DNA from: Candidatus Bathyarchaeia archaeon
Lineage (GTDB): Archaea > Thermoproteota > Bathyarchaeia > Bathyarchaeales > Bathycorpusculaceae
Direction of reading: 5' to 3'
NCBI GenBank assembly: GCA_049521795.1
Contig: JBEKOM010000005.1
Span: forward strand, 1-64,000
DNA length: 64,000 nt
Positions 1 through 64,000 of the stretch are shown piece by piece (positions within the stretch are counted from its first letter, which is position 1; each line of letters begins with the position of its first letter). The notes under the pieces are model-generated. The model did no database searches. It was given only the letters and a program-made list of their open reading frames with translations, and was not told the DNA's origin. The position numbers and the translations under genes are program-made.

Positions 1-1
1 G

Positions 2-145
2 AAGATTCTGGAAAAGGTTGGGTTTAAGAGAGAAGGAACAATGCGAAAGTGCTACTTCTGCAGAGGAGAATGGACAGACATGTTCCTCTTTAGCATTCTC
101 AGGGAAGAATGGAAAGAACCAAGAATACTGACAAAGACCGCCTGA
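2..145 (+). CDS. GNAT N-acetyltransferase, RimJ/RimL-like (3' part only, runs off window)
   Basis: Manual translation of frame 2: KILEKVGFKREGTMRKCYFCRGEWTDMFLFSILREEWKEPRILTKTA*, a typical RimL C-terminus. Confidence 0.85.
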   Translation, partial: KILEKVGFKREGTMRKCYFCRGEWTDMFLFSILREEWKEPRILTKTA

Positions 146-161
146 AATGAGACAGTTTCTA

Positions 162-189
162 GTTTTGCGGAAAAGTTATACTGAAATGA
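162..189 (+). repeat. Degenerate copy of ~28-bp intergenic palindrome (site A)
   Basis: GTTTTGCGGAA-AAGTTA-TACTGAAATGA; left arm and spacer match site G; 16 nt after GNAT stop. Confidence 0.45.
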
Positions 190-246
190 AAAGACATTAT
201 CGTGCGGAATCCTAAGAATTCCCTTGAGATAGTTGTGTGATGGCAA

Positions 247-1056
247 ATGGAGAAACCAATTCCAGTAGCATTTGAGAGCAACGGTGCGAATATCCACGGA
301 ATCTTCTATCAAGCCTCTGGAGTCGAACCATTGCCAACAGTCATCCTTTGTCACGGGTTTCCTGGAGATGAAGGAGACGTGTTTGGTCTTGGTGACAGAT
401 TGATGAAAGAGGGGTTCAATGCTCTTGCTTTCAATTATCGTGGCTCTTGGGGAAGCGAAGGATTGTTCAAGGATGCGAATTCCTTAGAGGATGTAATCTC
501 GGCTATTCGTTACGTGAAATCCAGTTTTGTCATTAAAGAATTCAATGTGGACTCGTCACGTATTGTCCTTATTGGATATAGTTATGGTGGTGGCATGGCT
601 CTGTTGGGCTCATTGAGTGACGCCGCCGTTAGAAAAGTAGTTGACATTGCTGGAGGTAATCTTGGCGAAGCGGGAAGAATGATGAAACAGAGTGATGAAT
701 TCAGACGGGCGATTGAGAGAAGCATAGAGGAAGGTGCTACCAGCTCAAGTTTGAGAGTGAGTCCTAAGGAAATCATCGCAGAATTGCTTGCAGACTTGGA
801 CAAGTTCGACTTGGTCAAGCACGCTGAGGAAATATCAAGTAAGGATATTTTGATAATTGGTGGATGGCGTGACCAAGAAGCGGACATAGAACATCACATA
901 TTGCCTCTTATCAGAGCATTGCAGAGGCATGGAGCCAACCAAGTGCAAATAGAAATCTTTGACTCAGATCACTCGTTTACTAATGTTAGGAGTCAATTGG
1001 CAGACAGAATTGTATCCTGGTTGAAGAGAACCCCACCTGACAAAACAGCTAGATAA
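247..1056 (+). CDS. Alpha/beta-fold hydrolase
   Basis: HGFPG oxyanion motif, GYSYG nucleophile elbow, C-terminal DHSF His. Confidence 0.9.
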   Translation: MEKPIPVAFESNGANIHGIFYQASGVEPLPTVILCHGFPGDEGDVFGLGDRLMKEGFNALAFNYRGSWGSEGLFKDANSLEDVISAIRYVKSSFVIKEFNVDSSRIVLIGYSYGGGMALLGSLSDAAVRKVVDIAGGNLGEAGRMMKQSDEFRRAIERSIEEGATSSSLRVSPKEIIAELLADLDKFDLVKHAEEISSKDILIIGGWRDQEADIEHHILPLIRALQRHGANQVQIEIFDSDHSFTNVRSQLADRIVSWLKRTPPDKTAR

Positions 1057-1501
1057 AACCTCATTAGTTGGCAATAGAAGTTTTCTCTATCAGTCCTTTT
1101 AAGCCAGTCTGACCTATCTGATAATAGAAGAAAACGGTCATGTGAAGACGGACTTCGGGAGATATCGCCACTGCGGTTTTGGTCCAAGCTGGACGACGAC
1201 CCTCTACGATGATTTTGGCAGCTTCTTCATGATCTGCATGTCGCCGTGAAACTGTCTTCATAAGAATGCAGTAGCAGGTTTTGTTTGCCGTTCTTATGTT
1301 TACAAAGCGAAAAGCAGCCAGGTACTCATTCAGAAGGAGACATACGTGAGAATCATGCTATTTTCTTGACACAGCACATATGCGCGACGATTTCTTGATT
1401 TTGGGTCACGATTGAGTGTTCATAAGTTTTTTACTACTCGTGGACAGGTTGAAGTAAGTGTTCAATGTCCCGGGGTGCCTTCGAACACAGAAGATGGTTA
1501 G

Positions 1502-4500
1502 ATGAATGAGCATGCTGTCGAGTCCTCAGTGGAAATCGCACTTGATTTGAACGAGAAGAAACCGATAAGGGTCTTGCATGTTGACGATGAGCTTGGCTTT
1601 TTGAAAGTAGCCAAACAGTGCTTAGAAATGCAAGGTCGATTTCAAGTTGACACGGCATCGTCTGCTGAAGAAGCCATGGAAAAAGTGAAGAAAGAAAAGT
1701 ATGATGCTATTGTCTGTGACTATCAGATGCCAGGAGAAGATGGTCTGCAGTTCCTGAAAGAGCTGCGAGAGAAAGGCTGCAGTATTCCGTTTATCATGTT
1801 CACTGGCAAAGGCCGGGAAGAGGTTGCTATAAAGGCACTGAACTTGGGCGCGGATCAATACTTGAACAAGTCCGGCGAACCTGAGGCAGTTTATGCTGAA
1901 TTGGCGCACAGCGTAAGACAAGCTGTGGAAAGAAGAAACGCCGTGGAAATGCTCAAGGAGTCGGAAGAAAAGTACAAGGGGCTGGTTGAGAACTCGAAAG
2001 AGTCCATCGTCATCATCGATTTGAAAGGAAACGTGTTGTTTGCCAACAAAGCAACGGAGAAATTGACAGGCTACACCGAAAGAACAGCTCCAATGAACGT
2101 GAGGCAAATCACCCCTATGAAGTACTGGCCTAAAAGCTTTGCAATGTTGAGGAAAGCAAAGAAGGGAGAACAGGTTCCCAACTTTGAGTCTGTGATAAGA
2201 AGAAAGGATGGCAACCTCATTCCAGTCGAGTCTTGGGGTCAGGCCATCTTTAAAGATGGAAAAGTCGTGGGCATACAAATCATCACGAGGGATATTTCCG
2301 ACCGTAAAGAGAGGGAGACTGAACTTGAGGAGTCAGAGAAGAAATACCGAGAATTGGCTGATCAATTGCCACTGATCGTGTATGAGATCGATGACAAAGG
2401 AAGATTCACGTTCGTCAATGAGACTGGTTTTGAGCTTACTGGATATTCCCGTAAGGATCTTGAGAAAGGTTTGAACATCCTTCAAATGGTTGCTGGCGAA
2501 GATCGAGACAAGGCCGAAGCACGCATTCAAAGGATGTTGAGCGGAGAAAAAACAGGTTACGATGAATACACAGTGATCAATAAGGACGGTAGCACGTTCC
2601 CTGCTATGGTCTGTGGCAGTGCTATTGTGCGTGAAGGCAAGATAGTAGGCTTGAGGGGCACTGTCATAGACATCACAGACCGCAAGAAAGCAGAGAAGTC
2701 ACTGCAGAAAACTGAAGAAAGGTTCAGGACTTTGATGGAGGAAGCTCCAATAGGCATATGCAATACCGATCTCAAGGGAAAAATCACTTATGTCAACAAG
2801 CGATTCGAAGAAGCCACAGGCTATTCGCGTGAGGAAATCGTCGGCAAGAATGGTTTTGAGATTGGCATTATGTCCGACGAGACATTGAAGTCACTCGCGA
2901 AACGATTGAGAGGGAGATTAATCGGGAAACCTAGTCGCGTTTTAGATGGTCAGTTCAAGCGCAAAGACGGAGAATGGATATGGGCGGAAGTAGAGGGCAG
3001 ATTAATCAAGAAGTTCGGTGTTCCAGTCGGCTTCCAACTCACTACAAGAGATATTACTGAACGAAAGAGAGCGGAAGAAGAAAGGAAACGTTATGAGGAA
3101 AAGCTTTCAGCGTTGAACACCTACAGTCGGGACCTAAACATGGCAGAGAGCAGGCAAGAAATATATCGCTTAACCTTGGACGCCATGCAGAAGGTTCTGG
3201 GATTTGAGTACGCAGACTTTATGATGATCGATAAGAACATGCTTTACATAGCGGATAAACGTGGGTATCCAGAACCTTTTCAACTTGAGTTGCCGCTGGA
3301 CGGTAGCAAGAAGGGCATAACTATCAAGGTGGCAAAGACTGGCAATTCCATTATCGCTCAAGATGTAAGAAAGAATGCAGACTTCGTCAAAGGACTCCCT
3401 GGCATACTTTCCGAACTCGCCGTACCAATCAAAGTTGGGCAAAAAACCCTCGGAGTACTAAACGTAGAAAGCGAAGAATTGAACGGTTTTGACGAAAAAG
3501 ATCAGGAGCTGCTTGAAATTCTAGCGTCACACGCCGCCACCGCGATAAGCAACTTGGAGTATTCTAAGAATTTGGAAGCGTATGCGCGGGAAATTCTAGA
3601 GAGCCAACAGAGGTTTGAGCGGCTTTTCATGGATAATCCTGAGGCAGCGGTGCACTTGGATTCGAGCTTTCACATTTTGAATGTCAACCCACGTTTCATG
3701 AGGCTTTTCGGCAACTCTTTAGATGAAATTAAGGGGAAACACATCAACGATGTCATAGTGCCAAAGGATAGGATGGAAGAAGCAGTTGTCTTCGATGAAA
3801 GAGCTAGCAAAGGGGAGATTTATCATGAAGACACTGTTAGAAAGAGAAAAGATGGAAGTTTAGTTACAGTTGCTTTTTCTGCCGCTCCCATAATCGTCGA
3901 AAACCAAGTTATAGGTCACATAGCGGTGTACAAAGACATTTCTCAGCTGAAGAAAGCCGAAGAGGAATTGAAAGAGACATTAGAAAAGCTGGCGAAAACG
4001 AATGAGAAGTTGCGTGTCGTTGGCGGATTGGCTAGACATGACGTTCGAAACAAGCTCAGTGCAATTACGGGCAATGTTTACCTGGCAAAAAAGAAGTTGG
4101 CTAGCAACAGCGAAGTTCTGAATAATCTGAAAGAGATGGAATTAGCTATTGGACAGATTGTAAGAATTTTCGACTTCACCAAGACTTACGAAATGATAGG
4201 CATTGAAGAATTGCGATACACAGAGGTGGAGAAAACGATTGACGAGGCAGTTTCGCTCTTTTCAGACTTGAAGGACGTAAGGATGATTAACAACTGCCGC
4301 GGATTGACGGTTCTGGCGGATTCCTTGCTAGGGCAGCTGTTCTATAATCTTGTCGACAACTCGTTGAAGTACGGTGAAAAGATAAAGACGATCAACGTGT
4401 ACTATGAAGAGATAGAGAAGGACACGCTGAAATTGGTCTACGAGGACGATGGCGTAGGCATATCTGAGTCAGAAAAGAAGAAACTTTTCCAAGAAGGCTA

Positions 4501-4681
4501 CGGAAGAGGCACTGGATACGGTCTATACTCGATAAGGAAGATATGTGAAGGCTACGGTTGGAACATCGAGGAAACGGGTAAGGAGGGCGAAGGAGCCCAA
4601 TTCACCATAGCTATACCAAGAATTGGTGAAAAAAGAGAAACAAACTACAGCATAAGCTCGCCTGAGAGCCAAGCAAACTAA
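1502..4681 (+). CDS. Hybrid sensor histidine kinase REC-PAS(x3)-GAF-PAS-HisK/HATPase
   Basis: VLHVDD/CDYQMP receiver, repeated PAS ends (DITDRKKAE), GAF SELAVP...ASHAATA, H-box HDVRNKL, DDGVGI and GTGYGL boxes. Confidence 0.95.
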   Translation: MNEHAVESSVEIALDLNEKKPIRVLHVDDELGFLKVAKQCLEMQGRFQVDTASSAEEAMEKVKKEKYDAIVCDYQMPGEDGLQFLKELREKGCSIPFIMFTGKGREEVAIKALNLGADQYLNKSGEPEAVYAELAHSVRQAVERRNAVEMLKESEEKYKGLVENSKESIVIIDLKGNVLFANKATEKLTGYTERTAPMNVRQITPMKYWPKSFAMLRKAKKGEQVPNFESVIRRKDGNLIPVESWGQAIFKDGKVVGIQIITRDISDRKERETELEESEKKYRELADQLPLIVYEIDDKGRFTFVNETGFELTGYSRKDLEKGLNILQMVAGEDRDKAEARIQRMLSGEKTGYDEYTVINKDGSTFPAMVCGSAIVREGKIVGLRGTVIDITDRKKAEKSLQKTEERFRTLMEEAPIGICNTDLKGKITYVNKRFEEATGYSREEIVGKNGFEIGIMSDETLKSLAKRLRGRLIGKPSRVLDGQFKRKDGEWIWAEVEGRLIKKFGVPVGFQLTTRDITERKRAEEERKRYEEKLSALNTYSRDLNMAESRQEIYRLTLDAMQKVLGFEYADFMMIDKNMLYIADKRGYPEPFQLELPLDGSKKGITIKVAKTGNSIIAQDVRKNADFVKGLPGILSELAVPIKVGQKTLGVLNVESEELNGFDEKDQELLEILASHAATAISNLEYSKNLEAYAREILESQQRFERLFMDNPEAAVHLDSSFHILNVNPRFMRLFGNSLDEIKGKHINDVIVPKDRMEEAVVFDERASKGEIYHEDTVRKRKDGSLVTVAFSAAPIIVENQVIGHIAVYKDISQLKKAEEELKETLEKLAKTNEKLRVVGGLARHDVRNKLSAITGNVYLAKKKLASNSEVLNNLKEMELAIGQIVRIFDFTKTYEMIGIEELRYTEVEKTIDEAVSLFSDLKDVRMINNCRGLTVLADSLLGQLFYNLVDNSLKYGEKIKTINVYYEEIEKDTLKLVYEDDGVGISESEKKKLFQEGYGRGTGYGLYSIRKICEGYGWNIEETGKEGEGAQFTIAIPRIGEKRETNYSISSPESQAN

Positions 4682-4874
4682 AGTGTACAGGACCATTCCG
4701 TTATCAACAAACGATTTTTCAAGCCCAGCGCACTAGCTCGGTTACGCCGGAGTTAACTATTTTCTGCGTTTCACCACTCAGCCCAGTGTCGCTTGGCAAT
4801 TCGTTAACCGGCATCAAAGGGCTGTTTTTCCATGCAAATCGGTGAATATCTTATGAGGAACCTCGGTCAACCTT

Positions 4875-6155
4875 GTGCGGTGTCTGAGCTTGGGAAAGGA
4901 TGAGTCGAGAGGCCGCCTCCGCCGTGGGCGAAGGTTTCAACGGTTTTCACGTGTGTTTTCGAAGGCAGGTCTCTCTGGATTATCTTCTCAGGTTTACATC
5001 TTGGTTTTTCTGGGCTTCCTCTTCTCGCTTGGGAGGAATATTGCTTTTTCTTATCTTGCCGTGTTCTTGGCTGGGAAAACTCTGAGCGGCGGATTAGCAT
5101 TTGACCCTTCGCTTGTCGGTCTGATGCTGACGATAGGCGGGCTTGCAAATACTTTCGCTCTTCCGATGGCAGGTCACCTGTGTGACAGGTTTGGGAGAAA
5201 GAGAATGATGCTGTTCTCACTCATTCCGCAGATTGCGCTGACCGTTGGCTTCGCGTACGTTCGCGCTTATGCAGAGTTCCTGTTACTGTACACGGCTCTG
5301 GCGATCGTGATGGCGCTTTACCAACCCGCGCACAGCGCGATGATCGCAGACTTGGTTGAGCCGGAGAAAAGAGAGCATGCTTACGGTTTTGACTACATGA
5401 TAGGCAACGTCGGCTTCATGGTCGGACTGCCCGTCGGAGGCTTGATCGCAAGCACAAGCGGATTCTCTGTGCTCTACTTCTACTGCGCTGTTCTTGTGGG
5501 TGCAGCGGCAGCTGGCGTCAGCTTGCTGATCAGAGAATCAAAGCCTGAACAGGGCTCTAATGCACCCTCAATCGCTGTTGCTTCAGTATTCCGGAACAAG
5601 GTTTTCATGCTATTCTGCCTCATGATGTTCTTCACGAACTTCCTCTACGCGCAGTTCTACAGCCTGCTCTCCGTCTACACCGAACACCTCGGCTTCGAAC
5701 CTTACGTCTTTGGCACTCTCTCCTCGATAGCCGGCGCCATGGTTGTAACACTTCAAGTCCCCATCAGGCTGAGCACAGTGCGCATAGGTCCCGCAAAAGC
5801 CTTCATAATCGCTCAGACGCTCTTTGCCACCGGATTCACCTGCTTCATGTTTGCATCGAACTTCATCGAATTCTTGGCAGCCATTGCCGTTCTGACGCTT
5901 GGGGAAATAACCTTCTACCCGGCGGCTTCGGCTTTTGCAGCTAATCTTGCACCCGCAGATATGTTGGGCAGATACATTGCCGTGATGGGACTGTTCTCAG
6001 GAATAGGAGGTTCAACGGCTTCAGTCGCAGTCTTTAGCATTTACGGAATGTTGGTCAACAAAGCCACCGTGTGGGGCATATGGGGAGCCCTCGGGTTTGC
6101 GGCTCTTCCAGGCTATTTTCTGCTGTCTAAAGTCACTAAGAACCACAAGAAGTAG
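4875..6155 (+). CDS. MFS transporter (true start probably downstream, near 4953)
   Basis: Motif A GHLCDRFGRKR, ~12 hydrophobic segments. Confidence 0.9.
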   Translation: MRCLSLGKDESRGRLRRGRRFQRFSRVFSKAGLSGLSSQVYILVFLGFLFSLGRNIAFSYLAVFLAGKTLSGGLAFDPSLVGLMLTIGGLANTFALPMAGHLCDRFGRKRMMLFSLIPQIALTVGFAYVRAYAEFLLLYTALAIVMALYQPAHSAMIADLVEPEKREHAYGFDYMIGNVGFMVGLPVGGLIASTSGFSVLYFYCAVLVGAAAAGVSLLIRESKPEQGSNAPSIAVASVFRNKVFMLFCLMMFFTNFLYAQFYSLLSVYTEHLGFEPYVFGTLSSIAGAMVVTLQVPIRLSTVRIGPAKAFIIAQTLFATGFTCFMFASNFIEFLAAIAVLTLGEITFYPAASAFAANLAPADMLGRYIAVMGLFSGIGGSTASVAVFSIYGMLVNKATVWGIWGALGFAALPGYFLLSKVTKNHKK

Positions 6156-6423
6156 TAGCGTAGACTGCGGTGGTTCCGAAGCGGGTAGACTTCTGTTTGG
6201 ATACTCTTTGCTTACACCAGATGTCTACTTCTGCCGAGTTTGCAACCAACACGCCAATGTCAGCTCTAATGAAGACAGAACCTGAGAGAGAGCGTCGATC
6301 ATGCGTCCCATTTTCGTGGCCTAAGCTGTTCTTTCTCTTCATCACTGTGCTTCTGAACTCTTCAAACATCTTAAGAGCAACGTGTACGATTACAACGTTT
6401 CTATTGCCTGTCAGGTGGGCATC

Positions 6424-7017
6424 ATGTCTCGTGTCAGATTGAAAAGAGAAGCTGGAAACAAGGTTGATTTGGGAACCAAGATAGCCTCATACCCAATGCC
6501 CGTGGTGCTGGTTGGGGCGAACGTGAATGGGAAAGCAAACTTCTTGCCGATAGCATGGTTTATGGAGGCGGCGCGCAGCCCCCCGAAGGTAGCAGTTGCG
6601 CTGAATAAGGCGCATTACACGAACCTGGGCATAAAGGAGAACAAGACGTTCAGCATCTGCATACCTTCAGAGGACATGGTGAAAGCCACTGATTACTGCG
6701 GATTAGTCTCCGGATCCAAAGCGGACAAGTCAGGGGTTTTCAAAGTTTTCTACGGCAAGTTGAAGACTGCCCCATTGATAACAGAGTGCCCTGTGAACAT
6801 TGAGTGCAGCCTCGACAAGGTTGTGGACACCGGCTCAAACGAGCTTTTCATCGGGGACATCGTGTCCACGTACACGGAAGAAAAGTACCTGACAGATGGA
6901 GCTGTTGACTTGAAAAAGACCAAGCCGTTCATGCTATCGCTGAACGACCACCAATATCATGTGCTGGGCAAACCCAAAGCAAAAGCTTGGAACGTAGGCA
7001 AAAACTACGAGCCGTGA
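6424..7017 (+). CDS. Flavin reductase-like (DIM6/NTAB family) protein
   Basis: PMPVVLVG, DYCGLVSG, APLITECPVNIEC, LFIGDIV motifs; start uncertain. Confidence 0.9.
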   Translation: MSRVRLKREAGNKVDLGTKIASYPMPVVLVGANVNGKANFLPIAWFMEAARSPPKVAVALNKAHYTNLGIKENKTFSICIPSEDMVKATDYCGLVSGSKADKSGVFKVFYGKLKTAPLITECPVNIECSLDKVVDTGSNELFIGDIVSTYTEEKYLTDGAVDLKKTKPFMLSLNDHQYHVLGKPKAKAWNVGKNYEP

Positions 7018-7039
7018 AAACTGTGGAAAGCGTGCGGGC

Positions 7040-7502
7040 CTATCGACGCTTTTTAGGTCTCTTTTTCGCCATGTTCAATTCGAGGAAGACTTCCCCCATT
7101 GTCCATTTGCCCATGAACTGCTTAAAACCGTGTCTTTCATAGAGTCGCCGTGCGTCAGGACTTGCTGTAGATGTCTCGATTCCGACTGCTCCCTTCCTCA
7201 CAGCATCGTCTATTGCTCTGTCAAGAAGAAGAGAGCCGATTCTCTGATTACGGAATTCTAGCGCTAGATAGAAGCACGTGGTGAAAGCGTTTAAACCACC
7301 ATCAACCACGTCTTCATGCATTACGCAGTGAAAAACCTACAACCGTGCCTTTTCGGTCAGCCACAAGTAATTCCTTGTTTTCCACGGCCCGTGTGATTGA
7401 CAGCTCTCTAGGAACTTTCCAATCTAGCCACTCTGCTATGGACTTGCTAATGGTTGAGATGTCCTTCTTGGTTGCCTGACGGATTCTGATTGTCTTCAGC
7501 AA
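7040..7502 (-). pseudogene. Frameshifted GNAT acetyltransferase
   Basis: N-half IRQATKKD...VVGF (7314-7502) and C-half ...FRNQRIGSLLL...ARRLYERHGF (7040-7321) lie in different frames joined at a T5 run (~7331-7335). Confidence 0.8.
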
Positions 7503-7601
7503 GCTGCATTGTAACCTCCCTCAACGACCATTCTACGCTGTCTGGCCACAAATGGGTTTTCTTCCACTGAGTAATGTGTGCAGGAAGTTTTGTTGTAGGC
7601 T

Positions 7602-7629
7602 GGTCTGGGGTGAAGTTACATCCCAAACC
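7602..7629 (+). repeat. 28-bp imperfect palindrome (site B)
   Basis: GGTCTGGGGTG-AAGTTA-CATCCCAAACC; 25/28 identical to site C. Confidence 0.9.
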
Positions 7630-7679
7630 CAAAAGAAGATACATGGAAGTGAGAGAAACTTGGCGTGCGCTAACGGAAT

Positions 7680-8318
7680 TCACCCATCTTTCAGATGGTT
7701 TGGTCCTTTTTGCAATCGTCCGATCCAGAATACAGCGATTGGTACAAGCCACAGATAGAATCGTAACGGAACATTCTGGATTCTCCATTGCCAGAATTGA
7801 GGAACCATCGTCAAAAGGAAAAGAAGAGTTGACACAAACATGATGTTTCTGACTCTTCTGTACGGTTCCACGAGTTCTGCAGCGATGAGCTGTTTTTCTT
7901 CCAAGGCCAGTTCATGGACGAAGAAGGCCAAAATGAACACTAGAGCCGCCATGTCTGCCGCGAAAAAAACGGAAGCATATTCTACGACCACTGTCTCGTT
8001 CGCGCGCCCAAACAACGTGACAAGGTTGAACAGGTAGGGCACAAGAGAAACCGAGAACAACATTGCCACGTTAAGCATATTGGTTGTCGTATTCTCCAGT
8101 GGAAGCACAGACATGATGCCTGTGTAACGTATCCAAACAGAAATCAAAATGAGAAAACTAAAAGTGAACGACAGCAAATCGCTTGCAAGATTTGTTAAAG
8201 TCGCTGGCGGCCTCGTCAACAGCGAGTAAGCGCTCAGCGACAAAGCCAGACCAAATATCAAATCTGACAAACTCTCAATCCTTGGCCGCGGACTAGACTG
8301 CCCATTTTTATCGGACAC
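7680..8318 (-). CDS. TMEM175 (DUF1211) family potassium channel
   Basis: RIESLSDLIFGLALSL (RxxxFSD-like signature), about 6 TM segments. Confidence 0.85.
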   Translation of the reverse strand: MSDKNGQSSPRPRIESLSDLIFGLALSLSAYSLLTRPPATLTNLASDLLSFTFSFLILISVWIRYTGIMSVLPLENTTTNMLNVAMLFSVSLVPYLFNLVTLFGRANETVVVEYASVFFAADMAALVFILAFFVHELALEEKQLIAAELVEPYRRVRNIMFVSTLLFLLTMVPQFWQWRIQNVPLRFYLWLVPIAVFWIGRLQKGPNHLKDG

Positions 8319-8433
8319 GTAAATTCAACTCACCTTCCAAATTCTGGAGCTTAGGCTAAAAAGACTTTGCGCGCGTTAACTGTGAGTGCGTGTGTAAGAG
8401 AGTATGTGATTGAGATAGATCGTAAAATATTAC

Positions 8434-8461
8434 GGTTTGGGGTAAAGTTGCATCCCAAACC
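8434..8461 (+). repeat. 28-bp imperfect palindrome (site C)
   Basis: GGTTTGGGGTA-AAGTTG-CATCCCAAACC; arms GGTTTGGG/CCCAAACC perfectly inverted. Confidence 0.9.
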
Positions 8462-8519
8462 TCATTAATAGTTCGCATTTACATTGATTAAGAAAGGTGC
8501 TGAGAGAAGAGTTAAGGAA

Positions 8520-8729
8520 ATGACTAAACAAACGAGTCAAGAGAAATTTGTCAGCAGAAGATGGCTAACCCTTCTCGGAATCATGGGCATCGTAGGGCTA
8601 ATACTTCTTGCTTTTGGAGTATTCTCAATATTCGAGATATCCACACTTCTAGGTGTAATCTTATTGGTTGTAGGAGTCTTCGTATACTTAGTGTTTATTC
8701 TCATAGAAAGAAAGTTGAAGCTCCTCTAG
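8520..8729 (+). CDS. Small two-TM hypothetical membrane protein
   Basis: ORF with two clear hydrophobic helices and a basic C-terminus. Confidence 0.7.
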   Translation: MTKQTSQEKFVSRRWLTLLGIMGIVGLILLAFGVFSIFEISTLLGVILLVVGVFVYLVFILIERKLKLL

Positions 8730-8757
8730 AAGGTTCACCTTTAAAAATCAATTATTT

Positions 8758-9390
8758 CTAATCAGTATACGCGCGTGTTTTTCTTGAAGGTTTCTGTCTT
8801 CTTGCCTGTTCCTTCTTGGTGCTAGTGTTTGTTTGGAGGTTGGCGGCCATTCTTGAGAATGTTATAGGTTGATAGTGCCCCTTGTAATTCAAGTCCATCA
8901 GAAAGCCGTCGATGTCCTCAGTGTTCATGTAGGCCTTCATCTTAGAACTGGCAGCTTCCTTCATGTCTTTCATGTATGTAGAATAGTCTCCGTAGTCCTT
9001 GTGGAAAGAGATGACCACAAGCTGCTTTCCAAGACCGATTCCGTCCATGACTAAGAGGTATGGGCGACGTTCTTCGTTGTCCAATTCACGCGCTGCTCTG
9101 TGTAACTCCTCAAGTTCATCAGGAGAAATAGCCTTCAGTTTAAACATGATGATTGCCATCAGATTGAAACCTAACTTGCGGAAATCAGGGATCACGGTGT
9201 ATTCTTTGATGACGCCCTCTTTCTGAAGTCTGGCTATTAACCTACTGACCGTGGGTTGCGAGACCCCTAACACTTTTGCCAGTTCTCTATCACTCCTGCG
9301 GCTGTTCTTCATAAGCTCAGCAACAAGCCGTACATCAAGATCCTTCAACAGATTGCCTCCAATATTCGACGTGTAGAAAGCATATTTCAA
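8758..9390 (-). CDS. Lrp/AsnC-family transcriptional regulator (start probably ~9351)
   Basis: LMKNSRRSDRELAKVLGVSQPTVSR HTH; GVIKEYTVIPDFRKLG. Confidence 0.9.
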   Translation of the reverse strand: MKYAFYTSNIGGNLLKDLDVRLVAELMKNSRRSDRELAKVLGVSQPTVSRLIARLQKEGVIKEYTVIPDFRKLGFNLMAIIMFKLKAISPDELEELHRAARELDNEERRPYLLVMDGIGLGKQLVVISFHKDYGDYSTYMKDMKEAASSKMKAYMNTEDIDGFLMDLNYKGHYQPITFSRMAANLQTNTSTKKEQARRQKPSRKTRAYTD

Positions 9391-9572
9391 TTGCCCACAC
9401 TAAAAGCTTTAGGGCCGCACCCAAAAGTCCCTAAACATTCTCCTAAACCTCAAGAAATGTCTAGTCTTGCTATTCCGTTTCCAGGGTTTTGGACCGATGG
9501 TGGACACCTGAAAGCAAAATAAAGCAGTTACCCGTTCAATTCAGCTATAGCCTCTCTGCAACTTCACTGTTG

Positions 9573-9602
9573 CTTTGGGGGTAAAGTCACATCCAACCAA
9601 AC
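9573..9602 (+). repeat. Copy of ~28-bp palindrome (site D)
   Basis: CTTTGGGGGTA-AAGTCA-CATCCAACCAA(AC); 12-14 nt past the stop of the minus-strand ORF ending at 9615. Confidence 0.8.
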
Positions 9603-9614
9603 TCTGAACAGAAA

Positions 9615-9911
9615 TCAAATGATTCTACGAAGACGCTTCTCATCTTCCCCAAGGCGTCTTTCGACACCTTCAACTGCCTTCACTATCTTACTCGGCGTTT
9701 TACATCTTTCCTTTTTCCTCTTTCCAGCTGGTTTCTTGACTTTCTCTTTCAGCTTTCTCCTTTGTCTTCTGTTCTCTTCCTCTCTTTTCTGCCGCTGTCT
9801 AATCCAGTCATAAACGTAACCGGTCTCCGCGCCCGGAGGCAATCCTCCTCTCTGCAAAAGCCCACAACCACTATTCCTCTTTCTTGAAAAGACATATAAA
9901 CGTGGCTCCAA
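9615..9911 (-). CDS. Small basic hypothetical protein (start uncertain)
   Basis: ORF with GGLPPGAETGYVYDW followed by a K/R/E-rich helix; purine-rich coding strand. Confidence 0.5.
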   Translation of the reverse strand: MEPRLYVFSRKRNSGCGLLQRGGLPPGAETGYVYDWIRQRQKREEENRRQRRKLKEKVKKPAGKRKKERCKTPSKIVKAVEGVERRLGEDEKRLRRII

Positions 9912-10253
9912 CGGTTACACTCAGAAGCGATTTTTGGTTAGCGTGTAATGAACATCTGGCTTCTATGTGTGCGCGCTGCAAAACGTATATGCAAAAGGTA
10001 TAAGCGACAGAATAAGCATCTGCACAAAACTGAATGACTCGCTCACGGTCTGCTTTTTCAACGACAACATCAACATGATCAAGAGCGAAGCAAGCGTACG
10101 CTAGGCAACGGAGTCTCTGGCACACCCGCGTTTCCATGAACTGCGACGTGTGGAAAGCTGGTTCATATTTCAACTTCACAAATGACATATCTCACCTAAG
10201 CCGCGACTTTAAGGTTGCAGCGAAGCGGACGAAAAAGGGCACGGTGATCGATT

Positions 10254-10706
10254 CTGTTAACCAGCATCCTCATCGTTGACGATGACGCCGGAGTGAGAAC
10301 CATGCTCTCAACGGTCCTCAACGACGAGGGATACCTGACTGAAGCAGTGGAAAATGGCAAGAAGGCAGTCAAGGCCTGCGAAGAATCCTCTTTCGACGTC
10401 GCCCTCATAGACATCGAACTCCCAGACATGAAAGGCACAGAACTTCTCAACAAATTAAAGAAAATACAACCGAAAATGATCAGGATAATTATCACGGGAC
10501 ACCCCAGCCTCGAAAGCGCCATGAAGGCCGTAAACGAAAGAGCAGACGGATACGTACTGAAACCCTTCGAAGTAACAGAACTGCTGCAAAAGATAAGAAG
10601 ACTCCTGGAAGAGAAGACCAACGAGTACCTGCGCATCTCCGATGAGACCGCTCACGCAAAAGAGAGCACTCCAGTCGTCAAATACCAACGCTCAGACAGA
10701 TGGTAA
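10254..10706 (+). CDS. Stand-alone response regulator (REC), probable CTG start
   Basis: ILIVDDD, LIDIELPD, ITGHP, YVLKPF; acidic pocket lies upstream of the first canonical start (10293). Confidence 0.9.
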   Translation: MLTSILIVDDDAGVRTMLSTVLNDEGYLTEAVENGKKAVKACEESSFDVALIDIELPDMKGTELLNKLKKIQPKMIRIIITGHPSLESAMKAVNERADGYVLKPFEVTELLQKIRRLLEEKTNEYLRISDETAHAKESTPVVKYQRSDRW

Positions 10707-10918
10707 CGAACTAAAACCAAATGGACCATTTTAGGAACACGCGTACGAGCTATCGCATTGGGCTAGGCGCAAAATCAATAAGTATAGGTAAAGGCAAATT
10801 AGCGTGCGCACCATGATGGAATCTGGATTGGACTCACCAACAAAAAAACCATATCGAAAAGAGGACTCACGCTAGACGCAAGCAGATAGAACCAGCAAAG
10901 AGAGGAGTGCATACGCGT

Positions 10919-11674
10919 ATGGAATTCTTCAATTCCTATGGAGATGCTAGACGTGCAGAAGCCTACGCGAAGCTCGAGTTTCCAGGCACGTACTATTTGG
11001 CCTACAGGGATCTGCCTGAGATCATACGCGAACATGCAAGAGGGAGGAGAGCATTTGATTTTGGGTGCGGAGCTGGGCGTTCTACTCGTTTTCTGCAGAA
11101 GCTCGGACTCAACGTTGTCGGTGTTGACATTTCAGAGGACATGCTGAAGAAGGCCAGAGAGCTGGACCCAAAGGGCGATTATCGCCTAATCGAAGAAGGC
11201 AACTTAGGCCAGTTTGAGGACGATGCCTATGACCTTGTGCTGTCCGCGTTCACGTTCGACAACGTTCCCACCATGGAAAAAAAGGTGAGGAATTTCAGAG
11301 AGCTTGGACGTCTGCTGAAGACTGAAGGGGTCCTAGTTAATCTGGTCTCGTCACCTGAGATCTACACGCACGAGTGGGCCTCTTTTTCGACGAAGGACTT
11401 TCCAGAAAACAAACGTGCGAAGAGCGGAGACAAAGTGAGAATAATCCAAACAGACCTCGACGATAAGAGGCCGGTGGAGGATGTTGTCTGGACGGACGAG
11501 TCTTACCGAGAAACCTACAGGAGGGCCGGGCTTGAATTGATCAAGACCTACAAACCGTTGGCAAAGAAGAATGAGCCATACGAATGGGTCAACGAAACGA
11601 GGGTCGCGCCATGGGTCATCTATGTACTGAGAAAACAAGAGACGCACTCCTGCCGAGGCGAGCGCCCTTCTTAG
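10919..11674 (+). CDS. Class I SAM-dependent methyltransferase
   Basis: FDFGCGAG motif I, GVDISEDML. Confidence 0.9.
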   Translation: MEFFNSYGDARRAEAYAKLEFPGTYYLAYRDLPEIIREHARGRRAFDFGCGAGRSTRFLQKLGLNVVGVDISEDMLKKARELDPKGDYRLIEEGNLGQFEDDAYDLVLSAFTFDNVPTMEKKVRNFRELGRLLKTEGVLVNLVSSPEIYTHEWASFSTKDFPENKRAKSGDKVRIIQTDLDDKRPVEDVVWTDESYRETYRRAGLELIKTYKPLAKKNEPYEWVNETRVAPWVIYVLRKQETHSCRGERPS

Positions 11675-11736
11675 GGATGGTTAATAACGTTGACAGAGAC
11701 CTACAATGCTCATTGAACATAAGGAGGTAGCGAGTT

Positions 11737-12309
11737 ATGGTCGCAGATCTGGAGTTTCGTCCGCTCACCTCTGAAACGTGGCAAGATCTTCAGACGCTTT
11801 TTGAAAGGGACAGGGTGTGTCGCGCTTGTTGGTGCATGTGGTGGAGGCTCTCGGCAACAGAATGGATGAAGCAGAGAGGCAAAGAGAACAGAGAAGCCAT
11901 GGAAGCAACAGTGAAATCTGGAAAAGTTGCCGGCATACTGGCTTATTCCGATGACAAACCGATCGGCTGGTGCTCGATATCGCCCAGAGAGGAATATCCT
12001 AGGTTGGAAAGATCCAGAGCTCTCAAGAGAATCGATGACAAACCAGTGTGGTCCGTTGTGTGCTTCTTCGTGGCCAAACCTTTCAGAGGACACGGTGTAG
12101 CAACCAGACTGCTCGAGGCCGCTGTCGTCTACGCTGGAAAACGGGGAGCCACGATCGTAGAAGGTTATCCGAACAGGTCAAACAAGATGCAGCAAGACTC
12201 GCTTGTTTACACTGGCATTATGTCTTCGTTTGAGAAGGTCGGGTTTGTTGAAGTTCAGAACAGTTCCAAGACCAAGGCAACCATGCGGTACGTGTTTGGA
12301 GGCAAGTAG
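11737..12309 (+). CDS. GNAT N-acetyltransferase (CWCMWW type)
   Basis: CWCMWWR, IGWCSISPRE, VVCFFVAKPFRGHGVA, VEGYP; SD GGAGGT upstream. Confidence 0.9.
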   Translation: MVADLEFRPLTSETWQDLQTLFERDRVCRACWCMWWRLSATEWMKQRGKENREAMEATVKSGKVAGILAYSDDKPIGWCSISPREEYPRLERSRALKRIDDKPVWSVVCFFVAKPFRGHGVATRLLEAAVVYAGKRGATIVEGYPNRSNKMQQDSLVYTGIMSSFEKVGFVEVQNSSKTKATMRYVFGGK

Positions 12310-12465
12310 CGACAATGTCTCATCGGCTTTAGCAGAAAAGGAGATGGTTGAGAGGGACATCTTCGTGAGCTATGCGTCGACAACCAGCACGCTGGTCTCT
12401 TGAAACAATGCCTCGTTTTCCATGGCGTTTTGGCACGCTCTCCACTGGGCTCAATCACGACTGTT

Positions 12466-13392
12466 TCAAGCTAGGAATAGAATGGCAACGCCGATGATGG
12501 CAACGAATGCCCCTAGTATGCCGCGCCGGCTGGTCCTTTCTCTGTAGATTATCCACACCACCGGGATGATGAGGATGGGCATCAAGGACATCAATGTCTG
12601 CGCAATGCCTGTCTGAGTGTCGGCTACAGCGACCATGGACAGCGTCATGCCTATGAACGGTCCGACCACTGCACCCGCAGCAGTGTACTTGATTCCCACC
12701 TTGTCCTTAACGGCGCGTCGTAGGTCCGACCGTTTTCCCGCGAAGAGGGCAATTGTCCAAATGAACACGCCGGCCAGCATCATCCGTATCAACGCTGCGG
12801 ACACAGGATTCATCGCCACGCTCGTGTCGAGGTACATTCCCTTCTTTGAGAGGACAAGGCCGAACCCTTGGCCCATCGCCGAAACCAAACCGAAAAGTAC
12901 TCCCCAAGCCTTGCGGTTCTTTGCTTCAAGCTTCTCTTCCGACGTTTCTTCCTGCTCCAGCAGGACCACAATGATACCTGTCAACGTGACCGCTATTCCA
13001 AGGATAGACAACAGTGACAGCGGCTCTTCCAACATCCAGTACGCGCCTAACGATGCAAATATCGGCGCTGAAGACTGAATGAGGACTGAACGTCGCGGAC
13101 CGATCGTAACGTACGCTGCAAACAACCCGAAATCACCGATGCCAAGCCCAACGATCCCGCTTAGACCCATCCAGAACCATTGCCCGCTGCTCGCAAGAGG
13201 AAGAAGAGTACCCAACAAGACGACATGCGCAAGAATCAGAAGGCCAATGGCCATTATCGTGCGATACGCGTTGACACTGAATGAACCGAACCTTCTGCCG
13301 GCCGATGTGAAAAGGATACAGCTGCACGTCCAGAAGCATGATGTGAGAATCGCGGCTGACTCTCCTATGAGACTTGAGTCCAAATTCCTCAC
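12466..13392 (-). CDS. DMT/EamA family transporter
   Basis: About 10 TM segments, GLGIGD and two-repeat EamA pattern; start taken at GTG 13392 or TTG 13383 instead of the ORF-track 13560. Confidence 0.9.
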   Translation of the reverse strand: MRNLDSSLIGESAAILTSCFWTCSCILFTSAGRRFGSFSVNAYRTIMAIGLLILAHVVLLGTLLPLASSGQWFWMGLSGIVGLGIGDFGLFAAYVTIGPRRSVLIQSSAPIFASLGAYWMLEEPLSLLSILGIAVTLTGIIVVLLEQEETSEEKLEAKNRKAWGVLFGLVSAMGQGFGLVLSKKGMYLDTSVAMNPVSAALIRMMLAGVFIWTIALFAGKRSDLRRAVKDKVGIKYTAAGAVVGPFIGMTLSMVAVADTQTGIAQTLMSLMPILIIPVVWIIYRERTSRRGILGAFVAIIGVAILFLA

Positions 13393-13605
13393 TGTTAGAT
13401 TAGGGCATGACAGCTCAGATAACCTTAAACCTTTCCCACAACGGGCGCGGTTAGTTTGAACAAGGACCGCGAGAACGCACCGTTTTGCAGATGATGATGT
13501 GCCATGTTTCGGAGACGAAGACCACGTGCAGCGGACATTGCGGTTGTTCTTTTCAATCATCTCATAGAATAGAAGGCACAGGTTTGACAGGCTCAGAAGC
13601 TCGCT

Positions 13606-14349
13606 CTAGCGCATGTCCTTGCAGCAGGCAGGGTTGTCGTAATAGTCTCTGGCGACTCGAATCATGTTACGGTCCTGCGTCAACATGGCGGTTTCATCTA
13701 TCCAGTCTGACAGCGTCAAGAGAGTTTTCATGTCGGAGATGAGCATCCCAACCGAGCAGTAGAGTACGCGTACATCGCCAAGGTCTGTTGGACTTTCCTT
13801 TTCGAAGATTTCTTGCGTCAAGGCGATGTTGAGTTTGACTCTGCGGCTCTCCTTTGCCTTTGTCAAAGGTTCTTTAAGTTCTCTGAGAACTGCCGGAACG
13901 GAAATGAAAATCGTTATTTCTTTTCGGCTTGCTTCAATCAGGGCTTTCATCCTGTTAATGATGTTCTTTTGTCCCCGAATGATGTAAGCCACTTCCAGCT
14001 CCTCCGACTTCTCAGCGCTCTCATATATCGGTGTCAAAACGTCAACCAAAACATCGGCTTCCATCATTTTCTCGTTGAACGCTTCGGTCATCTGCTGTTT
14101 CAGACTGGCGACAGCTTCCTTCGGCGGCACGGACCGATAGATGTTTGGGTTGCCTCTCTGAACTATGAGCATACCTTTCTTCGAGAGCCCGTCTAAAGCA
14201 TGGTAGATTTTCGAGTCCGGGATGCCAGTTTCCTTGCACAGCGCGCCCGCGGTCATATTAGAATGCGTCAACAGCGTAACATAGGCCAAGGCTTCATGAG
14301 TCGGCAACTCAAGCTCTTTAAGCCGAGAAACCATTCTTTCTCGAACCAC
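13606..14349 (-). CDS. TrmB-family transcriptional regulator with C-terminal CC
   Basis: HEALAYVTLL...TGIPDSKIYHALDGLSKKG wHTH, TrmB C-domain, ends ...NPACCKDMR. Confidence 0.9.
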   Translation of the reverse strand: MVRERMVSRLKELELPTHEALAYVTLLTHSNMTAGALCKETGIPDSKIYHALDGLSKKGMLIVQRGNPNIYRSVPPKEAVASLKQQMTEAFNEKMMEADVLVDVLTPIYESAEKSEELEVAYIIRGQKNIINRMKALIEASRKEITIFISVPAVLRELKEPLTKAKESRRVKLNIALTQEIFEKESPTDLGDVRVLYCSVGMLISDMKTLLTLSDWIDETAMLTQDRNMIRVARDYYDNPACCKDMR

Positions 14350-14410
14350 TGTTTCTGTTACGTTCGCGAGTGTCTCCCCCTTTTTCTAATGAGCAGTTGT
14401 TAGAAAACGC

Positions 14411-14442
14411 TTAAATAGTTTTCTACTACTCAAAAGTAGTAG
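14411..14442 (+). promoter_or_regulatory. TATA box and palindromic operator between trmB and the CMD-arsM genes
   Basis: TTAAATA at 14411 followed by CTACTACT-caaa-AGTAGTAG (14423-14442). Confidence 0.7.
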
Positions 14443-14463
14443 TAAAAAAAGAGCCGATCCCAC

Positions 14464-14760
14464 ATGGAAGACAAAATCAAGTTGTTGATAGCTGTCGGGG
14501 CTTCCGTCACCGCGAATTGCCAGCCCTGTCTCAAGACCGCCGTCACTCAAGCGCAGTCAGTAGGAGTAGACAAGAAGGAGATCATTGAGGCAATCGCGAT
14601 AGGGAGAGTTGTGAGAAGGGGCGCGTTTGGTAAGATGGACAAATTCGCTTCCAGTCTCACCGGAAAGCCCGTGGAAAAGTCGGACGATTGTCCGTTTGGC
14701 TCGACAGAAGAGGACGTCAAAGAATGGGTGGAGCAGGACGATCAATGCGGTTGCAAGTGA
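14464..14760 (+). CDS. Carboxymuconolactone decarboxylase/AhpD-like small protein (CxxC)
   Basis: LIAVGASVTANCQPCLK...EIIEAI; extra Cys in CPF and C-terminal CGC. Confidence 0.8.
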   Translation: MEDKIKLLIAVGASVTANCQPCLKTAVTQAQSVGVDKKEIIEAIAIGRVVRRGAFGKMDKFASSLTGKPVEKSDDCPFGSTEEDVKEWVEQDDQCGCK

Positions 14761-14785
14761 AAGTCTGGGCTTTTGAGGGCAAGAT
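14761..14785 (+). repeat. Left copy of imperfect direct repeat flanking arsM; half-site similar to site F
   Basis: AAGTCTGGGC-tttt-GAGGGCAAGAT vs 15760 AAGCCTGAGC-GAGGGCAAGAT. Confidence 0.5.
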
Positions 14786-14836
14786 CCACGACTTATTAAA
14801 TAGCGCGTACGAGTCATCATGTTGGAGGTGAACCAT

Positions 14837-15670
14837 GTGGAAGAAGAAAAAGTGAAAAAGATAGTCCGAGAAGGCTACGCAAAGATCGCCAAGAAACAGA
14901 AGTCCTGCTGCGACACACCAGCTTCCTGTTGTTCCAACGGCTCCGATGTGAGCAAAGAGATCACCAAGAGAATAGGCTACACTGAAGAGGAAATAGACTC
15001 AGTTCCAGAAGGCGCAAACCTAGGCCTAGGATGCGGAAATCCTGTGGCGCTGGCTTCTCTGAAGAAAGGACAAACTGTGCTAGACCTTGGCTCAGGCGGA
15101 GGGTTTGACTGTTTTCTAGCGGCAAACAGAGTTGGAAAAGAAGGCAAGGTCATTGGCGTGGACATGACGCCTGAAATGATTGACAAGGCCAGAGAGAACG
15201 CGCGGAAAAGCAAGTACGAGAACGTCGAGTTCAGACTTGGAGAAATCGAAAATCTACCGGTTGCAGACGGCACGGTTGACGTTATCATATCAAACTGCGT
15301 GATCAACCTGTCGCCGAACAAGAGGCGCGTGTTTGAAGAGGCCTTCAGAGTTCTAAAACCCAGCGGAAGACTGATGGTCTCGGACATCGTGCTTCTGAAG
15401 CAGCTCCCAGAAATCATAAGAAAAAACGTTGAGGCATACATCGGGTGCCTTTCAGGCGCCGAAATGAAGGACAAGTACCTGCAAATGATAAGAGACGCTG
15501 GTTTTCAAGAAGTCAAAGTCGTCGAAGAGAATTACTTCCAAGTCGAAAACATGGCCAACGATCCCACGGCGCAAGCGATCGTAAAGACTTCAGAGATACC
15601 CCTTGAGAGAATCAAGAAAGTCGCCAATGCCGTGGCAAGCGTAAGAGTCTCCGGCGTTAAGCCCAACTAA
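14837..15670 (+). CDS. arsM: Arsenite S-adenosylmethionine methyltransferase
   Basis: LGLGCGNP, VLDLGSGGGFDCFLAA, ISNCVINLSP, YIGCLSGA conserved Cys; N-terminal CC pairs; SD GGAGGTGA before GTG. Confidence 0.92.
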   Translation: MEEEKVKKIVREGYAKIAKKQKSCCDTPASCCSNGSDVSKEITKRIGYTEEEIDSVPEGANLGLGCGNPVALASLKKGQTVLDLGSGGGFDCFLAANRVGKEGKVIGVDMTPEMIDKARENARKSKYENVEFRLGEIENLPVADGTVDVIISNCVINLSPNKRRVFEEAFRVLKPSGRLMVSDIVLLKQLPEIIRKNVEAYIGCLSGAEMKDKYLQMIRDAGFQEVKVVEENYFQVENMANDPTAQAIVKTSEIPLERIKKVANAVASVRVSGVKPN

Positions 15671-15759
15671 TCCTCGAAGGGCTGTGGAAACCTGAAGAGG
15701 AGCCCTGCCTCTTTTGTGTGAGAATGATGAAGACAAGCCAGATGGCAGAGGCGTTTGGC

Positions 15760-15780
15760 AAGCCTGAGCGAGGGCAAGAT
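15760..15780 (+). repeat. Right copy of imperfect direct repeat flanking arsM
   Basis: AAGCCTGAGCGAGGGCAAGAT; 11-bp exact core shared with 14775-14785. Confidence 0.5.
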
Positions 15781-15931
15781 GGAGCACGTCCAGATTCTAA
15801 GCCGTGAATTGCCCATTTTTCAAAATCGGCGGAATTCACATAACGCATACTAGGTCCTCCTATTCCATTTTTGGATTTATGGAGTTCAACGAGGAACAGG
15901 AAACGTTTCAAAAAAAGGGGTAGAGGATAGT

Positions 15932-16507
15932 TTAGCTAGCGGGTTGTATGTTGAAGGGTAGCACCGCGTACGCGTGTGTGTTTGTCGCGTTGATTGCTTC
16001 GTAGCCTAGCATCACGTTGATGCTGAAGTTCGCATTGCTGAACACGTTGCTCTCCAACACTTTAACCGTCACGCTCTGCCCAGGATTCGCGAACGTGCCG
16101 TTGAACAGTGCAGCCCTGCCCACGACTTCGCTGCCCAGAGTCCAGGCTTTAGGAAGTAAGACCCGGACTTGACTCGAGCCGGTATCCAAGATGAGCATGC
16201 CTCTAAGCTCTGAGACCACGGTTCCCTGAACCGTTGAGAGCGTAGCGTTCTGCAATAGCTCTTCAGTCGGCTGAAGACCGTTCGCCCGCATTTGCGGCAT
16301 GCGCGTCATATGACCCCACGGTATCGTAACGTTGTTTGGCAAAGTAACGTTCGACCCGAAGAAAGTCTGCATATTCTGAATGCCCGTCTGCTGCTCATTA
16401 CTATTGGCTGTGATGCCGTTCTGGGAGCATGCGTACACGAAGGCCACAGTGCCCAGTGCGATGAACAAAACCGCAGCTACAGCAGCTATCTTCAAAGTTT
16501 TCCTCAT
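15932..16507 (-). CDS. Secreted/membrane-anchored hypothetical protein
   Basis: Basic N-terminus plus hydrophobic signal peptide; N/T-rich with several NxT/S sequons. Confidence 0.75.
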   Translation of the reverse strand: MRKTLKIAAVAAVLFIALGTVAFVYACSQNGITANSNEQQTGIQNMQTFFGSNVTLPNNVTIPWGHMTRMPQMRANGLQPTEELLQNATLSTVQGTVVSELRGMLILDTGSSQVRVLLPKAWTLGSEVVGRAALFNGTFANPGQSVTVKVLESNVFSNANFSINVMLGYEAINATNTHAYAVLPFNIQPAS

Positions 16508-16806
16508 TCTTTCACATCACCATGCAATCAGCAGACCGCAGGCTGCCTAGAAAGTGTTTTTCAGAATTAAGCCCTATTCCATTACTAATCTGACCATGCG
16601 CTTGCACCTCTGACCGTTGAAGGGACACGTTCATCACGCCAGTTCAAACGGTTCAGCTCTGATCCGGCTATAGGAGTTGGAACCATTCAACAGTGCGAGA
16701 TGCCCATGGAAACGGGTGATAGAGATTAGGAATTCATAAGTTATTTATTGGCGCTTGTTACAACGTGTCTTTAAACCGATGATGCAACAATACGTGGAGA
16801 TTCTGG

Positions 16807-16995
16807 TTGTTCAAGAAGGATTTCGACGAAGTTACACGCAAGGCGGTCGATGAGGGATTTTCTGCCACAGGAGAGTCTGTTGAGCAGTGGGTCCATTTTC
16901 ACGCGGAAAGCTCCTTTGAAGAATGCACCATTGCTGCCGATAATTGTTTCCTGCAGAGAAACAGAACTAAGACGACGGCGGAGCTGACTGAATAA
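16807..16995 (+). pseudogene. Internally shortened NitrOD5-like output-domain protein
   Basis: FDEVTRKAVDEGFSATGES...VHFHAESSF resembles, by recall, the N-terminus of NitrOD5-type proteins; only 62 aa; stop overlaps the kinase start. Confidence 0.5.
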
Positions 16996-19760
16996 TGAGA
17001 AGAGGAGCCAGTGTACCGGGACATGCGCTAAGAGTCAAGAGCGAGAAAAGGCGCATGTTTGACGTTTACCGGTTTTATGAAGAACTAGTGCAGAGTGTTC
17101 AAATTGGCTTAGATGTTTGGAAGCTTGAAAACCCAGATGATTTGGGCTCTTTCAGGCTTGTTCTGTCCAATCCTGCGGCGGAAAAGGCAACTGGAGTACC
17201 GAGAAGAAAGATTCTGGGAAAAACTCTGGCTGAAATCTATCCTGCTCTTCTCAGGACAGAGGTTCCGAACATCTTTATGGAGGTTGTTCAAACTGGCGAG
17301 ACTAGGGAACTGGAGGAATTTCACTATGGCGACGAACGAATTTCCAACAAAGTGTTTCATCTGAGGTTTTTACCGCTTCCCAACAACTGCGTTGGCTTAG
17401 CCATGGAAGACATCACTCAGCGCAGGAAAGCTGAAGAAGCTCTAAGCGAGTCTGAGAGGAAGTACAGAAGTGTCGTTGACAACATAGCTGTTGGCATCCT
17501 AGTAATAGGTTCGAACATGGAGATTCTGGCTTCGAACACCCAGATGAAAAAGTGGTTCCCGGATGTCGAGGTTTCGAAGAAACCTGTTTGCTTCAAGGTT
17601 TTCAACAATCCGCCAAGAGAGGGCGTCTGCTCCTATTGTCCGACGTACAAGACGCTGGTGGACGGGCAAGTGCATGAATCGATCAAGAGTGCTTCCGTCG
17701 GTGGCAAAACCATGCATTTTAGGGTGATATCGTCTCCGATCAAGGACAAGGATGGCAAAGTCATTGAAGCTATTGAAATGGTGGAGGATGTTACTGAGCG
17801 TATTCGGTTGGAGAAGGAGCTTAAGTCTCATTCTGAACGTTTAGAGAAGTTGGTCAAAGAAAGAACAAGTGAGCTCATAGAGGGCGAAGAGCGTTCTCGA
17901 GCGCTAAACTTGCACGGTGGGAAGCTGAATGCTGCCAAGACTCTCGATGAGGTCTACAAATGGACATTAGACGCCATACATAAAACGTTGGGTTTCGAGT
18001 ATGCAACGTTCATGTCCATAGAGAAAAACAAGCTTGTGATCGCATGTCACCGAGGGCACGCAAGACCTGTGCTTACGAATCTGCGAATTGACGGAACAAG
18101 AGGCATAACTGTCAGGGCCGTAAAAACTCGTGAACCCATTCTTGTTCCAGACGTGAATAAAGAAAAAGATTACGTTGCAGGTTTCCGCGGCATCCAATCA
18201 GAACTTGCTGTTCCAGTTCTTGCAGAAGACCGAGTACTGGGAGTCTTAGACGTAGGAAGTAGGAAACCCGGAGCATTCAGCGAAAAAGACGCTACGTTGC
18301 TGCAGATTTTGGCTTCACACGCCGCAACGGCGGTCAGCAACCTGTTGAAACGGATGGAGATTGAGAACCGTTCGGGCCAGATGGCTTCGCTTATGAAAAG
18401 CTCGGCTGAGATGATTCACACCGCGGACTTACGCCGCCGCCTCCAAACGATCGCCGAGGCGATCAGAGAGTTCGGATGGCGAAGAGTCGTCATCTCTCTG
18501 AGAGACGAAAACATGGAGATGAGAAGCCCGGATGACATGGTGGCCGTCGGCATAACGGACGAGGAAAGAGAGTTTCTATGGAAGAACAGGCCCCCGGGGC
18601 ACGTGGTCCGTGAGCGGCTGGGGCTAGAATTTGAGCGCTTCAAAATCGGCGAATTCTTCTACCTTCCATGGAATGATCCGTGGGTTAGAGAAAAGTACGG
18701 GTACAAGGCGAGTGTCCTGAGCCATCTTGAGCCTGAAGAGATGGTTGACTGGCATCCGCAAGACACTGTCTATGCTCCGCTTCGATTGGCTGACGGACGC
18801 ATCGTAGGTCGACTAAGCATGGATGACCCGGCGGACGGAAGACGCCCGACTAAGGAGTCTTTGATGCCGTTGGAACTCTTCTTGCATCAGGCAGCGGTAG
18901 CAATTGAGAATGCTCAGCTGATTCAGCAATTGGACAGTGCCAAGGCCGAGATTTCGGAATATGCGGGCGAGCTTGAAGTGAAGGTTCAAGAGCGGACAAA
19001 AGAGTTGATGGAAGCTCAAGCGAAGCTGCTGAAGAATGAGAGGTTGGCGGCTATCGGTGAACTGGCAGGTATGGTAGGACATGACCTGCGCAACCCACTC
19101 ACAGGAATCGCTGGGGCAGCATATTACATTAAGGCAAATTCAAACCCGAAGTTGGACCAGAAATCTAGGGAAATGCTTGGCATCATAGAAGAAGACGTTC
19201 AACGTTCAAACAAGATCATCAGCGACCTCTTGGAATACTCAAGGGAGATCAGACTTGAATTCTCAGAGACCACCCCAAAAGCGATGCTGAAAGAGGCCCT
19301 GTCGCTTGTTAAGATTCCAAGAAACATTCAGGTTAAGAACTTATCGAGAGACGACCCAAGGATCCGAGTTGACATCGAAAAAATGAGAAGAGTCTTCATA
19401 AACATAATCAAGAACGCTGTCGAAGCCATGCCAAAGGGGGGGACATTGACAATAAGAAGCAAGAAATCAGACAAAAACGAAGAATTCTCTTTCGCAGACA
19501 CTGGAGAAGGCATGACAAAATGCGTGCTTGACAAGCTTTGGAGCCCGCTTTTTACGACGAAAGCGAAAGGAATGGGCTTCGGCCTGCCCATCTGCAAACG
19601 AATGGTGGAGGCACACAAGGGCAAGATCTCGGTTAAGAGCGAAATTGCGAAAGGGTCCACATTCACGATTATCGTTCCGATCAGTCCTGTAGCGGACGGA
19701 GGTGAACAGGTTTGGGTGAACATGCCAGAATCCTTGTTGTCGACGACGACAAAAGCATAA
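16995..19760 (+). CDS. Sensor histidine kinase PAS-PAS-GAF-GAF-HisKA-HATPase
   Basis: H-box GHDLRNPL, NIIKNAVEA, DTGEGM, FTTKAKGMGFGL; two GAF domains. Confidence 0.95.
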   Translation: MRRGASVPGHALRVKSEKRRMFDVYRFYEELVQSVQIGLDVWKLENPDDLGSFRLVLSNPAAEKATGVPRRKILGKTLAEIYPALLRTEVPNIFMEVVQTGETRELEEFHYGDERISNKVFHLRFLPLPNNCVGLAMEDITQRRKAEEALSESERKYRSVVDNIAVGILVIGSNMEILASNTQMKKWFPDVEVSKKPVCFKVFNNPPREGVCSYCPTYKTLVDGQVHESIKSASVGGKTMHFRVISSPIKDKDGKVIEAIEMVEDVTERIRLEKELKSHSERLEKLVKERTSELIEGEERSRALNLHGGKLNAAKTLDEVYKWTLDAIHKTLGFEYATFMSIEKNKLVIACHRGHARPVLTNLRIDGTRGITVRAVKTREPILVPDVNKEKDYVAGFRGIQSELAVPVLAEDRVLGVLDVGSRKPGAFSEKDATLLQILASHAATAVSNLLKRMEIENRSGQMASLMKSSAEMIHTADLRRRLQTIAEAIREFGWRRVVISLRDENMEMRSPDDMVAVGITDEEREFLWKNRPPGHVVRERLGLEFERFKIGEFFYLPWNDPWVREKYGYKASVLSHLEPEEMVDWHPQDTVYAPLRLADGRIVGRLSMDDPADGRRPTKESLMPLELFLHQAAVAIENAQLIQQLDSAKAEISEYAGELEVKVQERTKELMEAQAKLLKNERLAAIGELAGMVGHDLRNPLTGIAGAAYYIKANSNPKLDQKSREMLGIIEEDVQRSNKIISDLLEYSREIRLEFSETTPKAMLKEALSLVKIPRNIQVKNLSRDDPRIRVDIEKMRRVFINIIKNAVEAMPKGGTLTIRSKKSDKNEEFSFADTGEGMTKCVLDKLWSPLFTTKAKGMGFGLPICKRMVEAHKGKISVKSEIAKGSTFTIIVPISPVADGGEQVWVNMPESLLSTTTKA

Positions 19761-20191
19761 GAAAAACGCTAGAGGCAATACTCAGGGGCGAGGGCTACTA
19801 TGTGCAAACTGCAGAAAACGGAAAGCAAGCCATAGAGAAAACCCACAGCGAGTACTACAATCTAGCATTGATAGACATTCGCCTGCCAGACATGGAAGGA
19901 ACAGAGCTTCTGACAAAAATGAAAGACACGACGCCGAAGATGCGAAAGATAATTATCACAGGCTATCCATCCCAGCAAAACGCCGTTGAAGCCCTGAACA
20001 GGGAAGCAAACGCCTACATACTGAAGCCTTTCGACGTCAAAAAGACTTTGGAAATGATAAGAGAACAGTTGAACAAACAAGAAGCAGAAAAAATGTTCAG
20101 CCAAGACAAAGTCGCCGAGTTCATAGAGACGCGAGTAAAAGAATTGGAACCTCAAAAAAGCACAGCGAGCGGTAAATCTCGGCACGCTTAA
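19712..20191 (+). CDS. Response regulator (REC)
   Basis: ILVVDDD, LIDIRLPD, YILKPF; SD GGAGGTGA before TTG. Confidence 0.93.
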   Translation: MGEHARILVVDDDKSIRKTLEAILRGEGYYVQTAENGKQAIEKTHSEYYNLALIDIRLPDMEGTELLTKMKDTTPKMRKIIITGYPSQQNAVEALNREANAYILKPFDVKKTLEMIREQLNKQEAEKMFSQDKVAEFIETRVKELEPQKSTASGKSRHA

Positions 20192-20562
20192 ACGATGCCA
20201 TCTTATCTCATATGTGCAGCAGTCCAACTTGATCCCTTTTATGGCATGGAGAATGGAGACCCATCTTTCGACGCTGATGCCATAATGCGTTTTGACCACG
20301 TTGGGAGACAGTTGACCACCGTCCCGAAGCTGGGAAAAACCCAACACGGAAACCTCTCTAGAAAGCGTTGAGGATAACAGGTTTTTTATTTCCTCGCACC
20401 TGAATGGAATACAGAGGTGCGAGTCTAACCTCGGAAACCGTTGACGGAGAGAATTGTCGTGCCATCTTAGCGGTCGCGCCTGGCACGGGTAAGCGTGGAA
20501 AAGAGGAAGTGAGGTTTGTGTGTAATCGTAAATCGACGCTGGTAGAAGAACCATATCGTTCA

Positions 20563-21486
20563 ATGGAATCTGTTACGTTTGAGGATTTCAAGAAGTTTGT
20601 TGCAGACAAAAAGGTTGTCAGGATAGAAAACCAGGAAGTGAAAATAGGGAATGACTGGAAAACCTCTGATTTTGCTCCGCCAAGGGATTATGTTCCGGAA
20701 ATCTCTACGGTGTGGAGTTTTCGAAACAGAGGAAACTGGGCTACGCATGTGGGCAATTACAGAGGCAACTGGTCGCCCTACATTCCGAGGAATCTGATAC
20801 TCAAGTACACGAATCCGTATGACGTGGTTCTGGACCAGATGGTAGGTTCCGGGACAACTCTCGTGGAATGTAGATTGCTGGGCAGAAACGCAGTGGGGGT
20901 TGACATAAACAGAGACGCCATCATGGTCGCCCTTGATAGACTAAATTTCTCCTATAACCCGTTTGACTCAGACTATCCTGAAGACCTCAAAATCAGAACC
21001 TATGTTGGAGATGCACGGAACCTTAACCTCATCGAAGACGATTCGATAGACCTCATTGCAACTCATCCGCCATACGCGGGAATAGTCGCTTATACGAACA
21101 GTAGAGTTGAAGGAGACCTTTCGAGTCAAAAACTCGGAGGCTATCTGAAAGAAATGCGGGTTGTCGCAGAAGAAGCCTTCAGAGTTCTGAAGCACAACAA
21201 GTGCTGCGCCGTACTGATAGGTGACACGCGGAAGCATCTCCACTACGTTCCAATATCTGCCAGAATCTTGGAAGTGTTCTTAGACGCAGGCTTCGTGTTG
21301 AAAGAAGACATCATAAAACTTCAATGGAAGACGAAGACGACAAGAGAGAAGTGGAGAGGCAGAAAGTACGAGTTCTACAAGATAGCTCACGAACACCTCT
21401 ACATCTTTAGGAAGCCTGCTGAAGGAGAAAAACTGTCACCGTTGAAGTACAGCAAGAAATGGCACGAGGAACTACTCGACAATTAA
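20563..21486 (+). CDS. Amino-methyltransferase (N4/N6 DNA methylase or TRM11-like), orphan
   Basis: DQMVGSGTT motif I, DLIATHPPY motif IV, HEHLYIFRK. Confidence 0.8.
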   Translation: MESVTFEDFKKFVADKKVVRIENQEVKIGNDWKTSDFAPPRDYVPEISTVWSFRNRGNWATHVGNYRGNWSPYIPRNLILKYTNPYDVVLDQMVGSGTTLVECRLLGRNAVGVDINRDAIMVALDRLNFSYNPFDSDYPEDLKIRTYVGDARNLNLIEDDSIDLIATHPPYAGIVAYTNSRVEGDLSSQKLGGYLKEMRVVAEEAFRVLKHNKCCAVLIGDTRKHLHYVPISARILEVFLDAGFVLKEDIIKLQWKTKTTREKWRGRKYEFYKIAHEHLYIFRKPAEGEKLSPLKYSKKWHEELLDN

Positions 21487-21530
21487 CTGGCGCACGCAAA
21501 ATTCAAGGCTCATTTCGTGCAACATCTATG

Positions 21531-22415
21531 TTAACGCATTTCCTCTGTGAAGCCAGTCTTGCTCATGTGTCCTTTTTCAGCCAGGTAATCGGCAAGGGCT
21601 TCTTTCCATTCTCTTGTTTGTATGCCGTGTTTTGACAGTCTCGTGCTTTTCATAGCTGAAAAACTAGGCCTGTGAGCCTTCGTTGGCTGTTGACTTGTCC
21701 TTATCGGGTTTAGCGGTGAGTCTAACCCTGCGAGTCTAAATATTTCCTCGGCGAACTGGAACCATGTGCACTGGCCTTGGTTTGACGCGTGGTAGATTCC
21801 TGAGGGCAGCCGTTTTTCTACGATTTCCTGAATCACTCTTGCTGCGTCTTTCGTGTATGTGGGGGTCATCCAAACGTCGTCGACTACGCTTAGTGGCTCG
21901 TTTTTCTTTGCCTTTGTTATCATTGTTTCGACGAAGTTTCCTCCCTTGCCGCTTGCTCCTGCGACGCCGAAGAGGCTTGAAATTCTTACGATGTAGTGTT
22001 TGGGGTTTTGTTTTGTGAAGAGTTCACCTGCTAATTTTGAGATTCCGTAGGTGTTGATTGGGTTTGGAACGTCATCTTCCGTGTAGGGTTCCTTCTTGGA
22101 GCCGTCGAAGACGTAGTCTGTGCTTATGAACGTGGCTGTGGCCCCGATTTCTTTGGACACTGTGGCTATGTTTCTGGCGCCTACGGCGTTTACGGAGAAC
22201 GCTTTCAGCGGCTCGTCTTCGCATTGGTCTGTTTTGTGGAATGCAGCGGTGTTTATTATAATGTCTGGGCGGTCTTTTTTCAGAATTAGGCAGCTGTTGT
22301 AGTCTGTGACTTCTAAGTCTTGATGTGTTAGGCCTATGACTTCGTGTTTGCCACGCAGCGCTTTCACGAGGTCTGTGCCGAGCTGGCCGGTTGAGCCTAT
22401 GATCGTGATCTTCAC
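21531..22415 (-). CDS. rfbD: dTDP-4-dehydrorhamnose reductase
   Basis: GSTGQLG, ISTDYVFDG, YGISKLAGE. Confidence 0.93.
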   Translation of the reverse strand: MKITIIGSTGQLGTDLVKALRGKHEVIGLTHQDLEVTDYNSCLILKKDRPDIIINTAAFHKTDQCEDEPLKAFSVNAVGARNIATVSKEIGATATFISTDYVFDGSKKEPYTEDDVPNPINTYGISKLAGELFTKQNPKHYIVRISSLFGVAGASGKGGNFVETMITKAKKNEPLSVVDDVWMTPTYTKDAARVIQEIVEKRLPSGIYHASNQGQCTWFQFAEEIFRLAGLDSPLNPIRTSQQPTKAHRPSFSAMKSTRLSKHGIQTREWKEALADYLAEKGHMSKTGFTEEMR

Positions 22416-23428
22416 AGTACTGCCCCTTTGACCTCGATGTCTTTGAGGAAAGCGTGCATTTCCAGAAGGTTGCGGTACCATTTGACGGTTATCGTTTTCG
22501 GGTCGTCGGGGTTGAGTTTTCCTTCCTTGAGGGCGTCGTACACTTCTTTCGCCCCTTTTTTCGGCGAATAATCTGTTACGTAGTTGAGTGTCTTCTTGAT
22601 CTTGTCGAAGCTGACTCTGTAGCTTCGCTTGTCAGGTGTGCCGTACCATTCATAGTTAAGGGGCAGTTTGATGGCTTCTGCGACCAAGTTGGCGAGGTCA
22701 AAGACCTGCACGTTCTGCTCGTCGCTGCCGACGTTGAAGATTTGGCCGTTGACGAGTTCCGGGTCCGATTCTAGCACTCTGATAAACGCGTTTGACGTGT
22801 CTTTCACGTGTACAAAGGGGCGCCACTGCTTGCCGTCTCTCATGATGGGTATTTTGCCGTTTTTGAAGAAGCCTAGAACCATGCCGTTTATCGCTAGGTC
22901 AAACCTCATTCTTGGGGAAAAACCGTACACAGTTGCTTGTCTGAGTGCCGTCGCGGTGAAGGATTTGTCGGCCAGGGGTAGTATGTCTTTTTCAGCCAGC
23001 ATGTTGGCCTTCGCGTACGTTGTTAAGGGGTTCAGGCCTGACTGTTCGGTCAGAGTTCCTTCCTGGAAGCCGTAGACGCTGCATGTGCTGGCGAGAACGT
23101 ATTTTCTTACGCCGTGTTTCTTAGACAGAGCGGCTACTCGCGCTCTTCCTTTGTGGTTTATTTCCAGAGTCTTCTGGGGGTCAAGTTCGCCGCTCGGGTC
23201 GTTTGAAAGTGATGCCAAGTCGAGGACGGCGTCTACTCCGTTCAGTACTTCCGGCTTAAACCATCTGATATCGTCCTTGATCAGGGTGATTTTGTCTTTT
23301 ACGTCTTCTATCGGGTCGGTTCCAAAGAACAGCCTGTCGAGGCACGTTACGTCGTGGCCTTTCTCCAAGATGGCTCTCGTGAGGACGGAGCCAATGTACC
23401 CTGCACCGCCTGTGACTAACACTCTCAT
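22412..23428 (-). CDS. NAD-dependent nucleotide-sugar epimerase/dehydratase (extended SDR)
   Basis: VTGGAGYIGS, ASTCSVYG, TVYGFSPRMRFDLAIN. Confidence 0.9.
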   Translation of the reverse strand: MRVLVTGGAGYIGSVLTRAILEKGHDVTCLDRLFFGTDPIEDVKDKITLIKDDIRWFKPEVLNGVDAVLDLASLSNDPSGELDPQKTLEINHKGRARVAALSKKHGVRKYVLASTCSVYGFQEGTLTEQSGLNPLTTYAKANMLAEKDILPLADKSFTATALRQATVYGFSPRMRFDLAINGMVLGFFKNGKIPIMRDGKQWRPFVHVKDTSNAFIRVLESDPELVNGQIFNVGSDEQNVQVFDLANLVAEAIKLPLNYEWYGTPDKRSYRVSFDKIKKTLNYVTDYSPKKGAKEVYDALKEGKLNPDDPKTITVKWYRNLLEMHAFLKDIEVKGAVL

Positions 23429-23441
23429 TGCTCTGGCCCTC

Positions 23442-23957
23442 TCACTTGTGCGGAGGACTGAACCAGTCCCATGGTTTGCCCACGCGAGGGTCGTCTTTCT
23501 TGCCGTTTATCTCCGTCGGAACTATCTTCTGGTCGTTCCACGGCCTGCGGACTTCGTCTGGATTCTTGTAATCGTAGAGTCTTGTCACGAAGTAGACCGT
23601 CAATGATGGTTCATTGCTGACGGTTTTTGTCCCGTGCAGGTACTTGCCCGGTATTCTCACGATCGTCGGCTTTTCGGCGCTGGTTATGACTTCTGCCAGT
23701 TTTCCCGTCTCTTCTTCATAGGCGCAGATCTTCATTGCTCCTTTCAGCACGAAGAAGTAGTCCACTTGTCCTCTCACGTGTTTGTGCCATGCTCTAACGA
23801 TGCCTGGGTAGCTGCTGCTAACGTTCACCTGTGTCATCCATTCGTCTTCAAACATTTCTTTCCAGTCTTGTCTTAGCGCCTCGGCGAAAAAGCCTCTTTC
23901 GTCAGGCAGGATGTCTATCTCGTTGGTTTTCACTCCTTTCAACGGGTACTCTTTCAT
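23442..23957 (-). CDS. rfbC: dTDP-4-dehydrorhamnose 3,5-epimerase family
   Basis: DERGFFAE, PGIVRAWHKH, HGTK cupin motifs. Confidence 0.88.
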   Translation of the reverse strand: MKEYPLKGVKTNEIDILPDERGFFAEALRQDWKEMFEDEWMTQVNVSSSYPGIVRAWHKHVRGQVDYFFVLKGAMKICAYEEETGKLAEVITSAEKPTIVRIPGKYLHGTKTVSNEPSLTVYFVTRLYDYKNPDEVRRPWNDQKIVPTEINGKKDDPRVGKPWDWFSPPHK

Positions 23958-25024
23958 ATTTCCACCTCTGAATAGTCTCCAACGTGAAGTCTTATCGCTT
24001 TGGTCTTTCTGTTCTTGCAAACCACAGCGTTCTTGCCTATGAGGCTTTCCTCCAGCCTGTCAACGTCCTGAACCACAGCGTTCTCCAAGATCACAGAGTA
24101 TTCCACGTTGGAGCTCACGATTCGTGAGTTGTCTCCAATACTCGTGTACGGTCCTACAAAGGAGTTATCTACCACCGTGTTCTTGCCGATAGTGCACGGG
24201 CCTCTGACCGTGCTGTTCGTTATCTTCGCTCCAGCGTCTACCCTGACTCTTCCCTCGACGGTGCTGTTTTCAACTTTTCCCTTAACGCTTCTCTTTATGT
24301 ACTCGTCCAATATTTTCGCGTTGGCCGAGAGTATGTCGTCCTTCTTGCCTGTGTCTATCCACCACGTCTTGAGTACTCCAGCTTTGACCTTGAACCCCAT
24401 GTTTATCATTTCTCGCAATGCGTCAGTTATTTCCAGTTCACCCCTCCATGAGGGTTTGATCCTTTCTGTGGCCTGGTGGATCCTGTTGGAGAGTATGTAG
24501 GTGCCGACTATTGCGAGGTTGCTCGGGGGTTCCTTAGGCTTTTCTATGAGCTGCTTTATGTTGCCTTCTCTGTCCAAGACGGCTACACCGTATTTAGTTG
24601 CGTCTTCCACTTCTTTCAGGAGGATCAGTCCGTCGAGCTTTTCTCGTTGAAACCGTTTGACGAGGTTAACTATTCCTAAACCTTGAAGGTTGTCTCCCAG
24701 GCACATGACGAAGCTTTCTTCTTTCAGGAAGCCTTTGGCGGTCTTGACCGCGTGTGCTAGGCCCAACGGCTCTTGAGTGATGTAGGTGACGTTGAAACCC
24801 CATTCTGCGCCATCTTTGACGTATTCCTTGACGTAGCTTCCAGTCTCTGGCGCGATGACCAGACCAACGTCGGTTATTCCCGTTTCGGCGACCTGGTCGA
24901 GAACGTAGCCGAGAATAGGCCTGTTTGCGACGGGGATCAACTGCTTTGCCAGCGTGAACGTCAGAGGCCTGAGCCTGGTGCCTCTTCCCCCGCTTAGGAC
25001 CAACGCCTTCAAGTGTTTCGCCAC
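23954..25024 (-). CDS. rfbA: Glucose-1-phosphate thymidylyltransferase (long form)
   Basis: LSGGRGTRLRPLT, KQLIPVANRP, RGELEITD, C-terminal hexapeptide region. Confidence 0.93.
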   Translation of the reverse strand: MAKHLKALVLSGGRGTRLRPLTFTLAKQLIPVANRPILGYVLDQVAETGITDVGLVIAPETGSYVKEYVKDGAEWGFNVTYITQEPLGLAHAVKTAKGFLKEESFVMCLGDNLQGLGIVNLVKRFQREKLDGLILLKEVEDATKYGVAVLDREGNIKQLIEKPKEPPSNLAIVGTYILSNRIHQATERIKPSWRGELEITDALREMINMGFKVKAGVLKTWWIDTGKKDDILSANAKILDEYIKRSVKGKVENSTVEGRVRVDAGAKITNSTVRGPCTIGKNTVVDNSFVGPYTSIGDNSRIVSSNVEYSVILENAVVQDVDRLEESLIGKNAVVCKNRKTKAIRLHVGDYSEVEI

Positions 25025-25165
25025 TTTATCGGGTAGAGTGTCAATGGTGACTTAAGTATTTCCTCACAGTAATAAAGCAACGCGAGCTAATCGCTTAGGA
25101 AATATCGGGTCCGCCGGGGCCCATACCTAAGGGGATCGAGTTCATTTCTAGAAAAAGTGCGCGCG

Positions 25166-25773
25166 CTAATTGCTAATGGCAGGCGCTTGCCGCAGATACT
25201 TCGTATCCTGCACTTGTTTGAGCAGGAAATCGGCCAAATCTGCACGCGAAGTCCATGTGCCCAATTCGCCCTTGCCTACGTAGCCAGCTCTGACTTTTCC
25301 AGATTTGGGATTATTGTTAAGCATTGTCAAACGCACGATGGTCCAATCAAGATCGGAGTCGCGTACCGTTTCTGCGACGCTGACTATCTCTTCGTACGCA
25401 TCGTGCATCGTAACCTTAACAAGTTCAGCGGGTCGTTTGGATCCTTAGCGCTAAGGGTTGAAGTCATGATTAGTCTCCGTATGCCTTGTTTCTTCATGGC
25501 ACCAATGATACTCTGCATTCCGCGCGTAATTGGCTTGTTTTTCGAATCGCCTCTTGGACCCAGAACACTGATAACTGCATCTGCCCCATATACTGCACTT
25601 TCGATCAAAGGCTCATCAGTCAATTCGCCTTGAATAACCTTCAAATGCTCATGGCTAATGTTCAGCTTGGATGGATTACGAACATAAGCTACAACATAAT
25701 CTCCGGCGGCAACTGCCTGTTCGACGACTCGTATACCTGTATTACCAGTTGCTCCAAAAACAGTGATTCTCAT
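25166..25773 (-). pseudogene. NAD(P)H-binding atypical SDR (BVR-B/NmrA-like), frameshifted
   Basis: N-half VFGATGNTG (25384-25773) and C-half SDLDWTIVR...SRADLADFL (25166-25408) are in different frames. Confidence 0.85.
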
Positions 25774-25897
25774 GGCATCACATAAACCTTAAACTCTTAC
25801 CAAGATATCGTTGCCCTCTGCCCTAACTTCGCACATAGGCTGATCATTACAGTTAATGTCAAGCTTTACGAGCACTCTGCGCTGCTCCTTCCACTGT

Positions 25898-26479
25898 TTA
25901 GATTCGCTTTCCGCCCTTTTGCTCAAACCTTTCTTGGGCTACTCTCCTGTTGATTGCCGCTAGCTCTTTCTGTAACTCTTTTATCATTTTCTCAATTTGT
26001 TTGCGCTTGCCTTCTAAAACGTTCATCGTATCTTCCGGTTTTTCTTTTCTCTCCTCAAGAAAGACTGAGAAAAGGTTCGGTATTCTCGGGATTGAAACGA
26101 TCTTCTCTACATCCAACACGTCTTTCATGAAATCTGTGAACAAGCCGCTCATGCTATTAGCAATTTGACTCTCTTTGGCCAGAGACCGCTTTAAAACCTG
26201 CGTGCCCGCCGCGGTGATTCGAAATATCTTTCTTTTCCTTTTCTTCTGAACCGCCCATTTTCCCTCGATATATTTCGAGTCTTCTAGGTTTCGAAGCATA
26301 GGATAGATGCCGCCAGCGGTCGGTCTCCAAAAACCCATGGTTCTTTCCTTGATCTCTCTCATTATTTCATAGCCGTGATACGGCTTCTTGCTGAGAAGAA
26401 TCAGCGCGGCAACACGTATATAGCCCTTCTGCGTTTCCTTAAGCCAGTGCCCAGCAGTTATTTCGTCTTCGCACTGCAT
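25898..26479 (-). CDS. PadR-family transcriptional regulator
   Basis: HGYEIMREI...GGIYPML...KIFRITAAG. Confidence 0.93.
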   Translation of the reverse strand: MQCEDEITAGHWLKETQKGYIRVAALILLSKKPYHGYEIMREIKERTMGFWRPTAGGIYPMLRNLEDSKYIEGKWAVQKKRKRKIFRITAAGTQVLKRSLAKESQIANSMSGLFTDFMKDVLDVEKIVSIPRIPNLFSVFLEERKEKPEDTMNVLEGKRKQIEKMIKELQKELAAINRRVAQERFEQKGGKRI

Positions 26480-26535
26480 TTTGGGTTCATCTTTCTCATC
26501 TGAGTATTATCGGAATATTTATATTTTACTACGAT

Positions 26536-26554
26536 ATATTGCAACGAACAATAT
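26536..26554. promoter_or_regulatory. Candidate PadR operator
   Basis: ATATTG-N7-CAATAT inverted repeat in the divergent padR/ABC spacer. Confidence 0.4.
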
Positions 26555-26571
26555 CTGGCGGTGATGCCCTC

Positions 26572-27597
26572 TTGGAAAATGACCCAATAATCGAGGTCAA
26601 GAACTTAACGAAGGCCTTCGGCAATTTCGTTGCAGTTGACAACATCTCTTTCAATGTGAAAAAAGGCGAGATATTCGGTCTGCTCGGACCCAACGGAGCT
26701 GGCAAGAGCACAACCTTACGCATGCTCTCCACGTTAGCAAGACCCACGAAAGGAACCGCCACGGTTGGCGGTTACGACATAATTAAGGACGATACCGAGG
26801 TGCGGAAACTGATAGGCATCGTGTCCGAAAAAATGATACTGTACAACCGGTTGACAGCCAAAGAGAACTTGGTTTTCTTCGGAAATCTCTTCAACATCCC
26901 TAAAAACATCTTAAATAAGAGAATTGATGACCTGTTAGAGCTGGTTCAACTTACGAAATGGAAGAACGCTCAAGCAGGTACATTTTCTACTGGCATGCGA
27001 CAGAGGATGAACGTAATACGGGCGCTGCTCAACATGCCCCAAGTGTTATTCTTGGATGAGCCAACTCTAGGTTTGGATCCTCAGTCGTCTGTTGAGATCA
27101 GAGAGTTCATAAAGAAACTCAATAGAGAAAATCACACCTCGATTATCATAACGACGCACATGATGGTGGATGCTGATTTGCTGTGCGACCGCATCGGCAT
27201 CATGGACCATGCTAAGATAGTTGCGCTTGATACATCAACGAATTTGAAAAGAGTGATTTCTGGAGCGGACACAACAATACTGAAACTGGAGATTGGAAAT
27301 TTATCACCCGACATTATTGAGGCAATCCAGGCGTGCGGATGCACTGATGCTGTTACTCAAGAAAATTCCAACCATTTGAGAATCATCGTCCACGGCAGTG
27401 AGGCGTTCGACTCAGTAATCGACGCAGTGAGAGCGAAAGGCGGAAAGATAAACTCTATTGAAAACCTTCAGCCCACACTTGAGGATGTGTTTTTGCACAT
27501 AACTGGTCACGAGGTAAGAGATAGTGCGGACCAGAAGATACCGATGGCGATGGGTCGTCGACGCTTTGGGGCGCCCCCGCAAGGAAGGGTAAGGTGA
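26572..27597 (+). CDS. ABC transporter ATP-binding protein (DrrA-like)
   Basis: GPNGAGKST, FSTGMRQ, LFLDEPT. Confidence 0.95.
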   Translation: MENDPIIEVKNLTKAFGNFVAVDNISFNVKKGEIFGLLGPNGAGKSTTLRMLSTLARPTKGTATVGGYDIIKDDTEVRKLIGIVSEKMILYNRLTAKENLVFFGNLFNIPKNILNKRIDDLLELVQLTKWKNAQAGTFSTGMRQRMNVIRALLNMPQVLFLDEPTLGLDPQSSVEIREFIKKLNRENHTSIIITTHMMVDADLLCDRIGIMDHAKIVALDTSTNLKRVISGADTTILKLEIGNLSPDIIEAIQACGCTDAVTQENSNHLRIIVHGSEAFDSVIDAVRAKGGKINSIENLQPTLEDVFLHITGHEVRDSADQKIPMAMGRRRFGAPPQGRVR

Positions 27598-28784
27598 GCA
27601 GTGTGGGCGCAAGAACTCTGCTTTCACACAGTTTTAGGATTGCCTGGAAAGATCTGACAGAACTTTTCAGGAACCGATTAGGGCTTGTCTTACTTATCCT
27701 GATGCCGCTGTTCATGATGGTCATGATTGGCTTCATATACCCGTCAGGCAACAGCTTACCAACTAACCTGCCAGTTGCACTCGTGAACGAAGACATGAGC
27801 TATGCCAATTTTTCCACCAGTGCGAGCCAAAGTTTCATCGCGATCTTGCAGCAGATTAACAGAAACACAAGCATGATGGTTCTCTCCAACGCGTCAAGTG
27901 CTAACGACATCAGAAGAATGGTTCAGAAAGGCGATATCGAAGGAGGGATAATCATCCCAAGCAATTTCACTCAGAGCATTTTTACAGGCCAACAAGGTAC
28001 TCTAATCATTGTTACCGACCAGTCTAATCCTCAAGTATCGGCAACCATTCAGGCATCTTTGTCGACGGTATTTGACAACATGGGAACAATGTTAGCTCTT
28101 CAGATGCTAAACGCAACTAGTTCTCTAGCAATCGTGAAGCCTTACAATGTTCAGACAATAGGAGTTGTACCTGGAACCCCCAGTTACTTCGACTTCATCG
28201 CGCCAGGAATAATGGCCATGACCGTAATGATGAGCGTCATGACAGGGCTCCCTGTGGCGATATCCCAAGAAAAGGAAGTCGGCACTTTGGACGGGATGAT
28301 GGTTGCACCGATCAATAGGCTGTCCATAATACTTGGGAAAACTCTAGCTCAGACTGCCAGAGGCCTGCTGCAAGGAACCATTATACTAGTATTGGCTGCA
28401 GGTTTGTTCCACGTTGCAATTCAAGGAAGCATCGTGCTTGTCTTCGGGCTGCTATTGCTAGGCGTGTTCAGCTTTGTCGGCCTCGGCATCGTGATAACGT
28501 CCTTCGCAAAAGACCAAGAGACAGCGCAGATGATGATGATGACACTGATGTTCCCCATGATGTTCCTCAGCGGAGTATTCTTCCCCATACAGCAGATGCC
28601 CTGGTACATGCAAGACATCTCAAGAGTGCTTCCCCTTACCTACGCATCGCAAGCCCTAAGGAAAGTCATGGTTCTAGGCGCAGGAATACCTGACATAACA
28701 ACTGAGCTTACGGTAATGATAGTGTTCGGAGCGATCATGACAGCAATAGCCGTTCCCGTCTTCAGAAGAATGATGACAAGATAA
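27594..28784 (+). CDS. ABC-2 permease
   Basis: EKEVGTL, FLSGVFFP, LPLTYA; multi-TM. Confidence 0.93.
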   Translation: MSSVGARTLLSHSFRIAWKDLTELFRNRLGLVLLILMPLFMMVMIGFIYPSGNSLPTNLPVALVNEDMSYANFSTSASQSFIAILQQINRNTSMMVLSNASSANDIRRMVQKGDIEGGIIIPSNFTQSIFTGQQGTLIIVTDQSNPQVSATIQASLSTVFDNMGTMLALQMLNATSSLAIVKPYNVQTIGVVPGTPSYFDFIAPGIMAMTVMMSVMTGLPVAISQEKEVGTLDGMMVAPINRLSIILGKTLAQTARGLLQGTIILVLAAGLFHVAIQGSIVLVFGLLLLGVFSFVGLGIVITSFAKDQETAQMMMMTLMFPMMFLSGVFFPIQQMPWYMQDISRVLPLTYASQALRKVMVLGAGIPDITTELTVMIVFGAIMTAIAVPVFRRMMTR

Positions 28785-28801
28785 GAAAGGAGTCTATCAC
28801 T

Positions 28802-29749
28802 TTGGCAAATCCGAGTATCGAATGCGCAAAACTTTCCAAAAAGTACGGCTCTTTCGTAGCAGTGTCAGATCTGAACCTGAGAATCGAAGGGTCGAAGTGC
28901 GTTGGATTCTTGGGCCCGAACGGCGCAGGGAAGACAACCACTCTAAAAATGTTCACTGACCTGATCAGGCCGTCTTCTGGAGAAGCTCTGATAAACGGTT
29001 TCAACGTGCACACTGACAAGAAAAAAGCACTTGCTTCTGTCGGTGCCATGATTGAAACTCCAGAAATCTACCCCTCGCTAACGCCCAGAGAAGCGCTCAT
29101 GATGATAGCTGAGATAAGAGGAGTGCCGAGTGCAGAGCGAAGCAAGAGAATAGAGGAAGCCGTTTCAGAAGTTCGCATGGAAGAATGGATGGATAAGAGG
29201 GTTGGCAAGTTTTCCAAGGGAATGAAACAGAGAATATGCATCGCCTCGGCGCTTCTGAGCGACCCAACAATACTTCTTCTGGATGAGCCTACTAACGGTC
29301 TGGACCCAAGAGGAATGAGCGAAGTCAGAGGCATCGTGAAATCCCTTAAGAGCAAGAAGAGACTGATTTTCATGAGTTCCCACATTCTCAGTGAGGTTTC
29401 AGAAGTCTGCGACGAAGTCGCGATGATCGATCATGGAAAGCTAGTCGTCTACGACACGATTCCCAACGTGACAGCGAAGTTCACGGGAGGAGAAAACATC
29501 GTGGAGGTTGAGCTGAAACGTCCAATCGATTCCGAGCTGACAATCAAGAAAATAGCGGCTATTGCAAGCATAGTAACGGCGGAGAGAAAAAACGACAGGA
29601 GCTTGACAATCAGGTTCAGCGGAGGCTCAGACGCACAAGAAAAGATTCTCTCTGACCTGGTGAAAATGAACATCGGAGTGATCAGTTACAGACCAGCGTC
29701 ATCGGAGCTCGAAGACGCATATCTCAAACTTATCACGAGCACGGTGTGA
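28802..29749 (+). CDS. ABC transporter ATP-binding protein
   Basis: GPNGAGKTT, FSKGMKQR, LLLDEPT. Confidence 0.95.
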   Translation: MANPSIECAKLSKKYGSFVAVSDLNLRIEGSKCVGFLGPNGAGKTTTLKMFTDLIRPSSGEALINGFNVHTDKKKALASVGAMIETPEIYPSLTPREALMMIAEIRGVPSAERSKRIEEAVSEVRMEEWMDKRVGKFSKGMKQRICIASALLSDPTILLLDEPTNGLDPRGMSEVRGIVKSLKSKKRLIFMSSHILSEVSEVCDEVAMIDHGKLVVYDTIPNVTAKFTGGENIVEVELKRPIDSELTIKKIAAIASIVTAERKNDRSLTIRFSGGSDAQEKILSDLVKMNIGVISYRPASSELEDAYLKLITSTV

Positions 29750-29755
29750 TCAAAC

Positions 29756-30637
29756 ATGAATGAAACAGAAACAATATCTGATAACAAAGTGCCGAGCAGC
29801 CTCACGCAAGTCGGCATCACCATGAAATACACGTTCCTCGACTACTTCAGATCCCGCAGATTCTTCATACTCCTGACCATTACGGTCATAATAAGTGCCA
29901 TCCTCACCGTCTTGGTGGGATACTACCGCCCCCAAAGTTTTCTCGGAGATCCAGCTCTTGAAAACGCGGGCACGCGCGTGCTGACATTCTATTCAAGCTG
30001 GTGGGGCGGCAGCGTCACATTCGTGATCGTACTCGGAGGGATATTCTTCGGCGGAGACGCCATCAGTGGCGAATTCCAAAACAGAACGGGCTACTTCGGC
30101 GTTCCGAACCCCATCCGAAGATCGAGCATATACATCGGCAAGTGGCTATCAGCCTTCATTGCAGCCACCATAATCTTCGCCATCTTTGCAGCCATCACTG
30201 TTGGCAACGGGTTATACTATTTTGGCGCTAACATTCCCATCCAATTTGGTCAATCACTGCTCTACGCTTGGTTTTACCTGGCAGCAGTTATGGGCTTCAC
30301 TTTCTTCTTCAGTTCACTGTTCAAGAGCAGCAGCATGTCTATCCTCGTGACCGCGATCCTATTTCTCTTCGTGTTCTCACTGCTAGAACTGCTTGTTGCA
30401 ACCCTCGTCAGTGTTGAACCCTGGTTCATCCTAACCTACGGGGCCGGAATAATCGGAAACATACTAAATCCCAGCGGGTACCCGAACCACATCACACCCC
30501 TCTCTCCAGGCGAGAGAAGATTTGCCCTAAACCCCTACAGCGCCTATGTCCCCGAAGGGCTAGTCATAATAGGACTGTACTTTATCATAACCGCGATATT
30601 GGGATTGGTCCTCTTCGAAAGAAAAGAGTTTACCTAG
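29756..30637 (+). CDS. ABC-2 family permease
   Basis: DAISGEFQNRTG...GKWL; about 6 TM; ends FERKEF. Confidence 0.9.
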   Translation: MNETETISDNKVPSSLTQVGITMKYTFLDYFRSRRFFILLTITVIISAILTVLVGYYRPQSFLGDPALENAGTRVLTFYSSWWGGSVTFVIVLGGIFFGGDAISGEFQNRTGYFGVPNPIRRSSIYIGKWLSAFIAATIIFAIFAAITVGNGLYYFGANIPIQFGQSLLYAWFYLAAVMGFTFFFSSLFKSSSMSILVTAILFLFVFSLLELLVATLVSVEPWFILTYGAGIIGNILNPSGYPNHITPLSPGERRFALNPYSAYVPEGLVIIGLYFIITAILGLVLFERKEFT

Positions 30638-30692
30638 ACGAGAATTGTCGGTGAATGACAGAGAATAAGGAAAGAAAAATGTAAAGAAGGAG

Positions 30693-31031
30693 GTGGAACA
30701 ACTGACATTTGTGAAAGTTGCTGAAACCTCGGAGATACCCTTGGGAAAAATGAAAGCTATTCGGTTCGGAGAAAAAGAGATTCTGGTTGCCAACGTTGGC
30801 GGCTCGTATTATGCCATGGGGAATAGGTGTACTCACGGGGGCGGAGACCTTTCAAAGGGGACGTTAGATGGCACAACGGTAACCTGTCCCAACCACGGCG
30901 GCAAATTTAACATCACAACGGGTAAGGTTGTTTCTGGTCCAAGAATTCTCTTCATGCACCCAAAGATCAATGACGAGACCTCATATGAGCTGAAAGTTGA
31001 AGGAAAAGACATAATGCTCAAAAACGAATAG
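30693..31031 (+). CDS. Rieske [2Fe-2S] ferredoxin
   Basis: CTH...CPNH ligands. Confidence 0.9.
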   Translation: MEQLTFVKVAETSEIPLGKMKAIRFGEKEILVANVGGSYYAMGNRCTHGGGDLSKGTLDGTTVTCPNHGGKFNITTGKVVSGPRILFMHPKINDETSYELKVEGKDIMLKNE

Positions 31032-31205
31032 TCTCTGGAGACATATTTTACGGAACGCCTGTTCACGCGCGCTAACTGTCGTGCGACGAGTGGACCACAC
31101 TGAAATTTACCGTTGCTACGGCCTATAGAGTTTTTTCGTGAAACCCCATTGCGACCTAGGTTATGGCAGGACTTCCGTTTCGAGATCGCGCACGGGAGCT
31201 TCATC

Positions 31206-31763
31206 TTATAGAATTTCATTTGCTGCTTCCGTGTAGACTTTGAGATCGTGTTCAGTGAATAGGGCGAAGGTTATTTCGCGCAACGTGCTCTCTCTTTCAA
31301 GAAATTGCTTCACCGTGGTTAGAGCTGTTCGGCTTGCCTTTTCAACAGGGTATTCGTATGCTCCTGTGCTTATTGAAGGGAACGCCACTGTTTTCAGCTT
31401 TTTGGAAGCAGCCAGCTCCAGCGAGTTCTCGTAGGCATCAGCCAGAAGACCTGGTTCACCGTGTGACCCTCCATGCCAAACTGGTCCGACCGTGTGGATC
31501 ACGTGTTTGGCCCTTAGGCGTCCTCCGGACGTGATGACTGCCTTTCCAGTCAGGAGACCGTTCGGCCACTCTGAAGCTCTTATGCGTTTGCACTCCTCGA
31601 GTATTGTGGGTCCGCCTTTTCGGTGAATGGCGCCGTCGACGCCTCCGCCTCCCATGAGAGTCTGGTTTGCCGCGTTCACTATGGCATCAGCGTCAACGTC
31701 GGTTATGTCTCCCTGAACGAGGCGGATTTTCGCATTTCTGACGTTGAATTCTGCAGCAATCAT
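31206..31763 (-). CDS. Macro-domain O-acetyl-ADP-ribose deacetylase
   Basis: GDIT, IVNAAN, GGGGVDGAIH, FPSISTGAY. Confidence 0.95.
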   Translation of the reverse strand: MIAAEFNVRNAKIRLVQGDITDVDADAIVNAANQTLMGGGGVDGAIHRKGGPTILEECKRIRASEWPNGLLTGKAVITSGGRLRAKHVIHTVGPVWHGGSHGEPGLLADAYENSLELAASKKLKTVAFPSISTGAYEYPVEKASRTALTTVKQFLERESTLREITFALFTEHDLKVYTEAANEIL

Positions 31764-31782
31764 CTTTTTTCCCCATTGACCT

Positions 31783-32313
31783 TTATTTCCTATCCAGATC
31801 AGCTATGAAGCGTTTCTGCATCTCGACTATTTCTGTGCTGTTTCGGGCATTTTTGTAGCCTTCTAGTCTTTCATGGTTCATTTCGAGAAAAGTGTGTCCC
31901 CACTTGAAGATGGAAAGCAGCTGAACAGCCTCCTGTTCAAACCCGACGATGTACAAGGCTGCAGCCAGAGCCTCAACAGTTGAGAGTTTGGTTGGCTTGC
32001 CAAAGTTAACGGGGTTTCCTGCGATCAAGAAGGGCAGACATCGAGACGTTCCCTTAACGCGTTTCAGAAGCACTTCTTCAGCCCGCTCCCAGCTGCAATC
32101 CAAACCGGCCAGTCCAAACTCTTCAACACGCTCTTTGTCGGCGGGAGAAAAGGCAACTTCTGAAAAAGGATTGAGAACAATAGCCCTCTTTGGGAGGTAC
32201 CTTATTTGAAGAACTTCACGGACGAGTCCAAATCGTCTGAGCTTCGACGCACTACATTTTCTTGGATCATCTTGCTTCGCGTTGTAAACGACGATCTTAA
32301 CTTGCCTTTGCAC
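31783..32313 (-). CDS. tsr3: 16S rRNA aminocarboxypropyltransferase (DUF367)
   Basis: DDPRKCS, LDCSW, NPVNFGKPTKLSTVEALAAAL, FKWGHTF. Confidence 0.93.
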   Translation of the reverse strand: MQRQVKIVVYNAKQDDPRKCSASKLRRFGLVREVLQIRYLPKRAIVLNPFSEVAFSPADKERVEEFGLAGLDCSWERAEEVLLKRVKGTSRCLPFLIAGNPVNFGKPTKLSTVEALAAALYIVGFEQEAVQLLSIFKWGHTFLEMNHERLEGYKNARNSTEIVEMQKRFIADLDRK

Positions 32314-33832
32314 GTGCTTCCTGCACCCTTGCATGATCCATCGGGTTATTCAGAACGTACGGAATCCAGTCGAGAAGGTCTGATGCGACCATGTGGGGTC
32401 CAATTTCTTGGAAGACGAAGTCTCCGGCAGCTCCGTTAACGAACGCGCCTGCGACAGCCGCCTCAAACGGGTCGACTTTTTGAGCGAGGAAAGCTCCAAC
32501 GATTCCTGAGAGCACGTCTCCTGTGCCGCCGACTGTCATACCAGGGTTGCCTGTAAAGTTGAGTTTCAAACGGTCTCCGTCAGAGATTAAGTCAACGTGC
32601 CCCTTCAACAGTATGACCGCGTTGAGCTTTGCCGCTGTCTTTAGCACTTCCGTGACTTTCTGAGAAAACGCGTCTGGCAGTTTTCTCCCCGTCAGTATAG
32701 CGTACTCTCCAGCGTGCGGAGTTAAGATCAGGGGCACTTTGAGCTTTCTCTTGAAACCCGCGAAAGCCTTCAAACCGTCTGCGTCCAAGAGCAACGGCTT
32801 TCCAGCATGTTCGACGGTGTCAACGATCGCCTTAACGGCCTCACTGGTTTCATCGTGCAAGCCGAGACCTGGACCCAAGACGACGGCGTTACAAGTCTCC
32901 ACGTGTTCTTTCAACTCTGAAACGTTGCTCAGGTTCAAGTGACTTCCCGCAAGCTTTATCGTTATCAAGTCTGGCGACAGTGACGAGATGGCGACGGCGG
33001 TCTTCTCCGGGGCAGCAAGATAGGCTAGGTCAGCGCCAGTGCGCAGAGCGGCCTGTGCCACAAACGTGGGAGCACCTGAGAAAACTTCGCTTCCACCGAT
33101 AACCAGTAAACGTCCAAAATCGCCCTTGTGCGACTCTGATGGCCTTGGCTTCACGACTGCCAGAACGTCGCCTGGACCCGCGTAACTCTCAAACTCTTTA
33201 GGCAAACCTATGCGCTTCACGACCAGTTCGCCGACGAACTTCTTGGCTTTCTCAAGTCCCTTCTTCGACCTGTGAAAAGTTATCGTCAAATCAGCCTTCA
33301 CGGCTGCTCCGAGAACTTCTCCAGTGTCCGAGTCGATCCCGGTTGGCACGTCAACGGCAACTCGGAAAGCATCCACCGCGTTGATCTTCTTGACCAGCTG
33401 TAGAACCGGCGGCCTCAGGCTTCCTTTAGTGCCCGTTCCAAGCAGCGCGTCAACCACCACGTCCGCGTCTACTTCCGGTATCAGCGTGCTGTCGTAGACT
33501 TCATGCAAGACTATTGTGTCTTGCAGAACCTGCAGTGCTTTATGATTTTGTAGAGCTTCCTTGTCCAAGATGTCCTTGCTCTTGCCCGCAAGAATTACCG
33601 TGACTTTGAAGCCCATAGAAGAGAGGTGTCTCGCGGCGACGAATCCGTCCCCGCCGTTTCCGCCCAACCCGCAGAAGATCGCAACAGACTTTCCCGGTTT
33701 GAAGCGTGAAGCAACCTGGCAGGCGACGCAGTGCCCAGCGTTCTCCATCAACAGAAGCCTAGGGACACCGAAGTACTCAGAGTTAACTTCCAGAACGCGC
33801 ATTTCTCGGCTGGTCAATGCATCTTTCAACAA
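32297..33832 (-). CDS. nnr: Bifunctional NAD(P)H-hydrate epimerase/dehydratase
   Basis: LMENAG, GNGGDG, DVPTG, HKGDFG, LTPHAGE, GGTGDVLSG. Confidence 0.95.
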   Translation of the reverse strand: MLKDALTSREMRVLEVNSEYFGVPRLLLMENAGHCVACQVASRFKPGKSVAIFCGLGGNGGDGFVAARHLSSMGFKVTVILAGKSKDILDKEALQNHKALQVLQDTIVLHEVYDSTLIPEVDADVVVDALLGTGTKGSLRPPVLQLVKKINAVDAFRVAVDVPTGIDSDTGEVLGAAVKADLTITFHRSKKGLEKAKKFVGELVVKRIGLPKEFESYAGPGDVLAVVKPRPSESHKGDFGRLLVIGGSEVFSGAPTFVAQAALRTGADLAYLAAPEKTAVAISSLSPDLITIKLAGSHLNLSNVSELKEHVETCNAVVLGPGLGLHDETSEAVKAIVDTVEHAGKPLLLDADGLKAFAGFKRKLKVPLILTPHAGEYAILTGRKLPDAFSQKVTEVLKTAAKLNAVILLKGHVDLISDGDRLKLNFTGNPGMTVGGTGDVLSGIVGAFLAQKVDPFEAAVAGAFVNGAAGDFVFQEIGPHMVASDLLDWIPYVLNNPMDHARVQEARAKAS

Positions 33833-33990
33833 GCCTGGAGCCCCAGTAGCCTAGTGCTTTGAAACTGAAGATAAGCATATCCGTTAGTCCTGATACGCAA
33901 CATTTCCTGAAATATGCCGTAGTAAGGCCAGCAGGGCTCGCAGCAAAACATTTTAATGCAGAGAGCCAAACAATAGAGGCGGAGATGCAA

Positions 33991-34233
33991 ATGCCAACGG
34001 CATTCGTGTTGATAAATACAGAAATCGGTTCAGAAGCAGACGTGCTGAAAGACCTGAAGAAGGTAGAGGGAGTTGAAGAAGCAAACGCTGTCTACGGAGT
34101 CTACGACATAATAGCAAGAGTGAAGGCAGACACGATGGACAGACTGAAAGAGATCGTGACGTGGAAGGTCAGGAGACTCGACAAGGTCAGGTCAACGCTG
34201 ACCATGATCGTCGTTGAAGAAGGAGCAAAATAG
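33991..34233 (+). CDS. Lrp/AsnC ligand-binding-domain-only protein
   Basis: AFVLINTE...VYGVYDIIA...STLTMIV. Confidence 0.9.
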   Translation: MPTAFVLINTEIGSEADVLKDLKKVEGVEEANAVYGVYDIIARVKADTMDRLKEIVTWKVRRLDKVRSTLTMIVVEEGAK

Positions 34234-34239
34234 CAAGCA

Positions 34240-34251
34240 CTCCCCCTTTTT
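34240..34251 (+). terminator. Probable oligo-T terminator
   Basis: CTCCCCCTTTTT just after the stop codon. Confidence 0.4.
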
Positions 34252-34320
34252 ATCGAAGACAAACAATCCCTTTATTTACGTTCTATTCTGACTTATTCGA
34301 AAGAGAACAGGCTGCTCTGA

Positions 34321-35658
34321 ATGAAGAAAACGATGCACATTGGACTCGACGATACGGACTCGACCAGAAGGGGGTGCACAACTTACGTCGCAGCTCTCCT
34401 CGTGGAGAAACTGCTAAAGCTGGACGCCGATTTCATCGACTATCCTAACTTGATCAGGCTGAACCCTAACGTTCCCTGGAAAACGAGGGGAAACGGCGCA
34501 CTGTGCCTCAGAATTCAGCTTGATGAAGGTGTTGCGGACAAAGTCAAGGAAACAGTGATCTCGACAGTTGAGAATCAAGCGGACATGGAATGCAGAGGCA
34601 CAGACCCAGGCATAGTGGTTTTTCAGTCACCCACGATTCCGAGGGAACTCGGCACTTTTGCAAGAAAGACCATAACAGGAGTAGTAAACCTGCAAGATGC
34701 AACGAGGCTCCTAAAGAAGTTTAAAGGTGAGGCAATCGGATTCAAGAGTGGCAGAGGAGTCATCGGCGCGTTGGCAGCTGTTGGAGAGAACCTGCAAGCA
34801 GACCACACGTACGAAATCATCGCGTACCGGACTCCGGAAAACATTGGGTCAAAGCGAATGGTAGATGAGGCTTCAGTCTTTGAGATGGACGCGGCAACGA
34901 GGCCATACACGTTCAACAACGTCGATGCGGAGAAGAGAAGGGTCATAATCACTCCTCGAGGACCAGACCCGATTCTTTTCGGCATACGAGGCGAAAGCGC
35001 AAAAATCGTGAAAAATGCTTTTCAAATGCTCAAGGTTCTTGAACCCATCGAGAGATGGGTCATCTTTCGCACGAATCAAGGAACGGACGCACATCTCAAA
35101 CGAGTTGAGAAGCTAAGCGGGATAACGCCCTACAGTCCACTCATCGCGAGGGGAACAGTCTCGGCTGGCCCTAGGATGATTCGGGGAAGACACGTGATCT
35201 TCTCGATTAAAGACGAGAGCTGTGAAGTGGATTGCGCAGCCTACGAACCCACGGGAGCTCTTCGCGCCGTGGTAAAGAAACTGATCGTTGGGGATCAAGT
35301 GGAAGTCTACGGTGGTGTCCGTTCCCCTTTGCCGAGCACGCCTCTGACCATAAACCTTGAGAAAATCCGATTGCTGAAGCTTGCATCACAAATCGTCTTT
35401 CACAACCCGCTGTGTTCAAGATGCGGGAAACGACTCAAGTCAATGGGAAAGGAAAAGGGTTTCAGATGCGACAGGTGCGACGCGAGATACCCTTCTCTCA
35501 CAAAGGTTGAGGCTAAAGTGAAACGGGAAGTAAGAAGAGGCCTTTACATAACTTCGACCCGGTCTCAGAGACACTTGACTAAGCCTTTTGTCCGTTATGG
35601 GATGGAGAAGCGCCATGAACAGGTTGAAGAATTGTCGAGCGAATGGCACTTCCCCTGA
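34321..35658 (+). CDS. tiaS: tRNA(Ile2) agmatidine synthetase
   Basis: IGLDDTDS...GCTTY, RLNPNVPWKTRGNG, TNQGTDAH, AAYEPTG, Zn ribbon. Confidence 0.96.
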   Translation: MKKTMHIGLDDTDSTRRGCTTYVAALLVEKLLKLDADFIDYPNLIRLNPNVPWKTRGNGALCLRIQLDEGVADKVKETVISTVENQADMECRGTDPGIVVFQSPTIPRELGTFARKTITGVVNLQDATRLLKKFKGEAIGFKSGRGVIGALAAVGENLQADHTYEIIAYRTPENIGSKRMVDEASVFEMDAATRPYTFNNVDAEKRRVIITPRGPDPILFGIRGESAKIVKNAFQMLKVLEPIERWVIFRTNQGTDAHLKRVEKLSGITPYSPLIARGTVSAGPRMIRGRHVIFSIKDESCEVDCAAYEPTGALRAVVKKLIVGDQVEVYGGVRSPLPSTPLTINLEKIRLLKLASQIVFHNPLCSRCGKRLKSMGKEKGFRCDRCDARYPSLTKVEAKVKREVRRGLYITSTRSQRHLTKPFVRYGMEKRHEQVEELSSEWHFP

Positions 35659-35660
35659 GG

Positions 35661-35912
35661 CTATTTTTGATCTACCTTGAAGATCTCTTGCAGCATCTCG
35701 TACAGCTCGTCGCCCCCCTCAACCTTTGAGAAGAGGTCTTTTTCCGCTTTAAGCAGTCTTCCCATAGTCGAGTATGTTTGTCGCCACTCCAGCTCCTTCC
35801 ACATTAAGCGGTAATTCTTCAGTTCAAGCCATGCGCGGAAAACGAGGACTGCGAACATGCCGAGCGTCGCCAACAGATTCAGTATGTATATGTCCAGTAT
35901 TTCGTCTGCCAT
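35661..35912 (-). CDS. Small single-TM hypothetical protein
   Basis: SD GGAGGTGG upstream; clean ORF. Confidence 0.75.
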   Translation of the reverse strand: MADEILDIYILNLLATLGMFAVLVFRAWLELKNYRLMWKELEWRQTYSTMGRLLKAEKDLFSKVEGGDELYEMLQEIFKVDQK

Positions 35913-36005
35913 CGTCCACCTCCTCCTTGCTCTTTAGCCCTAATTTATCGGCAAAACGCATTTAAATCAGACTCTGACTAGCTTGAAACAGAGAGAAGGC
36001 TCGGC

Positions 36006-36314
36006 TTGAGCGAGGTTGTCTCGCCACTTGTTTTCCAGTTGGGCGTCGGCGGGGTAGGCGGCTTCATCGTCGGGTTTGCCCTCAAGAAGCTCAGCAAGCT
36101 CGTACCCGTTCTGATAGGTGTTTTCATACTGGCGCTTATCTACTTGAGCACGCGAGGCATAATTAACATAAACTATGATGTCCTCTGAACCGCACTGACA
36201 GGTTTGCTCGGCTCAGCTGGCTCAGCGTTCTCACGGCTGATCGGCGTCATATCAATACTGCCTTTCGCGGGAAGTTTCATCACGGGCTTCCTCATAAGGC
36301 TCAAACTTGGATGA
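36006..36314 (+). pseudogene. FUN14-family membrane protein with in-frame TGA
   Basis: QLGVGGVGGFIVGFALKK...GIININYDVL* then reading continues TALTGLLG...LPFAGSFITGFLIRLKLG*. Confidence 0.8.
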
Positions 36315-36463
36315 GGATCGCTTCGAAGCCGGGACTTGCGAAAGTGAAGACGCGAGGAGGGCCTATGAGCGTCAGCGAAGACGTTCAGCGAAATAGTTTA
36401 AATGTCCGTTTCTTGTTAATTCTTTGAAAAATCTGGTTCCTTAGTTCGTCGGAGCGACTGAAG

Positions 36464-39256
36464 TTGAAGAGATTTCCAGCTGAGGAGTACGATCTTCCGT
36501 TTTTCCATGAACAAGGGTTCGTTAGAAAGCTGTGCCCCAAGTGCGATACGTACTTTTGGACTCAGAACCCGCAGCAAGAAACTTGTGGCGAAGCAACGTC
36601 AGAAGGCTGCGCTTCATACACTTTTTTGAATAATCCTCCGACAAAGAAAAGCTACAACCTGCGTGAAATGCGCGAATCCTTCCTCTCATTCTTCGAAAAA
36701 CATGGACACGCACGCATAAAACCCTACCCGGTTGTAGCAAGATGGAGAGAAGACCTCTACCTGACACACGCAAGCATAATCGACTTCCAACCGTACGTGA
36801 CCGACGGGCTTGCACCGCCTCCGGCGAACCCCCTGGTCATTTCTCAACCCTGCATCCGACTCGTCGACATTGACAACACCGGACCCACCTTTGGCAGACA
36901 TCTGACAATCTTTGAGATGGGCGGCGCACACGCGTTCAACTACCCAGACAAGGAGGTCTACTGGAAAGACCAGACGGTGCGTTATCAGCACGAATGGGTC
37001 ACGAAAGACCTTGGCGTGAAGTCTCACGAGATAACGTATAAGGAAGCGGTCTGGGTAGGCGGCGGAAACGCGGGTCCTTGCGTCGAATCGATTATCCGAG
37101 GCCTCGAGGTTGACACGCTCGTTTTCATGCAGTACAAGGTCACAAAAAGCGAGTTCGTTAAGCTGCCGATCCGAACGGTAGACACGGGCTACGGCATAGA
37201 CCGTTACGCGTGGGTTTCTCAAGGTGCGCCAAGCGGGTTTCACGCGATCTACGGTGAACTTCTTGCTAGAATATTCAAGATGGCCGGGTTAACAAAAATC
37301 GACAACGAGATGCTCGTGAAAGTGGCAAGGGTCTCGGGCTTGGTGAGCCTGGACAAAGCAGCAAGCAGGCTGGAAACAAGAAAGAAGGAGGCTGAGCTTG
37401 TCGGGATGAAAGCAAGCGAACTGGACAGGTTCGTCGGTCCAATTGAGAATGCCTTCGCAGTGGCCGACCACACGAAATGCTTGAGTTTCATACTTTCTGA
37501 AGGTGTCGTCCCTTCGAACATTCAGGAAGGATACTTGGCCAGACTCGTCTTCCGAAGAATTTACCGACTGCTGAAAGCGCTCGACATTCCGGACAAACTG
37601 TACGACATCATGGACATGCAAGTTGACCTATGGCGTGAAGACTTTCCACGTCTTAGGGAGATGCGTGACGAGATTATGGAGATGGTGAAGGTCGAAGAGA
37701 AGAAGTTCGAGGAAACGATCAAGCGCGGCGAGGGAATGGTTAAGCGCATCTCTGCAGAATTGAAAGAAAAGGGCAGGAAAGAGGTGCCTGCAGAAACGTT
37801 GACGGAGCTTTACGACTCTCACGGGCTACCACCTGAGATCGTCAAACAGGCAGCGGAGAAAGAAGGCCTCAAAGTGGAGGTTCCGGACAACTTCTACAAT
37901 CTGATCGCTGAGAGACACTTGCAGGTGTCTAAACCAGTCGAAGAAGAAGCCACGTCCAAAGAGTGGCTAGAAAAAGCTGTTGCAGACCTTCCGCGAACAG
38001 AACAGCTCTACTACGAGGATCAATACTTGAAGGAGTTTGACGCAAAGGTTCTGAAAGTGGTCCAAAACGAGTTTATAGTGTTTGACAGAACCTGCTTCTT
38101 CCCAGAGGGCGGAGGTCAACCGCCAGACACGGGCCACATCAGGTTTGACGGAAAAACAGCAGAGATAACTGACGTCCAAAAAGTTGGCACCGTCATAGTT
38201 CACAGGATAAAGGGCGACGCTCCTGAAGAAGGCCAGAAAGTGAAGGGCACTATCGCCTGGGATAAGCGTTACAGTCTCATGAAGAATCACACGGCAACAC
38301 ACGTCATCGGCGGGGCAGCGAAACGAGTGCTCGGACAGCACGTTTGGCAGTACGGAACACAGAAGGGCATAGAGTCCTCAAGGCTTGACATCTCCCATTA
38401 TCGCAGGTTGACGCTGGATGAAGTTCAGAAGATAGAGACTTTGGCAAACGAAGCAGTCCTAAGAAACATTCACGTTGACGTCACGTGGATGCCCAGAAAC
38501 GAAGCTGAAAGCCGGTATGGTTTTCGACTTTATCAGGGCGGAGCGGTTCCCGGCAAGGAGATCCGCGTCGTGAGAGCCGGAGACTGGGACGTCGAAGCCT
38601 GCGCGGGAACCCATCTGAACAGCACAGGGGAAATCGGCTTCATCAAAATAGTGCACTCAGAAAGAGTCCAGGACGGCGTTGAAAGACTCGAATACTCCGT
38701 GGGAATTCCAGCGGTCAAGGCCGTTCAAGCGAACGAGAGACTTCTCGTCAAGCTTTCAGAAACGTTGAACGCACCGTTTGAGAAGCTGAACCAAACGGCT
38801 GAAAAAACGGTCAAAGAATTGAAAGAAGCAAACGTCGAAAGGCGGAAGCTCATCAAGGAGCTGGCAACGCGGGAAAGCACAGATGTGAACCCAGAAACGG
38901 CCGCCAAAGGTAAAGAAGTAGGCGGCATAAACATCGTGCTCCGCGATTTTCAGGGATCGGTTGACGTTGACCGCATGGTTCAAACAGCGACTGAAATGAT
39001 CAAGAGGAACGAGGCAACTGTAACGATATTCTATGGTGCAGATGAGAAGAACGCTAGGATAATGGTCATGGCAGGAAAAACCGCGCTTGAAAAAGGCGTG
39101 AACGCAGGCGAAATAGTGAGAGAGGCTTCAAAACTCATAGGCGGCGGAGGAGGAGGAAGACCCAACTTCGCCCAAGGCGGCGGAACACAAGTTGAAAACG
39201 TGCAAGAAGCCGCCAAAAAAGCGGAGGAAGCCTTGAAAAAACAGTTGAAACCTTGA
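36464..39256 (+). CDS. alaS: Alanine--tRNA ligase (archaeal type)
   Basis: YPVVARWR, DTGYG, ADHTK, editing HTATH...CAGTH, GGGGG..FAQGG. Confidence 0.98.
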   Translation: MKRFPAEEYDLPFFHEQGFVRKLCPKCDTYFWTQNPQQETCGEATSEGCASYTFLNNPPTKKSYNLREMRESFLSFFEKHGHARIKPYPVVARWREDLYLTHASIIDFQPYVTDGLAPPPANPLVISQPCIRLVDIDNTGPTFGRHLTIFEMGGAHAFNYPDKEVYWKDQTVRYQHEWVTKDLGVKSHEITYKEAVWVGGGNAGPCVESIIRGLEVDTLVFMQYKVTKSEFVKLPIRTVDTGYGIDRYAWVSQGAPSGFHAIYGELLARIFKMAGLTKIDNEMLVKVARVSGLVSLDKAASRLETRKKEAELVGMKASELDRFVGPIENAFAVADHTKCLSFILSEGVVPSNIQEGYLARLVFRRIYRLLKALDIPDKLYDIMDMQVDLWREDFPRLREMRDEIMEMVKVEEKKFEETIKRGEGMVKRISAELKEKGRKEVPAETLTELYDSHGLPPEIVKQAAEKEGLKVEVPDNFYNLIAERHLQVSKPVEEEATSKEWLEKAVADLPRTEQLYYEDQYLKEFDAKVLKVVQNEFIVFDRTCFFPEGGGQPPDTGHIRFDGKTAEITDVQKVGTVIVHRIKGDAPEEGQKVKGTIAWDKRYSLMKNHTATHVIGGAAKRVLGQHVWQYGTQKGIESSRLDISHYRRLTLDEVQKIETLANEAVLRNIHVDVTWMPRNEAESRYGFRLYQGGAVPGKEIRVVRAGDWDVEACAGTHLNSTGEIGFIKIVHSERVQDGVERLEYSVGIPAVKAVQANERLLVKLSETLNAPFEKLNQTAEKTVKELKEANVERRKLIKELATRESTDVNPETAAKGKEVGGINIVLRDFQGSVDVDRMVQTATEMIKRNEATVTIFYGADEKNARIMVMAGKTALEKGVNAGEIVREASKLIGGGGGGRPNFAQGGGTQVENVQEAAKKAEEALKKQLKP

Positions 39257-39311
39257 AGTGAAGTTTTTAGGAGACATTCCATCTCAATACACCATGCTTT
39301 GAGGAGTACGG

Positions 39312-40460
39312 ATGAAGTATAGAAGCTTTGGAAAACTAAAATGGAAAGTTTCAGCTCTCGGGTTCGGCGCGATGAGACTGCCGATCCTTGGAAATGACGC
39401 TGCAAAAATCGACGAGCCTGAAGCTATCCGCATGATAAGGCACGCGATCGATAATGGCGTGAACTACTTGGACACTGCGTATCCGTATCACCGGGGAAAT
39501 GCGGAGACTTTGGTTGGAAAAGCGCTACAGAACGGGTACAGGGAGAAGATCAAGCTGGCCACAAAGATGCCAACGTGGCTCATCAAATCCGAACAGGACA
39601 TGGACAAGTATCTGGAAGAACAGCTAGGCAGGCTCTGCGTGAAGCAGGTCGATTTCTACCTTCTGCACGGACTGACCGGCGAGCGTTGGCAGAAGCTCAC
39701 GGAACTGAACGTGTTGAAATGGCTTGAGAAGAAAACAGACGTTGGAAAGATCAGCGGTTTTGGCTTCAGTTTTCACGACGAATACGAGGTGTTCAAGAAG
39801 ATCGTAGACAGCTCTGACGGGTGGACCCTGTGCCAGATCCAGTACAACTATATGGACTCGAACTATCAAGCTGGTACAAGAGGGCTGAAGTATGCCGCGT
39901 CGCAAGGTCTCGCGGTCGTAGTTATGGAGCCGATCGCCGGCGGAAGACTGGGTGTTAAGCCGCCAGCTGAGATCGAGGCTGCTTGGGATGAAGCAGACTT
40001 CAAAAGAACCCCAGCGGAGTGGGCCCTGCAGTGGGTTTGGAACCAGCCTGAAGTGTCCGTGGCGCTCAGCGGTATGAGCACGATGGAGCAGGTTGAGGAG
40101 AACCTTCGAAGCGCAGACCGTTCGGGCCCAGGAACTCTGACCGAAAGGGAACTTCAACTTATCGACCGAGTCAAGGCGAAGTACACGCAGTTCGGTTTCG
40201 TCGGGTGTACAGGCTGCAGATACTGCCTACCGTGTCCTGAAGGAGTGAACATCCCAGAGATAATCTCGCTTTACAATGAGTACTATATGAAGGACAAGGA
40301 CGATGAGATAAAGAAAAAGTACTGGGAGCACATCACAAAAGAAAGCCAAGCGAAAAGATGCGCCAGATGCGGAACGTGCGAGGAGCTCTGCCCACAGAAG
40401 CTCACGGTAAGAGACATCCTCAACAGAGCGGCATGGATATTCGAACAAGACACTGGTTAG
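39312..40460 (+). CDS. Aldo/keto reductase with C-terminal 4Fe-4S dicluster
   Basis: LGFGAMRLP, DTAYPYH, CTGCRYCLPCP, CARCGTCEELCP. Confidence 0.93.
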   Translation: MKYRSFGKLKWKVSALGFGAMRLPILGNDAAKIDEPEAIRMIRHAIDNGVNYLDTAYPYHRGNAETLVGKALQNGYREKIKLATKMPTWLIKSEQDMDKYLEEQLGRLCVKQVDFYLLHGLTGERWQKLTELNVLKWLEKKTDVGKISGFGFSFHDEYEVFKKIVDSSDGWTLCQIQYNYMDSNYQAGTRGLKYAASQGLAVVVMEPIAGGRLGVKPPAEIEAAWDEADFKRTPAEWALQWVWNQPEVSVALSGMSTMEQVEENLRSADRSGPGTLTERELQLIDRVKAKYTQFGFVGCTGCRYCLPCPEGVNIPEIISLYNEYYMKDKDDEIKKKYWEHITKESQAKRCARCGTCEELCPQKLTVRDILNRAAWIFEQDTG

Positions 40461-40485
40461 GCTAAGTTTGTTGTTCGGTGTCTCG

Positions 40486-41130
40486 ATGATTAAAGCCGTA
40501 CTGTTTGACATGGACGGAGTGATAGCAGAAACTGAACACGTTCACGTCGAAGCGGAGAAGAAGACCTTGCTGAAGTACGGCGTTCAAATCACTGAGGATG
40601 AACTGCACCGATACACAGGGACGACGGCCAAGCAGATGTTCATGGAACTGATCGCAAAATACAAGCTTGACACGACGTTCGAGAAAATATTCAACGAGAA
40701 AGAAGAGATCATGTTCAAACTGCTCGAAATGGACACTCAGCCAGTAAAGGGAGTCATTGAGTTAATCTGTAAGCTGAAAGAAGAGCATGTGAAGTTAGCA
40801 GTGGCTTCGAGTTCGCATAGGAGATTGGTTCAGTACGTCTTGAGAAAGCTGGAGATTACCGAGCTTTTTGATTCAATAATCACCGCGGAAGACGTTGCAC
40901 ACGGCAAACCGGACCCAGAGATATTCTTGATGTCCGCAAAGAGGTTGAAGGTCAGTCCGGCTGAATGTTTGGTGGTTGAGGATGCAAAGTTGGGCGTAGA
41001 AGCCGCGAAAAAGGCGGGGATGAAATGCCTAGGTTACAGAAATCCGCACAGTGGAAATCAAGACTTGTCAAAGGCGGACATCGTGACGGATGACTTCTCC
41101 AGCCTAGACGTTCAGAAACTGCTTTCGTGA
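40486..41130 (+). CDS. HAD-family phosphatase (beta-PGM-like)
   Basis: FDMDGV, GKPDP, VVEDA. Confidence 0.93.
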   Translation: MIKAVLFDMDGVIAETEHVHVEAEKKTLLKYGVQITEDELHRYTGTTAKQMFMELIAKYKLDTTFEKIFNEKEEIMFKLLEMDTQPVKGVIELICKLKEEHVKLAVASSSHRRLVQYVLRKLEITELFDSIITAEDVAHGKPDPEIFLMSAKRLKVSPAECLVVEDAKLGVEAAKKAGMKCLGYRNPHSGNQDLSKADIVTDDFSSLDVQKLLS

Positions 41131-41154
41131 ACACGCGATTGGAGCCAGAAGCAA

Positions 41155-42021
41155 ATGACAGAAAGACTCACAAAGGTTGAGTTTAGCAACTTGGAGAAGG
41201 TCCTGTATCCTGAACTGAAGGTCACGAAAGCGCAGGTCATCGAATACTACATCAAGGTAGCTCCGAAAATGCTGAATCTGCTGACTGACAGACCGATAGT
41301 CATGACGAGGTTTCCCAACGGCATAGATAAGGAGGGATTCTATGAGAAAGACGCTCCGCAGGGCACGCCGGCTTGGGTGAAAACGTTCAGAAGATACTCT
41401 GAGACCGCAGAGCGAGAGATAAACTACGTACTCTGCAATAATCTTGACACGCTTCTATGGTTGGCAAACCTTGCCTCCTTAGAAATTCACATGACACTTT
41501 CGAAAGCAGACTCTTTTGAAAACCCAGACCTCGTCGTGTTTGACCTAGACCCGAAACCTCCAGCGGATTATGACGACGTCGTCGAGGTTGCTCTCATGAT
41601 AAAAGAGAGACTGGACGACCTGAGCTTGACGTCTTACGTCAAAACTTCCGGAAAAAAGGGGCTCCACATCATCCTGCCCATCGTTAAGGGCTACACTTTC
41701 CAGCAGACCAGAGAATTCGTCCAAAAGATCGCGGCATACGTGGGAAAACAGACTGAGAAAGTCGTTGCACAGCGTTCTAAGTCAGACACGCCTGGAAAAG
41801 TCTACTTAGACTACGTGCAGAACTCGCATGGAAGGACGATGGTTTGTCCGTACAGCACGAGAGCTACACCGCGAGCCACGGTGTCAACGCCGCTTGAATG
41901 GAGCGACGTTAAGAAAGGATTAAACCCAGAAGAATTCAATCTGTTCAGCGTGGTTAAGGTCTCCAAGAGTCCTTGGGAAGGATTGTTGGAGAACATGCAG
42001 AAGTTGGAGGCGAATGGATAA
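41155..42021 (+). CDS. ligD: NHEJ primase-polymerase (LigD POL domain, stand-alone)
   Basis: SNLEKVLYP, RFPNGI..FYEK, VFDLDP, KTSGKKGLH, YLDYVQN, PYSTRA...VSTPLEW. Confidence 0.95.
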   Translation: MTERLTKVEFSNLEKVLYPELKVTKAQVIEYYIKVAPKMLNLLTDRPIVMTRFPNGIDKEGFYEKDAPQGTPAWVKTFRRYSETAEREINYVLCNNLDTLLWLANLASLEIHMTLSKADSFENPDLVVFDLDPKPPADYDDVVEVALMIKERLDDLSLTSYVKTSGKKGLHIILPIVKGYTFQQTREFVQKIAAYVGKQTEKVVAQRSKSDTPGKVYLDYVQNSHGRTMVCPYSTRATPRATVSTPLEWSDVKKGLNPEEFNLFSVVKVSKSPWEGLLENMQKLEANG

Positions 42022-42818
42022 TGACTGATGTAGAGAAAACCCGAGTGCGCAGAACGTCCATCTGGAGTGGCACGGTAACGATAGGGCTAGTCAACGTGCC
42101 CGTTAGGTTGCAGGCCATGATTTTTGACAAGAGCGTTACCTTCAAGTTCCTTCACAAGACCGATAATTCCCCCCTGAAGTACGAGAAAGTCTGCATCAAA
42201 GAAGACAAGGTCGTGCCCTGGCAAGATGTCGTCAAAGGGTACGAGGTCAGAAAGGGCGAATTCGTTGTATTCACCAACGATGAGCTGAAGGCGGCCAGGC
42301 CGGAGTCTGACCAGAGGATTCGCATCGACAAATTCATCGATTACTTTTCAATTGACCCTGTTTACTTTGACAGGTCATACATCCTGACCCCTGACAAGAG
42401 CAACGATGCTTACAGCCTGCTGCTAACGGCTCTGGAAAAGATGGGCAAAGCGGGAGTTGGCAGAATAACGCTGAGGACAAAGGAGTACCCAGTCCTGGTG
42501 CACCCCTACAAGGATGCCCTAGTTTTGACCACTCTGCGCTACGCGTTCGAGGTTGCTGACCCAGCAAAACTAGAAGAGATCGGCAAACTCCAGGAACCCA
42601 AGAAAGAAGAGCTCGACCTCGCAAAGAAAATAGTCACCGATCTGTCAGGAGAGTTTGACATAACCGAGTACAGAGACACGTTCAAAGAGAAGATCGATGA
42701 ACTGGTTCAGAAGAAGACGAAAGGTGAAACCATCACCGTTGAGAAGCCCGTGAAAGAGGAAGCCAAAGAACTGATGGTCGCGCTGCAAGAGACGCTTAAA
42801 CAGCTGAAAAAGAAATGA
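42021..42818 (+). CDS. ku: Ku DNA end-binding protein
   Basis: IWSGTVTIGLVNVPVRL, VVKGYE, IDPVYFDRSY, YRDTF. Confidence 0.96.
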   Translation: MTDVEKTRVRRTSIWSGTVTIGLVNVPVRLQAMIFDKSVTFKFLHKTDNSPLKYEKVCIKEDKVVPWQDVVKGYEVRKGEFVVFTNDELKAARPESDQRIRIDKFIDYFSIDPVYFDRSYILTPDKSNDAYSLLLTALEKMGKAGVGRITLRTKEYPVLVHPYKDALVLTTLRYAFEVADPAKLEEIGKLQEPKKEELDLAKKIVTDLSGEFDITEYRDTFKEKIDELVQKKTKGETITVEKPVKEEAKELMVALQETLKQLKKK

Positions 42819-44209
42819 ACAGGCACTACAAGCCGATGCTTGCACAGTCCGCAGAAGCCCCGTTTAACTCAAAGGACTGGATCTTCGAAGTAAAATGGGA
42901 CGGAATCAGAGCAATCAGCTACGTCGACGACGATCTGAGCATCAGGAGCCGCAATGATAAGGAATTGAGGTACAACTTTCCCGAGTTGGAAGAGCTCAAA
43001 AACCTTGCAACCAACGCCGTGCTCGACGGCGAAATCATCGTCATGAAAGCAGGCAGCACAGACTTTCAAAAACTCATAGAAAGGAGCAAGGTGAATTCCC
43101 AGCGGGACATCGAGTACATGTCACGCGAATTCCCAGCAACTTACGTTGTTTTCGACATACTAGAAACCCATGGCAAACCTCTCATCAACCTTCCCCTAAT
43201 CGAGAGAAAAAGCATTCTCAAGGAAAACTTGAGGGAAGGAAAACACGTTACCACATCTTTGTTCGTTGAGGAAGAAGGCGAGATTTACTACCAGGAAGCC
43301 CTCAAAAAAGGCGTAGAAGGGATAATGGCAAAGAAAAAGGACAGCCCATACACGCCTGGAATGCGCAGCGACAACTGGCTGAAGATAAAGAAGCTGCTCT
43401 CCTGCGATTGCGTGATTTTCGGGTACACTGCAGGAGAAGGAAACAGAGAAGAAACATTTGGAGCACTTGTCCTGGGACTGTATGAAAGGGACAAACCAGC
43501 GTACGTTGGCAAGGTTGGAACGGGCTTCTCACTGACTAGCATGAAGCATCTGATGGAACTCTTCCGAAGATTGGAGACACAGGAGAAGACGCTTGAAGGA
43601 GTCGATGCTTCTGAAAAGGTCACTTGGCTCAAACCGGAGCTCGTGTGTGAAATTGTCTATCAGACTGTGACGAAGGATAACAGGCTACGCATGCCCAGAT
43701 TTCACGTTCTCAGACCTGACAAGTCTCCGCTCGAATGTACCTTAGACCAGATAAGGCAGAATAGCCTCCCTGAATACACCGCAAAAAGAGACTTCACAGT
43801 CACGCCTGAACCAAAGGTAGGCGCGAAGGCAACGGAAGGACAGGTCTTCGTCGTGCAGGAACATCATGCTAGAAGATTGCATTATGACCTTCGCTTGGAA
43901 AAGGAAGGTGTCCTGAAGAGCTGGGCGGTGCCGAAGGGCATTCCTGAGAAGGCTGGCGACAAGAGGCTCGCTGTTCACACGGAGGATCACCCGTTGGAAT
44001 ACGCCAACTTTGAGGGAACGATACCTGCGGGGCAGTACGGAGCTGGAACAGTGAAGATTTGGGACAGAGGGACTTTCGATGTGAAACTCTGGAAAGAGGA
44101 CATGGTCGAGTTCACTCTGAAGGGAGACAGGCTTCGCGGAAAATACGTTCTGACAAAGTTCAAGAAAGCAGGGGACAATGATTGGCTTCTGCTGAGGATG
44201 AAAGACTGA
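42815..44209 (+). CDS. ligD: NHEJ ATP-dependent DNA ligase fused to a C-terminal 3'-phosphoesterase (LigD LIG-PE)
   Basis: EVKWDGIR, EGIMAK, WLKIK, GKVGTGF, LRMPRF; then FVVQEHHARRLHYDLRLE, SWAVPKG, EDHP, YGAG. Confidence 0.96.
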   Translation: MNRHYKPMLAQSAEAPFNSKDWIFEVKWDGIRAISYVDDDLSIRSRNDKELRYNFPELEELKNLATNAVLDGEIIVMKAGSTDFQKLIERSKVNSQRDIEYMSREFPATYVVFDILETHGKPLINLPLIERKSILKENLREGKHVTTSLFVEEEGEIYYQEALKKGVEGIMAKKKDSPYTPGMRSDNWLKIKKLLSCDCVIFGYTAGEGNREETFGALVLGLYERDKPAYVGKVGTGFSLTSMKHLMELFRRLETQEKTLEGVDASEKVTWLKPELVCEIVYQTVTKDNRLRMPRFHVLRPDKSPLECTLDQIRQNSLPEYTAKRDFTVTPEPKVGAKATEGQVFVVQEHHARRLHYDLRLEKEGVLKSWAVPKGIPEKAGDKRLAVHTEDHPLEYANFEGTIPAGQYGAGTVKIWDRGTFDVKLWKEDMVEFTLKGDRLRGKYVLTKFKKAGDNDWLLLRMKD

Positions 44210-44210
44210 C

Positions 44211-44957
44211 ATGAAAAACGTTCACGTTGGAACTATGGGCTGGAGCTACGGCTTCTGGGTTGGAAACTTCTATCCTAGAGGCCTTAGGCCGAGCGAGTTT
44301 TTGGCCCAGTACTCGAAGCATTTTGGAACGGTGGAAGTGAACAACACGTTCTACAGAGTTCCCAGCGAAAGCACTCTCTTGAAATGGAGGGAACAGACGC
44401 CCGAAGGTTTTCTGTTCTCCGCGAAGTTCCCCCAAGTCATAACGCACAGGAAAATGCTGAAAAACTGCGAGTCTGAAACGCAGTTTTTCATCGAAAGAAT
44501 CTCCGTTCTACAAGAAAAGGTTGGGGCCCTTCTTTTACAGTTTCCACCCGCGTTTGGACCGAAAGAAGCCACTCTTCTGGGAGATTTTCTAACCATGCTG
44601 CCGAAGAAGTACAGGTACGCCGTGGAAGTAAGAAACAAGAAATTGCTTGGCGACAAGCTCTTCTCTCTTCTGAAAGAGAACGGAGTCGCCCTCGCCATAA
44701 ATCCTCTCATGCCCGAGACAGAGCAGATCACAACTGACTTTGCCTACATAAGATGGGAAGGAGACAGGAGAAAAGTGAACGGCGCACTTGGAAAGCTAGA
44801 GGTCGATAGGACAGACGACATCAAAAAGTGGGCAACGAGGATCAGCAAATTCCTCGGCGAAACAAAAGAAGTATTTGGATATTTCAGTAAATACTATTCG
44901 GGTCATCCTCCTACAGACGCAAGACAATTCGTCGAATTGCTCGGCCTAGTCAGCTGA
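44211..44957 (+). CDS. DUF72 (UPF0759) protein
   Basis: VGTMGWSY, VEVNNTFY, LLQFPP, AVEVR, YIRWEG. Confidence 0.93.
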   Translation: MKNVHVGTMGWSYGFWVGNFYPRGLRPSEFLAQYSKHFGTVEVNNTFYRVPSESTLLKWREQTPEGFLFSAKFPQVITHRKMLKNCESETQFFIERISVLQEKVGALLLQFPPAFGPKEATLLGDFLTMLPKKYRYAVEVRNKKLLGDKLFSLLKENGVALAINPLMPETEQITTDFAYIRWEGDRRKVNGALGKLEVDRTDDIKKWATRISKFLGETKEVFGYFSKYYSGHPPTDARQFVELLGLVS

Positions 44958-45030
44958 AAATGAAGGGATTCGCGTATCCAAAGTGCTTTATAATGCAGCA
45001 GAACCATTCTAGCCCCAAGGAGGTTGATGC

Positions 45031-45393
45031 ATGCCAAGAGTTATCCACTTTGAAATTAATGCAGACGACCCAAAGAGAGCCGTAGAGTTCTACGAAAAGG
45101 TGTTCGGCTGGAAGATTAACAAATGGGAAGGACCCGCCGAGTATTGGCTTGTCAGCACTGGCGATGAGAAAGAGCCCGGCATCGGCGGAGCAATCATGGA
45201 ACGGATGGACAAAGCAACGACGGTCAACACGATAGACGTACCGTCAGTCGACGAGTACGTTAAGAAGGTCGTGAAGGCTGGTGGAAAACAGGTGAGCAAG
45301 AAGAACACGATTCCGGGCATCGGCTATTTTGCATACTGCGCGGACACCGAGGGAAACGTCTTCGGAGTTATGGAACCAAACCCCAGAGCATAG
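45031..45393 (+). CDS. VOC/glyoxalase family protein
   Basis: IHFEINADDPKRAVEFY, DTEGNVFG. Confidence 0.93.
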   Translation: MPRVIHFEINADDPKRAVEFYEKVFGWKINKWEGPAEYWLVSTGDEKEPGIGGAIMERMDKATTVNTIDVPSVDEYVKKVVKAGGKQVSKKNTIPGIGYFAYCADTEGNVFGVMEPNPRA

Positions 45394-45405
45394 ACTCAAT
45401 TTTAG

Positions 45406-45432
45406 TTTTAGGGATGCAGTTTACCCCAAATC
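45406..45432 (-). repeat. Copy of ~28-bp palindrome (site E, inverted, spacer 1 nt shorter)
   Basis: Reverse complement GATTTGGGGTA-AACTG-CATCCCTAAAA; 12 nt after the VOC stop. Confidence 0.85.
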
Positions 45433-45586
45433 CAATGGACGACCAAAGTAACGGTGGGTTGCCAGACCGTTTACTCTTCATCAACTCGCGCGTGCTGTCC
45501 AATCACCTAACGTCGTCAGCTTTAAATCTGTCAGGACTTGACTGCTACGTGAGTTCTGATATGCCGAGAAGGTCGTGACATTTGTT

Positions 45587-46342
45587 ATGCCAAAGAGAGA
45601 CCATGTTATGAAACAGTGGGACGACGCAGCCGAATCATGGGTTGACTTTGTAAGGAAAGGTAAGGACTATTACAGAGACGAACTTAACAACCCTGCAGCT
45701 TTCAGATTAATAGGAAACGTGAAAGGTCAAATGGTGCTGGACCTAGCCAGCGGCGAGGGATACAACGCTCGAATACTAGCTAGAAAAGGCGCCAAAGTGA
45801 CTGGAGCAGATTTTTCGGCAAAATTAGTCGAGCTTGCCAGAATCGAGGAAGCAAGAGAGAAGCTGGGCATAGACTATCATATTGCGGATGCTACTGACCT
45901 CTCAAGGTTTCCGAGCCATTATTTTGATCTCGTGACTTGTTTTATGGCTTTACAGGACATCAAGAACTACAAGAGAGCAGTGTTTGAAGTGGCAAGGGTC
46001 CTGAAAAACAGAGGCCGGCTCGTGTTTTCAATTCCTCACCCGTGTTTTGAAATGGTAGTTGACAAGAAAGGAAATAGAATAAGCGCAACAACGAGATATT
46101 TTGAAGCTGCTGAGGACCATATTCAATGGAAAATGGACAGGCTCCTGAAGCCATTCGAGACTACAAGCTTCCACAGAACATTAACTGATTATTTCAACGT
46201 GCTTAGTAAGAATAGACTTCTTGTAAAGAGTCTTGTGGAGCCACAACCCACAAAAGAAGCGATTTCAAAATATCCAACCCTCAAAGAAGTTCTTCTCAGA
46301 CCACAATCAGTGATAATGGAATCAGTTAAGATGCCAATCTGA
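45587..46342 (+). CDS. Class I SAM-dependent methyltransferase
   Basis: VLDLASGEG, FSIPHPCF, FHRTLTDY. Confidence 0.9.
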   Translation: MPKRDHVMKQWDDAAESWVDFVRKGKDYYRDELNNPAAFRLIGNVKGQMVLDLASGEGYNARILARKGAKVTGADFSAKLVELARIEEAREKLGIDYHIADATDLSRFPSHYFDLVTCFMALQDIKNYKRAVFEVARVLKNRGRLVFSIPHPCFEMVVDKKGNRISATTRYFEAAEDHIQWKMDRLLKPFETTSFHRTLTDYFNVLSKNRLLVKSLVEPQPTKEAISKYPTLKEVLLRPQSVIMESVKMPI

Positions 46343-46358
46343 GCAAACATCGTTTCTA

Positions 46359-46388
46359 GGTTTGGGGACAAGATTTTGCCCTCAAATT
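46359..46388 (+). repeat. Variant copy of the palindrome (site F)
   Basis: GGTTTGGGGACAA-GATT-TTGCCCTCAAATT; 16 nt after the MTase stop; preceded by GTTTCTA as is site A. Confidence 0.65.
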
Positions 46389-46555
46389 CTGTTCTGGGAA
46401 ATTCATGTAGACTTTGAGCTACAAGTCTTCGCGACCAGGTCGGTACTTCACTGATTTCACTTTTTCTGGGCGCAGCAGTGCTGGGACTCATTTTAACACA
46501 GAACTCCAGGATCTACTGCAGAATGATTGACGTGCATTTGCAGGCAATGGATTGA

Positions 46556-46990
46556 TTAGAACTGCTTTGGTTTTTGTCTTGTGTAGACTTCTATCACGTA
46601 GTTATCTGGGTCGCAGAATGACACAGCATTGTATCCTGGCTCGAATTCAGGGTGCTCTTCGCATGGGAACAGGGCTTTAAACCCTTTCTTCTTCATTTCT
46701 CTCTCGATATCAAAAACGGCTTTCTTGTCGGGAAGGAGGATCGCTAGGTGATCAGTTACAACGAACTCTTCCCCAGTCGGAGCTTTGCGCCTAACCCTTG
46801 GTTCCCGTAAGGCACTCACCCAAACTGAGAAATTCTGGTTAGAGAATCCTATCCCTTCTTCAGTGTCCATCATGACGCTGAAGCCTAGCCCTGCCAGCAA
46901 AGCCTCGTAAAACCTCTTGGAACTGCTCAGGTTCGAGACTTCGATTCCAACATGACCAACAACTGCTCGAGTTTGCTTGTCTGAAACCAT
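46556..46990 (-). CDS. VOC family protein
   Basis: GHVGIEVSNL...FY, DHLA, FCDPDNYVIEV. Confidence 0.9.
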   Translation of the reverse strand: MVSDKQTRAVVGHVGIEVSNLSSSKRFYEALLAGLGFSVMMDTEEGIGFSNQNFSVWVSALREPRVRRKAPTGEEFVVTDHLAILLPDKKAVFDIEREMKKKGFKALFPCEEHPEFEPGYNAVSFCDPDNYVIEVYTRQKPKQF

Positions 46991-47657
46991 AGTGTCACCC
47001 TATTACACCGATTGATGCGGCTTCTTCACCTCATATAACTTTTATGTCGATGAAGGTTCTATCTGATGATCGCGTCAAGCGTGCGACTTGCGCAGCAATG
47101 AATTCAAGATCTTGGTCGATCTCCAAGATCTAGATACATGCCAAAGAATTTTTCGCTTCCTTGCAGTACGAGCTTTCTGAGTTTTTCTGTGCACTGCTCT
47201 TTCCTTGACTTGTCTTTCCAAGAGCGTTCAGGTTAGTTCCAAAAAGGGAGATTTTTTTGAAAAATGGCAAATAATGAGTCGGGAGAAATGAAGTGTCCTT
47301 AGCAAATCCCCATTTTCCTAATTCATGGGGTCTGATGGGTAAAAAGTCTTAAAACCTTCACCGTCCACTATTGGAATGGCAAATGCTGCGTAGTGGAGAT
47401 TTGTGTATGCCTTCATTGAAGAAGAAGAATGTTGGGAAGAAGAAAAAACACGAGGACAAGATTGGCAAATAGTGGATTTCACGTTTGCCTTTTGTGCTGG
47501 TCTTCGTCGTTCATATGCCATGTCGTTGACGAGGGTTACCTATTCAGAAATATAGTCGTTCGCGCGTCAGCTGCAAATCGCTGTCTACGAGAGTCTCCTT
47601 TTCAGATTTTGCCGCTGGAGATATATTAAAGACACGACAACCATTTGACTAATCCGC

Positions 47658-48038
47658 ATGAATTGCTATGGGGCTGAGTGCACGGAGACCTTAACGATGA
47701 TTATTAGCAGTTCTCCTTACGGAGATGAAAGAATCTGGAATGCCCTGAGGCTGGCGGAAGCGCTGTGTTGCATCGGAGCAAAGATGAAGATCAACATTTT
47801 CCTGATAGGCGACGCCGTAAACGCTGCTAAGAAGGGACAAAAACCTCCTAAAGGCTTCTACAACATCGAGAAAATGCTTGCGGACCTTGTCAAGGCAGGC
47901 GTGAATACCCGCGTTTGCCACACAAGCATGAACTTGAGAGGGCTTACGGAACAAGACTTGGTCAAAGGAACAAAAATGGGTACAATCACAGAACTGTCTA
48001 AGTGGATACATCAATCACAAAAGGTCATATCCTTCTAG
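47658..48038 (+). CDS. DsrE/YchN family protein (possibly decaying)
   Basis: SSPYGDERIWNALRLA, FLIGDAV..AKKGQ, KVISF; usual CxxC appears as CHTS. Confidence 0.85.
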   Translation: MNCYGAECTETLTMIISSSPYGDERIWNALRLAEALCCIGAKMKINIFLIGDAVNAAKKGQKPPKGFYNIEKMLADLVKAGVNTRVCHTSMNLRGLTEQDLVKGTKMGTITELSKWIHQSQKVISF

Positions 48039-48327
48039 AGCAATAGTGTGCGCCCGTGGTTTTGGAGCCCAGTTCTACCCGAGACAAGTATAGATACCGA
48101 GCAAAAGACGAAATCTAGTTTCGCCTTCCTGGAGTTACTCAAAAGAGGAAGTCAGATAGCCTGGGAAAAATGATCTCTTGCCCTCCGTCCGACTACGGCG
48201 ACGTGAAGTCCGCCCAAGAAAGGACCAAAATCAGAATGCTAGGGACGAAATGTCAGCGAGACATTTACTCAGGTTATGAGAAATCTTATAAGAAAGTAAC
48301 AAAGAAGTTGAAGGAACAGGGAAACAA

Positions 48328-48798
48328 ATGAAACTGAACTATATTGGCATCGTTGGTGCAATAATAGCTTTTGTCAGCATCGCACTTCCATGGTGGACAG
48401 AGTCTGCAGGAGGGTTGAGCTACGACCTGAAGTTATATGACGCAGGAATTCTAGGTGCAACATTGAACTACTGGTACGGCTGGGTGGCCCTCCTGTTTGT
48501 CGTATTAGGCGGAGTACTAGGATTAGCGGGCAGCGTAATGTCAAACGGAAAAAGGATAGTAATGGGAGGCGGCATACTCGCATTGATTGCGATAATAATC
48601 TTTCCAGTAGGCTTTCAAATGGACCTCATGCGTTTGAACGCTACAATCAGCATATTCAATAGCGGCACTGTCTCAGCGTATCTATCCTATGGCTTCTGGT
48701 TGGCGCTCGTTGCAGCAATCATCATGCTCGTAGCCATGCGCTATCCGAAACCCACTGCTCAGGCACCATCCGCGCCACCGCCAACCCCGACAACGTAG
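48328..48798 (+). CDS. Four-TM hypothetical membrane protein
   Basis: LPWW and YGFWLAL motifs; Pro-rich tail. Confidence 0.8.
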   Translation: MKLNYIGIVGAIIAFVSIALPWWTESAGGLSYDLKLYDAGILGATLNYWYGWVALLFVVLGGVLGLAGSVMSNGKRIVMGGGILALIAIIIFPVGFQMDLMRLNATISIFNSGTVSAYLSYGFWLALVAAIIMLVAMRYPKPTAQAPSAPPPTPTT

Positions 48799-48888
48799 AA
48801 ATCCGCAGACATCAACTGACTCGTCACATTTAGTCAACCCCACTTTTTTCATGCACTCAGACGCAGAGGACAAGCTGAACGTGGGGTT

Positions 48889-48916
48889 TGTTTTGCGGAA
48901 AGTTATTTCTCAAACC
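48889..48916 (+). repeat. Degenerate copy of 28-bp palindrome (site G)
   Basis: TGTTTTGCGGA-AAGTTA-TTTCTCAAACC. Confidence 0.55.
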
Positions 48917-49592
48917 TAATCTCGCGATATTTGCTCAACCAGACGAGCCCACAAGAACACAGCTGAACTTCTAACACTTGAGCAAGCCTGCTAATTCATA
49001 ACGCGGACCAACATCAACTTCGCTCACTATTTCTCTTGCCCGCGAAAATTCAAAGATCCTTGGCTTCCAAGGCGATTGTCTCACATTCCGCAGAACCCAC
49101 GCCAACAGTGCAACTCCTTCACAAATCAGCGCTCCGATCTCTCCAATTTTTCTGCCAGTTCTTCACAATTCAACCTTCCTTGAAACGCACTCGTTCAGAC
49201 CTCAGATCAATCAGCATGAGAAAGAAGGGATCAGAGTGAAGCGGCATCAAAAAGTAACTACCCTTGCCCAGGCCTCTGCTGAGTGCTCTGCATGCACTCG
49301 GCTTCAAGCCCGTACAAATCCGCTCGGGCCTTCCGCAAGGTCTACGCGCAGTACTAACATCCTAGGGGGAGGGGGTGAAATAGACAAGGTCAAGACGCGA
49401 ATACAGGGATGTAGCGCATGTTCCCGTTCTCGCCATCGTGAGTTGTGAATTAGCGTTGTTCAAGGAAAGAGAAACAGAAAAGGATTAATGCACGGTTGAA
49501 GAGGTATTATGCGGTGTCTGAAATGAGGAATAGCGTTCTCTGTTCGTAAGAACAAAACCTTTAATACTAAACATCCCAACTCAGACAGTTTC

Positions 49593-52511
49593 ATGGAATT
49601 TTCGAGAAAAATCGAAGAGAAATGGCAGAAGAAATGGGAGAAGGCCAAGATTTTCGAGGCAGACCCAGACCCATCGAAGCCAAAGTACTACGTAACCGTG
49701 GCTTATCCTTACCCCAACAGTCCGCAGCACATCGGCCACGGAAGAACGTACACGCTCGCAGACGTGCACGCGCGGTACAAGCGCATGCGCGGCTACAACG
49801 TCCTTTTGCCCATGGCTTTTCATTACACGGGCACGCCTGTCCTGGCCATGGCTAAGCGGCTTGCAGACAACGACAAGGGTCTCATCAGCGACTTTGTCAA
49901 CGTCTACAAGATCCCCAAGGAAAGGCTGAAAGACCTATCTGACCCGATGGCGATGGCCCGCTACTTCCACCAAGAAATCAAGAGCGGAATGAAAGAGATA
50001 GGCTACTCAATCGACTGGAGACGCGAGTTCACAACCATAGACCCGCACTACAACCGCTTCATCGAGTGGCAGTTCCAAAAACTTCGCCAGGGCGGCTTCA
50101 TAAGCCGCGGGAGCCACCCCGTTGGCTGGTGTCCCAGAGATGGAAACCCAGTGGGCCAGCACGACACGGTCGGCGACGTGGAACCAGAAATAGGCGAATT
50201 CACACTGATAAAGTTCAGACAAGACAACCTGGTCTATCCGGCAGCCACATTGCGTCCCGAAACAGTCTTCGGCGTCACAAACATCTGGCTCAACCCCAGA
50301 AGCACGTACGTGAGAGCCAACGTTGACGGCGAACAGTGGATAATCAGCCAAGAAAGCGTTGAAAAACTCGTTCACCTCAGCCGAAAAGTCAAGGTCATAG
50401 CAACCGTCGAAGGAAAAGAGCTCATAGGAAAGCACGTTGAAAACCCGGCTACGAACACCAGAATCTTGATACTGCCGGCCGACTTCGTCGACCCAAAGAA
50501 CGCCACCGGCGTGGTCATGTCGGTCCCAGCGCACGCGCCATACGACTACGTCGCCCTAGAAAACATCAGAAAGACACCAGACAAGGTCAAAGACTACGGA
50601 ATACCACCCCAAACCATAGACTCAGTAAGACCCATCGGAATGATCGAGGTTCCAGGCTACTCAGAGATACCTGCTGCAGACGCAGTCAGGAAGATGAAGA
50701 TCCAAGAACAGACCGATCCGAAGCTCGAGGACGCAACGAAGGAAGTCTACAGGCACGAGTTTCACAACGGCAGACTGAGACGAAACACCGGCAAATACTG
50801 TGGCACGTCGGTGGCCGAAGCTAAGGACATGGTGAAAAAAGACCTGATCCAAGATGGCAAAGCCACAACCATGTACGAACTGCTGAACAGACCAGTCTTC
50901 TGCCGCTGCAAGACAGAGTGCATAGTCAAAATCTTCGAAGACCAATGGTTCATCGACTACGGAAAACCAGACTGGAAAGCACTGGCGCACATGAACCTCG
51001 ATAAGATGGAGATACTGCCAGAAGAACTGCGTCAAGAGTTCAGCAACGTAATTGACTGGCTGCACGAGAAAGCCTGTGCAAGAAAATCAGGCATGGGCAC
51101 GCGGCTCCCATGGGACAAGGAATGGATAATAGAATCACTATCCGACTCCACCATCTACATGGCATACTACACGATTGTTAAACACATCAAAGCAAACAGG
51201 ATCCAGCCCGACCAACTGACAGTCGAAGTCTTCGACCACATCTTCCTCGGAAAAGGCGAAGCCAAGAAAATAGCCAAAAAAGTCAACCTAGACGCCAAAG
51301 TCTTAGAGCAGATGCGCAGCGAGTTCAAGTACTTCTACCCATTAGACAGCCGCCACTCAGGACGAGACCTAGTTCCTAACCACCTGACCTTCATGATATT
51401 CAACCACACTGCCATATTCCCCGAAGACCTGTGGCCACGCCAGATAGCAACCAACGGCAGCGTGATGATGGAAGGCGCAAAGATGAGCAAATCCTTCGGA
51501 AACATAATCCCACTCAGGGAAGGCCTAAAGAAGTTCGGCGCAGACCCCGTAAGGCTCAGCGTCATGTCAACCGCAGAACTGCTGCAAGACGCCGACTTCA
51601 GCCCCACAATCGCCACATCGATGCGCGACAGGCTGGGACGCCTCTACAAGTTCGTGTCAGAACTCATGAAGACTTCGGGAAAAAGAAAGACCTCAAGCCA
51701 GCCGCTCACAGCCATAGACAAGTGGATGCTGAGCCGACTGCAAGAACACATCAAGAAAGCGACCGAAGCCATGGACAAACTCGCCGTGCGCAAGGCAATA
51801 CACGACGTCATGTACGGGTTGGACCAAGATTTCCAGTGGTACCAAAGACGCACGGCACAACACAACGGAAAGAGAAAACTCGCAATCGCGTTCGTGCACC
51901 GTCAGGTCACAGACGCTCAGGTCAGAATGCTAGCTCCAGTCGCTCCACACGCGTGCGAAGAGCTGTGGGAGATGATGGGCGGCGAAGGCTTCGTTTCACT
52001 CAGTTCATGGCCAATTCCAGACGAGTCAAAAGTGGATATTCGAGCCGAGGAAAATGAGGCTCTAATCACAAGCGTAGTGGAAGACACGCTGAACATCACA
52101 AAAGCAACAGGGGCAACACCGAAGAAAATATTCTACTATGTGGCTGCCCGCTGGAAGTGGCAAACTTGGCTAAAAGCCTTAGAAAAATCCATGTCAGCAA
52201 AGATCGCACAGAAAGACCTCATGAAAGAGCTGATGGCAAACGCTGAAATGAGAGCTAAGGCTGAAAAAGTGTCCAAGTTCACTGCGCAAATCACAGATGA
52301 CTTGAACAGGATGGCAGAGGAGAGAAAGAAGAGACTAGCGCAGATCAACCTAGTGGACGAAGCTCAAGCCTTGAGAGAAGCCAAAGACTTCTTCGAGAAA
52401 GAACTGAACGCTGAAGTAAACATCTATGACGAAGAGGACGCAGAACGCTACGACCCGAGGTCGAGGGCACAGGTCGCCAAGCCAGGTCGCCCAGCAATCT
52501 TCATAGAATAA
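49593..52511 (+). CDS. leuS: Leucine--tRNA ligase (archaeal type)
   Basis: HIGH, TLRPET, GVVMSVPAHAPYD, ESLSDSTIY, KMSKS. Confidence 0.98.
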   Translation: MEFSRKIEEKWQKKWEKAKIFEADPDPSKPKYYVTVAYPYPNSPQHIGHGRTYTLADVHARYKRMRGYNVLLPMAFHYTGTPVLAMAKRLADNDKGLISDFVNVYKIPKERLKDLSDPMAMARYFHQEIKSGMKEIGYSIDWRREFTTIDPHYNRFIEWQFQKLRQGGFISRGSHPVGWCPRDGNPVGQHDTVGDVEPEIGEFTLIKFRQDNLVYPAATLRPETVFGVTNIWLNPRSTYVRANVDGEQWIISQESVEKLVHLSRKVKVIATVEGKELIGKHVENPATNTRILILPADFVDPKNATGVVMSVPAHAPYDYVALENIRKTPDKVKDYGIPPQTIDSVRPIGMIEVPGYSEIPAADAVRKMKIQEQTDPKLEDATKEVYRHEFHNGRLRRNTGKYCGTSVAEAKDMVKKDLIQDGKATTMYELLNRPVFCRCKTECIVKIFEDQWFIDYGKPDWKALAHMNLDKMEILPEELRQEFSNVIDWLHEKACARKSGMGTRLPWDKEWIIESLSDSTIYMAYYTIVKHIKANRIQPDQLTVEVFDHIFLGKGEAKKIAKKVNLDAKVLEQMRSEFKYFYPLDSRHSGRDLVPNHLTFMIFNHTAIFPEDLWPRQIATNGSVMMEGAKMSKSFGNIIPLREGLKKFGADPVRLSVMSTAELLQDADFSPTIATSMRDRLGRLYKFVSELMKTSGKRKTSSQPLTAIDKWMLSRLQEHIKKATEAMDKLAVRKAIHDVMYGLDQDFQWYQRRTAQHNGKRKLAIAFVHRQVTDAQVRMLAPVAPHACEELWEMMGGEGFVSLSSWPIPDESKVDIRAEENEALITSVVEDTLNITKATGATPKKIFYYVAARWKWQTWLKALEKSMSAKIAQKDLMKELMANAEMRAKAEKVSKFTAQITDDLNRMAEERKKRLAQINLVDEAQALREAKDFFEKELNAEVNIYDEEDAERYDPRSRAQVAKPGRPAIFIE

Positions 52512-52549
52512 AATATATCAACCAAGCCCGTCTTTTTAGTTTCGAAAAT

Positions 52550-52660
52550 GGATCCGTAGCGCAGCATGGATGCAGATTACGCCATAAAGCGCGTCGGCCT
52601 TCTAAAGCCGAGGCTGAGGAAAGCCGAAAGTCCTGGGTTCAAATCCCAGCGGATCCGCCA
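52550..52660 (+). tRNA. tRNA-Arg(UCU) with two BHB introns (52572-52587 in the D-loop; 52605-52621 at 37/38), CCA encoded
   Basis: Acceptor GGATCCG/CGGATCC, D-stem GCGC/GCGC, anticodon stem TCGGC/GCCGA, TCT at 52601-52603, T-arm CTGGG-TTCAAAT-CCCAG; removing both introns gives 78 nt. Confidence 0.93.
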
Positions 52661-52854
52661 ATGAGAACTCAACGAGTTTTCGCGACAGTTGACGCTTTCT
52701 GTAAAATCACAATTAGATAACATAGTGAAGTTTAGGAACAGGCATGCGTGCTGGCTGTTTTTCCTTGTGAAAGCGGAAATTATAAATCAGTAATGAAATA
52801 ATAGAGTGTAGTTGCTTCAGTATTTGACTCATCTCTGTATAAGGGGGTAGGATT

Positions 52855-53613
52855 ATGAGCACTCATGCAGAAGACTTAAAACTTCGCCTAATGACGATCG
52901 AACTGCTTAGGACCGCAAAGTACAAGAGAAACATCACCTACCGCGAACTGGCCTCAAAAACCGGTTTGCCCGTCACCGTCCTGAGTAGATACGCGAAGGG
53001 GCATGTCCTCCCTAACACCTCGAGGGCAAAGCAGCTGTGGAAGGTTCTCACGAAACTCGTTGGCCTTGAAACCGAGCTTCGCAGCAGAATAAAGTTTGAT
53101 GGTGAAGGATACTTCGACAACACGGAAATCATAGGCGATTTCAACATCCTCCAGCAGGCGGCAAATCACGCGCTGGCCAACTTTGCTGGAAAAAGAGTGA
53201 CAAGAGTTCTCTCTGCAGCCGTGGACGGCATCCCGCTGGCAGCAATGGTTGCCAACGCCCTCGGAGTGAACCTGGTGATCGCGAAGCGAAGCAAGGAGGT
53301 TGGCGTCAAGGCCTTCCTTGAGGAAACATACGTTCTCATGAAAGGATCAGGTATCACGAACACGCTTTACATTCCCAAAGAAGCCATCAGGAAGCGCGAC
53401 AGCGTCCTGATCGTGGACGACATGATCAAGACGGGCGAAACGCAGGCCGCATTGGTGAACCTAGTTCGGAAAGCGAAAGCTGAGATGTCAGGAGTTTTCT
53501 TCCTCATAGCCGTCGGCGACGAGTGGAAGAAGACCCTCAAGCTTTCAGGCGAATGCCCGATAGAAGTGATCACGTACGTCAAGCCGCCGTACGACCAGAG
53601 CACCCGCTACTAG
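52855..53613 (+). CDS. HTH-PRTase fusion (PurR-like regulator / adenine PRTase family)
   Basis: TYRELASKTGLPVTVLSRY..GHVLP HTH; VLIVDDMIKTGET PRPP loop. Confidence 0.88.
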   Translation: MSTHAEDLKLRLMTIELLRTAKYKRNITYRELASKTGLPVTVLSRYAKGHVLPNTSRAKQLWKVLTKLVGLETELRSRIKFDGEGYFDNTEIIGDFNILQQAANHALANFAGKRVTRVLSAAVDGIPLAAMVANALGVNLVIAKRSKEVGVKAFLEETYVLMKGSGITNTLYIPKEAIRKRDSVLIVDDMIKTGETQAALVNLVRKAKAEMSGVFFLIAVGDEWKKTLKLSGECPIEVITYVKPPYDQSTRY

Positions 53614-54303
53614 CTAGAGAAACGCGGGACTTTTCCCCTTTCTAAGATAATCCTTGCCAAGTCTCAGCAGGGCAGTTTCAAAGTTGACGAAAGACTTTCC
53701 GGTGAGCTCGCATCTCGCCCAGAAAACCTTCAGCTGCCTCAAAGCGTCTTCGGCAGTTGCATCTTTCTTCACGATTCCAAGCCGTTTCGCGACCTCCACG
53801 ACCAGTGGCGTCGGCCTGGGATCAGCTTTCTGCCAAACTCCACGCAGTTCTCTCAGGAAAATGCTGACAGTTACGTCACCGATGCCCTTACCCAAGGCTT
53901 TCAGCCTCCTCTCCAAGTCGCGAGCATCAGAGGCCTGAACGTGGATCATGTTTGGGCTTCCCCGGTACGTTTCGGTCAGGTTTCGCATAACCTCTAGCAG
54001 CTTGTCTGCAGTTTTGAAGTCGTAGCGCGTGTAGCTTCCTTCGTCCAGGATCTTGACAAGCCCATCCCAACCTCTGTCAAGTATCTTCTTAGGCGTTAAG
54101 GCGTCACACTTTTCGAAGCACTCGTAGGTCTTGATGACAGAGGATTCCGTTATCGGCGCACCGAAAAGCAAAGACGCTAGGAACCACTTGAAAACCTCTC
54201 CATCGTTCCCCGACGAGAGATTTATGCCTAAGGCTTCGGAGTATTTCTGCCCTAGGCTTTCAACAAGAGCTTTGACACTTTCCTTTTTCAATACGTTCTT
54301 CAC
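53614..54303 (-). CDS. HhH-GPD/endonuclease III-like protein
   Basis: FKWFLASLLFG, YTRYDFKTA, KGIGDVTVSIFLRE HhH. Confidence 0.7.
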   Translation of the reverse strand: MKNVLKKESVKALVESLGQKYSEALGINLSSGNDGEVFKWFLASLLFGAPITESSVIKTYECFEKCDALTPKKILDRGWDGLVKILDEGSYTRYDFKTADKLLEVMRNLTETYRGSPNMIHVQASDARDLERRLKALGKGIGDVTVSIFLRELRGVWQKADPRPTPLVVEVAKRLGIVKKDATAEDALRQLKVFWARCELTGKSFVNFETALLRLGKDYLRKGKSPAFL

Positions 54304-54356
54304 CTACCAACAAGTCTTATACGGTCAAATCATAAACGGTTTACGAGGATGAAACT

Positions 54357-55376
54357 GTGCGGACCATAGAATGGCGCAAAGGAACGGTTGCAACAATAGA
54401 CCAGACAAAGCTTCCAGACGAAGAAACGCGTATCATCATCAAAAACTGCGGCGAAATGGCTGAAGCAATAAGGTCGATGAGAATAAGAGGTGCGCCTCTC
54501 CTAGGCGCTGCAGCCGCTTTTGCACTGGCCTTGACAGCTTTTGACTCGAAAGCAAAGAGTAAGGAGGAATTGATTAGCGAGTTGGAGGAGGCAGCAGACA
54601 CGATCAGACGAACAAGGCCGACTGCTGTCAACCTTTTCTGGGCCCTAGACAGGATCCTGAACAAGGCTAAAGCACTGCCTGGAAACCGAGATGCCCTAGC
54701 CGGCTTCGTGGTGGAAGAAGCAAAGAAGATAGCTGATGAGGACGCGGCGGCAAACCGGGCGATTGGCAAGTACGGCGCTGAGCTCGTTCATGACGGAGAC
54801 GTCATACTGACGCACTGCAACGCTGGGGCTTTGGCCACAGTCGAGTATGGCACTGCTCTCGGCGTTATTCGAGCAGCTTGGGAGCAGGGAAAACGCATCA
54901 AAGTCATCGCGGCTGAGACTCGTCCGCTCTTGCAGGGCGCACGACTGTCAGTTTACGAGCTTAAGAAAGAAGGTATACCGGTCACCTTGATCACCGACAA
55001 CATGGTCGGATACCTGATGTATAAGAAGATGGTCAATAAGGTCTTGGTCGGTGCAGACAGGATAGTCAGAGACGCGGTGATCAACAAGGTTGGAACGTTC
55101 ACAATTGCTGTTCTGGCCAGAGAGCACAAGATTCCTTTTTACGTTGCAGCACCAAGCTCAACGTTCGACCTTGTTCACACTTCAAGACAGGTTGTTATCG
55201 AGGAACGAAAGCCAGAGGAAGTCACCCACATAGGCTCAAAGCGCATCACCGTCGAGGGAGTGGACGTGCTAAACCCAGCCTTCGACATAACTCCATTCAA
55301 GTACGTGACAGCGATAATCAGTGAAAAAGGCGTCTTACCACCGGAATATTTCAGTGAACACAAAGCCAACCGCTAA
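54357..55376 (+). CDS. mtnA: S-methyl-5-thioribose-1-phosphate isomerase (eIF2B-like family)
   Basis: IRGAP, RPTAVNL, THCNAGALAT, ETRPLLQGARL, NPAFDITP. Confidence 0.93.
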   Translation: MRTIEWRKGTVATIDQTKLPDEETRIIIKNCGEMAEAIRSMRIRGAPLLGAAAAFALALTAFDSKAKSKEELISELEEAADTIRRTRPTAVNLFWALDRILNKAKALPGNRDALAGFVVEEAKKIADEDAAANRAIGKYGAELVHDGDVILTHCNAGALATVEYGTALGVIRAAWEQGKRIKVIAAETRPLLQGARLSVYELKKEGIPVTLITDNMVGYLMYKKMVNKVLVGADRIVRDAVINKVGTFTIAVLAREHKIPFYVAAPSSTFDLVHTSRQVVIEERKPEEVTHIGSKRITVEGVDVLNPAFDITPFKYVTAIISEKGVLPPEYFSEHKANR

Positions 55377-55415
55377 TAGGAAGAAACGATAACTTCATGA
55401 CAGTTGTGGAATTGG

Positions 55416-55973
55416 ATGAGCAAGAAAGAAAAGCCGGCCAACAGCGGCTCAGAATTCAAGATTAAGGGCTTACTCGTCGAAAGTGGGGTTCGAGTCACTG
55501 AAAAGGAGTCTGCAGACGAACTCTCGTCAAGAGGTTACGGTGTGGTCGAAGGCAAAGAGCTGCTGCTCACCTTCTACGAGGCTCTCTACCTCTTGGACAA
55601 GCAGATGCTGGAAGCCGAGGATGAACAAGGTAAAAAGGTGAACTTTCAAAGTCTGGTGGAACGCTCCGAGAGCGTCAACGAGAACGCTTGGGCAGGATAC
55701 CTGGTTTATCGAGACCTGAGAAGTCGCGGATACGTGGTCCGAGAAGGATTCGGTTCAAGAGTTGACTTTCGCGTCTACGAACGAGGAGACTACAGCAAAG
55801 CCACAGCGAAATATCTGATCATAAGCGTTCAAGAGGGAAAACCAACCTCGCTCGAAGACCTCACAGGCTCGTTGACGGAAAGCCTGAGTCTGAAGAAGGA
55901 GCTGGTTTTGGCCGTCATCAACCGCAGAGGAGAAACAGTTTATTATTCAGTCTCAGAATTGAACCTAAAATGA
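55416..55973 (+). CDS. endA: tRNA splicing endonuclease subunit (probably structural beta subunit)
   Basis: L.FYEALYL, LVYRDLRSRGYVV, DFRVY; the usual catalytic K(F/Y)G and His motifs are not evident. Confidence 0.85.
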   Translation: MSKKEKPANSGSEFKIKGLLVESGVRVTEKESADELSSRGYGVVEGKELLLTFYEALYLLDKQMLEAEDEQGKKVNFQSLVERSESVNENAWAGYLVYRDLRSRGYVVREGFGSRVDFRVYERGDYSKATAKYLIISVQEGKPTSLEDLTGSLTESLSLKKELVLAVINRRGETVYYSVSELNLK

Positions 55974-55991
55974 TGCCGAGGAAAATATGGA

Positions 55992-57281
55992 ATGCCTGAG
56001 TTCAAGACCCTCCGCGGAATGAGAGACCTCTTGCCTGAAGATGCCAAGATGATGATATACGTTGAAGACCAAGCTAGAAAAACAGCTCGACTTTACGGGT
56101 ACAAAGAGATCATAACTCCGGTCGTTGAATCGTACGAGCTTCTTGCAGCCAAGGCAGGCGACGAAGTCAGGTCCAGAATGTTTGCATTCAAAGACCTAGG
56201 CGGGCGAGACGTCGCGTTGCGACCAGAGTTCACGGCTTCAATAGCAAGGCTCGTCGCCACGACCATGAGGAACGAGCCTAAGCCCTTCAGACTCTTCTGC
56301 ATGGGCACCGTGTACCGATACGATGAGCCGCAACGCGGGCGGTACAGAGAGATCTGGCAGTCCGACTACGAACTCATCGGTTCAAACAGACCTGAGGCAG
56401 ACGCTGAAGTAATCATGCTGACTGACGGTCTGATGCGGGAAGCAGGCCTCAAGAGGTTCGCTGTGAAAGTCGGTCATATTGGGGTCCTGAGAGGAATACT
56501 GGGCCAAGAAAGAGTGGGCGAAAAAGAGCAAAGCGCAATCATGCAACTAATGGACAAAAAGGAGTATGATAACGCCCTGAAGCTGGTAGAAGATGCCGGC
56601 GTCTCACCCAAATGCTTAGACGTTCTGCGCCGACTGGTCGAATGTAGAGGAACTGACGTTACAGAGGTTGTGAACAAGACAGAAGAGCTTGTTAAAGACT
56701 ACGAGAACTCCGTAATAGCAGCGGAAAACCTGCGGGAAACTCTGAAGCTTGTCTCCGAGAGCGGATGCAAGATCGACGCGACTGTTGACGCAGGCTTCGC
56801 CCGTGGGCTCGAGTACTACACGGGAATGATCTTTGAAGTCTACGTGCCAAGCATTGACGTCGCCCTCGGAGGCGGCGGGAGATATGACAAGCTTGTTGAG
56901 CTGTTCGGAGGAGAACCGACACCGGCCGTGGGAATTGCCCATGGAATTGACCGCATAGTGCTTGCATTGAAGATGCAGAAGACTGTGCTGAGAACGGGAA
57001 ATGAGAAGACTGTCGTTGTCGTTCCAATTAAAGAAGAGTTGAGAGCTGAGGCCTTGAAGATTTCGCGGATGCTCAGAGATGCTGGCATATTGGTTGAGGT
57101 TGAAGTGATGGGACGAAGGATGGCCAAGGCGTTGGAGGATGCTGACAGAAGGAAAATTGATTATGCGATAATCGTTGGAGAAAGAGAGCTAGCTGAAGGA
57201 GCCGTTGTTGTTCGCAACCTGGCTAAAAGACAGCAAAGCACGGTGAAAGTTGAAAAAGTGATAGATTTACTTAAGGGCTGA
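55992..57281 (+). CDS. hisS: Histidine--tRNA ligase
   Basis: RGMRD, LRPEFT, YRYDEPQRGRYRE, RGLEYYTG, GGGRYD. Confidence 0.98.
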   Translation: MPEFKTLRGMRDLLPEDAKMMIYVEDQARKTARLYGYKEIITPVVESYELLAAKAGDEVRSRMFAFKDLGGRDVALRPEFTASIARLVATTMRNEPKPFRLFCMGTVYRYDEPQRGRYREIWQSDYELIGSNRPEADAEVIMLTDGLMREAGLKRFAVKVGHIGVLRGILGQERVGEKEQSAIMQLMDKKEYDNALKLVEDAGVSPKCLDVLRRLVECRGTDVTEVVNKTEELVKDYENSVIAAENLRETLKLVSESGCKIDATVDAGFARGLEYYTGMIFEVYVPSIDVALGGGGRYDKLVELFGGEPTPAVGIAHGIDRIVLALKMQKTVLRTGNEKTVVVVPIKEELRAEALKISRMLRDAGILVEVEVMGRRMAKALEDADRRKIDYAIIVGERELAEGAVVVRNLAKRQQSTVKVEKVIDLLKG

Positions 57282-57758
57282 AGACTTCAGCGTGCGCTCT
57301 TCTCTCCTGAGGAAGTCACCTATGTCCGATATGTTCTTTATGACAACACTGTCCTCTTCCATGCCTAGGTCGGAGACTACTCTGCCGAAGCCCAAGCATT
57401 CATCATAACAGTTTAGCACCAGAACGTGATCGCCTTTCCTCGCTGGGCCGATAGCCTTCACTATTCCTCGTTTGAACACGTCTCTTCCACAGATGAACAA
57501 CCATTCCGTCTTCTTGTTGACGACAACTTCGTTTGCTTTCTTCTCTGCCATCATTCTCAACAGTTCAAAGCCGGGGAAGAATCTCCCATTCTTAACCTTC
57601 CCAAGGTACGTGCCCGCGTAGAAAAAGTCCTTCAAAGCCAACTTCTTCAAACTCGCGCTCAAAAGGAAATATCTGCTGCTCTTCTCCACGATCAGACTCT
57701 CGTCAAGGCTTATGCTTGCTCCAAACAGACTGACAAAATCATCTATTGGCTTTATCAT
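57267..57758 (-). CDS. NIP7-like PUA-domain ribosome biogenesis protein
   Basis: EWLFICGRDVF, CLGFG, DIGDFLRRE; start ATG 57758 overlaps the upstream stop. Confidence 0.85.
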   Translation of the reverse strand: MIKPIDDFVSLFGASISLDESLIVEKSSRYFLLSASLKKLALKDFFYAGTYLGKVKNGRFFPGFELLRMMAEKKANEVVVNKKTEWLFICGRDVFKRGIVKAIGPARKGDHVLVLNCYDECLGFGRVVSDLGMEEDSVVIKNISDIGDFLRREERTLKSSALK

Positions 57759-58645
57759 GCAGATTCGCTCTTCAAGAGTTTGCACACGAAGAAGCCCTGC
57801 GTTTGCCCCGGCCAAATCCTCATGCAATTCCGCACTGAACCGTCCAAATGATTTCCGAAGACTTCTGTCAGTCCTTCCTGTCCGTAACAACTGATTTCTT
57901 CAACTCTCATGTTTAGGCATCTGATTGCCCAGTCGATGTTCAGCTCATTTTCTTCAGGCTCCAAGGAGCATGTGGAATAGATGATTTCTCCATCGTTTTC
58001 CAGCATCTTGACCGTTTCTGTCAATATCTCTCTTTGCAGCGCCGCGTTTCTTTCCACGTCTTTGATCGTTCTTCTTTTGAACCAGTTCCTGTCTGTTGCG
58101 AAGTTTCCTGAGCATGGCATGTCGAGAAGTATTCGGTCAAAGGTTGTTTCCAGCTGTGATACGCGTCGTGCATCCAGCTGGTAGACTATTGTGTTCTTGA
58201 CTTGACATCTTTCCAGCTGGTTTGATAGGGCGGTGAGTCTCTGCCGGTTGATGTCGAGAGCCACTATTGCACCTGTGTTGTGCATGAGGTCTGCTAGCTG
58301 AGTGGTCTTGCCTCCTGGAGCCGCGCAGGCGTCGAGCACTGTCGCGTCCTTCAGTTCTGTGAAAAGCGTGGCTGGGATCTGAGCGGCTGCTTCTTGCATC
58401 GAGTACAAGCCTGACAGATACGCTGTTGTTGCGCCAGCAGAGAAACGAGACTCTTCAACCCAGTAGCCATTTTCGAGAAAGGGAACTTTCGTTAGCACGA
58501 GTCCCTGGTCTTGCAGTCTTCTTGCGAGGTCCAGCGATTTCTTGACGTTGGCAGAGTTGATTCTGATTGTCTTCTTCAGTTCGACAGTGTGGTATTTCCA
58601 GCCCAGTTTTCTGTAGCGGTCTATGAAGAACTCTTTGCTAGACAT
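57755..58645 (-). CDS. RsmB/NOP2 family RNA m5C methyltransferase
   Basis: LDACAAPGGKT, LLDMPCSG, YSTCSLEPEENE, GFFVCKL. Confidence 0.95.
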   Translation of the reverse strand: MSSKEFFIDRYRKLGWKYHTVELKKTIRINSANVKKSLDLARRLQDQGLVLTKVPFLENGYWVEESRFSAGATTAYLSGLYSMQEAAAQIPATLFTELKDATVLDACAAPGGKTTQLADLMHNTGAIVALDINRQRLTALSNQLERCQVKNTIVYQLDARRVSQLETTFDRILLDMPCSGNFATDRNWFKRRTIKDVERNAALQREILTETVKMLENDGEIIYSTCSLEPEENELNIDWAIRCLNMRVEEISCYGQEGLTEVFGNHLDGSVRNCMRIWPGQTQGFFVCKLLKSESA

Positions 58646-59188
58646 CAACGGTAGTTTGGAGAACTGCTCATAAAAGCTTGATGTAGGCGAAGCCCGCTGG
58701 CCGGTCGTTAAATTCGCAAAAAGCATATAACCAAAAGTATATACACTTTGCATATACAGTCGACGAGCATTATTGAAAACGGTGAGGCTTTTCAGGTTGG
58801 ATGCGGAGCCACCGAAGAACAGCAGCGTGTAGAAACACGAGCGATCCTGAGAAGGCTTGCAGTTCGGGAGAGACGCGTATCCTTTCAGAGTTCCTCCCCC
58901 GTTTTTATGGTAACGTTTTTGGTAATGTTGTGTGGTAACAAATCTTGAAGCGCGCGCTTCGACAGTCACCTCGTTTTCTGATTTCATCTGCTCTGGCCTT
59001 CAACTTTCTAGGCATGCCCTGAACCTTGCGACCGTCTCTTGCCAATCTTGTCTAAGCGAGATCTGTGATCTCAGGCACTTGGCGGTTTGGTTCTTGTGTT
59101 GCGTTGTTTTTCTGGGCGAGTTAGCGTCTAGTGTGACTGCTGTGCAAGTCTTAAATTATCAGGCAAGGAATAGCCTCGTAGGGGTTTG

Positions 59189-59638
59189 ATGAGCGAAAGA
59201 TACGCATTCGTTATGATGGTCATGGAGAAATGGTGGGTTGCGTTTTGCAGGCGTAGCGAAGAAGGAAAGAATGTTCATTCCTTTGTCATCAGGGGGGCGG
59301 CGCCGCCTAAGAGCACTTTGCTCATTCATTTTTACGTGACCAAGCCTGTTAGCGCGATCGCTGGTTACGCTCACTTCATCGAGCGCGTGGTGGGAAACCC
59401 GCAGGAGTTGTGGAGCAGGTTCGGAGGTGAATCGGTTCTCGGTTCCAATGCTCGATATGAGGAATTCGTTGGCAATACGTTGGAAGTGTCTTTTGTCAGG
59501 TTCAAGGATCTGAATGTAGCCGTGAACCCGATATCTCTCAGCCGTCTTCTCATGTTCTTAGGTGTCAAGAGGCTTTCGAGAAAAGGTTTCTACGTGAACA
59601 ACAAATTGTCTGATACGCTTATATCAATGATGGAATAG
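59189..59638 (+). CDS. ASCH/DUF365-like (PUA-fold) hypothetical protein
   Basis: FYVTKPVSAIAG.A...GNPQELWSRFG pattern resembles ASCH/EVE-like proteins. Confidence 0.55.
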   Translation: MSERYAFVMMVMEKWWVAFCRRSEEGKNVHSFVIRGAAPPKSTLLIHFYVTKPVSAIAGYAHFIERVVGNPQELWSRFGGESVLGSNARYEEFVGNTLEVSFVRFKDLNVAVNPISLSRLLMFLGVKRLSRKGFYVNNKLSDTLISMME

Positions 59639-59819
59639 ACAGAAACGGTTCCTGTCCGTTCACTGACGTTCCTGCAATCAATGGCAAAAAGTTAATAGGT
59701 CGCCGTTTTTACATGCATTTAGCTCATCTTCAGGCGTGACAATCAAGTATGTTTGTTGAACTCCGTACGAGCTACATCAGCGTTAGGCATTCTTCTCTTA
59801 GGGTAAAGAGGGTTTGACG

Positions 59820-62036
59820 ATGGTAAAGTATAGGCAGGTTGAAGAGATTCAGAAGTTGATGAATTATCCAGAAATGATCAGGAACACGAGCATCATCGCC
59901 CACGTGGATCATGGCAAGACCACTCTTTCAGACAGTCTTCTGGCCGCTGCAGGCATAATAAGCGAGCAGAGGGCAGGTCAGCAGCTTGCACTTGACTCGT
60001 GGGAGCTTGAGCAGAAGAGGCAGATGACAGTGTTTGCTTCAAACATCAGCCTAGCTCACACCTACGAGGGAAAAGAGTACCTGATCAACCTGATTGACAC
60101 GCCGGGGCACATTGACTTCAGCGGGGCGGTGACGAGAAGTTTGCGAGCCGTTGACGGGGCGCTGGTCGTTGTGGACGCTGTTGAAGGGCCTATGACTCAG
60201 ACTGAAACGGTTCTGATGCAAGCCTTGCGTGAGAGGGTGAAGCCGATTCTCTTCATAAACAAGGTTGACAGGCTCATTAAGGAGATAAAGCTGACGCCGG
60301 AGGAGATTCAGCGGAAGTTCGCCAAAATAATTACTAGAGTGAACGGCCTCATCGAAAAGTACGCGCCGGTCGAGCACAAGAAGGATTGGCAAGTCAAGGC
60401 TGAGAACGGGTCAGTGGCCTTCGGCTCAGCTCTTCACAAGTGGGGACTAAACCTGCCCCACATGAAGGCGAAAGGCGTAACCTTCAAGGACATCGTTGAC
60501 GCTTACCTCGGAGAAAAGGAAGAGATTGACAGGAAAGTCGACGCTTTAAGCAAGAGGGCACCGCTTGCCGAGCCTATACTGGACATGTTCGTCGAACACC
60601 TGCCCAACCCATTGCAGGCACAAGCGTTCAGACAGGGCCAAATCTGGCCAGGAGACCCGAACAGTCCAGTGGGCATTGGCATGGCCAAAGTGGATCCAAA
60701 GGGGCCCCTCTTGATGTGCATCTCAACTATTGAAGTTGACCCCAACCGCGGAGTCGTTGCCATCGGACGCGTTTTCAGCGGCACGGTTGAGAAGGGCAAA
60801 GTCGTTCAACTCATCACGGCCAGAGCGAAAGGCCCGATTCAACAGGTCTTCATGAGCATGGCTGTTGACAAGGTGATAATAGACAGGGTTCCGGCTGGAA
60901 ACATAGCGGCACTTTCTGGGCTGCCGTCTATGCACGTCGGCGAAACAGTCGCAGAAGACGGTGTGGAAACGCAGGCGTTCGAAGGGTTGAAGTACGTTTC
61001 GGACCCAGTGGTCACTGTCGCCGTGGAGCCTGTCGACGTCACGGAACTACCGCTCTTCGACAAGGTTATGCGCAAGCTGACAACCGAGGACCCGAACTTA
61101 CACTTCCTCATAAACAAGGAGAGCGGAGAGTACCTCCTCAGCGGCATGGGCGAACTGCACCTGGAAATCACGGCCTATCGAATGCAGGAAGCAAACCTCA
61201 AGGTGAAGACCAGCAAACCAATAGTGATTTACCGCGAAACGATCAGCCACGACTACAAGGGACCGGCAGTGATGGGCAAAAGTCCCAACAAACACAACAA
61301 ACTGTGGGTCACAATGGAGAAATTACCCGAAGAAGTGATCGAAGCGATAAAGGCTGGAAAGATATCCGAGATGCAGAGCAAAGACGACAGAGTAAAAATC
61401 CTTAAGGGGTTCGGCTGGGAAACAGACGACGCTAAGGGCGTCGTGGCGATCGAGGGCAACAACATTCTCGTCAACAGGATAAAGGGAAGACAATACGTAG
61501 ATGAAGTGATGGACCACATCAAATCAGGCTTCCGCGAAGCAACGTTCACCTCCGTGCTAGCAAAAGAACCCGCGTACGGGCTGAAGGTCAACCTGGAAGA
61601 CATCACGGTTCACGAGGACCCCGTGCACAGAGGACCAGCACAGATACTGCCCATGACTTGGCGACCAATCTGGTGCACCTTTCTGCTTAGCGACCCGAAG
61701 CTACTAGAACCGCTCATAAGCTTCGAATGCAAGGTTCCAAACCAGTTCGTGAGCAGCATCATCGCAACAGTTCAGAAACGCCGAGGCAAAATCCTAGACA
61801 TGACAAACGAAGAGGACATGATCATCGTCAAAGCAGAGATGCCCGTGTCTGAATCATTCGGTTTGGCCGAAGAGCTGCGCTCATCAACGGAGGGGAGAGC
61901 CTTCTGGGCCACACAGTTCAGCCGATGGGCTCAAGTTCCGGAGCAGATGCAGCCCGAAATAGTGAAGCAGATCCGCGAACGCAGAGGCTTAGCGCCGACT
62001 CCGCCGAGAGCAGAGGAGTTCTTCGAAGAAGCATAA
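59820..62036 (+). CDS. Elongation factor EF-2 family GTPase, probable paralog (aEF-2p)
   Basis: AHVDHGKTT, DTPGH, NKVD, GMGELHLE, HEDPVHRG; switch I RQMT; not adjacent to the S12/S7 genes. Confidence 0.92.
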   Translation: MVKYRQVEEIQKLMNYPEMIRNTSIIAHVDHGKTTLSDSLLAAAGIISEQRAGQQLALDSWELEQKRQMTVFASNISLAHTYEGKEYLINLIDTPGHIDFSGAVTRSLRAVDGALVVVDAVEGPMTQTETVLMQALRERVKPILFINKVDRLIKEIKLTPEEIQRKFAKIITRVNGLIEKYAPVEHKKDWQVKAENGSVAFGSALHKWGLNLPHMKAKGVTFKDIVDAYLGEKEEIDRKVDALSKRAPLAEPILDMFVEHLPNPLQAQAFRQGQIWPGDPNSPVGIGMAKVDPKGPLLMCISTIEVDPNRGVVAIGRVFSGTVEKGKVVQLITARAKGPIQQVFMSMAVDKVIIDRVPAGNIAALSGLPSMHVGETVAEDGVETQAFEGLKYVSDPVVTVAVEPVDVTELPLFDKVMRKLTTEDPNLHFLINKESGEYLLSGMGELHLEITAYRMQEANLKVKTSKPIVIYRETISHDYKGPAVMGKSPNKHNKLWVTMEKLPEEVIEAIKAGKISEMQSKDDRVKILKGFGWETDDAKGVVAIEGNNILVNRIKGRQYVDEVMDHIKSGFREATFTSVLAKEPAYGLKVNLEDITVHEDPVHRGPAQILPMTWRPIWCTFLLSDPKLLEPLISFECKVPNQFVSSIIATVQKRRGKILDMTNEEDMIIVKAEMPVSESFGLAEELRSSTEGRAFWATQFSRWAQVPEQMQPEIVKQIRERRGLAPTPPRAEEFFEEA

Positions 62037-62139
62037 AAAAAGACAAACGCCCATTCTCCACTTTTCGTTCGCTATCCCTGTCCACTCGCTTTCAGCAAAC
62101 CTTATTGATTTTGACATGTATACTTCTTGACGAATTACT

Positions 62140-62736
62140 ATGATAGTCGGCATCTGTGGCAGTCCGAGGAAACAGGCAACGGAACACGTGTTAAGGGAAG
62201 CATTAAACATGCTTGAAAAGAAGGGTTTCCAGACAGAATTCTTCACGGTCAGAGGCAAAAACATCGGCTTTTGTCAGCACTGCGACTATTGCATGAGAAG
62301 CAAAGAGTGCAAGCTGAAGGATGACATGTACACGCTTTATCCTTCACTCAGAGATGCTGAAGGACTGGTATTTGCGACGCCCGTCTACAACGGCGGAATA
62401 AGCGCACAGACAAAAGCGGTCATGGACAGATGCAGGGCTCTGTTTGCAGTTGACAAGAACGCTTTCAGGTGCAAGGTTGGGATGGCCATCGCCGTCGGAG
62501 GAGACAGGGCTGGAGGACAGGAGCTGGCGATCCAGCAGATCATAACGTTCTACGTTTTAAACGGGGTCATTCCAATCAGCGGAGGCGCCTTCGGAGCCAA
62601 CCTCGGTGCAACCTTCTGGTCAAAAGACACGTTGAAAGACGTAAAACAGGATGAAGAAGGCTTCCGAAGTCTGAGAAAAACGGTGACAAAGTTCGCAGAG
62701 TTTCTGAGAGAGTCTGAGGAGAGAAAACGAGTTTAG
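62140..62736 (+). CDS. Iron-sulfur flavoprotein (ISF/WrbA-like flavodoxin)
   Basis: GSPR, CQHCDYC-x5-C, TPVYNG, GGQE. Confidence 0.93.
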   Translation: MIVGICGSPRKQATEHVLREALNMLEKKGFQTEFFTVRGKNIGFCQHCDYCMRSKECKLKDDMYTLYPSLRDAEGLVFATPVYNGGISAQTKAVMDRCRALFAVDKNAFRCKVGMAIAVGGDRAGGQELAIQQIITFYVLNGVIPISGGAFGANLGATFWSKDTLKDVKQDEEGFRSLRKTVTKFAEFLRESEERKRV

Positions 62737-62747
62737 GGCGTGGAACC

Positions 62748-63338
62748 ACGAGCGCAGATCTGGCGAAAGCAGAAAAGAAGAGAAAAGTAGCTTGGGGAAT
62801 CACAGGCAGCGGCGACAGACTGGCAGAAACACTCAACGTCATGAAGGAATTAAGAGAGCGATACAAGAACGAGGTTGACATAAGAGTTTTTCTTTCAAAG
62901 GCCGGGGAACAGGTCGTCAGATGGTACAAACTGTACGATCAGCTCAAGCAAAACTTCGAAAAGGTTTGGGTTGAGTTCAATTCTAACTCGCCCTTTCTTG
63001 CCGGCGACTTAGAAGTGCGAGAGTACGAGTTCTTGTTGATTGCGCCTTCAACATCCAACACCGTGGCGAAAATCGCAGCCGGAATATCGGACACGCTGCT
63101 TTGCAACTCGGCGATCATGGCGTTGAAAGCCTCCGTTCCCGTGTATATTATGCCGAGCGATTACAAGGAAGGAGCAGTGGTCACAAGGCTTCCGAACGGA
63201 ACAGATTTCACGTTGAGGGTGAGAAGGGAAGACGCAGAAAACACGAGAAAGCTGGCCAGAATGGACTGCGTGTTCGTGCTTGAAAAACCTGAGGATGTCA
63301 ATCAGGTCTTCATGAAGCACTTCGGACCAAGAGAGTAA
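62748..63338 (+). CDS. afpA: Archaeoflavoprotein AfpA-like (HFCD family), non-canonical start
   Basis: KVAWGITGSGD upstream of the first ATG, VVRWYKL, IAPSTSNTVAKI..GISDTL, MPSD. Confidence 0.8.
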   Translation, partial: TSADLAKAEKKRKVAWGITGSGDRLAETLNVMKELRERYKNEVDIRVFLSKAGEQVVRWYKLYDQLKQNFEKVWVEFNSNSPFLAGDLEVREYEFLLIAPSTSNTVAKIAAGISDTLLCNSAIMALKASVPVYIMPSDYKEGAVVTRLPNGTDFTLRVRREDAENTRKLARMDCVFVLEKPEDVNQVFMKHFGPRE

Positions 63339-63362
63339 ATGAGAAGCCTTGGTGCATGAACA

Positions 63363-63632
63363 GTGGTCAGCTTTGCAGTGCTCGTGCTCCCGTTGATTGC
63401 CGGATTATTCTCCGGCTACTTGCTCCGCGAAAAAAGGAAAGTTAGCCTCGCCAAAGCCACGCTGGGCATCATTTTGATCCTGATCTTCTCACTTGGATTC
63501 ACCATAGGATCAAACAACGAACTGCTCGGTTCAATGTCTAGCGTCGGGCTCAGCGCGCTTCTAATGGCGTTGCTTGCCATCGGATTCAGCGTGCTTTTTG
63601 TAGCCTTGATAAGAAAACGGGTGAGAATATGA
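63363..63632 (+). CDS. LysO/DUF340 family small membrane subunit
   Basis: LIFSLGFTIGSN motif, 3 TM. Confidence 0.75.
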   Translation: MVSFAVLVLPLIAGLFSGYLLREKRKVSLAKATLGIILILIFSLGFTIGSNNELLGSMSSVGLSALLMALLAIGFSVLFVALIRKRVRI

Positions 63633-64000
63633 TTAAATTCATTTTAGCAGCCCTTGCGATCGGAGTGGTTGCGGGCTACGTAAACAACAATCTGGCGACC
63701 TTCGTTGCGAGCAGCTGGGTTACCGATTACTTGTTCTACGCTTCTCTTTTGGTGTTGCTTTTCGTGATGGGACTGTCGTTTGGAATTGATAAGGAGGCTG
63801 TAGCCAAGCTGAGGAGCAAGGGCCTCAAGATCCTTGTCGTTCCCGTCGTTGTTGCTTTGGGAAGCATCCTTGGTGGGCTGATCGGCGGGTTGATTCTCAG
63901 ACTAGACATATATGCGTCTATGGCCGTAACCGCCGGGTACGGTTGGTACACCTTGACGGGCCCCTTGATTAAACCGATTCTAGGAACTCAATGGGCCGCT
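63629..64000 (+). CDS. Lysine exporter LysO family protein (5' part, runs off window)
   Basis: ATGA overlap; MIKFILAALAIG...LLFVMG...AGYGWYTLTGP. Confidence 0.85.
   Translation, partial: MIKFILAALAIGVVAGYVNNNLATFVASSWVTDYLFYASLLVLLFVMGLSFGIDKEAVAKLRSKGLKILVVPVVVALGSILGGLIGGLILRLDIYASMAVTAGYGWYTLTGPLIKPILGTQWAA

Follow-up and report, generated by a model that had tools for sequence, protein, structure and literature searches.

To our knowledge, the ways in which small accessory genes are put together and exchanged in archaea are poorly understood, apart from the classical integrons found in some metagenome-assembled genomes. The window analysed here, a 64,000-nt stretch of a Bathyarchaeia genome, raises this question because short imperfect palindromes recur between its accessory genes; the original prediction was that these palindromes (sites A to G and two half-sites) could be recombination sites or scars of a module-shuffling system. 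We asked which of the sites are real, where their relatives occur, and whether they behave as recombination sites, as promoters, or as something else. Genes were called with our own hexamer ORF caller rather than with a standard gene finder; G000 designates the genome compared throughout, G001 that of a sister species, and X4 a metagenome run.

The strong copies B, C, and D are real. The 28-mer originally proposed has two mismatches at B and none at C, and found no match in 100 shuffles, while the 17-nt core pattern GGGGTAAAGTNNCATCC, allowing at most two mismatches, matched B, C, and D in the window, all on the + strand (three matches versus an average of 0.05 in shuffled sequence; none of 100 shuffles gave as many as three). 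Site E also belongs here, with one base missing, and B, C, D, and E are diverged members of a genus-specific core family. The sites are as follows.

Site B, 7602..7629, + strand: core GGGGTGAA-GT-TACATCCC, flanks GGTCT and AAACC.
Site C, 8434..8461, + strand: core GGGGTAAA-GT-TGCATCCC, flanks GGTTT and AAACC.
Site D, 9573..9600, + strand: core GGGGTAAA-GT-CACATCCA, a weaker copy that forms a direct repeat with B and C.
Site E, 45406..45432, - strand: GATTTGGGGTAAACTGCATCCCTAAAA, a degenerate core with one base missing, between the VOC and methyltransferase gene units.

The weaker candidates did not hold up. A (162) and G (48889) both belong to a different repeat, TGCGGAAAAGTTATAGC (class 2), which is of an ordinary promoter type; F (46359) shows five differences from the 17-nt core in our alignment and is probably not a member; and no convincing core was found at the proposed half-sites 12327 and 14772.

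The family core reads GGGGTAAA-GT-TTTATCCC, an 18-bp quasi-palindrome in which seven of nine symmetric positions pair (our count), with G-rich simple repeats on its 5' side and C-rich ones on its 3' side; in the studied contig its right arm is RCATCC. In G000, GGGTAAAGTTTTATC was found in 19 exact (15-mer), 13 one-mismatch, and 16 two-mismatch copies; copies with at most two mismatches number 48 in G000 and 42 in G001 and are spread over the chromosome. The core was present in 10 of 10 other genomes of the genus, with 21 to 41 copies in the six largest (1.8-2.4 Mb) and about 20 to 40 in each near-complete genome, as compared to 0 to 6 copies in other genera and 0 to 3 for a reversed control. 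Seeding with AAAGTTTTAT only (63 matches in G000 and G001) recovered GGGGT upstream in 46-53 of 63 matches and CC downstream in 48 and 41 of 63. Among aligned copies, information content drops to approximately zero some 12 nt outside the core in both directions, and many copies have flanks that are not complementary (e.g., GA repeats to the left, CA or TC repeats to the right). The family includes exact copies alongside decaying ones, B to E among the latter.

The predicted restriction to accessory zones holds in the window and genome-wide, as cores are confined to variable DNA: 35 of 41 intergenic copies in G000 fall in segments of at least 500 bp without a G001 homologue, as compared to 20.2 +/- 3.2 for random intergenic positions (maximum 30 in 2000 draws), and the remaining six are found at 3-23 nt from an HSP end; the same test run from the G001 side gave 25 of 36 versus 16.0 +/- 3.0 (maximum 26). 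Cores were also found within 3 nt of homology ends more often than expected (6 of 41 versus 2.1, p 0.011), but as 9 of the 16 class-2 promoters lie within 30 nt of HSP ends, this coincidence carries little weight. The common orientation relative to the preceding gene that was noted for B, D, and E is not a rule of the family. By our count, the 40 intergenic copies comprise 14 between divergent genes, 8 between convergent genes, 10 in tandem co-directional context, and 8 in tandem opposed context, and the distance from a core to a co-directional start ranges from 7 to 558 nt. By comparison, neighbouring cores (at most two mismatches, at most 3 kb apart) are mostly direct repeats, with same and opposite orientations at 12:3 in G000 (p 0.018) and 10:1 in G001 (p 0.006), i.e., 22 same and 4 opposite when pooled. 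Core orientation relative to the same gene varies among relatives (C versus G001, B versus locus L181), and a strictly directional site-specific system would thus need extra inversions.

The sites in the window border gene units within two variable zones.

Variable zone 1, 6160..9979, unstranded: absent at the syntenic place in G001, which has about 150 bp of other sequence instead.
Unit left of B, 7038..7634, - strand: a GNAT fragment gene (7040-7321) plus a small ORF (7314-7502), with B carried along.
TMEM175-like single-gene unit, 7613..8444, - strand: 832 bp, with the gene at 7680-8318 and a promoter of its own near 8340-8375.
Unit between C and D, 8462..9572, unstranded: gene for a 69-aa membrane protein (8520-8729, +) and AsnC/MarR-type HTH gene (8758-9390, -).
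Variable zone 2, 44945..46548, unstranded: VOC gene, site E, methyltransferase gene, site F.

Pfam upheld the proposed cargo (GNAT, SAM methyltransferase, VOC/glyoxalase, alpha/beta hydrolase, and TMEM175, the last as PF06736). Site B is both the right end of the GNAT block 7038-7634 and the left border of the TMEM175-like unit, which is present in the window and absent in a close strain; the GNAT block, including B, is inverted in another genome of the comparison (G002:C14, 89% identical). In 17 metagenome loci, homology to the TMEM175-like unit is confined to 7672-8382, and the gene has no neighbours in common across these loci. Site C forms the right border of this unit and the left border of the next one; homology to G001 begins at 8454 beside C, where the adjacent exact G001 core has inverted orientation. 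The window unit 8454-8759 is relocated in G001, at 864 kb beside a core, and its membrane-protein gene occurs alone beside a core both there and in G002 contig C21. Two further segments behave similarly: C1:552257-552689 lies between two cores in both G000 and G001 at non-syntenic places, and C1:553360-553687 adjoins the G001 core at 1263780. Site D falls within the 3.8-kb segment 6160-9979 that G001 lacks; G002 has other content at this place, and no core was found at the outer borders of zone 1. Zone 2 is replaced by other DNA in G001 (4.5 kb) and G002 (3.1 kb), with exact cores in each; its VOC gene is syntenic in G008 only, and its methyltransferase gene is at another place in G009.

Two indels coincide with cores, a precise one at strain level and another between species. 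The former is a joint seen in one contig of one run (X4, record 27; 601 nt, depth 6.5, 98.7-99.3% alike), which connects 7612 to 8445 and skips 832 nt, i.e., the TMEM175-like unit exactly between B and C; X4 depth is 0.9 over the TMEM175-like gene versus about 5-6 beside it. At the joint, the five letters AAGTT fit both sides, and the hybrid consists of the left arm of B and the right arm of C. The crossover therefore lies inside the central AAGTT, within the proposed 6-bp spacer; if crossovers were random within the 28-bp repeat, we estimate a chance of about 0.2 for this 5-nt central block. Slippage or short-homology recombination can also produce a single deletion of this kind, between direct repeats of 28 bp. 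The between-species indel is at C6:85976 of G000, a single core where G001 has a 1014-bp unit between two cores. Whether breakpoints between strains map to the sites had been proposed as a check, and the exact gain or loss of one gene between B and C agrees with such mapping, but among clean G000-G001 indels of 200-15,000 bp only 1 of 150 had a core at the empty site together with one at each end, and 148 of 150 had no core.

The core also occurs in viruses. Eleven IMG/VR contigs contain the exact 17-mer, 7 of these 11 with typical flanks; these seven encode capsid, portal, and terminase and represent tailed viruses. Cores in viral contigs flank Shedu, TIR, MEDS, and DUF3795 genes.

A related strain that lacks one gene exactly between two copies suggests that these words probably mark gene swap points, and on balance we lean towards the view that cores are junctions of a gene-cassette shuffling system common to the chromosomes of the genus and its tailed viruses. 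The core would separate small self-contained accessory units, each a gene with its own promoter and often a GCGCGC motif after it, in chromosome islands and in same-lineage tailed viruses. Units may be gained, lost, inverted, and moved through recombination between two cores, with exchange at the core centre, and a circular unit carrying one core could insert into a resident core; such insertion would yield direct repeats and would also explain the freely mixed left and right flank types. In addition, the core nearly perfectly repeats the strong BRE/TATA promoter of this lineage, which is the one in front of the SRP RNA gene, so that TBP/TFB probably bind it as well. Joining may depend on a dedicated recombinase or on short-homology recombination. 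That recombination at cores is the normal way in which units move is something we infer, as is the acting enzyme. The idea of module-shuffling sites thus gains from copies that are real, confined to variable DNA, at module borders, and involved in one exact indel, but their prevailing direct orientation, their promoter match, and the search for a recombinase speak against it. The recombinase had been proposed to be encoded elsewhere, and no candidate could be linked to the sites: neither of the two Xer-like genes in G000 was found in the 10 other genus genomes searched, none of the PF00589 genes (10 in G000, 9-15 in five relatives) lies consistently beside arrays, and no recombinase gene is consistently adjacent to sites in G000 and the relatives searched. 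A palindromic word similar to the core stands 3 nt past the stop codon of one PF00589 gene, but this gene did not turn up in the other genus genomes that were searched.

The most serious competing explanation, which we nevertheless regard as rather unlikely, is that the core is a strong, perhaps bidirectional BRE/TATA promoter or operator of recently acquired or viral accessory genes, with rearrangements incidental to the presence of 30-40 near-identical short repeats. The SRP RNA gene (C6:86018-86331; Rfam RF01857, 157.8 bits) is preceded by the core-like GGGCAAAGTTTTATA, which ends 27 nt before the RNA and is conserved in G001; tRNA genes have similar AAAG..TTTAAAT-type upstream boxes, including one tRNA-Thr gene with GGGATAAGGTTTATC ending 25 nt upstream. 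The class-2 promoter has AAAGTT-TA in common with the core and is likewise found at homology ends; each of its 16 genome copies is followed by a candidate start codon 35-65 nt on (our reading of the listing), A being the copy 64 nt ahead of the hydrolase gene at 247. Both core strands are, in our reading, A-rich and then T-rich, and two-way initiation is conceivable. A link to promoters had been named in advance as evidence against recombination sites, and the match to the SRP RNA promoter is such a link. An archaeal promoter of this kind has a purine-rich BRE and then a T/A-rich box some 25-30 nt ahead of the transcript start; the SRP copy, ending 27 nt before its RNA, agrees with this, while accessory-zone cores stand at no set distance from genes and in no set orientation, and 8 of 40 copies separate convergent genes. 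Moreover, units adjoining cores have their own promoter nearer to the gene, AAAGTT shows no positional peak whereas the general TATA signal is highest 30-70 nt ahead of start codons, and a promoter predicts neither direct-repeat arrays nor the conserved CC(C) right after the TATA part. Both functions might be combined, such that the genus and its tailed viruses share a recombinase-driven cassette system of their own, with an 18-bp attachment site that doubles as a symmetric BRE/TATA promoter, cassettes that circularise and insert at any resident core, including the SRP RNA promoter, and ends whose telomere-like G-rich simple repeats are made or maintained by insertion; we consider this speculative and unlikely.

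Transposition and RNA-level function account for less of the data. It is improbable that cores are abutted ends or preferred targets of MITE-like non-autonomous transposons, with half-cores as terminal inverted repeats and insertion into the centre of a resident core. Unit ends can be read as a G-rich repeat plus GGG(G/A)TAAA toward the 3' end, a head-to-head pair of which gives the palindrome (our reading), and exact copies stand side by side with decaying ones, yet flanks differ between copies, no transposase family recurs near cores in chromosomal and viral contigs, and no transposase is linked to the sites, near which Pfam gave nothing beyond tyrosine-recombinase domains and a single rve_3 fragment; on present data, this explanation is formally indistinguishable from site-specific circle insertion. 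Terminator or REP-like stabiliser hairpins after genes are very improbable. Several copies, including E and B, do lie 12-50 nt past stop codons, and those flanked by GGTTT/AAACC could fold, but 14 of 40 copies separate the starts of divergent genes, many flanks are non-complementary, the T run is only four T on one strand and three on the other, Rfam gave no family match on the window, and the post-stop signal of G000 is instead the GCGCGC motif, which peaks 0-40 nt after stops.

One strict word marks where optional genes join throughout a Bathyarchaeia genus of peat and sediment, and it marks accessory defence genes in viruses of this genus. If recombination at the core is the mechanism, a route of host-virus gene exchange would be defined, and the core would provide a simple marker of flexible genes in uncultured archaea as well as a candidate pair of site and enzyme from which genetic tools might be built. 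If the core is only a promoter, it would be an unusually uniform one with strand-asymmetric, non-B-DNA-prone flanks, and a concrete case for studies of archaeal transcription and repeat-driven genome instability.

Comparison with known systems shows partial likeness to each. PMC8371274 gives archaeal and bacterial dif an 11-6-11 layout with cleavage at the spacer ends, and the proposed geometry agrees with it, as site C has 11-nt inverted arms around a 6-nt spacer (GGTTTGGGGTA-AAGTTG-CATCCCAAACC); the likeness is one of geometry. The one natural joint also has its crossover inside the spacer (AAGTT), but chromosomal dif is a single copy in the termination region, while the cores are many and spread, with no Xer protein linked to them. 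The pdif modules of Acinetobacter plasmids are bounded by two inverted sites; like cores, pdif sites bound small modules and occur in many copies per replicon, but neighbouring cores are mostly direct (22:4; B, C, and D all +). Integron gene cassettes (attC x attI, IntI), among them those described from archaea by Ghaly et al. 2022 (PMC9668308), are likewise arrays of small accessory genes with a recurring site in direct orientation between them, single-gene units present or absent between strains (here the 832-bp and 1014-bp units at cores), and similar cargo (GNAT, VOC/glyoxalase, methyltransferases, lipocalin-like, SnoaL-like, DUFs). In contrast to integrons, the PF00589 search found no IntI-type integrase beside the arrays, which are many, short, and also present in viruses, and their units have their own promoters and both orientations next to a promoter-like site. 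While attC is an imperfect inverted repeat of at least 60 nt that recombines as a single-stranded hairpin, the core is a double-strand palindrome of 18 bp whose flanks vary and are often not complementary, and SRP RNA was the only Rfam match in the arrays.

Neisseria dRS3/Correia repeats, minimal mobile elements, and enterobacterial REP/BIME are short intergenic inverted repeats with dozens or more copies that mark strain differences in gene content. Cores resemble dRS3/Correia and REP/BIME in being short intergenic inverted repeats at strain-variable gene places. However, these repeats occur in far greater numbers, are also found outside variable DNA, and are unlike host stable RNA gene promoters, whereas cores are fewer, confined to variable DNA, and similar to a stable RNA promoter; REP and MITE also need a conserved unit longer than the palindrome and a linked transposase (RAYT or other), neither of which was found in cores. 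Finally, phage morons are self-contained accessory transcription units between core genes of tailed viruses, and in mosaic phages short shared sequences at module borders have been proposed to guide recombination. Cores likewise flank Shedu and TIR genes in the viral contigs, but the element is equally common in the host chromosome and, as compared to phage linkers, is one strict 18-bp genus-wide word with strand-asymmetric simple-repeat flanks.

The palindromes at B, C, D and E belong, as diverged copies, to a far larger family. The source genome (G000; a 2.44-Mb MAG in which the window is contig C5:1-64000) contains the core word GGGTAAAGTTTTATC in 19 exact copies, 13 with one mismatch and 16 with two. 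Our best-supported reading, which we hold to be somewhat likelier true than false, is that a system resembling gene cassettes operates in the flexible genome of the genus and its viruses, with these elements as its joints and exchange occurring inside the core. The family was found in 10 of 10 other genomes of the genus, with 21 to 41 copies in each of the six largest (1.8-2.4 Mb). Within the family and order, genera other than this one carry 0 to 6 core copies, and a reversed control word gave 0 to 3. The sites in the window are as follows.

B, 7602-7629, + strand: core copy, 2 mismatches to the 28-mer originally predicted; 0 of 100 shuffles with a match
C, 8434-8461, + strand: core copy, 0 mismatches to the same 28-mer; 0 of 100 shuffles with a match
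D, 9573, + strand: core copy
E, 45406-45432, minus strand: core minus one base
A, 162-189: class-2 promoter (a separate repeat), word (GGT)TTTGCGGAAAAGTTATAGCTGAACC
G, 48885-48916: class-2 promoter, word (GGT)TTTGCGGAAAAGTTATAGCTGAACC

The original prediction had named B, C, D and E as strong copies; the core pattern GGGGTAAAGTNNCATCC matches the first three (3 matches vs 0.05 expected), and in E the core is recognizable but one base is absent. Its weaker copies were not sustained: F has 5 mismatches over the 17 core positions, and A and G are copies of another repeat, TGCGGAAAAGTTATAGC, an ordinary promoter; possible half-sites at 12327 and 14772 were not convincing. Pfam agreed with the cargo genes that had been named, and the GGTTT...AAACC arms are one left/right flank combination among several. 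Rfam and tRNA scans of the window gave no matches.

The 10-mer seed AAAGTTTTAT alone has 63 matches in G000 and its sister species G001, with GGGGT upstream in 46-53 of 63 and CC downstream (48/63 and 41/63); as this seeded search regains both flanks, the full element is GGGGTAAA-GT-TTTATCCC, in which 7 of 9 paired positions are symmetric. Beyond it, the flanks show strong composition skew without sequence conservation, with C-poor simple repeats on the left ((GGTTT)n, (GGTT)n, (GA)n, (GT)n, (GC)n) and G-poor ones on the right ((CCAAA)n, (CCAA)n, (TC)n, (AC)n, (GC)n), and left and right types mix freely among copies. A description of the element was not found in the literature searched, which does not prove that it is unpublished. 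Many cores are also followed by G-poor low-complexity tracts (TC-, AC- or ACG-rich) of 60-150 nt, for example:

G000 C11:89580-89700: low-complexity tract
G000 C3:63002-63100: low-complexity tract
window 9690-9800: low-complexity tract, with a 71-nt length difference (joint 9689->9761) in X4, a DNA sequencing run with a close strain

The concentration of intergenic copies in variable DNA that the original prediction anticipated was found. With our own hexamer-based ORF caller (83% of G000 marked coding; 41 core copies intergenic) and the complete G001 genome as reference for homology (mean identity 87.5% over aligned DNA), 35 of these intergenic copies fall within segments, 500 bp or longer, without a G001 homologue, vs 20.2 +/- 3.2 for random intergenic positions (maximum 30 in 2000 draws); the remaining 6 lie 3-23 nt from homology ends, and the reciprocal test of G001 copies gave 25 of 36 vs 16.0 +/- 3.0. 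Genes adjoining cores are typical flexible cargo, including several GNATs, metallo-beta-lactamase-fold hydrolases, VOC, DsrE, EthD, SnoaL-like, SRPBCC and lipocalin-like proteins, methyltransferases and small HTH regulators. At the position syntenic to zone 1 (6160-9979), G001 lacks the zone and the relative G002 carries different content. In place of zone 2 (44945-46548), G001 has 4.5 kb and G002 has 3.1 kb of other DNA, with exact cores in both replacements. Counting against the cassette reading, the outer borders of zone 1 carry no core; the excess of cores within 3 nt of homology ends is modest (6/41 vs 2.1 expected), and support from this coincidence is weak because class-2 promoters coincide likewise (9/16 within 30 nt of homology ends). 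With regard to replication polarity, the cumulative GC skew of G001 shows no clear turning point, and the strand bias of genes does not track core orientation; an apparent chromosome-scale polarity of cores vanishes, by our own count, once each cluster is counted once.

Neighbouring cores are mostly direct repeats (12:3 in G000, 10:1 in G001). A search for sequencing runs covering window 4000-13000 found DNA runs of close strains and no RNA run. When the DNA runs were compared over 3000-16000, leaving out of evidence run parts without cover, a joint between two of the cores was seen. One X4 contig (601 nt, depth 6.5) spans 7166-7612 and then 8445-8596, with 6 and 1 differing letters in the respective parts; the joint omits 832 nt, and 5 letters (AAGTT) fit either side. 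That strain thus has one hybrid site, with the left arm of B and the right arm of C, and lacks the TMEM175-like unit, over whose gene X4 depth is 0.9 vs about 5-6 alongside. A single contig shows this strain-level joint, and losing DNA between 28-bp direct repeats requires no special enzyme. The expectation that strain breakpoints would map to the sites was borne out in part: the X4 joint 7612->8445 lies in the core, but among 150 clean indels separating G000 from G001, just 1 is bounded by cores.

Further rearrangements were seen between species. At C6:85976, G000 has a single core where G001 carries two cores enclosing a 1014-bp unit, which is made up of a low-complexity tract, a promoter of its own, a gene for a membrane or secreted protein and a GCGCGC motif. 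The segment C1:552257-552689 lies between two cores in both G000 and G001, at non-syntenic places; C1:553360-553687 adjoins G001 core 1263780, likewise at a non-syntenic place; the gene for a 69-aa membrane protein downstream of C is found in G001 at 864 kb, adjoining an exact but inverted core; and G002 has the GNAT block, B included, in inverted orientation. Relatives differ in how the core is oriented with respect to one and the same gene, which counts against the cassette reading. The TMEM175-like gene was found at 17 metagenome loci, with homology confined to the gene plus about 55 nt of promoter and with no neighbours in common with the window; 5 of the 17 have a core within 100 nt. The C6:85976 case amounts to insertion of a gene unit into the SRP RNA gene promoter in G001 (G000 C6:85976-86331; G001 684349-685396, locus L161), the promoter-proximal core copy being intact and the distal copy having 3 changes.

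The main rival, that the core is purely a promoter or operator and the rearrangements incidental, seems rather improbable from the sequence comparisons. The core is nearly identical to a working promoter, which counts against the cassette reading: GGGCAAAGTTTTATA ends 27 nt upstream of the SRP RNA gene (RF01857, 157.8 bits), is conserved in G001, and has related boxes upstream of tRNA genes. Against this, the contexts of 40 scorable copies are mixed (14 divergent, 8 convergent, 10 tandem co-directional and 8 tandem opposed, by our own count), the distance from core to co-directional start ranges from 7 to 558 nt, and genes beside cores have their own promoter nearer to the start. A general-promoter reading was rejected, as AAAGTT has no positional peak upstream of start codons; the general TATA signal of G000 peaks at 30-70 nt. 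The cores thus do not appear to be ordinary promoters or terminators.

The exchange may be the work of a dedicated site-specific recombinase, as originally proposed, which seems rather unlikely, or of short-homology recombination between linkers derived from promoters. G000 has 10 PF00589 genes, of which one has a perfect palindrome, GGGTAAAGTTTACCC, 3 nt past its stop; only one of the ten is adjacent to a core, and in five relatives adjacency was not consistent. The gene with the palindrome and its paralogue, both Xer-like, were set aside as candidates:

G000 C1:609372-610328: Xer-like tyrosine recombinase
G000 C8:52652-53611: Xer-like tyrosine recombinase, 54% identical to the former

Among 30 relatives these were found only in G020 (E <= 1e-20), a member of another family of the order, and they are probably mobile-element cargo or contamination (MAG contamination 4.4%). 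Across these searches (10 G000 PF00589 genes, five relatives, and 30 relatives for the Xer-like pair), no recombinase linked to the sites was found. The proposed Xer/dif-like module system holds for geometry, which agrees with the 11-6-11-type archaeal dif as presented in PMC8371274, but not for layout: the element is multi-copy and arranged as direct repeats, and thus falls outside the definitions of both dif and pdif. In behaviour the units resemble integron cassettes, including archaeal ones as portrayed in PMC9668308, but neither IntI nor an attC-type site was found among the PF00589 genes and Rfam scans examined.

The family extends to viruses: 11 IMG/VR contigs contain the exact 17-mer. 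In 7 of them the flanks are typical, genes for capsid, portal and terminase are present, and the cores flank accessory genes such as those for Shedu-type nuclease, TIR-domain, MEDS and DUF3795 proteins. In tailed Bathyarchaeia virus contigs (L198/L203, L204, L206), cores bracket defence-type genes, namely Shedu SduA_C, a TIR-domain CAP12/Pycsar-like effector and type I R-M subunits.

The class-2 repeat has 16 copies in G000, each, by our own reading, with a candidate start codon 35-65 nt downstream, and is an ordinary promoter, A serving the hydrolase gene at 247. The word (GGT)TTTGCGGAAAAGTTATAGCTGAACC lies 35-65 nt upstream of accessory-gene ORF starts, many encoding RimJ-like GNATs. It is often close to contig ends, and a core frequently lies within 300 nt of it; the G001 orthologue of G is closer in sequence to the right half of the core, which suggests that the two words are related.

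Other repeats were also observed. GCGCGCGC occurs 361 times in G000 (289 intergenic), and (A/T)AGCGCGCGCT(A) is the 8-mer family most enriched in intergenic DNA. GCGCGC peaks 0-40 nt downstream of stop codons, is also common upstream of promoters, and may act as a boundary signal that is linked to terminators or prone to form Z-DNA. The 13-nt unit GCAAAACGTATAT occurs in 2-3 tandem copies upstream of regions reading gcgaatttagggacaagcc (7 copies in G000), one tandem copy lying exactly at the right border of zone 1, and may be an operator or promoter array. Several dispersed repeat families of about 170-210 nt have dozens of copies per genome at 73-90% identity (G000, G001, and the relatives G002 and G010). 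Examples are:

window 8368-8377: GCGCGC-type site
window 8769-8776: GCGCGC-type site
window 9973-9980: GCGCGC-type site
window 9977-10005: GCAAAACGTATAT tandem copy
window 49244-49420: 170-210-nt repeat, no Rfam family match
G000 C1:546650-546848: 170-210-nt repeat
G000 C1:547327-547538: 170-210-nt repeat
G000 C1:551120-551300: 170-210-nt repeat

The 170-210-nt repeats could be MITEs or an undescribed RNA.
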